Source: Gemmatimonadota bacterium (GTDB lineage Bacteria; Latescibacterota; UBA2968; UBA8231). From it: 58,947 nucleotides of DNA. The stretch covers positions 1 through 58,947 of the forward strand of contig JAYPJE010000022.1 of NCBI GenBank assembly GCA_038128265.1, in the 5' to 3' direction. Numbering within the stretch: position 1 is the first letter of the stretch; each line of letters starts with the position of its first letter. Both the position numbers and the translations under genes were made by a program. Below the pieces are notes generated by a model. The model ran no database searches. It saw nothing but the letters and a program-made list of their open reading frames with translations, and had not been told where the DNA came from. Positions 1 through 58,947 of this stretch are shown here, in pieces.

Positions 1-82
1 ATTTCTGCTGCGCTACGACGGCCCGCTCGACCTTGAGGTCGAATCGATGACCCTGTTTCGCGATACCTATGAGGGAATGTGA
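1..82 (+). CDS. 3' end of a gene entering from outside the window (unknown product)
   Basis: Frame starting at nt 2 is open from the window edge (FLLRYDGPLDLEVESMTLFRDTYEGM) to TGA at 80-82, immediately before the dipeptidase GTG. Confidence 0.5.
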   Translation, partial: FLLRYDGPLDLEVESMTLFRDTYEGM

Positions 83-83
83 C

Positions 84-1103
84 GTGGATACGGCTCTGCA
101 CGAACGCGCGCTCGTTATCGACGGGCACAACGACAGCATCGTCGCCCTTATTCGCCGCGGCAACCTGCGTCTGGACGGCACCCAACCGGCCGACTGGCGC
201 CAGCGCGCCGGAGCGGTTGCCTACCTGCGCCAGTACCAGACGCCGATGGGCGACGAGGCGATTCAGCTCGATCTGCCCAGCATGCAAGCGGGCGGTTTGG
301 ACGCCGCCTTTTTCGCCGTCGACTGCACCCGCCCCTGGGGCAACCATCTGCTCTACGGCTTAGACGCGCTCGGCTATTTTATTCGCGAATTGGAAACTTT
401 TAGCAGCGAAATCGTTCTCGCGCGCTCGGCCGATGACATCATAGCGGCAAAAGAGGCGGGCAAGCGCGCGGCCGTGCTGGCCATTGAAAACAGCGATGCG
501 CTGGAAAAGAGCCCCTATGTGCTGCCGCTCCTGCATCAAATCGGCGTGCGCAGCGTGACGCTGACGCACAGCACGCGCTCTTTTGCCGCCGACGGCTGCG
601 AGGTCGAGGGCGGAGGAGGACTGACCGATTTCGGGCAGCTATTGATTGAGCAAATGAACGAGTTGGGCGTGCTCGTCGATATATCACATATCAACGAGCG
701 CGGTTTTTGGGATGCCATTGAACGCAGCCAGCACCCCGTAATTGGCACGCACAACTGCTGCCGTGCGCTGTGCGACCACCCGCGCAACCTGCGCGACGAG
801 CAGCTCAAAGCCCTGGCCGAACAGGGCGGCGTCGTCGGCATTACGTTTGTGCCGTTCTTTGTCGCCGAGAGCGAACCGACGCTGGAAAAACTCCTCGACC
901 ACATCGAACACGCCATCGCTGTTGCCGGCATCGACCACGTGGGGCTCGGTTCGGACTTTGACGGCGGCGGCGACCTGGTAAAGGACGCTACCGCACTGCC
1001 CGTAATCACCGACGGCCTAGCCGCGCGCGGCTACGATGAGGCGTCTCTGGAGAAGTTCTTAGGGCTCAACTGGCTGCGCGCCTTCCGCGCCGTCGCCGGT
1101 TAG
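84..1103 (+). CDS. Membrane dipeptidase (peptidase M19, amidohydrolase fold)
   Basis: Motifs IDGHND, LAIENS, VDISH, HPRNL.DEQL, DHVGLGSDFDG. GTG at 84 follows GAGGGA; ATG at 69 is the alternative start. Confidence 0.92.
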   Translation: MDTALHERALVIDGHNDSIVALIRRGNLRLDGTQPADWRQRAGAVAYLRQYQTPMGDEAIQLDLPSMQAGGLDAAFFAVDCTRPWGNHLLYGLDALGYFIRELETFSSEIVLARSADDIIAAKEAGKRAAVLAIENSDALEKSPYVLPLLHQIGVRSVTLTHSTRSFAADGCEVEGGGGLTDFGQLLIEQMNELGVLVDISHINERGFWDAIERSQHPVIGTHNCCRALCDHPRNLRDEQLKALAEQGGVVGITFVPFFVAESEPTLEKLLDHIEHAIAVAGIDHVGLGSDFDGGGDLVKDATALPVITDGLAARGYDEASLEKFLGLNWLRAFRAVAG

Positions 1104-2596
1104 TCCATATCGTAGAGCGGCGCAAACTTCGCGTGTAGATAGTCGACAAAGTACTGCGCCGAAAGCGGTGCCCCCGTCACGTCCTGCACGAGCTCAGCGG
1201 CCGTCAGGCGCGCTCCGCGCCCGTGCACCTTTTCATTGAGCCATCCCTTCAGGCCCAATAGCTGACCAGCGCCAATCTGATCCATTAGGTCGGGCATATC
1301 CTGCTGCGCCCGATGAAAAAACTGCGCCGCGTAGAGGTTGCCCAGCGAATAGGTCGAGAAGTAACCGATGCCGCCAAAGGACCAGTGCACGTCCTGCAGC
1401 ACGCCCTGCGCATCGTCGGGCGGCGTTATCCCCAAGTATTCCTGCATTTTGGCATTCCACACGTCCGGCAGTTCACCGACCCCCAGGCGCCCTTCCACCA
1501 GACCCACTTCAATCTCAAAACGCAGCGCGATGTGCAGGTTATAGGTAACCTCGTCTGCTTCCACGCGAATAAACGATGGTTCGACCTGGTTGATCGCCGC
1601 GTAGAATCGGTCGATATCGACGTCGTCGATCACGCCGGGAAATGCCGCCTGCAAGAGAGGAAAGTAGTGCTGCCAAAACGGCCGGCTGCGCCCGATCATA
1701 TTTTCCCACATGCGCGACTGCGATTCGTGGATACCCAAAGACACGCTCTGGCCGGCCGGCACACCTTTGGCATCCTCCGGCAATCCCTGCTCGTAGAGCC
1801 CGTGTCCGGCCTCGTGAATGGAGCCAAACAGCGAGCCGGGCATCCAGTCGGCCGCATAGCGCGTCGTCAGGCGCACATCGTCGCGCGAAGTGCCCGAGCA
1901 GAACGGATGCACCGCTACGTCCAGCCGCCCCGCCTCCATATCAAAGCCCATATCGGCGATCACCCGGCGACCGAACTGTTCCTGCACGCCCACGTCAAAG
2001 GCGCGCGTTAGCAATCCATCAGCCGGACGCTTTCCCGTAGCGGTAATCGCCTCGACCAGCGGCACGAGTTGGGTGCGCAGATCGGCAAAGAGCACGGCTA
2101 TCTCCTCCGTCTTCGCGTAGGGCTCATACTCGTCCAACAGCGCATTGTACATCGACCCTTCGTAGCCAACCAAATCGGCGACCTGGCGCTTCTGATCGAG
2201 GATTTTCTCCAACCAAGGCTGAAAAATTGAAAAGTCCGCTTTCTCTCGCGCCTCGACCCAGGCTTCGTGCGCCAGCGAAGCGGTCTGCGTCATTTCCACA
2301 ACCAAATCGCCGGGAATCTTGAGCGCGCGCTCCTGCTCGCGCGCCGTTTCGCGCACGTTGACCGCCGCATCGCCTGCCAAGTCGCTCGCCTGCAGATCGC
2401 GCACCAGGCCAACCAACGATTCGTCGGTTAGGCGTTCGTGCGCCAAGCCGGCCAGCGTGCCCTGCGCGCGCGCGCGCAGCTCGGTACCCTTAGGCGGCAT
2501 ATAGGTCTCCTGGTCCCAGCTCAGCAGCGACTGCGCGTGATCCAAATCGGCCAACTGCTGTATCCGCCCCAAAAATGTCTCGTATGCCTGGCTCAT
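1100..2596 (-). CDS. Carboxypeptidase M32 (Taq-type metallocarboxypeptidase)
   Basis: WDQETYMP, HPFC, DVRLTTRY, HEAGH, HESQSRMWEN, IRVEADEVTYNLH, LQDVHW motifs. Confidence 0.95.
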   Translation of the reverse strand: MSQAYETFLGRIQQLADLDHAQSLLSWDQETYMPPKGTELRARAQGTLAGLAHERLTDESLVGLVRDLQASDLAGDAAVNVRETAREQERALKIPGDLVVEMTQTASLAHEAWVEAREKADFSIFQPWLEKILDQKRQVADLVGYEGSMYNALLDEYEPYAKTEEIAVLFADLRTQLVPLVEAITATGKRPADGLLTRAFDVGVQEQFGRRVIADMGFDMEAGRLDVAVHPFCSGTSRDDVRLTTRYAADWMPGSLFGSIHEAGHGLYEQGLPEDAKGVPAGQSVSLGIHESQSRMWENMIGRSRPFWQHYFPLLQAAFPGVIDDVDIDRFYAAINQVEPSFIRVEADEVTYNLHIALRFEIEVGLVEGRLGVGELPDVWNAKMQEYLGITPPDDAQGVLQDVHWSFGGIGYFSTYSLGNLYAAQFFHRAQQDMPDLMDQIGAGQLLGLKGWLNEKVHGRGARLTAAELVQDVTGAPLSAQYFVDYLHAKFAPLYDMD

Positions 2597-2679
2597 TTCG
2601 CCCCTTCTCTAACTTCGTTAGATTGTGTGTCGATAGCTCGCAATAGACCGCCCCTCATCCCCCCGTTGGAGGTGATTTC

Positions 2680-3915
2680 ATGAAGATTATACGCGCAGAG
2701 CGCATCGCGCTCAACATCCCCTTTTACGCCGCGCGCGTTACGCGCGCCATGCACCGCGCCCAGACGCACGACGAACGCGTCCTAGTCTACCGGCTGGAGA
2801 CCGACAGCGGACTGGTCGGCTGGGGTGACTCCACCAGCGGCCCCTCCGACGTCGATTCGCTGGTTGGCCAGAACCCGGCCGCTATCATGATGCACGACGA
2901 CCTTGGGTTTGGCCCACAGGTAGCGTGCTTAGATTTAGTCGGCAAAGCCAATGACGTGCCCGTACACGCCCTGCTCGGTCAGCAGGTGCGGCAGCGTTGT
3001 CCAATCTCCTGGTGGGATATCGACATGCCGGCCGCCGACTGGGCCGCCGAAGCCAAAGAATCCATCAAGCGGGGCTATACGACCTTCAAGATGAAGGCCC
3101 GCCCCTGGCGCGACATCATCGCGCAGACGGACGCCGTCGCCAAAGTGGTTCCGGCCGACTACCAATTCGACGTCGACTTTAACGGATTTCTACTCAATCA
3201 GGCAAGGGCTGAAATCATTTTACAGCAGCTCGACGAAAACGCGAACGTGGGCATCTACGAAAGTCCGTTCTACCTGCACCGCGATGTCGACGGCGCGCGC
3301 ATTCTGCGCGAGCGCGTGCGCAAACCCATCGTCGAGCACTTTCAGGAACAGTATCTGCGCAACGACTGCAGCGACGGTTTTGTCATCGGCAGCGGCACCA
3401 GCGCCACGCTCTATCACGGCGCGCTGGCAGCCAACCAGAACAAGCCGTTCTGGCTGCAGCTAGTCGGCACCGGCATCACGACCGCCTACGCCGCCCACCT
3501 AGGCTCCGTGCTGTCGCACGCCCAGCTGCCCTACATAACCTGCTGGGAGCTGTGGCAGAGCACGTTGCTCAAAGGGGGCCTCGACGTGGTCGACGGCTAC
3601 ATGAGGGTGCCCGATGCACCAGGTCTGGGCATTGACGTCGATGAGAAGGCGATTGAGAAATACCGCGTCGACGAGAGCGAGCCCACACCGAAGCAGCGCT
3701 ATCGCCAGAAAAAGCGCATACTGCGCATCACCTGGCCCGGCGTAGGACGACAAAAGCGAATTTGGGAGTTCACCGACGAGGCGCACTACCAGCGCGAATT
3801 CTACGCCGGCAATATCCCCGGATTCGTGCGCGGCGTCGACCTAGAAGTAATCGAAGAGCGCGCAGGTGCAGCATTTAACAAGCGCCATGCCGAACTCGCT
3901 GCGAAGGGACTCTAA
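2680..3915 (+). CDS. Mandelate racemase/muconate lactonizing enzyme family protein (enolase superfamily)
   Basis: N-terminal capping domain (LETDSGLVGWG, DLVGK..VPVHALLG), KxK motif (FKMKA), acidic metal ligands (DFN, ESP, EH), VPDAPGLGIDVDE; SD GGAGGT upstream. Confidence 0.85.
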   Translation: MKIIRAERIALNIPFYAARVTRAMHRAQTHDERVLVYRLETDSGLVGWGDSTSGPSDVDSLVGQNPAAIMMHDDLGFGPQVACLDLVGKANDVPVHALLGQQVRQRCPISWWDIDMPAADWAAEAKESIKRGYTTFKMKARPWRDIIAQTDAVAKVVPADYQFDVDFNGFLLNQARAEIILQQLDENANVGIYESPFYLHRDVDGARILRERVRKPIVEHFQEQYLRNDCSDGFVIGSGTSATLYHGALAANQNKPFWLQLVGTGITTAYAAHLGSVLSHAQLPYITCWELWQSTLLKGGLDVVDGYMRVPDAPGLGIDVDEKAIEKYRVDESEPTPKQRYRQKKRILRITWPGVGRQKRIWEFTDEAHYQREFYAGNIPGFVRGVDLEVIEERAGAAFNKRHAELAAKGL

Positions 3916-3930
3916 ACAGCGTCATTTTCC

Positions 3931-3980
3931 CGCCCAGCGGTGCGGTCAGCTGTCTATAGCAGGCTCCGCACCGCTGGGCG
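3931..3980. terminator. Perfect 15-bp inverted repeat between convergent genes (possible bidirectional terminator or REP-like hairpin)
   Basis: CGCCCAGCGGTGCGG (3931-3945) pairs with CCGCACCGCTGGGCG (3966-3980), 20-nt loop; no clear U-tract on either strand. Confidence 0.55.
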
Positions 3981-3995
3981 ACGAAGATACATCCC

Positions 3996-5006
3996 CTAGC
4001 CTTTCTGCGCGGCGATGTCTGCGTAGTCGGTCAGCTTATAGCCAATGCCGACGTAGTCGAGCAAGTTGAGCAGCGCGCGCAGGGCAACGCCAAACCCATC
4101 CACTCCGCTAACGCCGCCAAACTGCCCCCCGCCTTTCAAGTGGGGTTCGAGATCCAGGAATACCCCCGGAATACCGCCCTTCTTGAGCCTGCGCTCCAGC
4201 GCCGGAATCCGCTTTTTGAAATCGCGCAGAATCTCTTCGTGCCCCGAATCACCCTCATCGGCCGGCACGAAATTTTTCAACCGTTCCTCGTCGACGTGTC
4301 CCTGCCACTTGAGTTTGGGATCGATTTTATAGTCCTTGATGTGCATCCAACCGATACCCGAGCGCATAGCGCGGTACTCGCCAACCGTCTCCACCGCCGT
4401 CAAGTTCTGACTGGCCAAATTGCCGCCGTCAAAGATCAGGTAGAGGCGCGGATGGTTGACCATTTTGTGCAGCTGGCGCAGCAGCTGTCCGTTCTGACCG
4501 ATTAAGTTGGCCTCCACTTCCAGTCCAAAATACACATCCCCTCTCTGGCACTCCTCGCAAATGGCGTGCAGACGCTCGGCGGCCTGCTCGACGTGCCCCT
4601 CAGGCGCCGTGCCGCGCGGATGGTAGAACGAGAAACCGCGAATCAGGCGCGTTTCTAATTCTCCCGCCAAATCCACAGCGCGCCGCACGTCGTTTTTCAG
4701 ATAGCGGGCAAAAGGTACAAAGGCGTTGCCCGAACCATCTTCTACATCGAGGAGCTTAACCTTGCCAATGGGCGATCCCAGCGAAGAGACCCGTATGCCG
4801 AATGCACCGTGCAGCGCGCGCAGGCGCCGCACTTCGGTCCGATTGAGCTGCATGGCATTTTTCACCCCACCCCCTACGTCGACAAAGCGCACGCTGTAGT
4901 AGCCCATGCCCAGGGCTGCCAGCATGGTCAACTGCGATTCGGCTTTCTTATCAACCGGTCCTTCGTCGGCAAATCCGCTGATTATCACTTCCGCATTAGC
5001 GCCCAT
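3996..5006 (-). CDS. Sugar phosphate isomerase/epimerase (xylose isomerase-like TIM barrel)
   Basis: ISGFADE start, SSLGSPIGK, IRGFSFY, GLEVE, LIFDGGN, MHIKD, LEPHL metal-binding pattern. Confidence 0.82.
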   Translation of the reverse strand: MGANAEVIISGFADEGPVDKKAESQLTMLAALGMGYYSVRFVDVGGGVKNAMQLNRTEVRRLRALHGAFGIRVSSLGSPIGKVKLLDVEDGSGNAFVPFARYLKNDVRRAVDLAGELETRLIRGFSFYHPRGTAPEGHVEQAAERLHAICEECQRGDVYFGLEVEANLIGQNGQLLRQLHKMVNHPRLYLIFDGGNLASQNLTAVETVGEYRAMRSGIGWMHIKDYKIDPKLKWQGHVDEERLKNFVPADEGDSGHEEILRDFKKRIPALERRLKKGGIPGVFLDLEPHLKGGGQFGGVSGVDGFGVALRALLNLLDYVGIGYKLTDYADIAAQKG

Positions 5007-5166
5007 ATACCCTCCAGTTTCGTCGCTATTAAAACTGAGCTAAGTATAGTATTTGTTAAACTTTTCGCAAATTTTACCACCTTGACAAAACCGCCCATGG
5101 GAAAGTTCTTATACTCCATCTCGCACCCCCGCCTACAGCCCGAAACGCCCTACACAGAGGATCCGG

Positions 5167-7716
5167 ATGAAACCAATACACCGGCTCAATATTCTGCCAT
5201 CTCTTCCCGAAAAAATTGCCCCCCTGTGGGACTTGGCCCACAACCTGTGGTGGACCTGGAGTGCACAGACAATTCGCGCCCTGCAGCAAATAGATCCCGA
5301 TACGTGGATTGCCAGCGGCCGCGACCCGCGGCGCTTTCTGTCCAGCCTGACCAACGAGCAGCTGAGCACCATTCTCGAAGACGAGACGATTAGCGCCCAT
5401 ATTGGCCAGGTGCTCGAAGAGTACGAGCAGTATCGAACAGGACCAGCCTGGTTTGCCGAACAGCACGGCGACAGCACCATGCAGGTGGCCTACTTTTCTG
5501 CCGAGTTCGGACTCAGCGAGGGCCTGCGCATTTACTCGGGTGGCCTCGGCGTGCTGGCCGGCGACCACCTAAAGGCAGCCAGCGACCTCGGCCTACCGCT
5601 GGTAGGCATCGGTCTCCTCTACCGAGAGGGCTATTTTCGCCAAGCGCTCAATGCCGACGGCTGGCAAATGGAGCGCTACCCGGAAAACGACTTTTACCAG
5701 ATGCCGATTGAGCCGATCCACGGGGAAGGCGATGCGCCCCTGCACGTCGACGTGCCCTTTGCCCACGGCACCGTGCGCGCGCGCCTGTGGAAGGCGCAGG
5801 TCGGCCGCATACCCCTCTACCTGCTCGATGCCAATGTCCCGGAAAATAGCCCGGCCGACCGCGACATCACGGCGCGCCTGTACGGGGGCGATAAGTCCAT
5901 GCGCATTCGCCAGGAAATTTTTCTCGGCATCGGCGGACTGAAAGCGCTGTGGGCCATCGGGATCCAGCCTTCGGTCTGTCACATGAACGAGGGCCACTCG
6001 GCCTTCCTGGCACTGGAACGCATTCGTCGCCTCATGCACGAGGAAAACCTATCGTTTGCCGCCGCGCGCGAAGCCAGCGCCGTCGGCAATGTGTTTACTA
6101 CCCATACCCCAGTGGCGGCGGGCAACGATTGGTTCGACGCCGATCTCGTCGAATCGCACCTGCACCCCCTGCGCGAAGAGCTGGGGCTCTCGCGCGAAGA
6201 ATTCCTCGGGCTCGGCCGACTCGACCCCAACGATCACCAGTCCGATTTCTGCATGACCGTTCTCGCCCTGCGCCTGTCGGCCCAGGCAAACGGCGTCAGT
6301 CGACTGCACGGCAGCGTCAGCCGTCAAATGTGGCAGGGCATGTGGCCCGACTTCGACCCTGCCGAGGTGCCTATCGGCTCGATCACTAACGGCGTGCACA
6401 TGCCGACGTGGACTTCACTCGACATGGCCGACCTCTTTGACAAGCACCTGGGCAGCCACTGGCGCAGCGACCAGCAGGAACCAGCCGTTTGGCGTCGCGT
6501 GCACGACATACCCGACGACGAGCTATGGAATACGCACCAGCACCGCCGACAGCGCCTGATTGACTTTGCCCGTTTTCACCTGCACAACCAGTACAGCCGC
6601 CAGGGCGCGGCGCCAGCCAAGATAGAGCAGCATCTGGACCAGCTGAATCCCCACGCGCTCACCATTGGCTTTGCGCGGCGCTTTGCCACCTACAAACGCG
6701 GCACCCTGCTGTTCCGCAATATAGAGCGACTGGCCGCACTCTTTGCCGACGGCGATCGGCCGCTGCAGATCATCTTCTCCGGCAAGGCCCATCCGCAGGA
6801 CACGCCGGGCAAGGAGCTTATTCGCGATATCGTTCACCTGGCCCGTCAAGAACCCTTTAACGGCCGCGTGTTCTTTTTGCAGGACTACGATATGAACGTA
6901 GCCCGCTACCTAGTACAGGGCTGCGACGTATGGCTCAACAACCCGCGCCGCCCGATGGAAGCGAGCGGCACGTCCGGCATGAAAGCCGCGTTGAACGGCG
7001 TGCTCAACGTCAGCGTGCTCGATGGCTGGTGGGACGAAGCCTGCGAAATGCATTCGGGGTGGACGATCGGTTTGGGCGAAGACTACGAAGACGAGATGTA
7101 CCAGGACGAGGTCGAATCCAACGCGCTGTACGATCTACTCGAAACGGAAGTGATTCCACTCTTTTACCAGCGCGATGAGCGGGGCCTGCCGCGCTCCTGG
7201 ATTGCGCGCATGAAAGAGACCATTGCCACCCTGGCGCCCTATTTTAACACCCAGCGGATGGTGCGCGAATACGCCGAGCGCATCTACATGCCCACCCACG
7301 CGCGCTGGCAGCTATTCCACGGGCAGCGGGAACGCGTCGAGGAGTTGACCCACTGGAAATCGCACGTGCGCTCAAAGTGGTCTCAGGTGCATATTCTCCA
7401 CGTCGAAGGCGATTTTCCCAATCCGCTGAAAGTTGGCATGCAGGTGCCGATCAGCGCTTCGCTGGCCCTCGGCGACCTCTCGCCCGGCGACGTGCAGGTA
7501 GAGCTCTACGCGGGCCGACTCAATGCGCAGCAGGAATTTGTCGACGCACGAGCCCACCGCCTCGAGGCGCGCACGAGCGATGACGGAACCCACCTTTTTG
7601 AGGGACTGTTTACCTGCACAGAAGCCGGTTCGCACGGCTATACTCTGCGCGTCCTACCCTATCATCCGGATTTGCGCGATCCGCTAGAAACGGGGCTTAT
7701 TCACTGGGCGGAATAG
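5167..7716 (+). CDS. glgP: Alpha-glucan (glycogen/maltodextrin) phosphorylase
   Basis: YSGGLGVLAGDHLK, HMNEGH, FTTHTPV, GFARRFATYKR, and the PLP-lysine motif EASGTSGMKAALNG. Confidence 0.96.
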   Translation: MKPIHRLNILPSLPEKIAPLWDLAHNLWWTWSAQTIRALQQIDPDTWIASGRDPRRFLSSLTNEQLSTILEDETISAHIGQVLEEYEQYRTGPAWFAEQHGDSTMQVAYFSAEFGLSEGLRIYSGGLGVLAGDHLKAASDLGLPLVGIGLLYREGYFRQALNADGWQMERYPENDFYQMPIEPIHGEGDAPLHVDVPFAHGTVRARLWKAQVGRIPLYLLDANVPENSPADRDITARLYGGDKSMRIRQEIFLGIGGLKALWAIGIQPSVCHMNEGHSAFLALERIRRLMHEENLSFAAAREASAVGNVFTTHTPVAAGNDWFDADLVESHLHPLREELGLSREEFLGLGRLDPNDHQSDFCMTVLALRLSAQANGVSRLHGSVSRQMWQGMWPDFDPAEVPIGSITNGVHMPTWTSLDMADLFDKHLGSHWRSDQQEPAVWRRVHDIPDDELWNTHQHRRQRLIDFARFHLHNQYSRQGAAPAKIEQHLDQLNPHALTIGFARRFATYKRGTLLFRNIERLAALFADGDRPLQIIFSGKAHPQDTPGKELIRDIVHLARQEPFNGRVFFLQDYDMNVARYLVQGCDVWLNNPRRPMEASGTSGMKAALNGVLNVSVLDGWWDEACEMHSGWTIGLGEDYEDEMYQDEVESNALYDLLETEVIPLFYQRDERGLPRSWIARMKETIATLAPYFNTQRMVREYAERIYMPTHARWQLFHGQRERVEELTHWKSHVRSKWSQVHILHVEGDFPNPLKVGMQVPISASLALGDLSPGDVQVELYAGRLNAQQEFVDARAHRLEARTSDDGTHLFEGLFTCTEAGSHGYTLRVLPYHPDLRDPLETGLIHWAE

Positions 7717-7736
7717 GCGCGTAGAAAAGCTACAGT

Positions 7737-8345
7737 CTAGTACAGCACATCGAAGAGCGCGCGACCCGCTGTCATATCGCCCAGCGCACTGCGCAACGGG
7801 TCGACCGCCTCGACCTCGACGCGCACCTCCAGCACGACCGAAGCGGCGAACTCCTCCCGCTCGACGCAGGCGCCCATTTCCTCAATCCGCTTGCGGCAGG
7901 GCGCATAGCTTTCGTAGCTCAGGTCAATGCTCAGAAGCGCCGTCTCCACTTTCAGCTCGACGGGCAGGGCCGCCAGGGCCGCCTGAGCTGTTTCAGTATA
8001 GGCCCGCACTAGGCCACCCGTGCCCAATTTAGTGCCGCCAAAATAGCGCGTAGCAACGACGACGACATCGCCAATGTCGGCACCTTGGACAACCGCCAGC
8101 ATGGGGCGACCCGCCGTTCCCGAGGGCTCGCCGTCGTCGCTCATCCCGTGCGTAACCGTCGCACCGTAGCCTGCGGCAAAGGCATAGCAGTGGTGCGAGG
8201 CATCGCCGAAGCGCCCGCGCACATCGGCGATAAACACCTTGGCTTCGTCTACACTTGCCGCCGGACCAGCCGTGCCGATAAAGCGCGAGTTCTTAAAAAA
8301 TAGTTCGACTTCTGCCACACCAGTTGCAACCGGGTACCCCGCCAT
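7737..8345 (-). CDS. yigZ: YigZ/IMPACT family protein
   Basis: KNSRFIG, ASHHCYAF, SDDGEPSGTAGRPML, RYFGGTKLGTGGLVRAY. Confidence 0.93.
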   Translation of the reverse strand: MAGYPVATGVAEVELFFKNSRFIGTAGPAASVDEAKVFIADVRGRFGDASHHCYAFAAGYGATVTHGMSDDGEPSGTAGRPMLAVVQGADIGDVVVVATRYFGGTKLGTGGLVRAYTETAQAALAALPVELKVETALLSIDLSYESYAPCRKRIEEMGACVEREEFAASVVLEVRVEVEAVDPLRSALGDMTAGRALFDVLY

Positions 8346-8435
8346 ATATCCTCGCTCTAGTTCTCTCGCATGAGATGAGCGTTTAACTTATGTCTATCCA
8401 TAGCAGACGGCAAAGAAGCAGGAGGGAACCAACGG

Positions 8436-9356
8436 GTGATACCCGAGCACTGGCAGCAAGCACTCGATATGCGCAGAGCCCATTTTAGCATCGCCGAGTG
8501 GGATTCCCTGCGCCTGCTGCACAGCGAAGATGTGCACATTCGCTGCGACCGTTTGGGCCCCGTATGCTGGTTTTATTGCTATCGGCTACCAACCTCAGAG
8601 CACATCGCTGCAATGGCCGATTTCGCCGCGGCGGTGGATTCTCCGCACTGGTGTGCTCAGCGCATGCAGGACCGCGGACGCGACCCGCACTTGCGCTGGC
8701 AGCATTCGTCTGGCGCTCCCGAACAATGGACCGCCAGCGAGGGAGACCTGCGCTACTCTTTCCGCCGCGCGCAGGGCCTTTCCCCCGGCCTGTTCCTCGA
8801 CCAACGCGCCAACCGCCGCTGGCTGCGCGCACAGTCAGCGGGATGCCGGGTGCTCAACCTGTTTTCGTACACGGGCGGGTTCAGCCTCAACGCCGCGCGC
8901 GGCGGGGCCAGCCAGGTAGTCAGCGTCGACCTAAGCCGCACCTTTCTCGACTGGTCACGCACTAATTTTGCCTTGAACGGAATAGAGGCTGAAGCACACG
9001 AGTTTTGGGCCACCGACGCGCGCTATTTCCTGCGCGGCTGCGCCAAGCGCGGCCGGCGATTTGACATCGTTGTGTGCGATCCGCCCTCGTTTGCACGCGC
9101 TTCTCAGGGCGTATTCAGCCTTAAAAAAGACCTAGCGGATCTGCTGCGACAGATCGACGAGGTTCTGGAACCCGGCGGCCTCGTGCTACTGAGTACCAAC
9201 TATGAAAAGTGGGATCAGCGCACCTTTGTAGAGCGAGTGCACCAGGTGCTGCGCGAAGGGCACTACGAACCCGGCGGCCTGCCGGAACTCGACATCGACG
9301 TGGCAACCGACGATGTGAGCCATCGGCTAAAAGCCCTCGCCCTGCGCAAAGCATAA
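8436..9356 (+). CDS. Class I SAM-dependent RNA methyltransferase, RlmI/RlmK-like
   Basis: PGLFLDQRANR, VLNLFSYTGGFS, SVDLS, NFALNG, FDIVVCDPPSF. Start codon uncertain (GTG). Confidence 0.85.
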   Translation: MIPEHWQQALDMRRAHFSIAEWDSLRLLHSEDVHIRCDRLGPVCWFYCYRLPTSEHIAAMADFAAAVDSPHWCAQRMQDRGRDPHLRWQHSSGAPEQWTASEGDLRYSFRRAQGLSPGLFLDQRANRRWLRAQSAGCRVLNLFSYTGGFSLNAARGGASQVVSVDLSRTFLDWSRTNFALNGIEAEAHEFWATDARYFLRGCAKRGRRFDIVVCDPPSFARASQGVFSLKKDLADLLRQIDEVLEPGGLVLLSTNYEKWDQRTFVERVHQVLREGHYEPGGLPELDIDVATDDVSHRLKALALRKA

Positions 9357-9442
9357 GCGCGGCCGTTGGTCGGTAAGGGAAACTAGCACACACTTGCTTT
9401 CAACGGGCGATTTAAAGGGCACGGCCAGACTAGGTGGGTGGG

Positions 9443-10459
9443 TTACACGCCTTCTGCCGCCTCTACGGCCTTGCGTTCATCCTCGCGAAAGGTATTGACG
9501 GCCTGGCCCAACGCGCGCAGCAATTCCTCTACGCCGCGACCGCTTACAGCAGAAATCAGAAAGTGCGGCGCCGGATGGTCGGCCAGCGGATCGACAAAGC
9601 GGTCGGCGTCGATCAAGTCGGCCTTGGTATAGGCAATCCCCCACGGCTTGTCCAGCATTCCCGGTTCAAATTCGGCCAGTTCGTGGCGCAGCGCCTCCAG
9701 ATCCTCGCCGGGCGTTTCACTCGTGCAATCAATGGCAAATAGCAGCAGGCGCGTGCGCTCAATATGGCGCAGAAACCGCATCCCCAACCCCTTGCCTTCG
9801 TGCGCTCCGGCAATTAAACCGGGCAGATCCGCCATAACAAAGCTCTCGTAATCACCCCACTGCACAATGCCCAAATGGGGCTCGAGCGTGGTGAAGGGAT
9901 AGTCGGCTACTTTCGGCCGAGCGGCCGAAATGCGCGACAGCAAGGTCGACTTACCCGCATTGGGAAAACCGACCAATCCGACGTCGGCCAGCAGCTTCAA
10001 TTCGAGGCGCACGGCCACTTCCTCGCCGGGTAAACCGGGATCGGCGCGGCGCGGCGCCTGCACCCGCGGCGAAGCGAAGCGAGCATTGCCGCGGCCCCCG
10101 CGCCCCCCCTTTAGAAAGAGAAACGGCTCGTCGGCCACGACTAGGTCGCGTATCACCTGGCCATCCTGGGCCTTGAGTATGGTGCCCGGCGGCACGCGTA
10201 TGATGGCGTCTTCTCCGCGCGTACCGGTCTTGTTCTTGCCCTGTCCATGCTCTCCGCGACCCGCTTTGAGATGGTGGCGATAGCGCAGGTCGCGCAGCGT
10301 GCCTAGCTGCGGGTCAACGACAAACACGACATCGCCGCCGTCGCCGCCGTCACCCCCGTCCGGCCCGCCCCGCGGCACGTATTTTTCCCTGCGAAACGAG
10401 CAGCATCCGCTGCCTCCCGTACCCGACTCCACTACCATTTCCACTTCGTCAATGAGCAT
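9443..10459 (-). CDS. obg: GTPase ObgE/CgtA
   Basis: MLIDEV..GTGGSGCCSFRREKYVPRGGPDGGDGGDGG, LELKLLADVGLVGFPNAGKSTLL, DYPFTTL. Real start is ATG at 10459, not the 10705 ORF start. Confidence 0.97.
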   Translation of the reverse strand: MLIDEVEMVVESGTGGSGCCSFRREKYVPRGGPDGGDGGDGGDVVFVVDPQLGTLRDLRYRHHLKAGRGEHGQGKNKTGTRGEDAIIRVPPGTILKAQDGQVIRDLVVADEPFLFLKGGRGGRGNARFASPRVQAPRRADPGLPGEEVAVRLELKLLADVGLVGFPNAGKSTLLSRISAARPKVADYPFTTLEPHLGIVQWGDYESFVMADLPGLIAGAHEGKGLGMRFLRHIERTRLLLFAIDCTSETPGEDLEALRHELAEFEPGMLDKPWGIAYTKADLIDADRFVDPLADHPAPHFLISAVSGRGVEELLRALGQAVNTFREDERKAVEAAEGV

Positions 10460-10467
10460 CGCAGCCC

Positions 10468-11244
10468 TCAGTCGGCCATCATGCGTCGAGCAATGGCTGC
10501 CACTAGCGCACGTGGGGTAAAGCGCACTAGCTGCACAAGCGCCTTGTTTAACAGACCGTGCACCGCTACGCGCTTTTGCCTGTGGGCCGCGCGATACCCA
10601 TAGCGCGCCACATCGGCGCTGGTGGGCAAGGTCCGCATGGTAAAAATAAGCGATCGCTCTGCATTGGCCGTGCTGGCAAATTCCGATTCTGTAGTACCGG
10701 GGCACAGCGCCGTTACGCTGACGCCCGTGCCCTTGAGTTCGTTGGCAACGGCCTCAGAGAAATGCAGCACGTAGGCTTTGGTGGCGAAGTACACGGCCAT
10801 CATAGGACCGGGTTGGAATGCCGCCGTCGACGCCATGTTGAGCACGCAGCCAGAGCGGCGCGCGACCATATCGGGCACGAACAGGCGAGTCAACTGCGTC
10901 AGTGCAGCTATATTGAGCGCGATCATCTCCTGTTGGCGCTCGGCATCGCCGTCGATAAACGGGCCGTAGGAGCCAAAGCCGGCATTGTTGACCAAGTAGT
11001 CTATTTGAATAGCGCGTTCGGCCAGCACCCCGTGCAGAGCACGCGCATTATCCAAGACAGATAGATCGTATGCCAACGTGCAGACTTCGACGCCATGATC
11101 CGATCGCATCTCCGCGGCAATCTCTTCGAGCAGCTCTGCGCGCCGCGCCACCAGCACCAAATCGTGGCCGTGGCGCGCAAATTCGCGGGCCAGCTCCAGA
11201 CCGATCCCGCTCGATGCACCGGTAATAAGCGCCGTGCGCCCCAT
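10468..11244 (-). CDS. Short-chain dehydrogenase/reductase (SDR)
   Basis: TALITGASSGIG, LVNNAGFG, YFATK (YxxxK), LCPG.TESEF. ATG at 11244. Confidence 0.92.
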   Translation of the reverse strand: MGRTALITGASSGIGLELAREFARHGHDLVLVARRAELLEEIAAEMRSDHGVEVCTLAYDLSVLDNARALHGVLAERAIQIDYLVNNAGFGSYGPFIDGDAERQQEMIALNIAALTQLTRLFVPDMVARRSGCVLNMASTAAFQPGPMMAVYFATKAYVLHFSEAVANELKGTGVSVTALCPGTTESEFASTANAERSLIFTMRTLPTSADVARYGYRAAHRQKRVAVHGLLNKALVQLVRFTPRALVAAIARRMMAD

Positions 11245-11246
11245 GA

Positions 11247-12710
11247 CTATAATTCTTCTTCTTCTGGTTCGAGACGCCACTCCGGTGCCAGCGTCTCATA
11301 GGTAGCGCTCTCGGCGTTCCACTGCAGGTGCACGGAGCCCACCGGCCCGTTGCGCTGCTTGCCTATAATGATCTCGGCAATGCCCTCCAAGCTGGCTCCG
11401 TCGGGCGACTTGAGACCGTAAATATCGGGACGGTAGATAAACATGACGACATCGGCATCCTGCTCGATAGAGCCCGACTCGCGCAGGTCGGATAGCTGTG
11501 GACGCTTGTCGGTGCGACTCTCCACGGCGCGTGACAGCTGCGACAGAGCCAGCACCGGCACATCGAGCTCTTTGGCCAGCGCTTTCAAGCCGCGCGAAAT
11601 CATGGAAATTTCCTGCTCGCGGCTCTGGGTGCGCGTGTGCGAGCTCATCAGCTGTAAGTAGTCGACGACGACGAGCCCCAATCCGTACTCGCGCTTTAAG
11701 CGCCGCGCCTTGGCCCGCGCTTCTAGAACGGAAATTCCCGGCGTATCGTCGATGTAGATCGGTGCCTGTGCGAGGCGCCCAACGCTGTGGGTAATGCGCA
11801 GCCAATCGTCTTCGCGCAGCCGGCCCGTTCGCAGTTTGTGTAAATCGACGCGCGTCTCTGCGCTGAGCAGGCGCTGTGCCAGCTGCGCCTTCGACATTTC
11901 CAAGCTGAACAGGGCCACGCCGTTGCTATGACCCGTATCCGTATTGGACAGGGCCGCGTTGCGGGCAATCGACAGCGCAAAGGCCGTCTTTCCCACGCTG
12001 GGGCGCGCTGCAAGGATAATCAGGTCGCCGGCCTGCAGGCCCGAGGTGCGTTCGTTGAGATCCGCAAATCCGGTATCGATACCGGAAACGGTGCTGACGC
12101 GGTTGTGAGCGCGCTCGATCATCTCCAGCGTTTCGCCCAAGACGAGCTCGAGCGACTGAAAGCCGTCGCTGATCTGATTTTCCGAAAGGCTGAAAATCCG
12201 CTCTTCCGTGCGATCGATCAGGTTCTGCACCTCATCGGTGCCCTCGTAGGCCTGTTCGATAACCTCGCTGGCCGTTTCGATCAGCTTGCGACTTAGTGCC
12301 TTGTCGAGAACAATGCGCGCGTGAAAGTCGATATTGGCCGACGTAGCCACTTCGGTAGCCAGCTTGGCCAGATAACTCACCCCGCCCACTTCGGCGAGCT
12401 GTTCGCGCTTTTTTAGCTCTTCGCTCAGCGTCAGCTGATCGACCGCCTCACTGCGCTCATACAGGGCCATAATTGCTTGAAATATCAGCCCATTCGCACC
12501 GTGATAAAAACAGCTTTCGTCGAGAATTTCGTAGGCACGACCGATGGCGCGCGAGTCGACCATCATCGCCCCGAGCACGGCCTGTTCAACTTCTACGGCC
12601 TGCGGCGGCAGGCGTTCAATACCCGATGCCGAATTGGGCCGAGCGCGCCCTTCCCCACCGCGCGCGCCGTTGCCACTATAGCCACCGTTGCCGCTGTGCC
12701 CCTGACTCAT
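11247..12710 (-). CDS. dnaB: Replicative DNA helicase DnaB
   Basis: PPQAVEVEQAVLGAM, Walker A AARPSVGKT, FSLEMS, VVDYLQLM, LSQLSR, DLRESGSIEQDAD, KQRNGPVG; no intein. Confidence 0.98.
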   Translation of the reverse strand: MSQGHSGNGGYSGNGARGGEGRARPNSASGIERLPPQAVEVEQAVLGAMMVDSRAIGRAYEILDESCFYHGANGLIFQAIMALYERSEAVDQLTLSEELKKREQLAEVGGVSYLAKLATEVATSANIDFHARIVLDKALSRKLIETASEVIEQAYEGTDEVQNLIDRTEERIFSLSENQISDGFQSLELVLGETLEMIERAHNRVSTVSGIDTGFADLNERTSGLQAGDLIILAARPSVGKTAFALSIARNAALSNTDTGHSNGVALFSLEMSKAQLAQRLLSAETRVDLHKLRTGRLREDDWLRITHSVGRLAQAPIYIDDTPGISVLEARAKARRLKREYGLGLVVVDYLQLMSSHTRTQSREQEISMISRGLKALAKELDVPVLALSQLSRAVESRTDKRPQLSDLRESGSIEQDADVVMFIYRPDIYGLKSPDGASLEGIAEIIIGKQRNGPVGSVHLQWNAESATYETLAPEWRLEPEEEEL

Positions 12711-12717
12711 GCCATCC

Positions 12718-13482
12718 TCATAGTTCGACGCCGTCGTAAAGTAGGCGCACTTTCTTTATATCTTCCCAAGTAGGTCGCTTCCACTGGGGGTTGCGCAGCA
12801 GGGCCGCCGGGTGATAGGTCGCAACCAGCGGTATGCCCTCGTAGCGGTGCTCGCTCTGGCGCAGACGCCCCATTGATTGGTCGCTGCGCAATAGCGTTTG
12901 CGCAGCAAAGCGTCCAAGCGTGCAGATAACGCGCGGCTGCACCCACTCGATCTGGCGCTTTAAATACGGCTCGCACTGCTCAATTTCATCGGGCTGCGGA
13001 TCGCGATTATTGGGCGGGCGGCACTTGAGTATATTGCAGATGTATACATCGTCACGTGCCAACCCCATAGCCTCTATAATCTTGGTCAATAGCTGTCCAG
13101 CCGCACCGACAAAGGGCTGTCCCGAGCGGTCTTCGTCGGCGCCGGGCGCCTCGCCAACAAACATGATTCCGGCATCCTCGCGCCCGCTGCCAAAAACAAA
13201 CTGGTTGCGCGTCGCCCCCAGGCGACAGCGAGTGCACTGGCAGATCTGCTGGCGAAAGGCCTCCAGCGAAGAGGCGGGTTCAGCGGCCGGCTCTTCGGCG
13301 GCCACCGCATCCTCGCGTTCGCCCTGAGCCGCAGGTGTGCGAAGCCCTTCAGACAACACGTTCTCCGCAGTGCCAGCGGGCAACATAAACGAATCGCCTT
13401 CAAAAAGGACCAGGTCTTCTACAAAGCGCCGGGCCTCGGCTAGTGGATCTGTGCTGTCATCGGCTGTGCCCATGAGACTCAA
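12718..13482 (-). CDS. Uracil-DNA glycosylase family 4 (Fe-S)
   Basis: CTRCRL, MFVGEAPGADED..G.PFVGAAGQLL, NILKCRPPNNRDP, TYHPAALLR. Start is TTG 13482 or ATG 13473. Confidence 0.93.
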   Translation of the reverse strand: MSLMGTADDSTDPLAEARRFVEDLVLFEGDSFMLPAGTAENVLSEGLRTPAAQGEREDAVAAEEPAAEPASSLEAFRQQICQCTRCRLGATRNQFVFGSGREDAGIMFVGEAPGADEDRSGQPFVGAAGQLLTKIIEAMGLARDDVYICNILKCRPPNNRDPQPDEIEQCEPYLKRQIEWVQPRVICTLGRFAAQTLLRSDQSMGRLRQSEHRYEGIPLVATYHPAALLRNPQWKRPTWEDIKKVRLLYDGVEL

Positions 13483-13505
13483 GATCTGTGCTCATCCCAA
13501 CCGAG

Positions 13506-14705
13506 TCAAGCTATTTCAGCGCGGGTTTTGACCAACCAATCCAAAATGCGATCGGCCACGCCAACCTTGCTCATCTTGGGCAGTTGTTCGACGTTGCCCT
13601 GCGCATCAATAAGCGTTACGACGTTGGTGTCGACGCCAAAACCCGCCCCTTCGTCAAACAAGTTATTGAGCGCAATAAGATCCCCGCCTTTGCGCTGCAA
13701 CTTCTCTCCGGCGCGTTCGACGCCGCGCTCCGTCTCCATGGCGAACAGCACCAGCGTGCGCCCTTCTTTGCGCTGGCCAAGACCGGCCGCAATATCGGGA
13801 TTTTCAATCAATTCGATAGAGCGTGCACCGTCGCCGCGCTTGATCTTTTGCTCGGAAACTTCAGCCGCCCTGTAGTCGGCGACCGCAGCGGCGAGAATAG
13901 CGGCATCGGCGGTGACGAAAGCCGCCTCCGCCGCCCGCTGCATCTCCACGGCAGAACGCACGTCGACGCGCTCGACACCCGTCGGCGTCGGTAAGTGCGT
14001 AGGCCCAGCGACGAGCGTCACCTGTGCACCGCGCGTCTGCGCCCGTTCAGCGAGGGCAAAGCCCATTTTGCCAGTGGAGCGATTGCCGATAAAGCGCACC
14101 GGATCGATATCTTCCAGCGTCGGTCCTGCCGTCACCAGAATGCGCATATTGCATAAGTCCCCCGGTGCCCACAGCTCCTCGACGCGCGCGGCGATGTCCT
14201 CCGGCTCGGCCATGCGACCCGCCCCGCTAGCGCCGGAGGCCAGCTCGCCAACAGCGGGGTCAATCCAGTGCCAGCCGCGCGCGCGCACGGCGTCTGCATT
14301 GGCCTGCACGGCTTCGTGCAACAGCATGTGCTCCTCCATGGCCGGAGCGGCAACAATCGGCACGCGCGCACCCAGCAGCAGCGTCGTTGCCAAATCGTCG
14401 GCCAGGCCGTGAGCCGCTCGAGCCAGCAAATGGGCCGTAGCCGGTGCAATGACAATGGCATCGGCCCATTCAGCAAGACCAACGTGTAGCACGGGAAACT
14501 CGGGATCGCGGTAAAATAGATCGCAGTAGACAGGATGGCGCGACAGTGCCTCAAGTGCCGGGTACGCCACAAAGTGCCCGGCATTGGCCGTGGTGACGAC
14601 GCGCACGTCGGCACCGCGCCGAACGAGCTCGCGCAGCAGCAGCGGTGCTTTATAAGCGGCAATGCCCCCGCTGATGAGCAGTATAATGCGACGGCCGCGT
14701 AGCAT
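13506..14705 (-). CDS. coaBC: Bifunctional phosphopantothenoylcysteine decarboxylase / phosphopantothenate-cysteine ligase
   Basis: GGIAAYK, APATA, APAM, G.GRMAEP, VTAGPTLEDIDPVRFIGNRSTGKMG, AAAVADY, ENPDI. Confidence 0.96.
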   Translation of the reverse strand: MLRGRRIILLISGGIAAYKAPLLLRELVRRGADVRVVTTANAGHFVAYPALEALSRHPVYCDLFYRDPEFPVLHVGLAEWADAIVIAPATAHLLARAAHGLADDLATTLLLGARVPIVAAPAMEEHMLLHEAVQANADAVRARGWHWIDPAVGELASGASGAGRMAEPEDIAARVEELWAPGDLCNMRILVTAGPTLEDIDPVRFIGNRSTGKMGFALAERAQTRGAQVTLVAGPTHLPTPTGVERVDVRSAVEMQRAAEAAFVTADAAILAAAVADYRAAEVSEQKIKRGDGARSIELIENPDIAAGLGQRKEGRTLVLFAMETERGVERAGEKLQRKGGDLIALNNLFDEGAGFGVDTNVVTLIDAQGNVEQLPKMSKVGVADRILDWLVKTRAEIA

Positions 14706-14707
14706 GG

Positions 14708-15241
14708 TTAGTGTCCTCCGAGAGCGCGTTCAATGCGTGAGACTACGCGGGCAGGCGAATGCTCTACTGTATCGACAACGACGTCGTAAATAGACAGGTC
14801 GGCAATGTCGATGCCGTGGTGTTCCCGATAGCGCTGCGCCTCAGACGCCTGGCGCGCCAGCATTTTCTCGAGCGCCTGCGGGTCGCCATCGCGCCCACCG
14901 ACTCGCTCTGCGCGCACATCTGCCGGCGCTGCAAGCCATACCTTTAGCGCCGATAACGCGCCGCGCAAAGCCATCCATCCCGTCATACGCCCTTCGAGAA
15001 TAACCGGCTGCTGCCGGCAGGCGACCTGCACCATGCGCTCGTCCAACTGGCGATCGATATCGGGATCTTTCTCGGCTCGAGCACCCCACTCGGCCAGCGT
15101 GAGGCCCTGTTCGCTCGCCATATCGCGAAAAATCTGACCCGCATTTACGTAGTGCCACCCAAGGCGCTCGCGCAGGAGAGCACAGGCCGTGCTGGTGCCA
15201 CTGCCGGGCAAACCGCTCACCGTGAGTATAGCGGCTGACAT
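14708..15241 (-). CDS. cmk: Cytidylate kinase, archaeal-type (P-loop NMP kinase)
   Basis: TVSGLPGSGTST, GQIFRDMA, IDRQLDER, ILEGRMTGW, KVWL.AP, RY....GIDIADLSIYDVVVDT match the short archaeal Cmk family rather than bacterial Cmk or Gmk. Confidence 0.8.
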   Translation of the reverse strand: MSAAILTVSGLPGSGTSTACALLRERLGWHYVNAGQIFRDMASEQGLTLAEWGARAEKDPDIDRQLDERMVQVACRQQPVILEGRMTGWMALRGALSALKVWLAAPADVRAERVGGRDGDPQALEKMLARQASEAQRYREHHGIDIADLSIYDVVVDTVEHSPARVVSRIERALGGH

Positions 15242-15242
15242 C

Positions 15243-16121
15243 TCAGGCTAAGTTCTGCACCTGTTCTCGCAGGCGCTCCACTTCTTCTTTGATTTCCAGC
15301 GCCGCATGCACGATCGGCGTATTGGCCGCCTTTGAGCTGATCGTATTGGCCTCGCGGTTCATTTCCTGCAGGAGAAAGTTAAAGCGACGGCCCACTTCAC
15401 CGCCTTTTTCCAGCGCTTCCAGAAACTGTCCGTTATGGCTGTGAAAGCGCACAATTTCCTCCATTATGTCGCTGCGTTCGGCAATAAGAGCGATCTCCAT
15501 AGCCAGACGCGACTCGTCCACCTCACCTGGGTTGAGCAGCTCCTCTATGCGCTCGCGCAGGCGGTTTTGCACCTGCTGTCGCGCTTCGGGCACGCGCGCT
15601 TCAATCTGTGACAGTAGCCCTTCAACCTTTGCGATACGGCTGCGCAGATCGGCCGCGAGTGCCGTCCCTTCGCTCTGACACATGGCAAGAAAATCGTCCA
15701 GGGCCTGCCCTATCGCCGCCTGCAGCAGCGCCCCATTTTCGTCGTCATCTCCATCATCCGTCCCGCTGCGAAAAACCCCGGGAAGGCGCATCAGCACGGC
15801 CAGTTCGACGTCCCCGTGCACGCCCTCCATTGACGCCAGACGCCCGGCCTCATCGATATAGCGACGCGCTACGGCCTCATCGAGCTGCGGCAGGGGACCG
15901 CTGCCCCCCTCTTCTTCAAGCGATATGTACACGCTGACTTTGCCGCGCCCAACCGCCTTTTGCACCTGCTCCCGCACGCTCTGCTCAAACACCTGCAGCG
16001 ACTGGGGACTGCGCACCTGTATATCGAGAAAGCGGCTGTTGACCGAGCGCAATTCCACGCCGATACGGCTCCCCTTGCCCTCGGCACTGCCGCGCCCAAA
16101 GCCGGTCATACTCGCAATCAT
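15243..16121 (-). CDS. yicC: YicC/YloC family endoribonuclease
   Basis: MIASMTGFGR, ELRSVNSRFLD, RGKV, GRRFNFLLQEMNREANTISSK, EVERLREQVQN. Confidence 0.95.
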   Translation of the reverse strand: MIASMTGFGRGSAEGKGSRIGVELRSVNSRFLDIQVRSPQSLQVFEQSVREQVQKAVGRGKVSVYISLEEEGGSGPLPQLDEAVARRYIDEAGRLASMEGVHGDVELAVLMRLPGVFRSGTDDGDDDENGALLQAAIGQALDDFLAMCQSEGTALAADLRSRIAKVEGLLSQIEARVPEARQQVQNRLRERIEELLNPGEVDESRLAMEIALIAERSDIMEEIVRFHSHNGQFLEALEKGGEVGRRFNFLLQEMNREANTISSKAANTPIVHAALEIKEEVERLREQVQNLA

Positions 16122-16156
16122 TTGTGCCTCATTTTCCTTCGCATTTGCATCTTATT

Positions 16157-16185
16157 AACATAATCGGCGCTGAGATCCATGTCGA
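16157..16185 (-). promoter_or_regulatory. Putative sigma-70 promoter for the yicC-cmk-coaBC-udg-dnaB-SDR-obg operon
   Basis: Minus strand TCGACA-N17-TATGTT, about 35 nt upstream of the yicC ATG, in an AT-richer intergenic gap. Confidence 0.45.
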
Positions 16186-16192
16186 GGTTTTC

Positions 16193-17434
16193 CTAGTTGT
16201 CCCCCGAATAGACCGACATGCGCGTCAAAGCCGAAAATCCTTCCAAACGCGCCAGTGCGACGCCGTCTTCGGCAAACTTCCACAGCGTAGAGGCCGTGGC
16301 GACCCAAGCGCGGCTTTGCTCCGGGTCGACGGCGATGGAACGACCATCGGGCACATCTTCCCACTGCTGCAGCAGCGTTCCATCGCGATCGTAGTGCGCC
16401 ATAGCGCGCTCCGCAAGCACCCAGACACTACCATCGCGATCGTTTATGCTCAGCGAGCGCGCATGGGCAAAGGGCAGGGCCACCTCTCGTTCGGAGCCAT
16501 CAGGATCCAGCCGCATCATCCCATCGCCGTCGCGCACCAATACCCATGCCGCCCCCTCCGGTCCGACGTCAATATAGCCGGGCCGGTCCAACGAACGAAA
16601 TTCTACCAAGCGCTGACCGCGCGATGAATAGAGAAAAGCCCGCCCCTGTATGCGATCCACTATCCAACATGCACCCGCAATGGCTGCCAATCCGGCTGGC
16701 TCAGCTAAGCTTGCGTCGACGACGAAGAATTCGAGCGAGTCGCTGCTGGCCAGGGAAAACCAGAACACCTCTCCGCGCTTCGTATCGGCAACCCAACCAA
16801 TACCCGCTCTCGCATCGATCTCCAATTCGCCCGACTTCTCCAGGGACGCAGCAAAGCGATGCAGCTCTCCATCGGCATCAATCCGATAGAGCGAACCGGC
16901 ACTGCCGTCGCTGACCCAGCAGGATCCATCGCTGGCATCAACGGCGATGTCGCGCAAATCGAAAAAGCGCCCACGCGCAAAACGCGCGCTGCGGGCGTCG
17001 GGATTCACCTTCCACACTAGGCCGCTGCCGCGGTCTGCAACCCAAACCGACTCGGGGCCCGGCATCGCGCGCACGGGGTCCCCTGCGCTGCGCTCCCCCT
17101 GACCGGTTATCAACAGACTGAGACCATACTCGTAGAGGGTGCCGTTAACGGCGCTATCGTCGACAAAGCCTCTGCGCTCTGGCGGCAGTGGATCCGCCGT
17201 CAGCGGAGCAAAAGGACCATCGCCTTCTCTGCGGTAAAGGCGAAAGCCCTCGACGTCAGCGAATTGACTGTAGTCCCACTGCAGATCAACCTGCCCGTCG
17301 CCGGCCATGGCCTCTAAGTTTCCGACGGTAAAAGAACCCGGCCCCGCCTGCGGATCGAGCGGATTGAGGCGCTGGCGGTCGCTGCAGGCAGCCCATAGCA
17401 GGGCACACAGCGCAATGTAGCCCAGTGCACTCAT
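16193..17434 (-). CDS. Putative lipoprotein with FN3-like domain and NHL/beta-propeller repeats
   Basis: Lipobox WAA-C followed by SDRQRLNPLDP; FN3-like (GDGQVDLQW, GFRLYRR, FVDDSAVNGTLYEY); repeated W(V/I)AD propeller blades. Confidence 0.7.
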   Translation of the reverse strand: MSALGYIALCALLWAACSDRQRLNPLDPQAGPGSFTVGNLEAMAGDGQVDLQWDYSQFADVEGFRLYRREGDGPFAPLTADPLPPERRGFVDDSAVNGTLYEYGLSLLITGQGERSAGDPVRAMPGPESVWVADRGSGLVWKVNPDARSARFARGRFFDLRDIAVDASDGSCWVSDGSAGSLYRIDADGELHRFAASLEKSGELEIDARAGIGWVADTKRGEVFWFSLASSDSLEFFVVDASLAEPAGLAAIAGACWIVDRIQGRAFLYSSRGQRLVEFRSLDRPGYIDVGPEGAAWVLVRDGDGMMRLDPDGSEREVALPFAHARSLSINDRDGSVWVLAERAMAHYDRDGTLLQQWEDVPDGRSIAVDPEQSRAWVATASTLWKFAEDGVALARLEGFSALTRMSVYSGDN

Positions 17435-17874
17435 CGGCGAAAAAACAGAAGATACGAAGTGAAAAGAACGCCGACTTCCATGCCGACAAAAGCCGTTCCG
17501 GCGATGCGATCGTATCGCTCGGCGCGCTCGAAATAGCGCTGCTGACTCAGCGTGTTGGCCGAGTGCATATAGCGCCGGTACGCGCTATCGGCGCGCTCTT
17601 TGCTCCAATAGGCCAGCGCCCCCATTCCCAGCGTCCACGCAGCGCTCAGCAACAGCTGCCGCTGCGCGCGCAGCCCACCCTTTCGCTCCTTTGTTGCGGC
17701 GGCCATGCGCCCGACTGTCGCCGCCTCGAGCGTCTGCTGCCGCTGCGGCGACACCTCGACACAGCAGCGCATAAAACGCCGTTCCAGCTCAGCAGACGAC
17801 AGCGCGGCGGGCAGCACCAACTGTGCGCACAGCAGCGCACAGAGCGCGAGACTGATTGATTCCCTGCGAATCAT
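17431..17874 (-). CDS. Hypothetical membrane/exported protein
   Basis: ATG at 17874 after GGAGAAGG; signal-like N-terminus and two hydrophobic segments; overlaps the next gene by 4 nt. Confidence 0.6.
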   Translation of the reverse strand: MIRRESISLALCALLCAQLVLPAALSSAELERRFMRCCVEVSPQRQQTLEAATVGRMAAATKERKGGLRAQRQLLLSAAWTLGMGALAYWSKERADSAYRRYMHSANTLSQQRYFERAERYDRIAGTAFVGMEVGVLFTSYLLFFRR

Positions 17875-17890
17875 ACCTTCTCCATGACGT

Positions 17891-18967
17891 CTAACGCCGA
17901 CCAAAGGCGTATAGCCTCTTTTTCTCCGTAGCCACAATGACCGCTCCTCCGGCGCTTATAACCGGCTGTAATACCGCCCCTTCGAGGCGGAATTTCCACA
18001 GCAAATTGCCCCCCTCAGCACCCAGCGCGTAGAGGTGGCCATCGCTGGAGGCTACATAGCAAATGCGGCCACTGGCCAGCGGCCAACTGCGCACCACGCC
18101 GTCCGTTTCAAAGCGCCACTGGCGGTGACCGAGCTCGGCATCCAGTCCATATACTCCGCGGTCGGCCGCTCCTACTACCAGCGTCTCTCCAACCAGTGCC
18201 ATGCCTTCACTCGGCAGCGCACCCAACTGGGCTTCCCATAGGAGAACGCCATCATCGGCGCGCAGCGCGACAACGCCGCCGGCTGCCGTGCCTAACCACA
18301 CCATTCCATTCTCCACCAGCGGCACCGTGCGCACCCCGCTCTCTAGCTGACGGCGCCACACCTCCTCGCCGTCGACTGCGCGCAGTGCACGCACAAGGCC
18401 ACGCCCGTCGCCTACGTAGAGATAATCGCCATCGAGCGTCGGCGGCGCGCGCAGGGGCGCATCCACAGGTGCACGCCACAGCGGCTTTCCCTCATCCAAC
18501 GCAAAGGCGTGGAACGCGCCCCCCTCAGCCGCGACGAATACCGTGTCGCCACGCACGACCGGAGCAAGGCAAAACGTGCCCTCCTGGCGCCACCGTTCTT
18601 TTTTCGCGCGACGATCCCAAGCCACGAGCGCCGCATCTTTGCCAACGGTGCCTATCAGCAGCACATCCCCCACGGGCTGCATGGCCCCACACACCTTATT
18701 GTCGAGGCCCTTCTTCCCCACGCGTTCTCCGCTGTGCACATCAAACGCGTAGAGCGTTCCGGCACTGCTCAACTGTATTAGCAGAGGCGCGGCATTCACT
18801 GCCGCACCAAGCGGAGCCCCATCTAGCTTTTGCTGCCACAGCAGCGATAGAGGCGGCTCGGGCGCATCATCTAGGAGCTCACCTTGGGCATAGAATGTCC
18901 CGCCTCCACATCCGCACACACAGACCCACAGCGCGCACAGCGCCCGAACCCAGTACCTGAAGAACAC
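17891..18967 (-). CDS. PQQ-like beta-propeller lipoprotein (BamB-like)
   Basis: Repeated LYA(L/F)D..G...W blades; Cys-rich lipobox-like N-terminus; GTG at 18967 directly after the Omp85 gene stop. Confidence 0.8.
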   Translation of the reverse strand: MFFRYWVRALCALWVCVCGCGGGTFYAQGELLDDAPEPPLSLLWQQKLDGAPLGAAVNAAPLLIQLSSAGTLYAFDVHSGERVGKKGLDNKVCGAMQPVGDVLLIGTVGKDAALVAWDRRAKKERWRQEGTFCLAPVVRGDTVFVAAEGGAFHAFALDEGKPLWRAPVDAPLRAPPTLDGDYLYVGDGRGLVRALRAVDGEEVWRRQLESGVRTVPLVENGMVWLGTAAGGVVALRADDGVLLWEAQLGALPSEGMALVGETLVVGAADRGVYGLDAELGHRQWRFETDGVVRSWPLASGRICYVASSDGHLYALGAEGGNLLWKFRLEGAVLQPVISAGGAVIVATEKKRLYAFGRR

Positions 18968-18968
18968 G

Positions 18969-21749
18969 TTAGAAATCCCAGCCAAAGAAAAAGTCCCAGT
19001 GCGTTTGGTTACCCAGCCGCTTGAAGTTCGTGCGCCGCGCCGCGTCGAGGCGAAAGACAAATACGCCCCCCAAAGCCAGGCGCAAACCGCTGCCCACGGC
19101 CCCGCGCCACTCGCCGAATCTGTCGTTCCACGCATTGCCCGCATCGACGAATAGCGCACCGCGAAATGCGCTAAAATCCATCGCACCAAAGGGAAAACGG
19201 ATGATCAAGCGATCGACCAGCGGAAAGCGCAGCTCCTGGTTTATCAGCACCATTTTACTGCCCCAGATCGAGCGCCATGGGTAACCGCGCAGCGTCCACG
19301 AACCGCCGAGCGAAAAGAATTCAGGCACGTCTCCCGTGCTGCGACGCCCCATATAGCGCATGGCCAGACCGGTGCCCCGTGACAGACGGAAGTAGTGGCG
19401 ATAATCTCCAAACAGGGTAATGTTAAAACGCCGCGAGCTTTTAAAATCGACCGTTTGCCCAAGGCCGACGCTGTAGCGACGTCCCTCCAACGGTCCCGTG
19501 GGTAACCACAGCGAACTGTCGTGGGTATAGCTCACGAAATTATTGGCCAACCAGCCCGATAGTCGCCGCCCCTCAAACTGGCGATCGATCTCGGCGTGGC
19601 GCAGCGAAAGGCGCGTATCGACGCGATCGTGGCGCGAAAAGGGATAGCTGAGCCCTAAGTAACCGCCCGTGCGCTTTTCGCGCACAAAGCGACCAAAGGT
19701 GCTAGAAAAACGGTCGTTGAGGCGAAACAAGCCCCAGGCCCAGTTGAGCTGCTGTCCCAAGTGCACGCGCGATAGAGCGACATTGAGTCCGTCGAAAAAA
19801 CCGGTGCGACTACCGGCTATATGCGAGAGCACGAACGCATAGCGGTTGTTACCCAGCACGTCGCTCAGCGCCAGTTGAATCCCGCCTGAGGTGCCAAACT
19901 CTGGGTCCTGAGAAATCTGACTCTGAGCAATATCGAGCGTCATATCGCTGCTGTACGGACGCAGCGCGTACAGGCTCTCTCCCTGCCTGCCCTCCAGCGA
20001 CCAAGGCTGTTGGGGGGCTTCGACGATGGGATGCCAAACGACGTCGCTGCTGTCAACGGTCGGCACGTCCAATTCGTATATCTGGAATCCCCCGCCCTGA
20101 AAACCGGAAAAAAGCACTCCGCTGCCATCGCTTCGCCACTGGGGATCAAAAGCGCCGGTCAGCACACGCGTTAGGCGCCGCGTGCCGGTGCGCATGCTGT
20201 CGAGTTGGGTCACGTACAGGTTGAACATCGTATCCCGATCAGAGCTAAATACAAGCTGACGTCCATCGGGGGAAAAGGCCGGGTGCTGATCGTTGTGATC
20301 GCCCTGTTTTAGATGGCGGATGCGCCCGCTCTCCACTTCGTAGAGAAACAAGTTGTACTGGCCGTGGCGGCCGGCCGCAAAGCGATCCGAGCTAAAGGCA
20401 ATGTGACGGCCGTCGGGCGACCAGTCTGGCTGGCGATCGTGGTAGAGGTCGCGAGTGAGCGCTTCTAACTGACCGCTCTGCAGATCGACGACATATAGAT
20501 CAACCAGTCCACTTTGGCGAGCGCCCGAAAAGACAACCCGCTGGCCGTCGGGTGCAAACGAAGGGGAAGCCATTGCAACGACATCGTCAAAGCTGAAGTC
20601 GCCCACCTCTTCGCCGCCCTCGATGTCCCACAGGTAGAGATGGTCGCGTCCGCGACTCTTAGCAGCAAAGGCAATGCGCTGGCCGTCGGGCGAGACGGCG
20701 ATTTTTGTCGACAGGGGATGCAGCGACTCAAAAACCGGCAGGCGCTCGCCCTCGACGACAACCTTCGGGATGCCCTCTCCGCGCTGCAGGGCGATCTGCG
20801 TATACCCCTGCGAATTCGTAAAGTAGACAAACGCCAGGCTGTCGGAGTCCGTCGGCACGATGGAAGGCTTGATATTGAACCCCTCGCGCGTGCGCTCTTC
20901 GGCCATCTGGGCCGGCGGATCGCTGGCGGCAATATCGGGCAGGTAGCGTTTGCGCAGACTGTAGATCCAAGCTTCATCAAATTCGCGGAGCGACTCGCCC
21001 GTAGTCAGCTCGAAAATCTCTTCGAATTTTTCGGCGCGCCACCAGTTTGCAAAGAGCTGCTCAAAAACATCCTCGCCGTGGCGTTCGGCCATAAAGTGGC
21101 ATATCGACTCGCCCTCCTTGTACATCTGGAACGTGCCGTATATGTACTCCATTTGAGCAATCGAATACAGACGGCGCGAAAAGAGCGCGTCGCGCAGAAT
21201 CATATCGCCAAAACTCGACCACTCGCTCGACCAATATTCGGCCAGCCCTTCCGTTAGCCAAAGGGGTGCCGGGCGAAAATCCAGCACGCCGTGCCGCTCG
21301 AGCACGCGGGCGATGCGATCAAATGTGAATACGTGCACTAGTTCGTGGTGCAGCACGCGTTCAAAATCGGGCAGCGAACCGCTCAGGGGCAGGGCGACCC
21401 GCCCTTTGAGATATTCCGTGAAACCGGCCACGCCCTCGGGCAGCAGGCTGGGAATGATATTGGTCTGCTCAAAATAAATGTGCGAGGAGTAGACAATAAG
21501 CGGCACCCGGCGCTGCACCGTATGGGCAAACTTCACCTCGAGATCGCGATACTGGCGTTCGGCCATGTGCGCCGCATAGGAGGCCAGCTCTTTTTCCTCT
21601 TCAAAAAAGAAAACGTCGAAGTGCGGCGTCTCCATTTTTTGCCAAGCGAATTCGGCAAATTGCACTTTGTTTTTACCGAAGCTGGTAAACTGCGCCTGCA
21701 GCGGCCCCGCCAGCAGGACTAAGCCACACAGCAGCCTAAGCGCGTTCAA
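18969..21749 (-). CDS. Omp85/BamA-TamA family outer membrane protein with N-terminal zincin-like peptidase and PD40/TolB-like propeller
   Basis: HELVH plus downstream WLTEGLAEY; PD40 repeats (SPDGQRIAF, WSPDGRHIAFSSDR, FSPDGRQLVFSSDR); barrel motifs LGGSWTLRGY, ALFVDAGNAW, terminal FGWDF. TTG at 21749 after GGAGGA. Confidence 0.85.
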   Translation of the reverse strand: MNALRLLCGLVLLAGPLQAQFTSFGKNKVQFAEFAWQKMETPHFDVFFFEEEKELASYAAHMAERQYRDLEVKFAHTVQRRVPLIVYSSHIYFEQTNIIPSLLPEGVAGFTEYLKGRVALPLSGSLPDFERVLHHELVHVFTFDRIARVLERHGVLDFRPAPLWLTEGLAEYWSSEWSSFGDMILRDALFSRRLYSIAQMEYIYGTFQMYKEGESICHFMAERHGEDVFEQLFANWWRAEKFEEIFELTTGESLREFDEAWIYSLRKRYLPDIAASDPPAQMAEERTREGFNIKPSIVPTDSDSLAFVYFTNSQGYTQIALQRGEGIPKVVVEGERLPVFESLHPLSTKIAVSPDGQRIAFAAKSRGRDHLYLWDIEGGEEVGDFSFDDVVAMASPSFAPDGQRVVFSGARQSGLVDLYVVDLQSGQLEALTRDLYHDRQPDWSPDGRHIAFSSDRFAAGRHGQYNLFLYEVESGRIRHLKQGDHNDQHPAFSPDGRQLVFSSDRDTMFNLYVTQLDSMRTGTRRLTRVLTGAFDPQWRSDGSGVLFSGFQGGGFQIYELDVPTVDSSDVVWHPIVEAPQQPWSLEGRQGESLYALRPYSSDMTLDIAQSQISQDPEFGTSGGIQLALSDVLGNNRYAFVLSHIAGSRTGFFDGLNVALSRVHLGQQLNWAWGLFRLNDRFSSTFGRFVREKRTGGYLGLSYPFSRHDRVDTRLSLRHAEIDRQFEGRRLSGWLANNFVSYTHDSSLWLPTGPLEGRRYSVGLGQTVDFKSSRRFNITLFGDYRHYFRLSRGTGLAMRYMGRRSTGDVPEFFSLGGSWTLRGYPWRSIWGSKMVLINQELRFPLVDRLIIRFPFGAMDFSAFRGALFVDAGNAWNDRFGEWRGAVGSGLRLALGGVFVFRLDAARRTNFKRLGNQTHWDFFFGWDF

Positions 21750-22818
21750 GATATCCTCCAAAGCCTGCGTCGCCTCGCTCCAAAGGCCGGCGAATTTCCA
21801 CGTTCTGCCCTTCTGCAAACCCAGCGCGATAGGCTTCGCTGGCGCGCACGCCGCGGCCATAGCGAACGCGGACGCGTGGATTGACGTGCTCGTAGTAGGC
21901 GCGCAGTTGGGAGTCACCCTGCCAGCGAACCAGCGCGCCGCCTTGGCTGCGCGCGCGCTCGTCGCGCTGACGCAGTTTGTGGTAGAATCCCTCTAGCACG
22001 CCCGACCAATAGCGCTGGCGCTCGCGGTTGGAATCCAAGCCACACGCGCAGCGGTAGGCCTTCCAAAGCCCCGGCAAGAGCTGCAGCAAATAGTCGTAAA
22101 CATAGGTTGCCATATCGAGATTGGCGTCGGTGCCGTAGATCTCCAGCACACTGGCGCGCTGATCTCGCTCGGCAATATACGTTTCAGCCCAGATGGTTTC
22201 GACGAAAAAAAACTCCTGCAAGATTAGCGAAAGCCACAGTTCATACGATGCCCTGCGGCCTTTGACTGCACCCAGCGCCCGACGAGCAAAGGCGCGTTGG
22301 GCATCGAGCGCAACAACATCCAGATTATAGCGCAGCAGCATGTGGCGCGCCTTCTGCACGGCGGCCTGTGCTTCGTTTTCATTGGGACTGTCGGCCAGAG
22401 AGAGGACTTTGCGCAGGCGAGTCAGCACGTGGTCATCGCCTTGGCGCGCCGCTTTCTGCTCACTGCCCCGTGCCCGCGCACTGCAGCGCAGCCGTTCGCA
22501 GGCGCGCCCAAAAGCCCGGCCATGTGCGGTCTCGTCGCGCACACCAAGGACTTCGTCGACGTATTGATGGGCCATTTCGTGGCGCAGCGTATCGAGGACG
22601 TCTAACCAGGGATCGGCTTCTATATGACCTGCGGAAACGACGAGTCGGCGCTCGGCCGTATGCCAGCGTCCCAGCACGGCGCGCGAATCGACCACTTCAA
22701 CAATCGGCGCGCGCAGCGCGCCACCCAAATATTCTTCGTTGTAGTGGTGCCACCACGCCACCAACTTGCGCGTCCAAGCCGTGCGCAATTCGGCGGCCAG
22801 CCGCGCCGTAACGGCCAT
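21736..22818 (-). CDS. SprT-like metalloprotease domain plus DUF2786-like domain protein
   Basis: TLRHEMAHQY...HG..F (SprT-like HExxH); RLRKVLSLADSPNENEAQAAVQKARHMLLRYNL (DUF2786-like). Confidence 0.75.
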   Translation of the reverse strand: MAVTARLAAELRTAWTRKLVAWWHHYNEEYLGGALRAPIVEVVDSRAVLGRWHTAERRLVVSAGHIEADPWLDVLDTLRHEMAHQYVDEVLGVRDETAHGRAFGRACERLRCSARARGSEQKAARQGDDHVLTRLRKVLSLADSPNENEAQAAVQKARHMLLRYNLDVVALDAQRAFARRALGAVKGRRASYELWLSLILQEFFFVETIWAETYIAERDQRASVLEIYGTDANLDMATYVYDYLLQLLPGLWKAYRCACGLDSNRERQRYWSGVLEGFYHKLRQRDERARSQGGALVRWQGDSQLRAYYEHVNPRVRVRYGRGVRASEAYRAGFAEGQNVEIRRPLERGDAGFGGYLERA

Positions 22819-22819
22819 A

Positions 22820-23689
22820 TTATCGCAGCGTGCGGATAAACGATGGGCTGAACGTGCCGCGCGCGACTTCCTGTACGGGACCCTTCATCGTTAAATCGTA
22901 GTTCTCATCGACGTCGATGTGCAGCGTACCTCCCGGTGCTTTGACGGTCACGGGTGCTTTGACCAACCCGAGACGCACGGCCGCGCTGGCCGCCGCACAC
23001 GACGATGAACCTGAGGCCTGCGTCTCTCCCGCGCCGCGTTCCCAGATAAGAATGAATATGGAGTTGGGGCCAACTGGCACGGCCAACTGCACGTTGATTC
23101 GGCGCGGAAACAGCCGGTGGTTCTCCAGCGCAGGACCGAGGCGCAGAAGCTCTTCGCGCGTCCACTGCTTGCCCTTTTCGCGAAAGATCACGCAGTGCGG
23201 ATTGCCGACGCTAACGCCGGTAAAGAGCAGTTTCTCTCCTGCCACTGCTATGGGTTTCTGCAAGAGTTCGTTGCTCTTCAGGGTGCAGGGCAGCGCTTTC
23301 GGCTGGAACGTAGCACGGCCCATTTCCACCGTGGCCGCACTGGCGTCTCCGCGCTCGTCGACGTGTAGGTCAATGCTGACCAAGCCGCCTTTGGTATCGA
23401 CGCTAAACGCCTTTTTGCGCACGCGTCGCGTCGCGTGTAAATAGCGAGCAAAGATGCGCAAGCCGTTGCCGGATTTCTCCGCTTCGCTGCCGTCGGGATT
23501 GTAAATCCGCAGCCCGAAATCGGCCCTTTTACTCGAGTCAAGCGCCAAGATACCGTCCGAACCCACGCCCCAGTTTCGATCGCATATTTTGCGAATATTG
23601 CCTGGCGTCAGTTTGAATTCGAGCTCGGCCGGATCGACGGCAATATAGTCGTTGCCCAGACCATGTCCCTTGAAAAAAGCGTTTTTCAT
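22820..23689 (-). CDS. dapF: Diaminopimelate epimerase-family protein (Ser/Ser active-site variant)
   Basis: FFKGHGLGNDY, GVGSDG, RIYNPDGSEAE, VSVGNPHCV, FP.RINVQ, WERGAGET; the catalytic positions read KSGNG and ASGSS. ATG at 23689 after GGAGGA. Confidence 0.88.
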   Translation of the reverse strand: MKNAFFKGHGLGNDYIAVDPAELEFKLTPGNIRKICDRNWGVGSDGILALDSSKRADFGLRIYNPDGSEAEKSGNGLRIFARYLHATRRVRKKAFSVDTKGGLVSIDLHVDERGDASAATVEMGRATFQPKALPCTLKSNELLQKPIAVAGEKLLFTGVSVGNPHCVIFREKGKQWTREELLRLGPALENHRLFPRRINVQLAVPVGPNSIFILIWERGAGETQASGSSSCAAASAAVRLGLVKAPVTVKAPGGTLHIDVDENYDLTMKGPVQEVARGTFSPSFIRTLR

Positions 23690-23834
23690 GAATTCCTCCG
23701 GCACGTCCGAAATACGGCGCGCTCTTAGCGTTCAGCCATTTGTTGCCTTACTCAGACATTGAAAGTATAAATTGCAGCACAGGTGGTCAACGGCACTGGA
23801 AGGGGCCGTACCGCGCTCGTATATTAGGCGTATC

Positions 23835-24644
23835 ATGCTCTATATACACACGGCCTTACCGGCCGAAGCACGCCCACTCATCGACCATTTCTCGCTGCGC
23901 GCAGTCCACCGTTCAGCGCCCTTCCAACTCTATGAAAATACCGAGATCAGACTAGTTGTCTCAGGTGTGGGTAGGACGGCGACGGCGGCGGCCATCGCCT
24001 ACTCTTGCGGGCGCTTTATCGACGAACCAGGCCCGTGGCTCAACGTCGGCCTAGCCGGCCATGCAAGCGCAGCGCTGGGCACGCCCTTTATCGTCCACAG
24101 CGCACGCGAACCGAGCGGAATCCAAACCTACTACCCGGTCTTTGCCTTCGACCTGCCCTGCCCTACCGCGGCGCTGCACACGGTCGACCAACCAGCCAGC
24201 GACTATGCCAGCGAGGTACTATGCGATATGGAGGGCAGTGCCTTTCTGCAGACAACACAGCGCTTTGTGCCGAGCGAATTGGCCCACAGTCTAAAAATTG
24301 TCTCGGACAACCGGCACCACCCGTGGAGCGAAATAAATCGCCAACAAGTGCCCGCGATGATCGCCTCCCACCTGGGCATGGTAGAACAGCTGCATAGCAC
24401 ATTGGAAGGACTAGCTGACGCCTGGCATATCCAATGTGCCCCTCCAGCGCACTATGCCTGGGCGATGGAGCGCTGGCATTTTAGCGCCACTCAGCAAAAC
24501 CGCCTGCACCGCCTACTCCAGCAGTGGCAGGCCGTAGCCCCAAACGAATCTCCCTGGCCCAGTCCCGATGCCTTCCAGCGAGCAAGCGATGCGCTCACCT
24601 ATCTAGAGCAGCGCCTAGGAGATCCTGCGCTGCTACCCATCTGA
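23835..24644 (+). CDS. Nucleoside phosphorylase/MTA nucleosidase-like protein
   Basis: TALPAEA, VVSGVG, WLNVGLAG, LCDMEGSAF, LKIVSD motifs of the PNP/UDP fold. ATG at 23835. Confidence 0.75.
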   Translation: MLYIHTALPAEARPLIDHFSLRAVHRSAPFQLYENTEIRLVVSGVGRTATAAAIAYSCGRFIDEPGPWLNVGLAGHASAALGTPFIVHSAREPSGIQTYYPVFAFDLPCPTAALHTVDQPASDYASEVLCDMEGSAFLQTTQRFVPSELAHSLKIVSDNRHHPWSEINRQQVPAMIASHLGMVEQLHSTLEGLADAWHIQCAPPAHYAWAMERWHFSATQQNRLHRLLQQWQAVAPNESPWPSPDAFQRASDALTYLEQRLGDPALLPI

Positions 24645-24645
24645 T

Positions 24646-25662
24646 ATGTTTGACGTGATCTACGTCGAAGACGACGTCGCCGACCATCCGCGCACGCAGC
24701 GCATTCTGGCGCGCTTTGCCAACGCGGAACGAATACGCTGTCGGCGCTACGGCGAAGTGTTTAACCGCTCGGCGCAAAACTTCCGCCTGCAAAAAGTGCG
24801 TCCGGCACTCATCTTAGCTCGCAAACATGGCCAGTATGTCCTGCCCACACCGCCAGGTTACGGCATTGGCAGTGCGCAAAACTTTTATTTTTCCCATATG
24901 CTCAACTGCGTATACGACTGCCGCTACTGTTTTTTACAGGGGATGTATCGCAGCGCGCATATGGTCGTCTTTGTCAACTACGAAGACTTTCAGAACGCCA
25001 TAGATGACCATATCGCCACGTCGACAGAAACGCCCTACTTTTTTTCCGGCTACGATTGCGACAGTTTAGCACTGGAGGGCATCACGGATTTTACGCGCGC
25101 CTTTCTCGATTTTTTTTCATCGCGGCCGGGAGCCGCCGTCGAACTCCGCACCAAGAGCGTGCGCACGGCTACGCTCTTAGCCCGCCCACCGATGGCCAAC
25201 TGCATCGTCGCATTCAGCCTGACTCCGCCTGCTATTTCCGCAGCGCTTGAGCACGGCACTCCGCCCGTTGCGCGCCGGCTTGATGCGCTGGAGGCCCTGG
25301 CCCAAAACGGCTGGCCGATAGGGCTGCGCTTTGACCCTCTGCTCTACCACCGCGGCTGGCGCCAACACTACGGCGATCTCTTTAAACAAGTATTTTCTCG
25401 CATCAGAACATCGCATCTACACTCCGTTAGCCTCGGCCAATTCCGCCTGCCGCAGCCCATGTACAAGCGCATGCAGCGGCTATATCCAGACGAACCACTT
25501 TTTGCCTGGGGGTTAACAGAGCACAAAGGGCAGGTATCCTATCGCTACGAGTTGGCTGAAGAGATCCACGCATTCTGTCGCGCAGAGCTCTTGCGCTATA
25601 TCGACCCAGCCATCTTCTTTCCCTGTCCATCTACAACGCTAGAGGATAACCTGCTCTCGTGA
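24646..25662 (+). CDS. Spore photoproduct lyase-like radical SAM protein
   Basis: NCVYDCRYCFLQG (CxxxCxxC), VFVNYED, DSLALE, ELRTKS, FSLTP, LEHGTP, GLRFDP typical of the SplB-like family. Confidence 0.85.
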   Translation: MFDVIYVEDDVADHPRTQRILARFANAERIRCRRYGEVFNRSAQNFRLQKVRPALILARKHGQYVLPTPPGYGIGSAQNFYFSHMLNCVYDCRYCFLQGMYRSAHMVVFVNYEDFQNAIDDHIATSTETPYFFSGYDCDSLALEGITDFTRAFLDFFSSRPGAAVELRTKSVRTATLLARPPMANCIVAFSLTPPAISAALEHGTPPVARRLDALEALAQNGWPIGLRFDPLLYHRGWRQHYGDLFKQVFSRIRTSHLHSVSLGQFRLPQPMYKRMQRLYPDEPLFAWGLTEHKGQVSYRYELAEEIHAFCRAELLRYIDPAIFFPCPSTTLEDNLLS

Positions 25663-26354
25663 ATATTCTGCTGACGGGTTCGTCGTCGGGCATCGGCCGG
25701 GCGCTGTGCAGCCATCTACTGGCAGCGGGCCATCAGGTGGTCGGCATCGCGCGCCGCCGCCAGGAAGAGAACGAGCGCTTTTGCCCAGTCCAACTCGACC
25801 TGAGTGACCTCGACGCCCTGCCCGACGCCCTGCGTTCCCTATGCAAAGAGCACGGTTCCTTTGACGCCGTCGTCTGCTGCGCTGGCCAGGGCCGTTTTGG
25901 CGATTTGGAGCAGTTTTCCTTTGCGCAGATGCGGTCACTCATAGATCTCGATTTCACCAGTCAGGCCTTTGTAGTACGGGCACTGGTGCAGGATATGAAG
26001 CGACGCGGCGGGGGGCACATTGTTTTACTCGGATCGGAAGCGGCCCTGCGCGGGACGCAAAAAGGCACCCTGTACTGTGCGGCTAAATTTGCCCTGCGGG
26101 GATTTGCCCAGGCCCTGCGCGAAGAGACCGCGCGCCACGGCATTGCCGTTACCTTGATCAACCCCGGCATGGTGCGCACGCCTTTTTTCGACGCACTCGA
26201 CTTTCGCCCTGCCGCCGACCCTGTCTGCGCTATCGAGCCAGCCGATATCGCGGCCACCATAGCGCACGTGCTGACGATGCGCCCAGGAACCGTGCTGGAC
26301 GAAATCAACCTATCTCCGCAGAAAAAAGTGATCGATTTCAATAGGGAGAGTTAA
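25659..26354 (+). CDS. SDR family oxidoreductase
   Basis: ILLTGSSSGIG, YCAAKF (YxxxK), INPGMVRTPFF; GTGA overlap with the upstream gene. Confidence 0.88.
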   Translation: MNILLTGSSSGIGRALCSHLLAAGHQVVGIARRRQEENERFCPVQLDLSDLDALPDALRSLCKEHGSFDAVVCCAGQGRFGDLEQFSFAQMRSLIDLDFTSQAFVVRALVQDMKRRGGGHIVLLGSEAALRGTQKGTLYCAAKFALRGFAQALREETARHGIAVTLINPGMVRTPFFDALDFRPAADPVCAIEPADIAATIAHVLTMRPGTVLDEINLSPQKKVIDFNRES

Positions 26355-26358
26355 AAGT

Positions 26359-27168
26359 ATGTACACCTTTACTGTTCGCACGTTCCTCGCTGGGCTCTGT
26401 GCCCTGATTCACCTATCTGGCTGTGCCACCGTGCGCCAACAGCTAGGCACCGCCCTCATTAGCGACGAAGCGGAATACGCCCTCGGCGAGCAGGTCGCCG
26501 CACAAATTGATTCAACGCAAAAGGCGCTGAGAATGCCCACCGTGCAGCGCTACGTAGAGCGCGTCGCTGCCCCCCTCATAGAAAACGCATTAGTCGATAG
26601 ACCCGGCGTTCAGTATCGACTCACCGTGCTCGATGATGCGAGCCAAATAAACGCCTTTGCAGCTCCTGGTGGATTTATTTACGTCTACACCGGCCTGCTG
26701 ATTGCCGCCGACGATGAAGCGGAGTTAGCCGGCGTATTGGCGCATGAAATAGGCCATATCGTCGGTCGCCACTCGGCCAACCAACTGGCTTCGCAGTATG
26801 GAATTCAGGTTCTGACGTCCATCGCCCTTGGCCAAGAGGCCGATGCTGCAGCGGGACAAATCGCCAACATTGCCTCCCAGCTAGGCAGCGCCCGCTTTAG
26901 CCGCGACGACGAGCGCCAGGCCGATCGCTACGGCGTGCGCTACACGACGGCCTCTGGCTACGATCCAGCGGGCTTGTTGAGCTTTTTTGAGAAGTTGAAG
27001 GCGGCTGAAGGCGGCCGGCGCAGCAGCGTGGAAAAGTTGCTCTCATCGCATCCTGCAACAGATGATCGCATACAGACCATCCAAGCGCTGATCGAGCGCA
27101 ACGGAACGAGCGGGGGCGAGCGCAATCGCGAACGCTTTATGCGCGAAACCGCACCACTGCGCCGCTAA
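26359..27168 (+). CDS. M48 family metalloprotease lipoprotein (BepA/YfgC-like)
   Basis: Lipobox LSG-C; INAFAAPGG.IYV.TGL, ELAGVLAHEIGH, FSRDDERQAD, LSSHP...RI. Confidence 0.9.
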   Translation: MYTFTVRTFLAGLCALIHLSGCATVRQQLGTALISDEAEYALGEQVAAQIDSTQKALRMPTVQRYVERVAAPLIENALVDRPGVQYRLTVLDDASQINAFAAPGGFIYVYTGLLIAADDEAELAGVLAHEIGHIVGRHSANQLASQYGIQVLTSIALGQEADAAAGQIANIASQLGSARFSRDDERQADRYGVRYTTASGYDPAGLLSFFEKLKAAEGGRRSSVEKLLSSHPATDDRIQTIQALIERNGTSGGERNRERFMRETAPLRR

Positions 27169-28262
27169 TCGGCGCGGATAGACGGCTGGACAGCGGACTC
27201 TTCCACTCCACCCAGTTGCGTAAACGGCAGAAAGTAGAGACGGGAAAACATTGAAAAATGCTCGCTCTCTTTTTCGCGCGCCGTGACAATGAGGCGATTC
27301 ATCGGGCGGGCGAGCGCGGTTGTGCACCGGTAGGACAGAACCCCACTAGCGCGATCAAAATCGGCCTCGACTCGACCCAACTCCGAAACAAACATATTGA
27401 TGATGCCCGGGCGGTAGCGCTCTGGCTGCGCGAGGCGCAGCGAGAAAGACGGCGCGGCGCCGTGCTCCAACTCGACGACCTGCGGCTGCACGTCTTCCAC
27501 GTGTAGCGGCGCTAAATTGAGCTTAAAGGCGAAGCGCTCCATGTCCATATTGGCTCCTACAATCGCCACGCGCGGAATGCGCTGCGGGTTGCTCAACGCA
27601 TCGACGGCCCCCTCGTCCTGGGCAAATAGGAGCACAAACCCCAGCTCGCTGGCAACCTGCTCTACCACCGCATTGTACTCGCCGTATGGATAGGCAAACA
27701 GATCGCTATCTAAGTCGTTATCAGCCATTGCGCGCTGCGCCTTTTGCAGATCGCGACGGACCCACTCGGCGTATTCGGCGCGCGTCTGCCCCTCCTGTGG
27801 TCGACCGATGTGCGGATGGTAATAGCTGTGGTTGGCAATCGTCGCTCCCCAATCGCGCATTTCCCGGAGCATATCCCACGTCATAAAATTAGGCGATTTA
27901 CTGTAGAGCGGACTGGCGTTGGCAAAGAGCGTAAAGGGGTAATTAAATTCTTTGAGCAGCGGGAAGGCGCGTTCGTAAATAGATCGGTAGGCATCGTCAA
28001 TGGTGATCAGAACGGCCTTGTGCGGAAAGGGTTTCCGCCCTTCGACAAGCGCGCGAAATGCCTCCATCGACAGCACCTGATAATCGTTGTCGCGCAGGTA
28101 CTGCAGCTGCTGTCGAAACATTTCTACCGATATATTGGTCGTGGGATACTTGCTCTCGCCAAAGCGATGGTAGAGCAAAATCGTCACGTATCCCGGACGC
28201 TCGGCCCGCGGTTCACCGACTGCGCACAGCACCCATAACAGGACACAAAGCAGCCGCTTCAC
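27165..28262 (-). CDS. Exported polysaccharide deacetylase (CE4)
   Basis: Signal peptide; LLYHRF, ITIDDAY, NHSYYHPH, FAYPYGEYN. Confidence 0.88.
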   Translation of the reverse strand: MKRLLCVLLWVLCAVGEPRAERPGYVTILLYHRFGESKYPTTNISVEMFRQQLQYLRDNDYQVLSMEAFRALVEGRKPFPHKAVLITIDDAYRSIYERAFPLLKEFNYPFTLFANASPLYSKSPNFMTWDMLREMRDWGATIANHSYYHPHIGRPQEGQTRAEYAEWVRRDLQKAQRAMADNDLDSDLFAYPYGEYNAVVEQVASELGFVLLFAQDEGAVDALSNPQRIPRVAIVGANMDMERFAFKLNLAPLHVEDVQPQVVELEHGAAPSFSLRLAQPERYRPGIINMFVSELGRVEADFDRASGVLSYRCTTALARPMNRLIVTAREKESEHFSMFSRLYFLPFTQLGGVEESAVQPSIRAD

Positions 28263-29197
28263 GGTTTGTATTCTCTGCGATCATGTTGTTCCAACGCATT
28301 GCCCCGAATCAGCCGCTGGACGTCGGCCACGTATTCGGCGCCGCGCGTCGAATAGCTACTGAGGCCAGCGGCCAGATCCGTGCCGAGCATGGCACCGCCT
28401 CGCGCCCGTGACTCGGCGCGCAGTGCGCGCAAATCGCCATAGGAGGGATGCGAGTTTAGGTTGCGCATATAGCTGCGCACGCTGGCGGCAATATTGGTAT
28501 ACACAGCTAGGCGAAAACGCGAATTCGCGGCGCCTTCGGCAGCCATTCCCTCTAAATCGCTGCGCCAAATGCGCTGACCATAGAGATTGTTTCCGCGGCG
28601 AGCGAAGCGCGACGTGCCCCAACCCGACTCTATGGCGGCCTGAGACAACACGAGCGATGGCGGCACGACGTCGACGCGGTTGAGTAGTTCGCGCAGCGAG
28701 TCGGCGCGGGTCCCCAACGCATGCGGATGGCGCTCCAGGGCATAGTGCTGGGTCATGGCCCGAAAGAACGCATCATCGGGTGCTCCTGCAGACATCTCCA
28801 GCAGGCGCTGGCGACGCGCCAACGTGGTCTCGTTGTGAAACTGAACTATGGGCAATAGGATCGAGAAAAAAAGAGCCTTCTTCTGGGCGACCGGTAGCTC
28901 ACCCATATCCGCGGGCATTGCGTCGAGCGATGCCGGTCCCTCAACGCCATCCAGCAGGCGAAGAGCAGCATCGGCCGAGTCGGCGCGCAGGTGAAAAAAG
29001 AGGCGATGGCTTTTTTCAGTCCGCCCAGCGAGCGAGTCGGCGTCCAGCAAGTGATAGCGCAGTAGCCGGTCGTCAACCGATGAGACGGCGACTAGGTGCT
29101 CGTGCTGCGTCAGCGGAGAATTGGACTCTGGCCATGCCGCTGGCGGCAACCACGCTTGAGCGCAGTATAACGCTATAACTAAGGGAATGAAACGCAT
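28259..29197 (-). CDS. Glucosaminidase-domain (GH73, Bax-like) exported protein
   Basis: KKALFFSILLP, VDVVPPSLVLSQAAIESGWGTSRFA..GNNLYG, SYMRNLNSH, SYSTRG.EY. Start is ATG 29197 or 29203. Confidence 0.85.
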   Translation of the reverse strand: MRFIPLVIALYCAQAWLPPAAWPESNSPLTQHEHLVAVSSVDDRLLRYHLLDADSLAGRTEKSHRLFFHLRADSADAALRLLDGVEGPASLDAMPADMGELPVAQKKALFFSILLPIVQFHNETTLARRQRLLEMSAGAPDDAFFRAMTQHYALERHPHALGTRADSLRELLNRVDVVPPSLVLSQAAIESGWGTSRFARRGNNLYGQRIWRSDLEGMAAEGAANSRFRLAVYTNIAASVRSYMRNLNSHPSYGDLRALRAESRARGGAMLGTDLAAGLSSYSTRGAEYVADVQRLIRGNALEQHDRREYKP

Positions 29198-29220
29198 GCT
29201 CATTCCCTCAATATGGCATC

Positions 29221-32200
29221 TCAACGCAGCAGCAGCAAGCGCCGCACGTGCGTTTTATCGCCCGCATGCAGCCGATAAAAGTAGGTGCCCGAAGATACAG
29301 CCCGCCCTCCGGCATCGCGCCCATCCCAGCGCACCTGGGGCAGGCCCGGTGCCCGCGCACCGGCATAGAGCGTGCGTATATTTTGTCCCAGCGCGTTGTA
29401 TATAGACAGTTCAACGCGACGTCCCTCGCCGACGCCAATCGCAAAGGGTATGGTCGTCTCCGGATTAAATGGATTCGGATAGTTGGGTAACAGCGCGCTG
29501 TGCTGTGGCTGCGCGGATACGGCATCAACCTGCAGGTCGACCAGCGAACCATCGGCGCGCAAGACCTGCCCACCCATTAGACGAGCTTCGACGGGTAGCA
29601 GCAGCAGGTCTTCCACGCTCTCCAGAGCAACCCGCGATTCGGCAAGGGCGATAACCAAACGCGTCGCCCCGCCTTCGTCCCAGGCATGCATGTGGTATGC
29701 GCGCTCTTCCCACGCCGTTCCCCGCAGAGAAAGCGACGCGGCGTCGGCGTCGAGCAAGAGCAGCGTTATCGCCGTTATCGCCTCGGGGCTTTGCAGGCGC
29801 AGAACGCCGTCTTCCCCTCGGACAACAGGCAGGCTAAATGGGACTTCTTTGGCCACCGGGTTTTCCGCCAACTCCATGCCTATGCGACCAAAGTTTTCGG
29901 CCAGCAGCATAAAATCGTCAATGCCCACCTGTCCATCGCCGTTAAAATCGGCGCGGCGCGCCTCGGGCTCGACGGTTGTATTGCTATTAAAGAAGTCAAC
30001 CAATTGACCAAAGTCTGCTAGGTTAATTCGATTGTCATCGTTTGCATCGCCCGCCGGCAGCGGCACGCTTAGCTCTTCGGTCGCCCACTCAAACTGCAGC
30101 GGCTCTTCCGCCAGTTCGCCACCAATGGTGACCGGTCCATCGACCACGTGTCCCTGAAGGTGCGTATCTGCTTTCACCAGCAAGCTATAGGTCCCCGGGG
30201 GGATCTGAGCCAACTTAAAGGCACCCTGCCCATCGAGCGTGTGCTGTATGCCCTCTTTAAATCGATTTTCATCGTTTATAGGCGATGACAGTAACTGTCC
30301 TTCCGCGTCGTAGAAGTGCAGCGAAACCTGCACATTCGCATTGTCGATGTCTCGTGCCTGCAGCGCGACTTGTCCACGCACGGTATAGTCACGCGCAACA
30401 ATCTCAATAGGCTGCTCTGGGATAAACGGCGGAATCCACTGCCCGGTATCATCAACCACTGCACTGATGCGGTTGAGCCGCGGCTCTTCGTCTATGCGAA
30501 TTTGCGCCGTGACGTCGCCGGTAGTGACAAAACGCACTTCGCCCAACAGCACCGGATCGACTCCAGCGTCAATTAGCGGCAAACCCATGCTTTGCACCAA
30601 GGACAGATTGACCCGCCCCGCTTCGCCACCGTGCAGGGCATTTTCGATAGCGCGCCCCTCAAATGCACGGGCAACTCGGAAGGGCTGGACATCGACTAAT
30701 TCCCCTCCCTCGGCTAGCGCTTCGCCCGTCAACTCGTCGACCAAGTCGAGGCCTTCGGCATCATAGCTCATGTAAATGGAGACACCCGTCAGCACGTGAG
30801 CGGTCGGCACGATAAAGGCGCGCACGACCAGCGTATCGCCAATGCTAAAGCGTGCCTCATCGACCACTTCAAGCTGAAAAAAAGGCGATGGCTGCGAAAC
30901 GGCCCACACCGTGTCGGAAGGCGTTGATTCGACGCTGGCATTACCGGCGACGATGTAGTAGTAAAACGTGTCGGCGAGCGTGGCGGCCGGGTCAATAAAG
31001 CGCCGGCTGCCGGCCAGTAGCGTATCGACAGCCGCGTAGTCTCCCCCGCGCTCAGCGGAGCGGAACACGGTGTAGCGCGTCGTGCGCCCCAGCTGTTCGT
31101 CCAGTTCAGGCGCTTGCCAAACAACTTCCACCTGACGCCCCAAGTCGCGGCCCAAATCGCGCGCCTCTACTCCACTGGGCGGGCGCGGTGGATCGCCGAG
31201 ACGTGCATCTTCGTTAAGAAAAACCTGTATTTGCTGTTCACTGGCGGACAGTGCAGCGATATCGTTGGCTCCATCGCCGTTCAGATCGGCGACCGCCACC
31301 CTGCGCACGGGCACCTGCGAGGTGATAATGTCGCGCACGACGAGGCCCGTGCCTCCATCGTTTTCCAGAAAGGCGATATAGTCCCCGCTCCCCCCGGCAA
31401 CGACCAGGTCGCTGAACACATCGCGCGTGAGATCGGACAGCGCCATATCGGTCAGCGGTACATTGACGTTCACGCGCTGCAGCAGCGTCAACTGACCGCT
31501 GCCGTCGTTGAGCAGCACGGCGACATCGCGCGAGCCACGACTCCCCGCCAGCACATCGTTGTCGCCGTCCGCATCAAAATCGACCATGTGGACGCTGATG
31601 GGCTCCTGTCCGACGACGTAGTCCTGGCGCGTCAAAAACCCGCCTCCCGGATCAGCCAGTATAACTGAGACCGTTCCAGAAGTCCTGTTGGCTACGACCA
31701 GGTCGCGATGGTCATCGGCATTGAGGTGTCCGGCAGCTAGCGCCGCTGGCCCAGTGCCGGCATCAATGGATACGCGCGCGTTAAAGTTGCCGCGCCCGTT
31801 GTTATACACGACGGTCACCGAAGCATCATCGCTATTGGCCGTTGCAATATCGACGTCGCCGTCCGCATCGAGATCGGTCGCCAGCACATCGGATAGCACG
31901 TGGCCTATATAGACGTCGCTGCGCTGTCCGTCAAAGCCACCCTGACCGTCGTTGGCCAACAGCGAAACGGAGCGCGCTACCGGATCGGCCACGACTAGAT
32001 CGGGCACCGTGCCAAAAATGGGCGCTACGGCAAGAGCTGCCGGTTGGTCCCACGAACCGTAAGATGCCGTCTCCGAAGGGTACGAAGCTAGGGCAGCAAA
32101 CGCGCCGGCACCGTCGTTTATATGCACGCGGATTTTACCACCGGCACTGTCGGCCAGTACCATATCGGCAGCACCGTCGGCATTGAGATCAGCGACGAGC

Positions 32201-34167
32201 AAATCGGCCGAACCGCTGCCGGCATCCAAGCGCTCCTGCGCGCGCAGTGCCAGTGCACCGCCGGCACCAACGAGCTGCACCTGCATGCTCGACAGACGTC
32301 CCGGGGCATCGCTTTCCACGGTCAGCACACCGCGCTGTTCGCCTGCTTCAATGGGAAAAAAGCGCAGACCGAGCGCGTAGACTTCACCGGGCGCGATGCT
32401 TTTTGGCTCTTCGCCGTCGATGCTAAACGCTTCCCCCTGCAGCGACAGGGCGCGGATATTGAGCGGCGCATTGCCGCTATTAGAGATAGTCAGAGACTGC
32501 ACGCGCGCCGTGGCGATGTCCACCGTACCAAAATCCACATCCATACTAGAGAGGCTGATATCGGGCGCCGTCCCAACGCCGTCAAAGGGCACGTTGCGGT
32601 GCGTGCCATCCCCATCTACAATGACCAGCTGCGACGAAATGCCACGCGCCACCAGCGGAACAAAACGCACTCGGAGCAGGGCTTTTTGGCCAGGTGATAG
32701 CGCTGCTGGCAGTGCGTTGAGCAGGCGAAAGGAGCTGTCTTCGAAAAAGGCATTGCGCAGTTCTAAAACGGCGTTGCCCTCATTGCTAAGGGCCACAGTC
32801 GTGTCGACATATGCCCCCACGCGCACCGCGCCAAAGCGCACGGCACTGGGCTGCGCTCTCAGCTGAGCTTGGACCCCTATTCCCAATAGGGAGATGCCGG
32901 TACTGCTGGCAAATAGATCGTTGCTGCGCACCATCATATTGGTCGACACCGACCCGCGCTGCTGCGGCTGGAAGCGCACCTGCACGCGTTCGGTCTGCCC
33001 CGCCTCTACTGTCAGCGAAGCCGGACTCACGCCAAAAGCGCTTTCCCGGTCGACATTAATATTCGACACCACCAGCGGTGCCTGACCGTCGTTGCTTATA
33101 TCGAGCGAAAGCGATGCAGTCGCGCCGACGGCGATTTGGCCAAAGTTTAGCTGAGTCGCGCTGAAGCGCGCGCGCGCCTCCGGGGCAAACTGCAGCGCGT
33201 ATATACCGCTGCTCCGCGTCAGACCGAGCAAGCGCCCATCGACCCCCGGCACCACGCCTATCCAGCGCGCGGCCAAATCGCTCAGTCCTTCGTTGATGGC
33301 GACCCAATTGCTACCGCCGTCGCGCGTGCGAAAAAAGCCCCCTGCCGCCGTCGCAGCATAGTACAGCGCCGGCACATCTGGATCGATAGCAACCACGCGT
33401 ACGTTGTGGTCTTCTAAGCCATTGTTGGCCGCACGCCAGCTGCCACCGCTATCGTCGCTAATAAATACGCCGCCTCCGAACGCACCGGCAATAATCAGTC
33501 CAGGCGAAGTGCTCTCGTCGCCGATGACGATGCTGCGCACGCTCTGTCCGGCCAGATCGCCCACGACCTGCCAACTAGAACCTCCATTGCGGCTCACATA
33601 GAGCCCGCGCCCCGTGCCCGCATAGACCGTAGCGCTCTCCAATGGATGAGCCGCCAAGGCAAAGACAATTTCGGAGACCAGTTCACCGCCGGCTGCGCGC
33701 CACGACAGACCGCGGTCTTCGCTCAGATAAATTCCCTCTCCAAAGGTCCCCGCATAGACGCGCCCCTCTGGTCCGGCGCTTAAGGACAGCACGCCGCTGA
33801 CGACAGACGACTCCCTGCGCCACTGGCGACCTCCGTCGCCGCTCATGAATAGACCGGTATTGGCACCGGCATAGAGCTGAGTAGGCCTTTCGGGATCCAC
33901 AGCCAGGCTCAGCACGCTGCGATCGACCAGTTCTGCCCCACTGGGCAACCACGTCTGGCCCCCGTCGCTGCTGCGGTAAAAGCCATCAACCGCACCGGCA
34001 AAGAGCGTATCGGTACGACTAGCGTGAACCTGCAGCACGTTGACCGCTGCACCCAGTCCCACACCCTCACTCGTCCACTCGTTGATACCAGCTACAGCAC
34101 CCGTAGTCGGCACCAGACAGCTCAGCGCACACAGCAGCGCACAGTATGTTTTCCTTAGGTCCTTCAT
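29221..34167 (-). CDS. Large secreted protein: BNR/Asp-box propeller, ASH-type Ig domains, FG-GAP propeller, FN3, cohesin-like, dockerin, FlgD-Ig/T9SS-like tail
   Basis: Signal peptide; S.DGG.(T/S)W repeats; (L/V)(N/D)FG...SN.G.A.L Ig repeats; DLNADG/DLDADGD/DFDADGD repeats; dockerin GDANDDNRINLADF...ADFNGDGQVGIDDF; NYPNPFNPETTI...WDGRD...LLLLR. Confidence 0.85.
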   Translation of the reverse strand: MKDLRKTYCALLCALSCLVPTTGAVAGINEWTSEGVGLGAAVNVLQVHASRTDTLFAGAVDGFYRSSDGGQTWLPSGAELVDRSVLSLAVDPERPTQLYAGANTGLFMSGDGGRQWRRESSVVSGVLSLSAGPEGRVYAGTFGEGIYLSEDRGLSWRAAGGELVSEIVFALAAHPLESATVYAGTGRGLYVSRNGGSSWQVVGDLAGQSVRSIVIGDESTSPGLIIAGAFGGGVFISDDSGGSWRAANNGLEDHNVRVVAIDPDVPALYYAATAAGGFFRTRDGGSNWVAINEGLSDLAARWIGVVPGVDGRLLGLTRSSGIYALQFAPEARARFSATQLNFGQIAVGATASLSLDISNDGQAPLVVSNINVDRESAFGVSPASLTVEAGQTERVQVRFQPQQRGSVSTNMMVRSNDLFASSTGISLLGIGVQAQLRAQPSAVRFGAVRVGAYVDTTVALSNEGNAVLELRNAFFEDSSFRLLNALPAALSPGQKALLRVRFVPLVARGISSQLVIVDGDGTHRNVPFDGVGTAPDISLSSMDVDFGTVDIATARVQSLTISNSGNAPLNIRALSLQGEAFSIDGEEPKSIAPGEVYALGLRFFPIEAGEQRGVLTVESDAPGRLSSMQVQLVGAGGALALRAQERLDAGSGSADLLVADLNADGAADMVLADSAGGKIRVHINDGAGAFAALASYPSETASYGSWDQPAALAVAPIFGTVPDLVVADPVARSVSLLANDGQGGFDGQRSDVYIGHVLSDVLATDLDADGDVDIATANSDDASVTVVYNNGRGNFNARVSIDAGTGPAALAAGHLNADDHRDLVVANRTSGTVSVILADPGGGFLTRQDYVVGQEPISVHMVDFDADGDNDVLAGSRGSRDVAVLLNDGSGQLTLLQRVNVNVPLTDMALSDLTRDVFSDLVVAGGSGDYIAFLENDGGTGLVVRDIITSQVPVRRVAVADLNGDGANDIAALSASEQQIQVFLNEDARLGDPPRPPSGVEARDLGRDLGRQVEVVWQAPELDEQLGRTTRYTVFRSAERGGDYAAVDTLLAGSRRFIDPAATLADTFYYYIVAGNASVESTPSDTVWAVSQPSPFFQLEVVDEARFSIGDTLVVRAFIVPTAHVLTGVSIYMSYDAEGLDLVDELTGEALAEGGELVDVQPFRVARAFEGRAIENALHGGEAGRVNLSLVQSMGLPLIDAGVDPVLLGEVRFVTTGDVTAQIRIDEEPRLNRISAVVDDTGQWIPPFIPEQPIEIVARDYTVRGQVALQARDIDNANVQVSLHFYDAEGQLLSSPINDENRFKEGIQHTLDGQGAFKLAQIPPGTYSLLVKADTHLQGHVVDGPVTIGGELAEEPLQFEWATEELSVPLPAGDANDDNRINLADFGQLVDFFNSNTTVEPEARRADFNGDGQVGIDDFMLLAENFGRIGMELAENPVAKEVPFSLPVVRGEDGVLRLQSPEAITAITLLLLDADAASLSLRGTAWEERAYHMHAWDEGGATRLVIALAESRVALESVEDLLLLPVEARLMGGQVLRADGSLVDLQVDAVSAQPQHSALLPNYPNPFNPETTIPFAIGVGEGRRVELSIYNALGQNIRTLYAGARAPGLPQVRWDGRDAGGRAVSSGTYFYRLHAGDKTHVRRLLLLR

Positions 34168-34187
34168 ATTCGCATCCCTTATCGCTC

Positions 34188-37100
34188 TCAGCGCAAGAGC
34201 ACCAGCGAGCGGCGATGACGCCGTCCGCCTTCGATAAGCTCGATGTAGTAAACCCCGCTACCGGAGATCATTCCCGCGTCATCGCGACCGTTCCAACCGA
34301 CACTCCATACCCCCACCTCTTGAAATTCGTCGACCAAGGCACGCACGGGCTGGCCCAGCGCATTGTATAGCAGCATGCGCACCGGCCCCGGTGATTCAAT
34401 GCGATACTCAATGGTAGCCACTTCCCCCACGCTTGCTGTAAAGGGATTGGGATAGCCGTTTAGCATGACCGTTTGGCGTATATTTTCCTCGCGCACAGGT
34501 CCCGCTCTAAACAGGCCCAGCTGATCGACCGACACGGCCAGCCAGCCAGTTTGTGGGTCGACGCTGGTCGATAGCTCATCCCACGTGCTCGTCACCTCAT
34601 TCCAGCGCAGAATGCCCTGCGGCTCATTGCCCACGGGGAGGAAGTTTATCGACACCGGCATAGCCAGTTCTCGGCCGCCCAACATATCAATCGAATAGAC
34701 TGGAAATCCCGCGCTGTTGGGCGGCAGTTCCGCCTCGCCCAATCGATAGATTATGGCCATCTGCCCAGGTAGGGCAGCGGCGTCGCTCACGTTGACGATC
34801 AGCTGCAGGTCGGGGCTGCGCACATTGCCGCCCTTTTCGTCGACCCAGTCCAGCGCGATTTCCTGCCTGCGCACACCAGCGTTACCCGCTCGGTCTACGC
34901 CGCTAATAATGGCTTCGGCAAAGAGTCCCTCTACATCGGGACCGTGATAAAACGACGCCTGATATCCTCCGTCGTCCCGCTCTTTGACTTCTAACGTGTC
35001 GCCGTTGACGGCGATTGTCGGGCTATCTAACAGCGCCTCGTCGGCCGTGGCGATAATTTCGACCAGCTCGCTGAATACCGGATGGCGCCGAACTTCGAGC
35101 GTGAACTCGGGAGGGCGCCCGTCTAACTCGATAATCACCTGCAGCGCTGCCACGGCCAGGTTGCCCTGCGGGTCGGTTACCGTTAGCGCAATGCTGCGCT
35201 GGCCTCGCTGCCCTGGAGGAATCGATATAAACAGACGGCTTTCTTCCAGCCGCGCGGATATACCAGCCGGTGCCTGCACGCTCCACTGCAGGTTCTCCAA
35301 CGGCGTATCGGCATCTTGCACAAAGACGCCCAAATCAATTTGTCGCTCTGCATCACCCGCCGTTAGCAACATCTGCGGCAGCGCTCCTATGACGGGCGCT
35401 TCGCCGCCGCGCACGACGACGACTTCCATAAGCGCGATTTCTGTATTACCGGACGGATCGATGACCACAAACTGCAGCTTCTCAATAGCCGGTATGGCCC
35501 CCGTTGCATCGAGTGTGACCACACGCGTAGCCGGATCGATAGAAACGCTGAGTACCTGTTGACCGCTCACGCTCCACACCAGATCGTCGTCGGGGTCGTC
35601 GTCGACAACGTAGTCATCCAGATCAAGCGAAGTATCCACTTCGCCCTCGGCAACCTGAATGCGCGGCAAAGAGCGCACCTGTGGCGCCAAACCAGGACCG
35701 TTCACCACGACCTGGAGCGACACCCTCTGCCTGCGCCCTGTCGCATCAACGGCGCTCAGTTGCAGTTCCTCTGTGCCCGTAAAGCCGGCATTGGTTAACA
35801 GCAGAAAGAGACGCGTTGTGCGCACATCGATCTCCGCGGAGATGTTCTCCGCAGGCTCGACGCTCCACACCAGCGATGGCGGCGCGGTCCCACCCCCACC
35901 CAGTGCGTATTCCTGCAGCACAATAGATGAATCAACGCGTCCGACAAACAGCTCTACCTCGGGCAGTGCCAGCAGCGAAAAGAGCGGCGGCAACCCCACC
36001 GTTACGAGGGCTGTGCGCTCCTGTCCGTTGGTATCTATCGCGCGCAGGACTACCTGCGTTGCTCCGCCCATATTTCCTGCGCTTTCGTCGCGCTCCAGCA
36101 CGAGATCGTGCGTCACCGGATCAAATGAGACCCGAACACCAGGCTCCGGCACAACCTGCCACACCAGCTCACTCTCGCGATCGACGTCGTCGTAGGCGTA
36201 ATCATCTAAATCGATCCGCACCGCAGCATTGGCGCTTTCCAGAATCACTTCGGGCAGTTCGGCCAACTGCGGCGCCTCCCCGGGGCGTGCCAACAGCACG
36301 GGAACCGTCGCCTCGTGGCTATTCCCCTGCGGATCGCTGGCGCGCAGGCCCAGTTCGGCGGGACTGGCAAAATCTAAGCCGGCCCATACGCTCAGCGTGC
36401 GGGAGGCGATATCCAACGCGACCTCTACACCCGTTGTGGGAAAAACCTCCCAGATAATGGCGTCGTCGGCATGGTCGGGGTCGGCCACCCACTCATCGAG
36501 TGCATAGTGGACAATCTCGTCTTGCCGCAGACCAATCTTGGCAACTGCTGCAATGCGCGGCCCCAAGTCGTCTTCGCTGCGCAGCACGCTAGCCAACAGG
36601 TGCTGTATATCGCTATTGCCGTCGGGATCGGTAACCGTAACGGTGAGATTCGCCGAGCCAGCAAAGCCGCTTTCGCCGCTTATCTGCAGAATCCCGCCCG
36701 GTATCGATGCAACCAATCCGCTATCGGCCTGTACTGACCAGGTCAGCGACTCGACTGGACTATCATCGACCACGCGCTCCTTCAGATCGAGCGATATCGA
36801 TTGCCCCCCGCGAAAGCGCAGTTCGGCCAGTTGCTCTAGCTCGGGCCCAACCGATGTGCCCTCCGCTAACCCTATGACGACCAAACGCGTAGATGCGCTG
36901 GCGCCGGACGTATCCTGCGCCGTTATGTGGACAATGCCGCGACCAACCTGTAGACTGCCGACCAAGAGGGCACCATCAGCAACTTCTGCCCGCACGCCCC
37001 CTTCGACTTCGAGAAATACCTGCAGTGCAGAAACAGCATCGTCCCGATCGCTCAGTATACTTTCCAGCGGTATTGCCATCGACGGAGCGCCGACAGTTGG

Positions 37101-38273
37101 ATAGACCGGCGGCAGCGATTCGGCTTCGGGTGCATCATTGACCGGCAGCACGTCCACTACGGCCCGAACGGTATCGGCTAACCCGGTCGGGTCGGCGACG
37201 ATAAACGCTACTTCTTCAGCGCCGAAGTAGTCCGCCTCGGGGTTGAATAGCGCGATGTGGCTATCGGCATTGATCTCTATTTCCATGTGAACGGTCGGCG
37301 CGGCCTCCCACATCAGTTCGGCAACGTCGTGGTCGAGATCTTCGGCAAACGCATCAAAATCGAGGTCCAAATATGGACTGTCTTCGGCAAAGCGAATGGT
37401 ATCGGGAAAATCGACGATGCGCGGCGTTGAAAGAACGGTTATGCGCACCGTATCGGCCGCGGTCAATCCACCGTCAATATCAAAGGCCGTAAATATCATT
37501 CCACGCGTGCCGACAAAGCCCGCGCGTGGACTCATCGTCACTTCGCGGGTATCTGGGTCGATGGTAGTAGGCACTTCACTGAGGCGCGAATGCGTCCACA
37601 AAACTTCTGTCGATAGCGTGTCGACATACTGATCCAAATCAAAGACTATCTGCGACGTGCCCTCAATAACAGTCACATCCGGCATCGGCCAAATGCGAAA
37701 CCCCGTAACCCGCACTTGGGCCTCTCCCAGCGGCTGGGCAAAGCGCTTCTCGATGCCCGGTTCGGTCGCCGTCACGTAGTGCGACATGCGGTCGTGACCT
37801 ATCTCCTCTATACGAATAGACTCGACCCCTTCCACCGATCGCCTTGCAACCTCGAGCTGAAAGCGCACCGCAACCCCGCTGCTATCGGCGCTCTGCCGCA
37901 CCGCTCCACCAGCCGCTTCTACATAGCTCAAGTAGACTCGGCCATCAATTTCTTCGGCGCTGTTTACCAGCGGTATGCCGCGCAGCAAACGGCCGCTGCT
38001 AAATGGCACGAGCGCACCGTCGGCGGCGATCTCAGCCGGCACTAGGGAAAACACATCGGCATCGTAGGACAGGAAGAGGCTATATCCCGTTAACTCCTCA
38101 TCGCCGGAATCGATAAACACTTCCACATCGATTACAGAGCCTAGCTCAGCGCTAAAGGCACTTTCCCCATCGGCGCGGCGCACTTCGGCGCGAGCAGCGG
38201 CATCGGCGGCCGTAGCCGCACCCAGCAGGGCCCACGTCAGTAGGGCCATTAAGCGCACCATAAACCCGCTCAT
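34188..38273 (-). CDS. Large secreted protein: N-terminal cohesin-like domain, tandem cadherin/Ig-like repeats, FlgD-Ig/T9SS-like tail (paralog of 42601-46887)
   Basis: Signal peptide; VEVFIDSGDEELTGYSLFLSYD (cohesin-like); repeats of DLD.YV.D.D...L.W...V.DP.GN; GYPNPF...WNGRDD...LVLLR. Confidence 0.82.
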   Translation of the reverse strand: MSGFMVRLMALLTWALLGAATAADAAARAEVRRADGESAFSAELGSVIDVEVFIDSGDEELTGYSLFLSYDADVFSLVPAEIAADGALVPFSSGRLLRGIPLVNSAEEIDGRVYLSYVEAAGGAVRQSADSSGVAVRFQLEVARRSVEGVESIRIEEIGHDRMSHYVTATEPGIEKRFAQPLGEAQVRVTGFRIWPMPDVTVIEGTSQIVFDLDQYVDTLSTEVLWTHSRLSEVPTTIDPDTREVTMSPRAGFVGTRGMIFTAFDIDGGLTAADTVRITVLSTPRIVDFPDTIRFAEDSPYLDLDFDAFAEDLDHDVAELMWEAAPTVHMEIEINADSHIALFNPEADYFGAEEVAFIVADPTGLADTVRAVVDVLPVNDAPEAESLPPVYPTVGAPSMAIPLESILSDRDDAVSALQVFLEVEGGVRAEVADGALLVGSLQVGRGIVHITAQDTSGASASTRLVVIGLAEGTSVGPELEQLAELRFRGGQSISLDLKERVVDDSPVESLTWSVQADSGLVASIPGGILQISGESGFAGSANLTVTVTDPDGNSDIQHLLASVLRSEDDLGPRIAAVAKIGLRQDEIVHYALDEWVADPDHADDAIIWEVFPTTGVEVALDIASRTLSVWAGLDFASPAELGLRASDPQGNSHEATVPVLLARPGEAPQLAELPEVILESANAAVRIDLDDYAYDDVDRESELVWQVVPEPGVRVSFDPVTHDLVLERDESAGNMGGATQVVLRAIDTNGQERTALVTVGLPPLFSLLALPEVELFVGRVDSSIVLQEYALGGGGTAPPSLVWSVEPAENISAEIDVRTTRLFLLLTNAGFTGTEELQLSAVDATGRRQRVSLQVVVNGPGLAPQVRSLPRIQVAEGEVDTSLDLDDYVVDDDPDDDLVWSVSGQQVLSVSIDPATRVVTLDATGAIPAIEKLQFVVIDPSGNTEIALMEVVVVRGGEAPVIGALPQMLLTAGDAERQIDLGVFVQDADTPLENLQWSVQAPAGISARLEESRLFISIPPGQRGQRSIALTVTDPQGNLAVAALQVIIELDGRPPEFTLEVRRHPVFSELVEIIATADEALLDSPTIAVNGDTLEVKERDDGGYQASFYHGPDVEGLFAEAIISGVDRAGNAGVRRQEIALDWVDEKGGNVRSPDLQLIVNVSDAAALPGQMAIIYRLGEAELPPNSAGFPVYSIDMLGGRELAMPVSINFLPVGNEPQGILRWNEVTSTWDELSTSVDPQTGWLAVSVDQLGLFRAGPVREENIRQTVMLNGYPNPFTASVGEVATIEYRIESPGPVRMLLYNALGQPVRALVDEFQEVGVWSVGWNGRDDAGMISGSGVYYIELIEGGRRHRRSLVLLR

Positions 38274-41200
38274 CGCACTAGCACCATGCGTTTCGAAAGG
38301 ACCTGATGGTCGCTCTCAATCCGATAGATATAAACGCCGCTAGCGGCGGATCGCCCGCTGGCATCGCGCCCGTCCCAGCGCATGGAATATTGTCCCGCCC
38401 CTAGCACCCCATCCCAGATGCGCGCTACGCGCTGTCCGAGCACGTCAAAAACCTCCAGCCTAACGCGTCCCGGTGCAGGCACGGCAAAGGCAATGGTCGT
38501 CTCCGGATTAAAGGGATTCGGCGCATTTTGCTCTAATCGAAGCGCCTGCGGCAGGCGGGTCAGCCTCCCTTCCTCATGCCCGATGACCGACATGGCGAGG
38601 TCGGCGCGATCGACAAATACATCGGCGCGCAGCTGTGGCTGGTCGGGATTGTCAATCCGCGCACGCAGTGTCCACTCTGCAATCCGGCCATCGGAACCCA
38701 CCAGCGCGCCCAAACGGCCGATCAACACCTGGCCCCACAGCTTGCCATAAGGGCGATCTGTTAAGGCAGCAAGCGCGGGCGACTCATCGGCTCCCCGCAC
38801 GGCAACCCACTCCCATTGGCTCGGATCGTAGTGAAGCTGGAGGGCGAACGCGCGCGCGCCTTCGGCACCGCGGGCACGCACGGCCCAGGTACTTTCCTCG
38901 CCGGCGCGCACGGGACCAGCACCTTGCGCATACTCGATATGCACGGGCTGCGCATCCGGAACAATTTTGTATACTGGCTGCGCCCCGCGCCGCATAAAGT
39001 TGGCTCCCACCAGGGATAAGTCGCCGATGTCAACGCGTCCATCGCCCGTTATATCGGCCTGCGCGCTGCCGTCGCCTTGTACTACCTCTGCACCGAAAAA
39101 GGCGGCTACGTAATCCCAGTCAGCCAGTGTCACTTCGTTGTCGGCTATGCCGACGCCATTTTCTCCAACAAACCCCGTCACATCGCCGCCAAGCAGACGC
39201 GGCACCTCCTGCGTTCCCACGCTGGCGGGTATGACATCTTCCAATACCAACCCCGAATAGAGCGTCAGATCAGCCGCAATGCCTTCTATGTATCCGTCGA
39301 CGTGAACGTGTAGATCCCAACGGCCCGTCGGCACTTCGGACAGCTCAAAGCTGCCGTCAGCTGCAATGTCCACCTGCACGCCGCCCGCATCGACATCGAC
39401 GTCGTTTGTCTCGGCAAAGAGCACATCGCCATAAGGGCGATAATCGCCGCGAGTGCGCAAAGTAACCGTGGCCTGTGACGTCATATCGGTGCGCCCTTCT
39501 AACTGCAGCACCCCGCGCAGCACGGCACGCCCGGCCACGAGTTCTCCCTGCGACAGCGGCGCGGCGACTAGTTCGACAACCGCCAGACCGTCGCGCTGCA
39601 GGCGCGATAGATCGCCCCCCTCGCCCTCAACGGCCAACTCGATGGCCGTCGGCCCCTCCAACCCCAAGCTGCGCAGTTGAAACGTCGCCAGCGTCCTATC
39701 GGAACCGAGACCGGCAATAGCGCCCGCCGTTGGCTCAAAGTATTCGAGCGTAAGAATCTGTGGACCACCCTCCTCGCCGCTGAGGCGATTGCTAACGAGC
39801 TTGGCCGCCGAAAAGCCGCTGCTGACGACAAAGGGCTGAATGCCTTCTTCGACCTCGTCCTGATCGACGACGGCGAAGCCGCCACCGTCCACGACAAAGC
39901 TAGCTTGTACCAAGTCGACCTCTTCGCCGGCATCAACGCGGACTTCAAAAACCTGTAGCGCGCCCCCATTGCCCATGCTAAAGCGCTCGGGCAGCAGGCG
40001 GATAGGTGCGGTTGGTATCGGCTCCTCGCCCAGCCCTTGCACCTGTATGACCCCTGGTGCACGCCAGCACTGGGCGTCGGCAAAGCTATTGCCGTCGGCA
40101 ATGGCTAAATAGAGCGTATATTCGCCGTCTTCCAGCCCTGCATCGGTCGAAATACCGCGCGCGAGATGATCCACGCCAAAATCATAATGATCCGTGGGCG
40201 AATCCTCGCTCAGGTCGAATAGCGCATCGACGCCTATATCCGCCCGACCATCGGCCGAATTGACGACGTAGCTGCGGACAGCGCTGACTTCACCATAGAG
40301 CGGATGCGGTCCGATATCTTCCCCGCTGAGCAACACGCGGATGCGCGCGTCGTCGTCGAGATCCACATCTTCCCACGTGGTGCGCACCTGTAGACCCGGG
40401 CTAACGACGACGGGGGCAACCGGCTGCACCGGCAGAATGGAGGGCGGGTGTAGAAAGACCATCTGCGACGCGGCGTCGTTTAGATGCCCGCCGTTCATCT
40501 GTGCCAATCGGCGATTTTCGCCGTCGCTAATCATACCGTAGGCGTAGTAGACAATTTCCTCTTGCGGCAGCGAGGCGCCTTCTCCACTCAGCGCCCACAG
40601 ATCCCACGCATACTGGTTGTCGGTGCGACCATCGGGATCTTCGGGTATATCGCCGAATATGAGCTCGGCCCTTCCCTCGTTCAGCGCTGCCAGCATCTGA
40701 CTAGCCCCTCCGGGCACGGAGAAACCACCCTCCCCCAGCTGTGTTTCTGCAGGCGCGCTGCTGTAGTAGAGATCGATGCGCGCATCGTCGTCGATATCTT
40801 CGTCGCCGTCGATGCCGCTGCGGTCCCAGCTGAAGGTGATGTAGCGCTGTGGATGCAAACCGCCGGTGCGAATCGTATCGATGCCGGTATGGGCGCGATC
40901 GTTGAGCGGATCGAGGCGCAAAAAGGGCGAATGGCGCACGCGCACGCTGCCCGCACTGCGCTGCATCGTCGTACTCGTCCCATCGCTGGACACGGCGTAG
41001 ATGTAATAATCGCCCTCGGGCACCGCGCCCTCGGCGAGGATATCCCAGGTAAAGGCCCCTGCCGGCCCCGGTAGGGCACCGGGCGTGAGCGCCGTCACAT
41101 TCGCCAACACCGCACCAACTCCATCGACCGATAGGCTGCTGCTGTCCAGCGCTTCTTCCACGCTGTAATAGAGAAAAACATCCGGCGCATCGTCTAGGTC

Positions 41201-42274
41201 TATTAGCTCATACTCCAGCACAACCTGCCGAACACCCTCACCCGTAGCCCTACCCGCTGCGTCATACAATCCGCCAGAGTCCAGCGTGATGTCTTGCTGT
41301 GGATCGAGCGCGGTGAACTGCGGCGCGTGCATCACGCTGATACCGCGACTGCGGGCGAGGGGAATGGATCCCGTCTGCGCCGCCGTGACATACAAGTAGT
41401 GCACACCAGGTGGCAAACGGCTGATATCGAGACGCAGCAAACGCATCGCGCCTTCGCGCTCGATATAGGGGTCGCCGCTGGCGATGGTCGCCTCGACGGC
41501 CGCGTCCTCGTCGACGCGCGTTAAATTGCCAATCGTGGAGAAGAAAAAGCGGTATTCGACGTCGTTGGTATCGTCTCCGTCGCCCAGTTCCAGCGCATCA
41601 CCCGACGAACTCGTCCCCCCATCAAACACCAGATCGGGCAGATTGTCGATCAGCACGTGCTCGACGTCGGGAAAAAACTGTCCGATGGGGGCAGCCGACG
41701 TATCGGTCTGCGCGCCGAGAACGGGCGCGTAGCGCACGACCTGCATCGATCCTAGCGCCGAAAAATCTTCCTGCGTCACATAGCTCAGCTGGGGCCCTTC
41801 GGGTAAATCCACTTCCGCCTCATCGGCAAAGTCGATGCGCCCATAGCGCGCGCTCAATTCGACCGGTGCCACGGGACTGCTACAGGCAAATTGCACGTAG
41901 ATGCGCCCCCCCGCTGCAGCCATCTGTGCGCTGCCGATTGCGATGCGTTGGGCGGAGGTAGTCCCCGCGACAAATAGAGCGGGCTGCTCGTCGCCCACAG
42001 CGTCGTAGACCACCCGCACTTCGTCGTCATACGCCCCATCGCCATCGTCGTCTACCAGACTCATCCCCTCGGGCAGTTCGACCGTTAGCAGTTGGTCACT
42101 GGCCTGATCATCGGCAGCCAGCGTCACTTCGATCTGCTGCCAGTAGCGGTCGTCTCCCAGACCGGCGACCGGCACCAGACTCAGCTCGCTGGGCACAATT
42201 TGCGCCGTTTGCGCCCGCGCGGTCTCGAGCCCCCAGCAACTAGCGAGGAGAAATATGACTGTTCGAATTATCAT
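38270..42274 (-). CDS. Large acidic secreted scaffold-like protein: unknown N-terminal region, cohesin-like, beta-sandwich, dockerin, second cohesin-like, FlgD-Ig/T9SS-like tail (paralog of 46899-50951)
   Basis: Signal peptide from ATG 42274 (TTG 42358 is an alternative); VVDQDEVEEGIQPF; dockerin GDVTG..DNEVTLADW / ADITGDGRVDIGDL; AFALQLHYDP; NAPNPFNPETTI...MVLVR. Confidence 0.82.
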   Translation of the reverse strand: MIIRTVIFLLASCWGLETARAQTAQIVPSELSLVPVAGLGDDRYWQQIEVTLAADDQASDQLLTVELPEGMSLVDDDGDGAYDDEVRVVYDAVGDEQPALFVAGTTSAQRIAIGSAQMAAAGGRIYVQFACSSPVAPVELSARYGRIDFADEAEVDLPEGPQLSYVTQEDFSALGSMQVVRYAPVLGAQTDTSAAPIGQFFPDVEHVLIDNLPDLVFDGGTSSSGDALELGDGDDTNDVEYRFFFSTIGNLTRVDEDAAVEATIASGDPYIEREGAMRLLRLDISRLPPGVHYLYVTAAQTGSIPLARSRGISVMHAPQFTALDPQQDITLDSGGLYDAAGRATGEGVRQVVLEYELIDLDDAPDVFLYYSVEEALDSSSLSVDGVGAVLANVTALTPGALPGPAGAFTWDILAEGAVPEGDYYIYAVSSDGTSTTMQRSAGSVRVRHSPFLRLDPLNDRAHTGIDTIRTGGLHPQRYITFSWDRSGIDGDEDIDDDARIDLYYSSAPAETQLGEGGFSVPGGASQMLAALNEGRAELIFGDIPEDPDGRTDNQYAWDLWALSGEGASLPQEEIVYYAYGMISDGENRRLAQMNGGHLNDAASQMVFLHPPSILPVQPVAPVVVSPGLQVRTTWEDVDLDDDARIRVLLSGEDIGPHPLYGEVSAVRSYVVNSADGRADIGVDALFDLSEDSPTDHYDFGVDHLARGISTDAGLEDGEYTLYLAIADGNSFADAQCWRAPGVIQVQGLGEEPIPTAPIRLLPERFSMGNGGALQVFEVRVDAGEEVDLVQASFVVDGGGFAVVDQDEVEEGIQPFVVSSGFSAAKLVSNRLSGEEGGPQILTLEYFEPTAGAIAGLGSDRTLATFQLRSLGLEGPTAIELAVEGEGGDLSRLQRDGLAVVELVAAPLSQGELVAGRAVLRGVLQLEGRTDMTSQATVTLRTRGDYRPYGDVLFAETNDVDVDAGGVQVDIAADGSFELSEVPTGRWDLHVHVDGYIEGIAADLTLYSGLVLEDVIPASVGTQEVPRLLGGDVTGFVGENGVGIADNEVTLADWDYVAAFFGAEVVQGDGSAQADITGDGRVDIGDLSLVGANFMRRGAQPVYKIVPDAQPVHIEYAQGAGPVRAGEESTWAVRARGAEGARAFALQLHYDPSQWEWVAVRGADESPALAALTDRPYGKLWGQVLIGRLGALVGSDGRIAEWTLRARIDNPDQPQLRADVFVDRADLAMSVIGHEEGRLTRLPQALRLEQNAPNPFNPETTIAFAVPAPGRVRLEVFDVLGQRVARIWDGVLGAGQYSMRWDGRDASGRSAASGVYIYRIESDHQVLSKRMVLVR

Positions 42275-42455
42275 AGTATTTGCCGCACCCGGCTCGGCAC
42301 AAAGTGCTCGATCGACAGAGAAGTTTTTTCCCCGCACCAATACCCCTTGGCGGGACAATGCCCTCCTGCATAACGCAATATGTAGGGTTTTACGAACATC
42401 TATGCCCCCACGGGTCGGTTTGCATTCAACTTCTCATACAAGACACTCCATAGTT

Positions 42456-42472
42456 AGCAAACCCCGTTCCAA
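42456..42472 (-). promoter_or_regulatory. Putative sigma-54 (-24/-12) promoter
   Basis: Minus strand TTGGAACGGGGTTTGCT, i.e. GG-N10-GC with one mismatch to TGGCAC-N5-TTGC, just downstream of a terminator and upstream of the 42274 gene. Confidence 0.6.
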
Positions 42473-42500
42473 CCCGTGCTTCCGGTGGCATATAGAGCGT

Positions 42501-42541
42501 AAAAAAGCCGTCGTGCCGCCCATGGGCAGCCCATCGACGGC
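42501..42541 (-). terminator. Rho-independent terminator after the 42601-46887 gene
   Basis: Minus strand GCCGTCG...CGACGGC stem followed directly by TTTTTT. Confidence 0.75.
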
Positions 42542-42600
42542 CACACTTCTTGCGCCCGCAGCGCCCTCTCGTATCCCTGCGTCCGTCGTTGACCTCCCGC

Positions 42601-45600
42601 TTATCGCAGCAACATAACGGGCACAACCCGGCGCAGCCCAGCGGCATTTACAGCGATTAAATAGGGCCCGCTGGCCACATCGCGCCCTCGGTCATCGCGC
42701 CCATCCCACTGCGCACTCCACGGTCCAACCCCGCGCTCTTCGGCCAAGACCTGGCGCACGACCCGCCCCAGCACGTCGAATACGGCCACCTCCAGCCATC
42801 CAGCTACCGGCATTTCCAATCGGATAGTTACCGCTGCGTTAAATGGATTGGGAAAGGCAATAGGGGCCAGTTGGGCAATATGTTCTGCCCACACGCCCCC
42901 AGTCCGCAGCCATCCAGGTCCATCTACGCGCGCGCGCAGCAGCCCGTTGCTGGCTACCGTCGGCAGCGACTGCCACGCAGCCCCCTGGTCGTATTCCAAT
43001 CCCGCATCGGCTTGTTCTGCAATCAGCGCGACCTCTAAGGGCTGCGCATTGGCGCATTCGATGCGGTAGGCATCTCCCTCGGCGTAGACCAAGACGTGTG
43101 CGGGTGCCCCTCCCGCCAGCACGCGCAGCTGCCCGTCAGCGCTGTGCACCACACGGCCGCTGCCGGCCCATCCGACGCTGATATCCCGCTGCACCGAAGC
43201 GATATTACCAGCGGCATCGCCTGCCAACAGCCGCACCCGCATCAGGGCCGGGCCGGGCGTCCTGTGCTCCCACACGACCCGACGCTCCGACCGTTCGAAA
43301 AGCGGCAACGGCTGCTCGTCGAGCAGGAGTAGAGCTGTAGCGAGCGTCTCATCGCCGTGCACCACCCAGCGCACGCGCCCCGTTCCATCGACCTGCGCGC
43401 TGAGTTCAACGGTGGGAGAAATCGTATCGCGCGGCTCAATATCAATGCGCAGCGAATCGCTCAAGCCCTGCGCATCGAGCACTGTGAGGACGACGTAAAA
43501 AGTCTCCACAACATCCTCCACAACCAGGTACTGTGCATCGAGATGTGCATGCCCACCAACGGCTACCATAGATACGCTGAGCTCGGCACGCGGACTGTCG
43601 CCCTCGATAATGCGCAGCGGCCATCGACCGCCCCTTCCACGCTCCACTTCGATACCGGCTGGCATATCGAAAACCGGTGGCCGCGGCGGTTCGACCGCCT
43701 CGGCGACCTCTTCAGCCGCCGGTTCAACCTCCTCGTTTTCCACCACCTCCACCGGCACGCGCACGGGCACATCGACGTACAGGCTGTTCCCCGAAGGCAG
43801 GTGCGCGGTCAACACAACCGCGTAGAGACCCGGTTCGGCCTCTACAAACAGCATACCGCCTTCGATGTATACTCCCGCGCCGACCGCTTCCCCACTCCAT
43901 TGGACACCACTGGAATCGCCGTCCAATAGGTGCGCGACATCGTAGCCTTCCGCCGTTGCCAGCACCTCACCGTCGGGCGCGTTCAGCGTCGGCGAGCGCG
44001 CTACCACCTGCACTCCGAGCGCCACCTCGCGGCGCTGATCATTCCATACGGCGACCAGCCAAAACACTTCGCGGCCTATGCGAGCCCCCTCTCCATTGAG
44101 CACGATCTGCCGCGCGCTATCGATGCGTGCCGAGACGAATGCGCCGCCTCGCAGCGACCACAGCACCTCGGCGGCATTGCCGCTAAGGACCAATTCGTCG
44201 AGCGGAGGCGTCGTCCACGTCGCCCCCTGTGCCAGGGCCACATCGCCCCACGCACCCAGCACAAAGTCTACCGGCTGACTGCCTTCCATTGCCTCGTCAG
44301 GATCTGCCGCAGCGGTCTCCGCTCCTTCGGCATCATGGGCTGCCCGCACTTCGACGCGCACAGCATCGGCCGCGCTAAAGCCCGCACCGTCTCGCGCGGT
44401 AAAAATCAGCGCACTGCGCCCGCTAAAACCCTCTTCCGCGCGCAAGCGAACGCCCCCTTCAACCCACTCGACCGCCAGGCCTTCCCCACCGGCCACGGAC
44501 CACGCAACATCGGCATCCACGTAGGCGCTCAGATCAATAAAGAGGGAATCGCCCCACACTAGCTCTACATCGGGAATATCACCCAGCGACCACGGCGCAG
44601 CGACCTCAACTACCAGCATCACGGTGCGCTGCTGGCCTTCCGCATCAACGGCACTAAAGACCAGTTGCACCGAACCATAAACGTCGGTATCGACCAGCAG
44701 CTCGGCCCAATGCCCGACCACATCAACCGCGACACCGGGTCCTCCGACAGCACTCCATACCAGTGCCTCGGGGTCTATTCCCTGCGCGTATGCGGACAAA
44801 TCGACTCTCCACGATGCCCCCGCCCTTAGCGCGATCGAATCCATCGGCAATATATCCCACTGAGCGCGCTCCCCGTCCTCTACTCGCTCCCCGCTGCCGT
44901 CGTCTACCGGTTGCTCTCGGCCCCCATTATCCGCTGCAGTGGTGTCTGCCGCCGCCCCCTCTTCCGGCATCTCAGCCGTCTCCCCTCCTATCGGCGCGGG
45001 TCCATCCGCTCCATCCGCTCCATCCGCTGCATCCGGCTCTGTCTCTTCTGTCTCCGTGCTCCCCGTCGATATCTCTTCCGCGCCGGAAGTCGCTTCGTCA
45101 GGCTCGGGCAGCTGCGCATTGTCCGCATCCCCTTCCACGGGGACCTCCCCCGCGCGGTCTCCGACAGGCTCTTCCGACTGGGTTGGTATCTGCGCGGTTG
45201 AATCCGACGCGGTCTGCTCTAAATCAGGAGGCCGATCTACCGTATCCTCATGCACAGCATCAATGCGAATTGTCCAGGCCGCCATGGCCTCGTTGCCCTG
45301 CGGGTCCCGCACCTGTACGTACAACGTGGCCACACCCAGTTCGGCTGCATAGAGCTCAACCACCGGCGGGACCTGCCCTTTCCAGTAGACATCGACGCCC
45401 TCGGCGCGCACGGTCCACACCAAGTCCTCCAGCGCAGAGTCGGCATCTTCGACGTATGCGCTCAGGTCTACGGTGGCGACCTGTCCCAAGGCGATTTGCA
45501 GGTCGGGCGACGCGGCTAGCTGCGGTCCTGCGCTGGGCACATATACGCGCACGGGCCAAACCGCCGACACCTGCGCCCCAACCGGGTCGACTACCCGTAG

Positions 45601-46887
45601 GACGATTTCTCCTTCGCCAACGGCCAGCGCCTCAACCAGCAGCACATCTCCCTCGCGGACTAGCTGCACATGCGCCGATGCGCTCGCTTCTACAACCAGC
45701 ACATCGAGCTCGTCGTCGACGTCCCGCACTATACTCGACAGCGGCAAGGGATGGCGTTGCCCCACTACCAGTTCGAGCGGCTCTACATCAGCCAGCACGG
45801 GCGGATCATTTTGGGCATGCACCAGCAGAATCCAGCGCTCTGTCTGGCATGTATTGTCCTCTGCACAAAAGCGCAGCTGGAATTCGGTCTGCCCCGACCA
45901 ATCGGGCATCGGCTCTATGACTAGCGTACCGTCTTCCACGCTCACCGCCGCACCGTCCTCGGACCATGCGACGGCGCTGCCGGCGGTGGCACCATCAAGC
46001 ATAAATTCGCTCAGAGCCATTCGGAGTGGGCCGCTGTCTTCTTCGGCTTCAATCACACCCCCTTCGCGCAAATAGACGGGCACCTCAACAAAGCGCACGG
46101 CGAATTGACCGGCATACCGACGACCGTCGTCCACATCGGCCCAGTAGCGCACAAAGCCCTCGGCCGCCGCCTCCGCTCTTATCAGCGACCCTTCGCGCTG
46201 CAGATTGATACCCTCATCGGCCGCGGCACCCCAAGCGACGACGGCTTCCAATGGCCCCAAGTAATAGGTCGCCAGATCGACGGTCCACGCTTGGCCCGCA
46301 GATACAACGCGATCCGGCACTGGCACAAACCCCTGGCCCACCACGTCAACCGTCAGTGTGCTCTGCCCAATGCGGAAGCGCTTTTCCACGCCCGGTTCCG
46401 CGCTCAGCGTATAGGTCGGCTGCCGGCGTCCCCCAGCGTCCAAAGCCACTTCGACTAGGCCATCGGACGGCCATCCGACCACGCGCATACGGGCGCTAGC
46501 CAATAGGAAACGACCGCTAGCCACGGCGCGGCTGCCGTCACCAGTGGCGCTGCTAACCGCCACGTAGCTCAGCTCACCCGTCAGCGGATCCCCCATATTT
46601 TCATAGACTGTAGCCGTCCACCCGGCGCCGCTAGTAAAGGGGCCGATGGATCCAGCTCCATTCGGCAGTTCGGGAAGCATCTGTAAGAGAGAAGGGTCGC
46701 AGCGCAGATAGGCGCTGGCCGAGGTCAATTCTAGGTCACCGGCATCGACGTAGACCCCTACGGTGAGCGTATCACCGGGAGCCAGGGGCCCTTCAGATAG
46801 GGCCTGTATGGAGAGGGTGGCTTCTTCAGCGGCAAGCGGCGTGGCCACTAGCGCCGTGCATGCCAACCATGTGCACAAGCGTAGCAC
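42601..46887 (-). CDS. Large secreted protein: N-terminal cohesin-like domain, Ig-like repeats, acidic low-complexity linker, FlgD-Ig/T9SS-like tail (paralog of 34188-38273)
   Basis: Likely GTG start at 46887 giving a signal peptide (VLRLCTWLACTALVATPLAA); VGVYVDAGDLELTSASAYLRCDP; DLSAYV.D repeats; AFPNPFN...WDGRDD...VMLLR. Confidence 0.8.
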   Translation of the reverse strand: MLRLCTWLACTALVATPLAAEEATLSIQALSEGPLAPGDTLTVGVYVDAGDLELTSASAYLRCDPSLLQMLPELPNGAGSIGPFTSGAGWTATVYENMGDPLTGELSYVAVSSATGDGSRAVASGRFLLASARMRVVGWPSDGLVEVALDAGGRRQPTYTLSAEPGVEKRFRIGQSTLTVDVVGQGFVPVPDRVVSAGQAWTVDLATYYLGPLEAVVAWGAAADEGINLQREGSLIRAEAAAEGFVRYWADVDDGRRYAGQFAVRFVEVPVYLREGGVIEAEEDSGPLRMALSEFMLDGATAGSAVAWSEDGAAVSVEDGTLVIEPMPDWSGQTEFQLRFCAEDNTCQTERWILLVHAQNDPPVLADVEPLELVVGQRHPLPLSSIVRDVDDELDVLVVEASASAHVQLVREGDVLLVEALAVGEGEIVLRVVDPVGAQVSAVWPVRVYVPSAGPQLAASPDLQIALGQVATVDLSAYVEDADSALEDLVWTVRAEGVDVYWKGQVPPVVELYAAELGVATLYVQVRDPQGNEAMAAWTIRIDAVHEDTVDRPPDLEQTASDSTAQIPTQSEEPVGDRAGEVPVEGDADNAQLPEPDEATSGAEEISTGSTETEETEPDAADGADGADGPAPIGGETAEMPEEGAAADTTAADNGGREQPVDDGSGERVEDGERAQWDILPMDSIALRAGASWRVDLSAYAQGIDPEALVWSAVGGPGVAVDVVGHWAELLVDTDVYGSVQLVFSAVDAEGQQRTVMLVVEVAAPWSLGDIPDVELVWGDSLFIDLSAYVDADVAWSVAGGEGLAVEWVEGGVRLRAEEGFSGRSALIFTARDGAGFSAADAVRVEVRAAHDAEGAETAAADPDEAMEGSQPVDFVLGAWGDVALAQGATWTTPPLDELVLSGNAAEVLWSLRGGAFVSARIDSARQIVLNGEGARIGREVFWLVAVWNDQRREVALGVQVVARSPTLNAPDGEVLATAEGYDVAHLLDGDSSGVQWSGEAVGAGVYIEGGMLFVEAEPGLYAVVLTAHLPSGNSLYVDVPVRVPVEVVENEEVEPAAEEVAEAVEPPRPPVFDMPAGIEVERGRGGRWPLRIIEGDSPRAELSVSMVAVGGHAHLDAQYLVVEDVVETFYVVLTVLDAQGLSDSLRIDIEPRDTISPTVELSAQVDGTGRVRWVVHGDETLATALLLLDEQPLPLFERSERRVVWEHRTPGPALMRVRLLAGDAAGNIASVQRDISVGWAGSGRVVHSADGQLRVLAGGAPAHVLVYAEGDAYRIECANAQPLEVALIAEQADAGLEYDQGAAWQSLPTVASNGLLRARVDGPGWLRTGGVWAEHIAQLAPIAFPNPFNAAVTIRLEMPVAGWLEVAVFDVLGRVVRQVLAEERGVGPWSAQWDGRDDRGRDVASGPYLIAVNAAGLRRVVPVMLLR
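45001..45036. repeat. 9-bp in-frame tandem repeat (TCCATCCGC x3 plus one degenerate copy) encoding ADG repeats
   Basis: tccatccgc tccatccgc tccatccgc tgcatccgg, inside the acidic linker. Confidence 0.7.
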
Positions 46888-46898
46888 GCAGTAGCGCC

Positions 46899-49800
46899 TT
46901 AGCGCAGCAGCAGCATCTTGCGCACGGCGCGGTGTTCCCCGCTGCGCAGGTGTGCCAAATAGGCACCCGAAGCGACGGCGCGCCCGGACTGGTCGCGCCC
47001 ATCCCAAGAAACCGTGTAAAAACCGGCCGAGCGCACCTCGGCGATCAAGGTGCGCACGCGCTGACCCAGCCCGTCGTAGATCTCCAGCGTTACGCGCCCG
47101 GCCTCTGGCAGCGTAAAGCGCAGCTGCGTTTCGGGGTTAAAAGGGTTGGGATAATTCGGCAGCAGGGCAAAAGCCGCCGGCACCGTTCGCGCCGCCAGCG
47201 GCTGGTGGCGTACCAGCGCCGCGTCGACCCACTCGGCGTCGCGCAGCTGTACTGCGGCGGGGCCATCGCCGATGCGGCGCAGCACAACCTGCGCAACCTC
47301 ACTGGAGCCCGTTGCACCGCGCTGGTAACCGCTCAGAGCAATACCTAAATCTAGCTCGCCGCGCCCTATACGCCGGGCCGTCACGCTGCTACGCCCGGCA
47401 AAGGCGCGCACGTCGACGTCCTCGACTTCCCACACCTGCTCGTCAAAGACCAGTCGAAAGCCGAGTGCGCGCGCATCGACGAGCCCGTCGGCCACGATGT
47501 CGACAGTCCACAGCCCGTCGCGCTCTTGGCCAACGGTGCGCCACGGCGCTGGAGCTACAAGCGGAGCGGCCACCTTGTAGACCGGAGCGACGCCCTGCTG
47601 GTTGAAATTGGCGGCGACGACGTTCAGATCGGCGATCCACACCAGGCTATCGCCGTCGATATCGGCTAGGCGTCCCGGAAGCGGAGCTGCGGCATCGGCT
47701 CCTTCACTGGCGACCACCACCCTCTGTCCGAAATACGCTACGACAAAGTCGACGTCGAGCTGGTCGATCTCGTTGTCGGGAATCGACACCCCATTTGTGT
47801 CGACGTAGCCCGTTATATCGCCAGCGATGAGATAACCCGGATCGTCGAAGCCGTTGGCCAGGCGCGTGGGATTGATATCGCTTAGCACGGTGCCCGGATC
47901 GACGCGCAGCAGCGGATACTGGCCGTCCAAATAGCCGTCGACGTGGATGGCCAGCTGATATTCGCCGCTCGGCACCTTGAGCAGATCAAAGCTGCCGTCG
48001 CTAGCCAACGAGTCCTGCACGCCGTCTTTGGCACTGTCCAAATCGTTGGTCGCCATAAATATTGAGTCGGCAATAGGCGCAAAGCTGTTGCGATCGCGCA
48101 GCATCAGCGTGGCAACGCCGGCCGGATTGGGGCGTCCCTGCAGGGCCACCCGACCGCGAATCGAGCCGCGCGGCAAGATCTTTATGCGCATCGCCGTTTC
48201 GGGTGGCAGCAAGGCGACCATGGCTCCATCGCGAAAAAAGGCCGACTGGCGGTTACCCAGATGGTCGATGCTAACGGTGGAAGCGCCCGTTGTATCGCGG
48301 CAGACCAACTGAACGCTGGCGATTGATAGCTCGCCATCAAAGCGGCCATTACCCTGCTGCTCAAAATAGACCAGGTCGAGCAGGTACTTGCCCGCATTGA
48401 GACTGTCGACGCCGACCAACAGCGTATCGCGCAGCACGATGCCACTCAGTGTGGGATTGAGTTTAAACGGCTGTATGCCTGGCAGGCTGGTATCCTGATC
48501 GACCACGGTAAAAAACGTCGTGTCGACGCTGGCAAAAAAGCTCAACAGGTCGACCTCGGCCCCGCCGCTGTGCGGCCGCACTTCAATGCGCGCCGTATCG
48601 CCGGGTGCACTCATCGTCAGTTCGGCTGGTACAAATTCGACGTCTGGCGTATCGAGGCCTGCCGCCCCAGCTGGTCCGAGTCCGCTGATGCGCACGCGGC
48701 CTTTCGCCTTTCGCGCCAGCGCCGAGTCGGGCGGTGCACTCGATGTCGATTCGGAAATTAACACATAGGCGTAGTAGTCGCCGTTTACCAGCGGCTGCGC
48801 GCTGCCATCGAGCGCGCGCGTCATCCGTCCCGGTCGCACCGCCAGCGCACTCGTCGCGTCTTCGCTCAGCGCCGCAGCGGCGGCCATGCTGCCGTCGCTG
48901 GAATTGGCCACCCAATCGCTCATGCCGTCTCCTACCAGGGCCGCATAGTGGGTTGAATCGCCCAATGCGGCCGCGGCAGACGCCGAGGTCAGCACTACCC
49001 ATAGCTGAGCCGCTCCATCGACGTCCACGGCTTCCCAAACTACTTCGAAATTGCTCCTCCCGTCGACTTCGAGCAGCTCAAATGGCGAGAGAACGCGCAG
49101 ATGCGGGCGGTGGAGAAAGCGCAGGCTGCGCGCCGCTCCATTGCCGTCGTTCCAGCGCACGACCCGCTTCGTCGAGTCGTTTTGCACAATGCCGTAGAGC
49201 GCGTAGTCGACGCCCTCTTTGGGCACGCCGCTGCCGTCGGGATTTTTATAGCGCCACAAATCCCACACGTATTGGTTATCGGCCCGACCATCCGGTTTTT
49301 CCTGCAAACCGGAGACAATCCGATGCGTATCGAGGGTCGAATCGGCGGCAGCAGCCTCTAGCTCAGCCGCACCACCCGGCACCGCAAAGGCGCTATTGTC
49401 GCTGTAGTAAAGGGCAATCTGCGCACTATCTCCGCGCGCGACATCGCCATCGATGCCATTATCCCCATTCCAAGTGATGGCATAGTAGCGTTCGGCTTTT
49501 CCGCCTCCCGTCTCAATTGTGCGGTTTTCCCGGCTGTCCAGGATCAACAGGGGCGAGTGACGGACGTTGTAGGTATGTGCACTGCGGCGAATACCCAGCG
49601 ACTTGCCATCGGTTATTACCGCGTAGACGTAGTAATTTCCGCGCGCGACAAAAACCGAATCGTTTGGAGCAACCTTCCAATTGAGCTCTGTATCGCGCCC
49701 TTCAAAGAGCGCTTTGGCACTGTCGATAAAGGTGGCGTTAGTCAGGCCCGTAATCGTGCGGTTGGGCACTGTCCCAGTCGTCTGTACAAAGGTCGTATCA

Positions 49801-50951
49801 AGAGTATCTGCTGCCGCGTAAAAGAGCTTGACCGATGCGCTGTCGTCGTAGTCGACCACCTGAAAGGGAATGGTCACCTGCACGCGCGTGCTGTCGACGG
49901 GACCTGCGCTGCCCTTGTCCAAGCTCAGCAGGCGCCCCGAGTCAATAAAATCGGCATCGTTGCTGAGAAACGATCCAACGCCCAGAACGACGGGCATATG
50001 GCGCACGACAATGCCGCGGCTGCGCATCAGCGGGAAGTGGCCCGTTAGATCCGACGTCATATACAGGTAGTAGGTCGTTGTGTCGAGCAGAGCCGATGCA
50101 TCAAAGGCCACGGCCAGCGAATCGCCCTCGCTTGCCCCTACGACAGCCCGCGTCAGGCGGTTCGTGGCGCGCGCGGCTACGGATGTATCGACGCGATCCA
50201 GCGTGTCGCGCTGCGAAAGCCAAAAGTGATAGCGCGTGTCATTGCCGTCGTTGCCGTCTGCAAAGGCGATTCCAGCCTGGGCAATTGCATTGCTCGTCAG
50301 ATTTCCCCTGCGGTCACTCAGCAGATCCGGCAGAGCGGTAGAAAAAGCCGGGCTCGCCGTCTCTGGATAGGCATCGCCTTGGGCGTTGGTCGCCGTGTCG
50401 GCCGCACTCTCGACAAAGAGCCTGGTAAACGTAGCCAAGCGCAGCTCGCGTGGCTCAACCAATTCGAGCACCAAGCCACCGGCCGGGATAGACTGTTCGT
50501 TGGGATTGGAAAAAGCGACCTGCCCATAAATTGCGGTGGGCAGCACGGGCTGTGCCGGCGTGGTGATCGGATAGTGTATATACACTTTGCCCACCATACC
50601 GCCCGTGCCGCTGGTCAGGAGGATTTTGCTGGACGTGCTGCCGACGACAGAGGTATAGCCCGTGCCCGTAGCCGATGAGTCGTCGAGGGCAATTTCGTCC
50701 TCAACGCTGCCGTCTCCATCCAAATCGGCAACGGCAATACCGGCGGGCAGGCTGATTGAGATGGTATTGCCCGCCGATGGATTGCGCGTCAGTGCAATGG
50801 CTAAGCGCTGCCAGTACGGGTTGCTCGTCGAAGCCCCTTTGGGCACCCGCGAAAGACTCTGCGGAGACAGTGCAACCGACTGTGCAGCAATGTCCTGCAG
50901 CGAAAGCAACAGCGTTCCTAGCAGGACCAATAAAAGGAAAGATCTATTCAT
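46899..50951 (-). CDS. Large secreted scaffold-like protein: unknown N-terminal region, cohesin-like, beta-sandwich, dockerin, second cohesin-like, FlgD-Ig/T9SS-like tail (paralog of 38270-42274)
   Basis: Signal peptide MNRSFLLLVLLG (ATG 50951; TTG 50960 alternative); VVDQDTSLPGIQPF; dockerin GDITG..DNEIDQLDV / ADIDGDSLVWIADL; NYPNPFNPETQL...MLLLR. Confidence 0.82.
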   Translation of the reverse strand: MNRSFLLLVLLGTLLLSLQDIAAQSVALSPQSLSRVPKGASTSNPYWQRLAIALTRNPSAGNTISISLPAGIAVADLDGDGSVEDEIALDDSSATGTGYTSVVGSTSSKILLTSGTGGMVGKVYIHYPITTPAQPVLPTAIYGQVAFSNPNEQSIPAGGLVLELVEPRELRLATFTRLFVESAADTATNAQGDAYPETASPAFSTALPDLLSDRRGNLTSNAIAQAGIAFADGNDGNDTRYHFWLSQRDTLDRVDTSVAARATNRLTRAVVGASEGDSLAVAFDASALLDTTTYYLYMTSDLTGHFPLMRSRGIVVRHMPVVLGVGSFLSNDADFIDSGRLLSLDKGSAGPVDSTRVQVTIPFQVVDYDDSASVKLFYAAADTLDTTFVQTTGTVPNRTITGLTNATFIDSAKALFEGRDTELNWKVAPNDSVFVARGNYYVYAVITDGKSLGIRRSAHTYNVRHSPLLILDSRENRTIETGGGKAERYYAITWNGDNGIDGDVARGDSAQIALYYSDNSAFAVPGGAAELEAAAADSTLDTHRIVSGLQEKPDGRADNQYVWDLWRYKNPDGSGVPKEGVDYALYGIVQNDSTKRVVRWNDGNGAARSLRFLHRPHLRVLSPFELLEVDGRSNFEVVWEAVDVDGAAQLWVVLTSASAAAALGDSTHYAALVGDGMSDWVANSSDGSMAAAAALSEDATSALAVRPGRMTRALDGSAQPLVNGDYYAYVLISESTSSAPPDSALARKAKGRVRISGLGPAGAAGLDTPDVEFVPAELTMSAPGDTARIEVRPHSGGAEVDLLSFFASVDTTFFTVVDQDTSLPGIQPFKLNPTLSGIVLRDTLLVGVDSLNAGKYLLDLVYFEQQGNGRFDGELSIASVQLVCRDTTGASTVSIDHLGNRQSAFFRDGAMVALLPPETAMRIKILPRGSIRGRVALQGRPNPAGVATLMLRDRNSFAPIADSIFMATNDLDSAKDGVQDSLASDGSFDLLKVPSGEYQLAIHVDGYLDGQYPLLRVDPGTVLSDINPTRLANGFDDPGYLIAGDITGYVDTNGVSIPDNEIDQLDVDFVVAYFGQRVVVASEGADAAAPLPGRLADIDGDSLVWIADLNVVAANFNQQGVAPVYKVAAPLVAPAPWRTVGQERDGLWTVDIVADGLVDARALGFRLVFDEQVWEVEDVDVRAFAGRSSVTARRIGRGELDLGIALSGYQRGATGSSEVAQVVLRRIGDGPAAVQLRDAEWVDAALVRHQPLAARTVPAAFALLPNYPNPFNPETQLRFTLPEAGRVTLEIYDGLGQRVRTLIAEVRSAGFYTVSWDGRDQSGRAVASGAYLAHLRSGEHRAVRKMLLLR

Positions 50952-51067
50952 GTTTTTCAACTTTTAGCCGACATATAAGACACAATTGCCTCATTTAGTA
51001 TATCGCGCTTAGCGGCATTTACTTTAACTACCACTTTCGCTTACATTAGGAAAAAATCTGCGTTTTT
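50952..51067. promoter_or_regulatory. AT-rich divergent promoter region
   Basis: Markedly AT-rich gap between two divergently oriented giant genes; TATACT on the minus strand at 50997-51002; no clear -35. Confidence 0.45.
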
Positions 51068-54000
51068 ATGCCCATCCAGCGACTCCACATTCTCATTTTT
51101 GCCTTTGTGGCCACCCTTGTAGGGGTTCCCTCTTCTCCCGCACAAACCATTTCGACGCTAGCGGGAACGGGCGGTCAGGGCTACGCCGGCGACGGCGGAT
51201 CGCCCACCAGCGCCGTGCTGAGTTTGCCCGCGGCGGTGTGGGGCGATACAACGGGCGTGCTCTTTATTGCCGATACGGGCAACAACGCGATCCGCCGGCT
51301 CAACGCTACCCGCGACACAATTTTCGCCTATGCAGGCAGTGGAACGGGGGGTTTTTCGGGCGACGGCGGCGCGGCCACAGCCGCTAAGCTCAGCGCACCC
51401 GGCGGCGTCTTTGTCGACAGCACCGGCGTCGTCTACATCGCCGATACGGGCAATAACCGCATTCGACGTATTGACGCCGGCGGCAACATTGCGACCATTG
51501 CCGGCAAGGACAGCGCCGGCTTCTCGGGCGACGGCGGCGCGGCCACAGCGGCCAAGCTCAGAGGACCAACAGCCGTTTTTGCGCGCGGTGGCTTTGTGTA
51601 TATCGCCGACACGGGCAACAATCGCATCCGCCGTATTGACGCCAGCGGCAATATTGCGACCATTGCCGGCAAGGACACGACGGCGGGCCTCTTTATCGAC
51701 GATACGGCAGCCACCCGCGCTACGCTGAACCGGCCCAGCGGCCTCTTCGTCGACCGCAACCACGACATCTACATTGCCGACACCAACCACCATCGGATTC
51801 GCAAACTAGCGGCCAGCGATAGCACGCTGACGACCGTCGTCGGCAGCGGCCTACCTGGGTCGACGGGCGACGGTGATCTGCCCATCCACGCGCGGCTGGC
51901 GTTTCCATCGACGGTGGTCGTCGACACGTTTGGCACAATATACGTAGCCGACCGCTTTAACCACCGCATTCGCCGCGCCAATCCGGCCGGCAATATCACC
52001 AGCATAGCCGGCCTGGGCACCTCGGCCTTCAGCGGCGATGGCGCCGCGGCCAACCGCGCCGAATTGGCCAGTCCAAACGGCCTTTTCCTGCGCGGCGATA
52101 CGCTCTTTGTGGCCGATCAGAGCAACCACCGACTGCGCAAAATCGCGCCGGACCACAGCGCGGGCCTGAGCGGTGCCAGCACGCTGGGCCCCGGCAGAGA
52201 GACCAAGCTGCTGAGTATTGCTCTGACCGGCGATGGATCAACCACGGTCAACGGCCTCAGCTTTACGGTGTCCGACCTGGCAACGGCAACCGGACTCAGC
52301 ACGGCCGACTTCAGCGAGTTTCGCCTCTACGAAAGCAGTGATGCAACGCTGGGCGACGATCAGCTACTCGGCCGGATCGACGCGGCCGACGTCACTCTCG
52401 GCACGCGCGCGACGATCGTCGCCTCGACGTTCTCTACGCCGGCCGCCGGCACGACGCGCTACTACATTCTTTCTGCGCGGCTGACGCGGACGGCGACGCA
52501 GGGACATGCCCTGCGCGTTTCGGCCCAAACCGGGGCTCTATCGACCGACACGGGCGGGCGCGGCGCGCGCATCTACGCACGCGACGCAGATAAGATAACG
52601 GTCGATGCGGTCGCGACTAAGCTGGTATTTCACACCCAGCCCAGCGGCGGTTTCACCGGCGCGGCACTAAGCCGCCAGCCCGTAGTCGAAGCCGTGGACG
52701 ACAGCGGCTTTGTCGACTACGACTTTCGCGACACGCTGGTCGTCAGCAGTTCGGGCAGCGGCACCCTGCTGCACAACACGGCCATTGCCGACAGCGGCCG
52801 GGCGACGTTCGACAACCTGAGCTACAGCACGGCCGTCGACGACGAATCGATTACGCTCAGCGTGAACAATGTGGCCGACCCGGCGCACGCGGCGCTAACA
52901 GCCGCTCAGTCCAACGCTCTCACCATTAACGTTGTCAACGACCCGCCGACCGTCAATTTCCCCTCACTCGTCTTCCGAGAGGACGAAGAGTTGGGCTACC
53001 GCGTGCTTGTCCGCGACATCGTATCCGATGTCGATGACACCACGTTCACCTTTACTTTTAAGAGCAGCCATATTGTCGCACGCGCGACCGCAGACAGCCT
53101 TATTGTCCTACCCGCTGCCAATTTTTTCGGCATCGACACGCTGACCGTAACGGCCATTGATGCCTTTGGCCTGCAGCACAGCGATAGCGGCATTATCGAA
53201 GTACAGGCCGTCAACGACGCCCCGGCATTGAATTTACCAGCCAGTTTACAGTGGGCCGAAGACGAGACGCTGCACGTCGATATGACGACCCAAGTTAGCG
53301 ATGTGGACAACGACTTTTCCAGCTTACAGCTGAGCTTTGTTGCATCCGATGGCCTGTCGCAGCGCTACACCAGCACCAGCGGCCAGCTGCAGCTGTGGAC
53401 TGCACCCGATGCCAGCGGCACCTTCTCGCTGGACGTGCAGGCCAGCGACGGCCTGGCAAATTCCGGCACTAAGACCGTCGCTATCCAGATAGAGCCGCGC
53501 AACGACCCGCCGCAGATCGCCCTGCGCGATACGTCGATCCTGCAGGGCGGGAGCGTTGTCGTCGACTTGGCCAGCGCGACTGTCGATATAGACGACTCTC
53601 TCAGCGCGCTGCGCTGGAGCGCGGCCAGCGATTCTCTGATCGACATTGAGATTGACAGTGCGGGTCGGGCAACGGTGCGACCGGTGGGCACGTTCTCGGG
53701 GGTGCGCGACCTCCCCTTCAGCGTGGCCGACTCGAGCGGAGCCAGCGCGGCTGACACGCTGCGCCTAACGGTCCTGCGCGTAAATCAGCCGCCCACACTT
53801 TCCGGCCTGCCCGACGCGCAGATGGCTCCCGGCGACACGCTGCTCGTCGATCTGACACAGTACGGCTCCGACCCAGATGACTCATCGTCTAGCCTGATCT
53901 GGAGCGTGGGGTCTACAGCCACGACCCAAACCCTTCTCAGCGGCAGCGCGTTGCGCCTCATCGCTCCGACAAGCGCAACATCCTATACGGAAAATATCAG

Positions 54001-55732
54001 CGTGCGCGTCTTCGACCTGCTGGGATTTTCCGCGCAGGATACGTTTACCGTGCGCGTTGAGGCTCTGCAGCCCCCAATCACCGCGTTGCCCGACCTCTCG
54101 TTCAGTGCCGACAGCACGCTCACAGTCGACCTGCAGCCCTACCTGTCAGCGGAGGTAAACTCGCTGGCCGCAGCACCCAACGATTCGCTCCATATTACCA
54201 TCGATGTGGAAGAAAAAAAGGCCGTCGTGAGCACGCGCGACGGCTTCAAAGGCGAGACAACGCTGATACTACAGGCCAGCACCGAAAGAGGCGCAACCGG
54301 CACCGACACCGTCGCCATTAATATCACCAACCCCTCGCCAACGCTGCGCACCTTTCCGGAGCTCTTTGTCGACGCCGGCGCCTCCATCCAACTCGAGTTG
54401 GACTCCTACGCACAGGACGACGAAGCGCTGGCACACCTGCGTTGGAGTGCTCTGCCCGACGCCGGCCTGCAAATTAGCATTCACGGCACGCTGCACATCG
54501 CCACGATCAGTGCCAGCAGCGAGGCACGCGGTCCACGCCGCGTGGTCTTTACGGCCACCGATGCACAGGGCGCCAGCGCCACCGACACCTTGCGCCTAAC
54601 CGTGCACAGTCCAGACGACGCTACGGCCACCAATATCGCACCCAGCCTGCGCGATCTGCCCGCGCTCTTTATCGATGCGGGCACCGGTGCCCAACTCGCA
54701 CTGGACACGTATGCCCAGGACGACCAGCCGCTGCAGTTCCTGCGCTGGAGCGCGCAGGCCGATTCCGGCCTATACGTGACCATCGACGATTCGCTACGCC
54801 TGATCACCGTCTTGGCCGATAGCACCAGCGCCGGCCTGCTGCGCGTGGCGCTAACGGCCACCGACGCCCAAGGCGCCAGTGCCACTGACACCCTACAGGT
54901 CACTGTGCACGAGCAGACAAACGGGGCAGGCAGCAATAGCACGCCCATCCTTGACGGCTTGCCACCGCTCTTTATCGACGCCGGCACAGCTACGCAACTG
55001 GCGCTGAACAACTACGTGCAGGACGACCAGCCACTGCGGTTTCTGCGCTGGAGTGCGCAGGCCGATTCCGGCTTATACGTGACCATCGACGACTCGCTGC
55101 GCATCGCTACCCTAGCCGCCGATAGCACCAGCGCCGGCGCGCTGCGCGTGCTATTCACCGCGACCGATGCCGAAGGGGCCAGCGCTACCGACACGCTGCA
55201 CGTCACCGTGCACGGCCTGGGCGCGGACGATGGCCCACTCATCATCAACAAGGCCCCCACTTTAGCCGCCATTCCATCCCAGCAATTCAACAGCGATGCA
55301 ACCATTCGCCTACTCCTCGATCGCTATGCGGCGGACGATGCACCGAAAGAACAATTAGCATGGAGCGCGCTGGCTACACCGGAAGAAATCGTTCGCATAG
55401 AAATTGATTCGCTGGGCGCAGCCACCCTCTCCGCCGTGCAGCCAGGCCGCGCCGAAGTTATCTTCACCGCCACCGATGCCGGAGGACTGAAGGCGAGCAC
55501 ACGCGTGGAGTTGGTCATTTTGCCACCGCTAAGCGAAAAGCCAACCGGCGATTTCAACGACAACTGGCGCGTCGACTACGAGGACTTTTTTCAGCTTATC
55601 GACGCCATGGGGCTGACGCCGCTCCACCCCGATTGGGAACCCACCCTAGACCTAGACTTCGACGGCCGCATCTCCATCGACGACTTTTTCATTTTTGCCG
55701 ATTCGTTTAACGCCCACAATACGGGACGCTAA
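51068..55732 (+). CDS. Large secreted protein: NHL-repeat propeller, tandem Ig/cadherin-like repeats, C-terminal dockerin
   Basis: Signal peptide; GF.GDGG.AT.A.L..P...YIADTGNNRIRRID NHL repeats; VNDPP/VNDAP/VNQPP Ig linkers; GDFNDNWRVDYEDFF...DLDFDGRISIDDFFIFADSF at the C-terminus. Confidence 0.87.
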   Translation: MPIQRLHILIFAFVATLVGVPSSPAQTISTLAGTGGQGYAGDGGSPTSAVLSLPAAVWGDTTGVLFIADTGNNAIRRLNATRDTIFAYAGSGTGGFSGDGGAATAAKLSAPGGVFVDSTGVVYIADTGNNRIRRIDAGGNIATIAGKDSAGFSGDGGAATAAKLRGPTAVFARGGFVYIADTGNNRIRRIDASGNIATIAGKDTTAGLFIDDTAATRATLNRPSGLFVDRNHDIYIADTNHHRIRKLAASDSTLTTVVGSGLPGSTGDGDLPIHARLAFPSTVVVDTFGTIYVADRFNHRIRRANPAGNITSIAGLGTSAFSGDGAAANRAELASPNGLFLRGDTLFVADQSNHRLRKIAPDHSAGLSGASTLGPGRETKLLSIALTGDGSTTVNGLSFTVSDLATATGLSTADFSEFRLYESSDATLGDDQLLGRIDAADVTLGTRATIVASTFSTPAAGTTRYYILSARLTRTATQGHALRVSAQTGALSTDTGGRGARIYARDADKITVDAVATKLVFHTQPSGGFTGAALSRQPVVEAVDDSGFVDYDFRDTLVVSSSGSGTLLHNTAIADSGRATFDNLSYSTAVDDESITLSVNNVADPAHAALTAAQSNALTINVVNDPPTVNFPSLVFREDEELGYRVLVRDIVSDVDDTTFTFTFKSSHIVARATADSLIVLPAANFFGIDTLTVTAIDAFGLQHSDSGIIEVQAVNDAPALNLPASLQWAEDETLHVDMTTQVSDVDNDFSSLQLSFVASDGLSQRYTSTSGQLQLWTAPDASGTFSLDVQASDGLANSGTKTVAIQIEPRNDPPQIALRDTSILQGGSVVVDLASATVDIDDSLSALRWSAASDSLIDIEIDSAGRATVRPVGTFSGVRDLPFSVADSSGASAADTLRLTVLRVNQPPTLSGLPDAQMAPGDTLLVDLTQYGSDPDDSSSSLIWSVGSTATTQTLLSGSALRLIAPTSATSYTENISVRVFDLLGFSAQDTFTVRVEALQPPITALPDLSFSADSTLTVDLQPYLSAEVNSLAAAPNDSLHITIDVEEKKAVVSTRDGFKGETTLILQASTERGATGTDTVAINITNPSPTLRTFPELFVDAGASIQLELDSYAQDDEALAHLRWSALPDAGLQISIHGTLHIATISASSEARGPRRVVFTATDAQGASATDTLRLTVHSPDDATATNIAPSLRDLPALFIDAGTGAQLALDTYAQDDQPLQFLRWSAQADSGLYVTIDDSLRLITVLADSTSAGLLRVALTATDAQGASATDTLQVTVHEQTNGAGSNSTPILDGLPPLFIDAGTATQLALNNYVQDDQPLRFLRWSAQADSGLYVTIDDSLRIATLAADSTSAGALRVLFTATDAEGASATDTLHVTVHGLGADDGPLIINKAPTLAAIPSQQFNSDATIRLLLDRYAADDAPKEQLAWSALATPEEIVRIEIDSLGAATLSAVQPGRAEVIFTATDAGGLKASTRVELVILPPLSEKPTGDFNDNWRVDYEDFFQLIDAMGLTPLHPDWEPTLDLDFDGRISIDDFFIFADSFNAHNTGR
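51350..51678 (+). repeat. Two highly similar NHL-repeat units (period about 165-168 nt)
   Basis: tcgggcgacggcggcgcggccacagc recurs at about 51356 and 51524; attgccggcaaggaca recurs at 51497 and 51662. Confidence 0.8.
54361..55215 (+). repeat. Three tandem 303-bp Ig-like domain repeats
   Basis: gctcttt(g/a)tcga(c/t)gc(c/g)ggc at 54361, 54664 and 54967; copies 2 and 3 are nearly identical over long stretches (e.g. gcgcaggccgattccggc, tatacgtgaccatcgacga). Confidence 0.85.
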
Positions 55733-55739
55733 GCCCCGG

Positions 55740-58700
55740 TCAGCGAATGCGCTTTAGCACGCGCATGCCGAATGTGCTCAGACGCACATCGGGGGCAAAA
55801 AAGGCCCGCGCGGCCGAGCGCGTCATTTCGGCGCTAAGCAGCGCCCCTCCGCCGCGCAGCACGCGGTCGCTTCCCACCGCTGGCCCCTGCGGGTCGGTCT
55901 GGTCGACGGCAGGATACGCAGCATAGCGATCCTGCACCCATTCGCTGGCGCTGCCGTGCACGTCGTACAGATCCCACGGATTGGCTCGCTTTGAGCCGAC
56001 GGCATGCGTTATCAGCTCGCTAACGACCGGGGGCACGGTGCGCGTCCACGCGTAGTCTACCAGCATGGATTCATCGTCGCCAAACGACCAGCGCGTGCCG
56101 GTGCCAGCGCGCGCGGCGTACTCCCACTCGGCCTCGCCCGGCAGGCGGTAGAGCGAATCTCCGGCCGCCGCATTAAGCGCTTGCACGAAGGCCTGCGCAT
56201 CGCTCCATGAGATGTAGACAGCTGGATGGCGACCATCTTCCAGCACGGCTGGCTGGCCGGACCAGGGCGCCGTGCCCATTACGGCGCGCCACTGGGCCTG
56301 CGTCACCTCATACTGGCCCAGATAGAAGTCGCTCGACAGCGTTACCTTCCGCTGCGGCCCCTCGTCTTCTAGACGCCCCACTTCGGTAGCAGGCGATCCC
56401 ATCGAAAACGATCCGGCGCGCACCAGCACAAAGTGCATATCTACGCCGCCGGGCAACGCATCCACCACGCTTAGCGGCAGCACCTCCTCGCGGGCCGTCG
56501 TATCGATCAGACTCGGGTCGCATGGTCGGGCAAAAGCCTCGGTAAATGCAAAGAAATCGCTGAAATCGACGCGGCCGTCGCCGTCGAGGTCAAAGCGGGT
56601 CGACGCCGTCTGACCAAAGGCATCGCCAAAGAGGAATAGATCGGCAAAGTATACGCGGCCATCGCCGTCGAAATCGGCGCGACAGGCCAATGACAGACCA
56701 ACTTCTTCTACGTCAAAGAGGAAGGGCGTGGGATCCGCACCATCTACGGTGCGTCCATCGGCACGCCGCGTGTGCACGTCGACGCTCAGCCCGGTAGCGG
56801 CGGCCGGGTTGACTACGTCGGCCAAGACCAAGGCATAGGATCCGGCCGGCTCGTTGGCTAACACCTCGACGACCAGCGTGCTGCGCGACGACAGGCCGTC
56901 CACCCTGGCCAATGGCCCAGCACTCGGCCCGCGCGAAGCCTCATCGAGGCGCGCCTGGCTCAGATCAAATCCCTGCGGAAAACGCAGGGCGATCTGGTCG
57001 CCGGCCCTCAGCGGCGATGCCGTGCTAAAATCTACTGCCACCGCCCCGCGCCGATTGGCCTGGCGTTCTGCCAGTTCGACGCGCATCAGATCGACGAAAC
57101 CGCTGGCCCGATGCAGAGGTCCGACGACCGGCTCTCCGCCGCTCCACGCCGGCAGACCGCTAACTTGTCCAGCTCCCCCCTGGAGGCGCTCTACTACAAC
57201 CCGCACTTGGTCGGCCGCGGCCAGCGCCGCAGAGAATTCGCCCACCACTAAGTAGTGCACCGTGCGGCCGCTGGCCAGCGCCGGCGCGGCCAGCGTCAGA
57301 TCGACCCGTCCCTGCGCATCGACAGCGCTGGCGGAGACGACGACGGAGGAATCACCGCTGTCTACTGTAGCATCCGCTGCCGCATCGATCCGCACGTCAA
57401 TGGACCGTAGTGCACCGGCGGCCCCACCGAGCGTCTCCACGCGCAGCGTGGCGCTCTGCGGCGCAATGGCCTCGCCGCGCGCCTCTAGGGCGAAGGACGC
57501 CAGCGCAATCGTCGGTCCACCCACGCCAGCTAATCCACCCAACGCATCCTCGAGCACCGCTCCAGGCCGCAGCAGCAGCTGACCAACCACGGCTATGCCG
57601 GGCGGATTATCTGCAGGTTGATCAACGAGAGCACCAGTGCTGCTGCGCGAGTAAACGACAATGCGCGCGTCGCGCTGCGCCGCCTCGGGCAGGATAACGC
57701 GATCCAGCTCTAGAACAAAGTCACCCGCCTCTTCACGCTCCGCCAAATCGAGTATGAGCATCCCGGACAAACTGTCGGCGCGCAGCGCAGGCAGCGCTCC
57801 TGAGGGGGTAGCGACTCGGGCCAATTGGGCGTTGCCCGTGCCAAAGCCCGGTGGAAACTCCAGGACAAGTTCATCGCTGGCACCCAGTGCCGTAGCCGTG
57901 CGAAAACGCAGGCGCACGGCCGCCACCGCCCCAACGTGGGCCGGCTGCACGACGACGCTATCCACTCGCATTTTGCCTATGCCGATAAGACTGAGCCTTA
58001 GCGGCTGTGCATCATCGGCATCGATGACTTGCCCATCGGCACGCCGCGTGCGCAAACCGATGTTCATCGGACCATCCGCCGTGCGCGGATTGCCGACGTC
58101 GCTCAGGACAATCTCGTAGCGCCCCTTGGTTTCGGCGGCCGCCATTTCGAGTAAGAGTGTCTGCCCTGAAGACTCGGCGGCACGGCGCGGGTCCGAACCG
58201 CTGGGGGTGCGCGTCGCCGGATCTACACCGGCAACCGATAGGTCAAAGCCACTCGGAAAATCGATGGCAATTTGCTCGCCGAGCAGCAAGTCGCTCACGG
58301 TATCAAAGACAATCGTTACCGCGCCGCGCTGGCCCGTGCGCGGGTTTTCCAACGCGGCGCTAATCGCATCAACGGCACCGGTTACCGTATGCACGCGCCC
58401 CTCCACTTGACTGACGGGCTTGGCTGGGGCAACGCCCGTGCCCAAACCGTTGCCAACGCGTAGCCCACTCAGATCAATGCGCAGCCAGTCCGTTGCGCGC
58501 AGCGTTGGTTCGAGCTCGGCAACAATGAGGTAGTGGCGCAGCGTATCGGCCGGGAGCGTATCGCGCACCGCGGCCAGCAGTTCGACCCCGCTGCCGGCGG
58601 CAGCCAGTCCCTTTACCAACACGGACGCTTCGCTGCTATCGACGCGCCCGTTGGCATTGGCGTCATATACGACGTCGACCTTGCGCACTTCCTCGCTGCT

Positions 58701-58947
58701 AAAGCCCTCAAAAGTTGGTCGCAGCCTATATTCTTCAACCGGCACGCGTTCGCCTTCGGCACGCAGGGCAAAGGCGTTTAGGACGATGGCGCGCCCCCCC
58801 ACACCGGCCAGACGGTCGAGGGCATTGCGTGCCACTAGGCTGTCCGCTGACAAAACGGCCAAGCCCCCCGGCAGGGCGACTCTACTGCTCAGCACCGGCT
58901 GGAACGTTCCGCTGCGGGCTTCCAGGAGAATAAAGTCTGCTCTATTA
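55740..58947 (-). CDS. Large secreted-type protein (5' end outside window): repeated beta-sandwich modules, dockerin, C-terminal FGE-sulfatase/SUMF1 (CLec-fold) domain
   Basis: Frame stays open to the window edge; ADFDGDGRVYFADL...FDLDGDGRVDFSDFF dockerin; FSMGS, YEVTQAQW, HPAVYISWSDA, YRLPGEAEWEYAARAG, NPWDLYDVHG..SEWVQD, RVLRGG. Confidence 0.85.
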   Translation of the reverse strand, partial: NRADFILLEARSGTFQPVLSSRVALPGGLAVLSADSLVARNALDRLAGVGGRAIVLNAFALRAEGERVPVEEYRLRPTFEGFSSEEVRKVDVVYDANANGRVDSSEASVLVKGLAAAGSGVELLAAVRDTLPADTLRHYLIVAELEPTLRATDWLRIDLSGLRVGNGLGTGVAPAKPVSQVEGRVHTVTGAVDAISAALENPRTGQRGAVTIVFDTVSDLLLGEQIAIDFPSGFDLSVAGVDPATRTPSGSDPRRAAESSGQTLLLEMAAAETKGRYEIVLSDVGNPRTADGPMNIGLRTRRADGQVIDADDAQPLRLSLIGIGKMRVDSVVVQPAHVGAVAAVRLRFRTATALGASDELVLEFPPGFGTGNAQLARVATPSGALPALRADSLSGMLILDLAEREEAGDFVLELDRVILPEAAQRDARIVVYSRSSTGALVDQPADNPPGIAVVGQLLLRPGAVLEDALGGLAGVGGPTIALASFALEARGEAIAPQSATLRVETLGGAAGALRSIDVRIDAAADATVDSGDSSVVVSASAVDAQGRVDLTLAAPALASGRTVHYLVVGEFSAALAAADQVRVVVERLQGGAGQVSGLPAWSGGEPVVGPLHRASGFVDLMRVELAERQANRRGAVAVDFSTASPLRAGDQIALRFPQGFDLSQARLDEASRGPSAGPLARVDGLSSRSTLVVEVLANEPAGSYALVLADVVNPAAATGLSVDVHTRRADGRTVDGADPTPFLFDVEEVGLSLACRADFDGDGRVYFADLFLFGDAFGQTASTRFDLDGDGRVDFSDFFAFTEAFARPCDPSLIDTTAREEVLPLSVVDALPGGVDMHFVLVRAGSFSMGSPATEVGRLEDEGPQRKVTLSSDFYLGQYEVTQAQWRAVMGTAPWSGQPAVLEDGRHPAVYISWSDAQAFVQALNAAAGDSLYRLPGEAEWEYAARAGTGTRWSFGDDESMLVDYAWTRTVPPVVSELITHAVGSKRANPWDLYDVHGSASEWVQDRYAAYPAVDQTDPQGPAVGSDRVLRGGGALLSAEMTRSAARAFFAPDVRLSTFGMRVLKRIR

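Follow-up and report, generated by a model that had tools for sequence, protein, structure and literature searches.

In Acetivibrio (Clostridium) thermocellus, OlpB is a type II anchoring scaffoldin encoded in the gene order cipA-olpB. The C-terminus of CipA (CohI9-X-DocII; 3kcp, 4fl4, 2b59) shares its Coh-X-Doc order and fold with the proteins that we call A type (G3 and G5), and the anchoring scaffoldins that partner CipA (SdbA) begin with a type II-like cohesin that a long spacer separates from a surface signal at the C-terminus, as do our B-type proteins (G2 and G4); A and B genes are neighbours, like cipA and olpB. The present system differs in belonging to a diderm with T9SS C-terminal domains (CTDs) instead of SLH or sortase signals, in that the A protein ends in a CTD itself and has a further cohesin behind its dockerin, and in having one or two cohesins and Ig stalks, with neither the tandem array nor the CBM3 of CipA. 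Moreover, what accompanies the dockerin in proteins here is propellers and Ig domains instead of glycoside hydrolases.

Similar cellulosome-like systems have already been proposed in Cloacimonadota (PMC8542988). In the excerpts of that paper considered here, Ca. Stygibacter is likewise an uncultured FCB-type diderm with a predicted system, as ours is, of a cohesin scaffold with a conserved C-terminal domain and dockerin-bearing secreted proteins; its single scaffoldin of 3,755 aa, in which CBMs accompany cohesins in tandem, contrasts with the paired A/B genes described below, and its dockerins on GH18, GH57 and peptidases with X-dockerins and no recognised enzymes. Cohesins of C. perfringens NagJ (2ozn) and Archaeoglobus (2xdh) are non-cellulosomal, as are those here. 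A Coh2-Doc1-Coh1 protein occurs in 'L. sulfuriphilus', presumably of the genus Limihaloglobus. Its cohesins and dockerin, in the extract of PMC11557425, also lie outside cellulose degradation, and, within the portions of the sources covered, NagJ, Archaeoglobus, 'L. sulfuriphilus' and dockerin_GC come without a recurring A-B pair, without a sigma54-type site and without partners that both end in T9SS tails. Type A cargo of the T9SS in Bacteroidota has a signal peptide and a C-terminal Ig-like domain, as here, and in P. gingivalis and T. forsythia the surface is covered by layers of T9SS cargo (extracts of PMC5445135 and, for the cargo only, PMC11285876). Literature searches on cohesins and dockerins, including those of Latescibacteria, yielded no description of the A-B pair, although an earlier one is possible.

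Results

The window, that is, the whole 58,947-nt stretch analysed (contig JAYPJE010000022.1, assembly GCA_038128265.1), comes from an uncultured Gemmatimonadota bacterium (GTDB Latescibacterota; UBA2968; UBA8231) whose genome is 84% complete. The ORF listing confirmed the seven consecutive giant ORFs of the initial annotation, and profile mapping placed all 12 segments named there on dockerin or cohesin domains (Table 1); it had overlooked the X modules, a second, degenerate cohesin in G1 and the sorting domains for the T9SS in G1-G5. The clustering is kept in relatives, but the genes form neither one operon nor one fixed unit: a single seven-gene operon is ruled out by the strands and by the absence of G7 beside G6 in several relatives (G003, G004, G007). 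On the minus strand lie the units G5-G4, where G4 starts 11 nt past the G5 stop, and G3-G2-G1, where G3 and G2 share an ATGA overlap; G6, on the plus strand, is transcribed away from G5 and towards G7. The latter, a gene of ~2,800 aa of which the window holds only the 3' part, is interrupted by a 10-N assembly gap and continues as C22:58945-64170. A frameshift or artefact origin of the genes was excluded because the orthologues are full-length. A scan for sigma70 promoters and terminators gave none exceeding shuffled controls.

Table 1. Features of the locus (window positions)
Feature	Position	Strand	Remarks
G1	29221-34167	-	ORF 29221-34167; BNR propeller, three ASH Ig domains, FG-GAP propeller, FN3-like domain (judged by eye), Coh1-X-dockerin-Coh2-CTD
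G1 degenerate Coh2	29524-29847	-	
G1 dockerin	29884-30057	-	
G1 Coh1	30394-30891	-	
G2	34188-38273	-	ORF 34188-38273; B type, Big_9 tandem stalk
G2 CTD	34191-34478	-	Pfam and NCBIfam scores below cut-off
G2 N-terminal type II-like cohesin	37689-38195	-	
G3	38270-42274	-	ORF 38270-42358, likely start 42274; A-type scaffold
G3 CTD	38273-38548	-	
G3 Coh2	38582-38947	-	
G3 dockerin	38990-39190	-	
G3 X	39206-39532	-	
G3 Coh1	39533-40015	-	
G3 five Ig-like domains	40025-42214	-	
Candidate sigma54-type (-24/-12) promoter-like site	42457-42471	-	upstream of G3
G4	42601-46887	-	ORF 42601-47007, likely start 46887; B type
G4 CTD	42604-42876	-	
G4 N-terminal type II-like cohesin	46324-46827	-	
G5	46899-50951	-	ORF 46899-50960, likely start 50951; A-type scaffold: signal peptide (judged by eye), five Ig-like domains, Coh1-X-dockerin-Coh2-CTD
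G5 T9SS-type CTD	46902-47177	-	
G5 Coh2	47190-47552	-	
G5 type II-like dockerin	47598-47825	-	
G5 X	47847-48173	-	
G5 Coh1	48174-48653	-	
G6	51068-55732	+	ORF 51068-55732; candidate cargo: NHL propeller, Big_9 stalk, without CTD
G6 C-terminal symmetric dockerin	55541-55717	+	
G7	55740-58946	-	ORF 55740-58946; beta-sandwich repeats, without CTD; NHL and FG-GAP propellers upstream, beyond the window
G7 FGE/C-type-lectin-fold domain	55755-56435	-	
G7 symmetric dockerin	56523-56684	-	

By their sequences, the A-type proteins are assigned the architecture Ig-Coh-X-Doc-Coh2-CTD (G5 is 32% identical to G3 over its length), and the B-type proteins an N-terminal type II-like cohesin, an Ig stalk and a CTD, the stalk of G4 being Big_9/cadherin-like with an acidic linker. 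AF2 models of G3 (mean pLDDT 90.1 each) place only beta-sandwiches in its N-terminal 731 residues; fold searches with this part gave no match above Z 9.4 and covered only two of the five domains well, and we therefore claim no new fold, while the ESM Atlas (top score 0.82) pointed to Ig-like families only.

That the cohesins and dockerins are genuine homologues, as first proposed, was borne out by PDB profile matches and by the AlphaFold model. Profile A1 matched the type II X-dockerins 4wi0, 4u3s, 3kcp and 2b59 (E 1.7e-12 to 8e-12) and also the type II cohesin dyad 3l8q (E 2.8e-4) and the NagJ cohesin 2ozn (E 1.8e-4), which Coh2 resembles by profile; profile A2, from the N-terminal domain of G2/G4, matched 3l8q, 5g5d_A and SdbA 2bm3 (E 3e-4 to 2.4e-3). 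In the model, the Coh1-X-Doc part of G3 superposes in one piece on Coh9-X-DocII of CipA (3kcp, Z 13.4, 276 residues, rmsd 6.9) and Coh1 alone adopts a cohesin fold (6kge, Z 13.8, rmsd 2.5, 133 residues); since its best-Z matches are type I cohesins, the fold does not settle the cohesin type. Homology of the B cohesins and Coh2 to cohesins was seen by profile only (E 2e-4 to 6e-3). An X module lies directly 5' of the dockerin in G1, G3 and G5 (4wi0_B, E 1.7e-12), with a modelled X-dockerin fold match of Z 9.8 (rmsd 3.5, 148 residues). Both Ca loops, with Asp/Asn ligands, are present in the dockerins of G1, G3, G5, G6 and G7; those of G3 and G5 share a loop 1 insertion with the ScaA X-dockerin 4wi0, and the dockerin helices span residues 300-308 and 333-341 of the G3 AF2 model. 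The G6 and G7 dockerins form a second, symmetric class without an X module, that of G7 scoring 26.4 of the 29 bits required by NCBIfam dockerin_GC (NF041540). Among the seven proteins, Pfam Dockerin_1 passes its cut-off in G1 only and Pfam Cohesin matches none; a paralogue on contig C6 exceeds the Cohesin cut-off. As a chance control the seven proteins were shuffled or reversed, and of the 707 sequences so obtained none scored E<0.01 against any of the six profiles for the modules; these profiles were built from the family itself, so this control shows only that composition gives no matches.

The dockerin is the most conserved domain in five of six orthologue groups. Identity at its 12 presumed recognition positions is 0.73 within and 0.17 between groups (X, 0.57 and 0.31; CTD, 0.57 and 0.45); the dockerin helices are paralogue-specific.

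G1-G5, as distinct from G6 and G7, end in a T9SS-type sorting domain. TIGR04183 is above cut-off in G1, G3 and G5 and below it in G2, Pfam FlgD_ig is above cut-off in G1, G3, G4 and G5, and the CTD model matches the PorU CTD (6za2, Z 12.0, rmsd 2.3, 91 residues). The genome encodes SprA (593 bits) and PorU (657 bits) beside PorV, all exceeding family cut-offs, and these export components bear out the diderm host suggested by the initial annotation. GldM and GldN had no matches in the 84%-complete genome, where a control search was equally silent, and a PorZ-like gene scored below cut-off.

The motif TGG-N8-TTGC, which we take to be the sigma54 (-24/-12) consensus, lies upstream of G3 in 13 of 14 orthologues, where chance would give 0.048 sites per 420 nt, and rpoN is above cut-off in the genome, which suggests that sigma54 may regulate the G3-G2-G1 unit. 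Control of cargo genes by sigma54 found no support, as no such site was found at G5, G6, G7 or the other dockerin genes of this genome.

Clustering proved conserved in related genomes. Among loci picked as strong G3 matches, G2 follows G3 in 12 of 12, with G1 next in 11, and the A-B neighbourhood occurs at two further loci per genome. In four other families A lies directly upstream of B at 11 of 15 loci, which represent 15 of the 24 non-family genomes with a B match; of the remainder, two are truncated but compatible and two are at contig ends. X-Doc was found in 62, the B cohesin profile in 61 and both in 59 of 168 genomes of the phylum, a co-occurrence partly built in because the B profile also picks up Coh1 of A proteins; in these counts, as in those of loci, related genomes are not independent. 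Exceptions are one B gene without an upstream A (L136) and two A genes without B within 20 kb (L135). The conserved core is the A-B gene pair, not the seven-gene set.

For G3 (Coh1-X-Doc-Coh2) with the G2 cohesin and 2 Ca, complex prediction with no interface given scored 0.39 against 0.00 for the best control; at least 85% of contacts agreed between runs, at partner pLDDT of at least 82. Only 18 of 157 solved complexes passed at <=0.60, and of 215 mismatches 2 passed, both of them at <=0.60. The prediction weakly suggests binding of G3 to the G2 cohesin, and the pass may stem from likeness to solved Coh-XDoc structures.

Discussion

We consider it somewhat likelier than not, at roughly 60%, that these genes encode a surface scaffold, exported by the T9SS and for the most part without catalytic function, in which the half of the cellulosome that anchors it to the cell is put to new use. 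Following Sec export, G1-G5 would cross the outer membrane via SprA/PorV by means of their CTDs, as in Bacteroidota, and the B proteins would stand on the surface as Ig stalks with a type II-like cohesin at the tip, resembling SdbA/OlpB with a CTD replacing SLH. The binding partners and functions of the modules we infer as follows: the Ca-loaded X-dockerin of each A protein would dock on the neighbouring B cohesin (G3 to G2, G5 to G4) by a pair-specific code, and the remaining cohesins of A and G1 could accept the G1 X-dockerin and the symmetric dockerins of propeller/Ig proteins that lack a CTD, such as G6 and G7. The giant proteins thus probably assemble into a predicted Ca-dependent cell-surface coat, which may be adhesive or serve in capture. 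Since A proteins own a CTD they may, unlike CipA, not need B for anchoring. Counting against this scaffold, B cohesins are modestly better conserved than their own stalks except in G2 (0.46 versus 0.41-0.55), and the outer-membrane crossing of G6 and G7 is left unaccounted for.

If this is true, the anchoring half of the cellulosome works in diderm cells, where it is coupled to type IX export and used without recognised enzymes in about a third of the phylum's genomes. The long-open role of non-cellulosomal cohesins and dockerins becomes testable with small soluble domains whose partners are predicted by gene order, and paralogue-specific X-dockerin/cohesin pairs could serve as new orthogonal tags for designer scaffolds.

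The proteins could instead, though we think it unlikely, be exported by their own CTDs and cross-linked into a branched mesh or sheath, like an S-layer or electron-dense layer, with X-dockerins binding both B cohesins and Coh1 of other A/G1 proteins. Plug and sockets are united in every A protein, this genome has more type II-like cohesins than X-dockerins (10 versus 5 detected), Coh1 is homologous to the B cohesin (G1 Coh1 scores 8e-12 on the B profile), and the T9SS-cargo layers of P. gingivalis and T. forsythia offer a precedent (PMC5445135, in extract); the strict A-then-B gene pairing and paralogue-specific dockerin helices nevertheless fit dedicated pairs, and long Ig stalks seem unlike lattice tiles.

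A tentative and rather improbable proposal gives Coh2-CTD the role of an extended T9SS sorting unit acting in cis and in trans, with stand-alone signal-peptide-Coh2-CTD proteins carrying dockerin proteins that lack a CTD (in this genome G6, G7 and five others) piggy-back through or onto the outer membrane, which would be a new T9SS export route for such proteins. In cis, Coh2 may cap the dockerin in the periplasm until a cut at the basic linker leaves the dockerin at the mature C-terminus. The Doc-Coh2 linker is the low-confidence stretch of the G3 model, and [AGYF]K occurs in 85 of 117 such linkers versus 4 of 135 segments before the CTD; T[AS][VI] precedes 17 of 26 plain CTDs, 4 of 131 Coh2-CTDs and 5 of 48 B-type CTDs. 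Dockerin genes without a CTD lie at six of the 15 loci that encode a stand-alone Coh2-CTD, a figure without a background rate, and the weak conservation of Coh2 in A proteins counts against a carrier. The Atlas also gave a Coh2-CTD lead outside the phylum.

We regard it as distinctly improbable that the dockerin mainly binds the Coh2 that follows it, making Doc-Coh2-CTD a self-contained export or anchoring tail of separately displayed adhesins. Coh2 does stand directly before the CTD in 110 of 110 pooled proteins with dockerin and terminal CTD (a pool enriched by a query with that tail) and in 7 of 7 from the unselected own genome; in families f2-f4 the unit is doubled within A proteins (XDoc-Coh2-Doc-Coh2-CTD), and one genus that lacks B cohesins nevertheless has Doc-Coh2-CTD proteins. 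However, of the folded domains Coh2 is conserved least within the orthologue groups (0.24-0.59; in G3, 0.26 beside 0.61 for the dockerin), and the B genes and their linkage to A would go unexplained.

The claim that no hydrolase is present held insofar as the 14 dockerin-bearing ORFs of this genome contain no GH, PL or CE catalytic Pfam family, their sole catalytic-family match above cut-off being the FGE-like domain of G7; it needs qualifying in that the G1 propeller resembles GH74, DAIP and Ycf48 propellers in PDB profile searches, with GH74 among its best matches (1sqj, E 2.8e-14 across 170 residues), and reaches 107 of the 175 bits set for a 'glycosylhydrolase' model, and that a GH73-family and a polysaccharide deacetylase gene directly follow G1. 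As for a cellulosome proper, proteins of this genome hold at most two, non-adjacent cohesins, unlike a primary scaffoldin, which joins cohesins in tandem to a cellulose-binding module; Pfam found no CBM3/CBM2 in 21 proteins, and its families gave no dockerin-bearing polysaccharide-degrading enzyme in the 84%-complete genome. A degradative complex, as proposed in the excerpts seen for Ca. Stygibacter (PMC8542988) and, at second hand, for Latescibacteria (PMC7081726), with enzymes that escaped recognition (candidates being the G1 propeller and the N-terminal domain of C20) or that fall outside the sequenced part of the genome, is thus very unlikely, given also that G1 has a single BNR propeller of ~300 residues versus GH74 chains of 737-789, that the modelled G3 N-terminal part is beta-sandwich only and that the C-terminal 236 residues of G7 lack cysteine. 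The GH2 'domain 5' match in C34 covers 103 positions, a non-catalytic size, and overlaps Big_1.

The FGE/CLec domain of G7 was rejected as a DGR target: blastn of the last 761 nt of G7 against the 84%-complete genome gave matches of <=50 nt only and hence no template repeat, and three orthologues keep the C-terminal motif. Its top PDB match is TvpA (2y3c).

Domain Architecture of the Giant Secreted Proteins

ORF and domain mapping placed seven long ORFs (G1-G7) and 12 dockerin or cohesin segments where the initial annotation had put them; Pfam found Dockerin_1 over cut-off in G1 only and Cohesin in none of the seven. The window covers positions 1-58947 of contig C22, and a 10-N gap directly beyond it cuts G7, of which only the 3' portion is present here; the two parts are fused in one relative's ORF, and another relative carries a single 2,284-aa ORF.

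A profile built from 72 homologues of the C-terminal 584 residues of the A-type protein G3 matched type II X-dockerins in the PDB (E 2e-12 to 8e-12), as well as a type II cohesin dyad (E 2.8e-4) and the NagJ cohesin (E 1.8e-4). In the AlphaFold model of this part (pLDDT 90.1, pTM 0.65), Coh1 resembles a solved cohesin (Z 13.8, rmsd 2.5, 133 residues), Coh1-X-Doc superposes on the trimodule at the CipA C-terminus (Z 13.4 to 3kcp, with an rmsd of 6.9 over 276 residues) and the last domain resembles the PorU T9SS-type sorting domain, or CTD (Z 12.0). The Ig-like region was modeled at pLDDT 90.1, and its best fold matches include no catalytic fold. For the B-type proteins, the evidence is a profile match: 47 N-terminal sequences like those of G2 and G4 were combined, and the resulting profile matched SdbA-like type II cohesins (E 3e-4 to 6e-3). 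The dockerin class of G6 and G7 is common to these and seven further proteins of the genome, with 7 of the 9 lacking a CTD.

Features of the cohesin-dockerin system in the window and on other contigs (C2, C20, C29) of the genome; signal peptides were called by eye
Feature	Coordinates	Strand	Organization or position	Basis
G3, G5 (A-type)		-	Five Ig-like domains, then Coh1-X-Doc-Coh2-CTD	Models (G3) and profiles
G2, G4 (B-type)		-	Single N-terminal cohesin, Big_9 stalk, CTD	
G1		-	BNR, ASH and FG-GAP domains, then A-type tail	
G6, G7		+, -	Two-fold symmetric dockerin with FxDFFxF-like helices; unlike A-type dockerin	
TGG-N8-TTGC site	window 42471-42457	-	~185 nt upstream of G3 start	
GH73/Bax-like gene and PgaB-like polysaccharide deacetylase gene	window 27165-29224	-	Directly after G1	
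PD40 + Omp85 gene and propeller-gene run (Vgb-like, BamB-like)	window 16193-21917	-		
OmpA-domain gene	C22:64357-65130 (= L096:9357-10130)	+	Past G7	
Stand-alone type II-like cohesin	C2:24996-25667 (= L095:4996-5667)	+	Signal peptide	Profile match
Doc-Coh2-CTD protein	C20:23538-28541	+	N-terminus with beta-helix-like repeats	Weak DUF1565 match; repeats by eye
Second PorU-like (C25-type) protein	C29:27111-32537	-		263 bits, under cut-off

The stand-alone cohesin ends in a short basic-motif tail in place of a CTD, and many relatives hold short ORFs matching the same profile. The propeller/PD40/Omp85 run is an outer-membrane assembly-type cluster, and in relatives the OmpA-domain gene has homologues at 7 loci, adjoining either the G6/G7 end or another A/B locus.

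Enzymatic Content

The proposed absence of hydrolases and lyases stood insofar as no catalytic family exceeded its cut-off in the seven proteins bar the FGE-like domain of G7, but the single BNR propeller of G1 does resemble GH74, along with DAIP and Ycf48. The FGE-like domain lacks cysteines, and a search of this genome for its template repeat found none. Fourteen further scanned proteins carry Ig, FN3, propeller and CBM96 families, and the N-terminus of the C20 protein is a possible hidden enzyme. The GH73 and deacetylase genes, kept after G1 in 6 and 4 relatives' loci, respectively, may share the G1 transcript.

Conservation and Predicted Regulation of the A-B Gene Pair

In 12 loci picked as strong G3 matches, G2 was next after G3 in all 12 and was followed by G1 in 11; upstream of G3, 6 loci have G5-G4, 1 has a different A-B pair and 1 has none, while in 4 this region lies past the contig end. 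Two further A-B loci occur in the family, one with two A genes divergent from one B gene (C6) and one in which B follows an A gene, truncated here at the start of the contig and intact in relatives (C49). Across the phylum, X-Doc was detected in 62 and the B profile in 61 of 168 genomes (both 59, X-Doc only 3, B only 2, neither 104). Because the B profile also matches Coh1, loci were inspected in 15 of the 24 non-family genomes with a match, and in each the match was a B gene. These 15 have A directly upstream (11), a compatible truncated gene (2) or a contig end (2). Exceptions are a family locus with B and no A (L136) and a distant locus with two A genes and no B within 20 kb (L135).

Distribution is patchy, with genus g14 positive in 5 of 31 genomes and the system not found in several single-contig genomes rated >90% complete. 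Six loci of families f2 and f4 (L125, L126, L127, L131, L132, L133) have, just 3' of B, a gene for an O-antigen ligase (Wzy_C) + TPR protein, a candidate glycosylation or anchoring factor for the scaffold.

The TGG-N8-TTGC site recurs upstream of 13/14 G3 orthologues, 14/17 genes of the class of one C6 A gene (C6A2) and 12/13 C6 B genes (C6B), with 0.048 expected per 420 nt. With a matrix trained on these three classes, 7 B genes from distant families, outside the training set, also scored above the 99th percentile of the background; counts were low for G1 (0/13), G2 (2/18), G4 (0/6), G5 (1/12) and G6 (1/11), and no symmetric-dockerin gene of this genome scored above that percentile. The genome encodes rpoN, and the site, which we take to be of sigma54 type from the familiar consensus, reads as a predicted promoter of G3-G2-G1.

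Dockerin Conservation and Predicted Type IX Export

Among the domains compared in six orthologue groups, conservation peaks in the dockerin in five (0.59-0.76); of the folded domains, Coh2 varies most. At twelve helix positions that presumably face the cohesin, going by dockerin numbering, identity is 0.73 within groups and 0.17 between. As judged from these comparisons, the dockerin is under selection. Only C6B (0.64) and G4 (0.37) have a B cohesin clearly more conserved than the stalk; the margin is slight in C49, and G2 shows none. A complex prediction that combined Coh1-X-Doc-Coh2 of G3, the cohesin of G2 and two Ca scored 0.39 vs. 0.00 for the best control, given with no interface and offering weak support. 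A pass at such a level is wrong oftener than right unless the pair is likely beforehand; it may also stem from solved Coh-XDoc structures. Runs shared at least 85% of contacts, with partner pLDDT at least 82.

SprA (593 bits, cut-off 200) and PorU (657 bits, cut-off 420), the latter adjoining a PorV gene, are present. The PorV family has 12 matches, 10 of them over cut-off (4 of these only with neighbours), and 109 ORFs match the CTD profile. GldM and GldN searches gave 0 matches in this 4.29 Mb, 84% complete genome, but control searches were silent too. The second PorU-like protein is a candidate for linker processing.

Proposed Assembly and Alternatives

We consider it somewhat probable (roughly 0.6) that these proteins form an adhesive or capture coat, in which B stalks would be exported by T9SS and display type II-like cohesins, the A scaffold encoded next to each would dock there through a Ca-dependent X-dockerin, and spare cohesins would gather propeller- and Ig-bearing proteins. 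Such a system would correspond in its working to the tier that anchors a cellulosome, yet misses two defining cellulosome features. Clostridia use type II pairs for surface attachment (PMC12484212), and Latescibacteria-related groups have been seen attached to model particles (PMC8359284), which is consistent with an adhesion role here though not a test in this organism. A cohesin-dockerin system with CTD has already been proposed for Cloacimonadota (PMC8542988) and, second-hand, cellulosome-affiliated enzymes for Latescibacteria (PMC7081726); our searches of the literature on cohesin-dockerin systems, type IX secretion and Latescibacteria turned up no account of the A-B pair.

The order of the tail underlies two other readings. 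Coh2 precedes the CTD in 110/110 dockerin-plus-CTD proteins of a biased pool and in 7/7 of this genome, a basic motif occupies 85/117 Doc-Coh2 linkers, and a T[AS][VI] motif precedes the CTD in 17/26 plain CTD proteins vs. 4/131 before Coh2-CTD and 5/48 before B-type CTDs. Stand-alone Coh2-CTD genes occur in genera without B cohesins, CTD-less dockerin genes lie at 6/15 such loci, and Atlas clusters of Coh-CTD proteins in several FCB phyla offer a lead, the cluster resembling a relative's Coh2-CTD protein being commonest in Ca. Latescibacterota. That Coh2-CTD is a carrier exporting CTD-less dockerin proteins by docking is an unlikely reading; that each dockerin pairs in cis with its own Coh2 appears more improbable still.

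Genus g19 has near-identical stand-alone Coh2-CTD genes adjoined by series of dockerin proteins that lack a CTD and carry LRR, LDL-receptor-B, CARDB or FG-GAP domains (L101, L103, L104, L106, L116).
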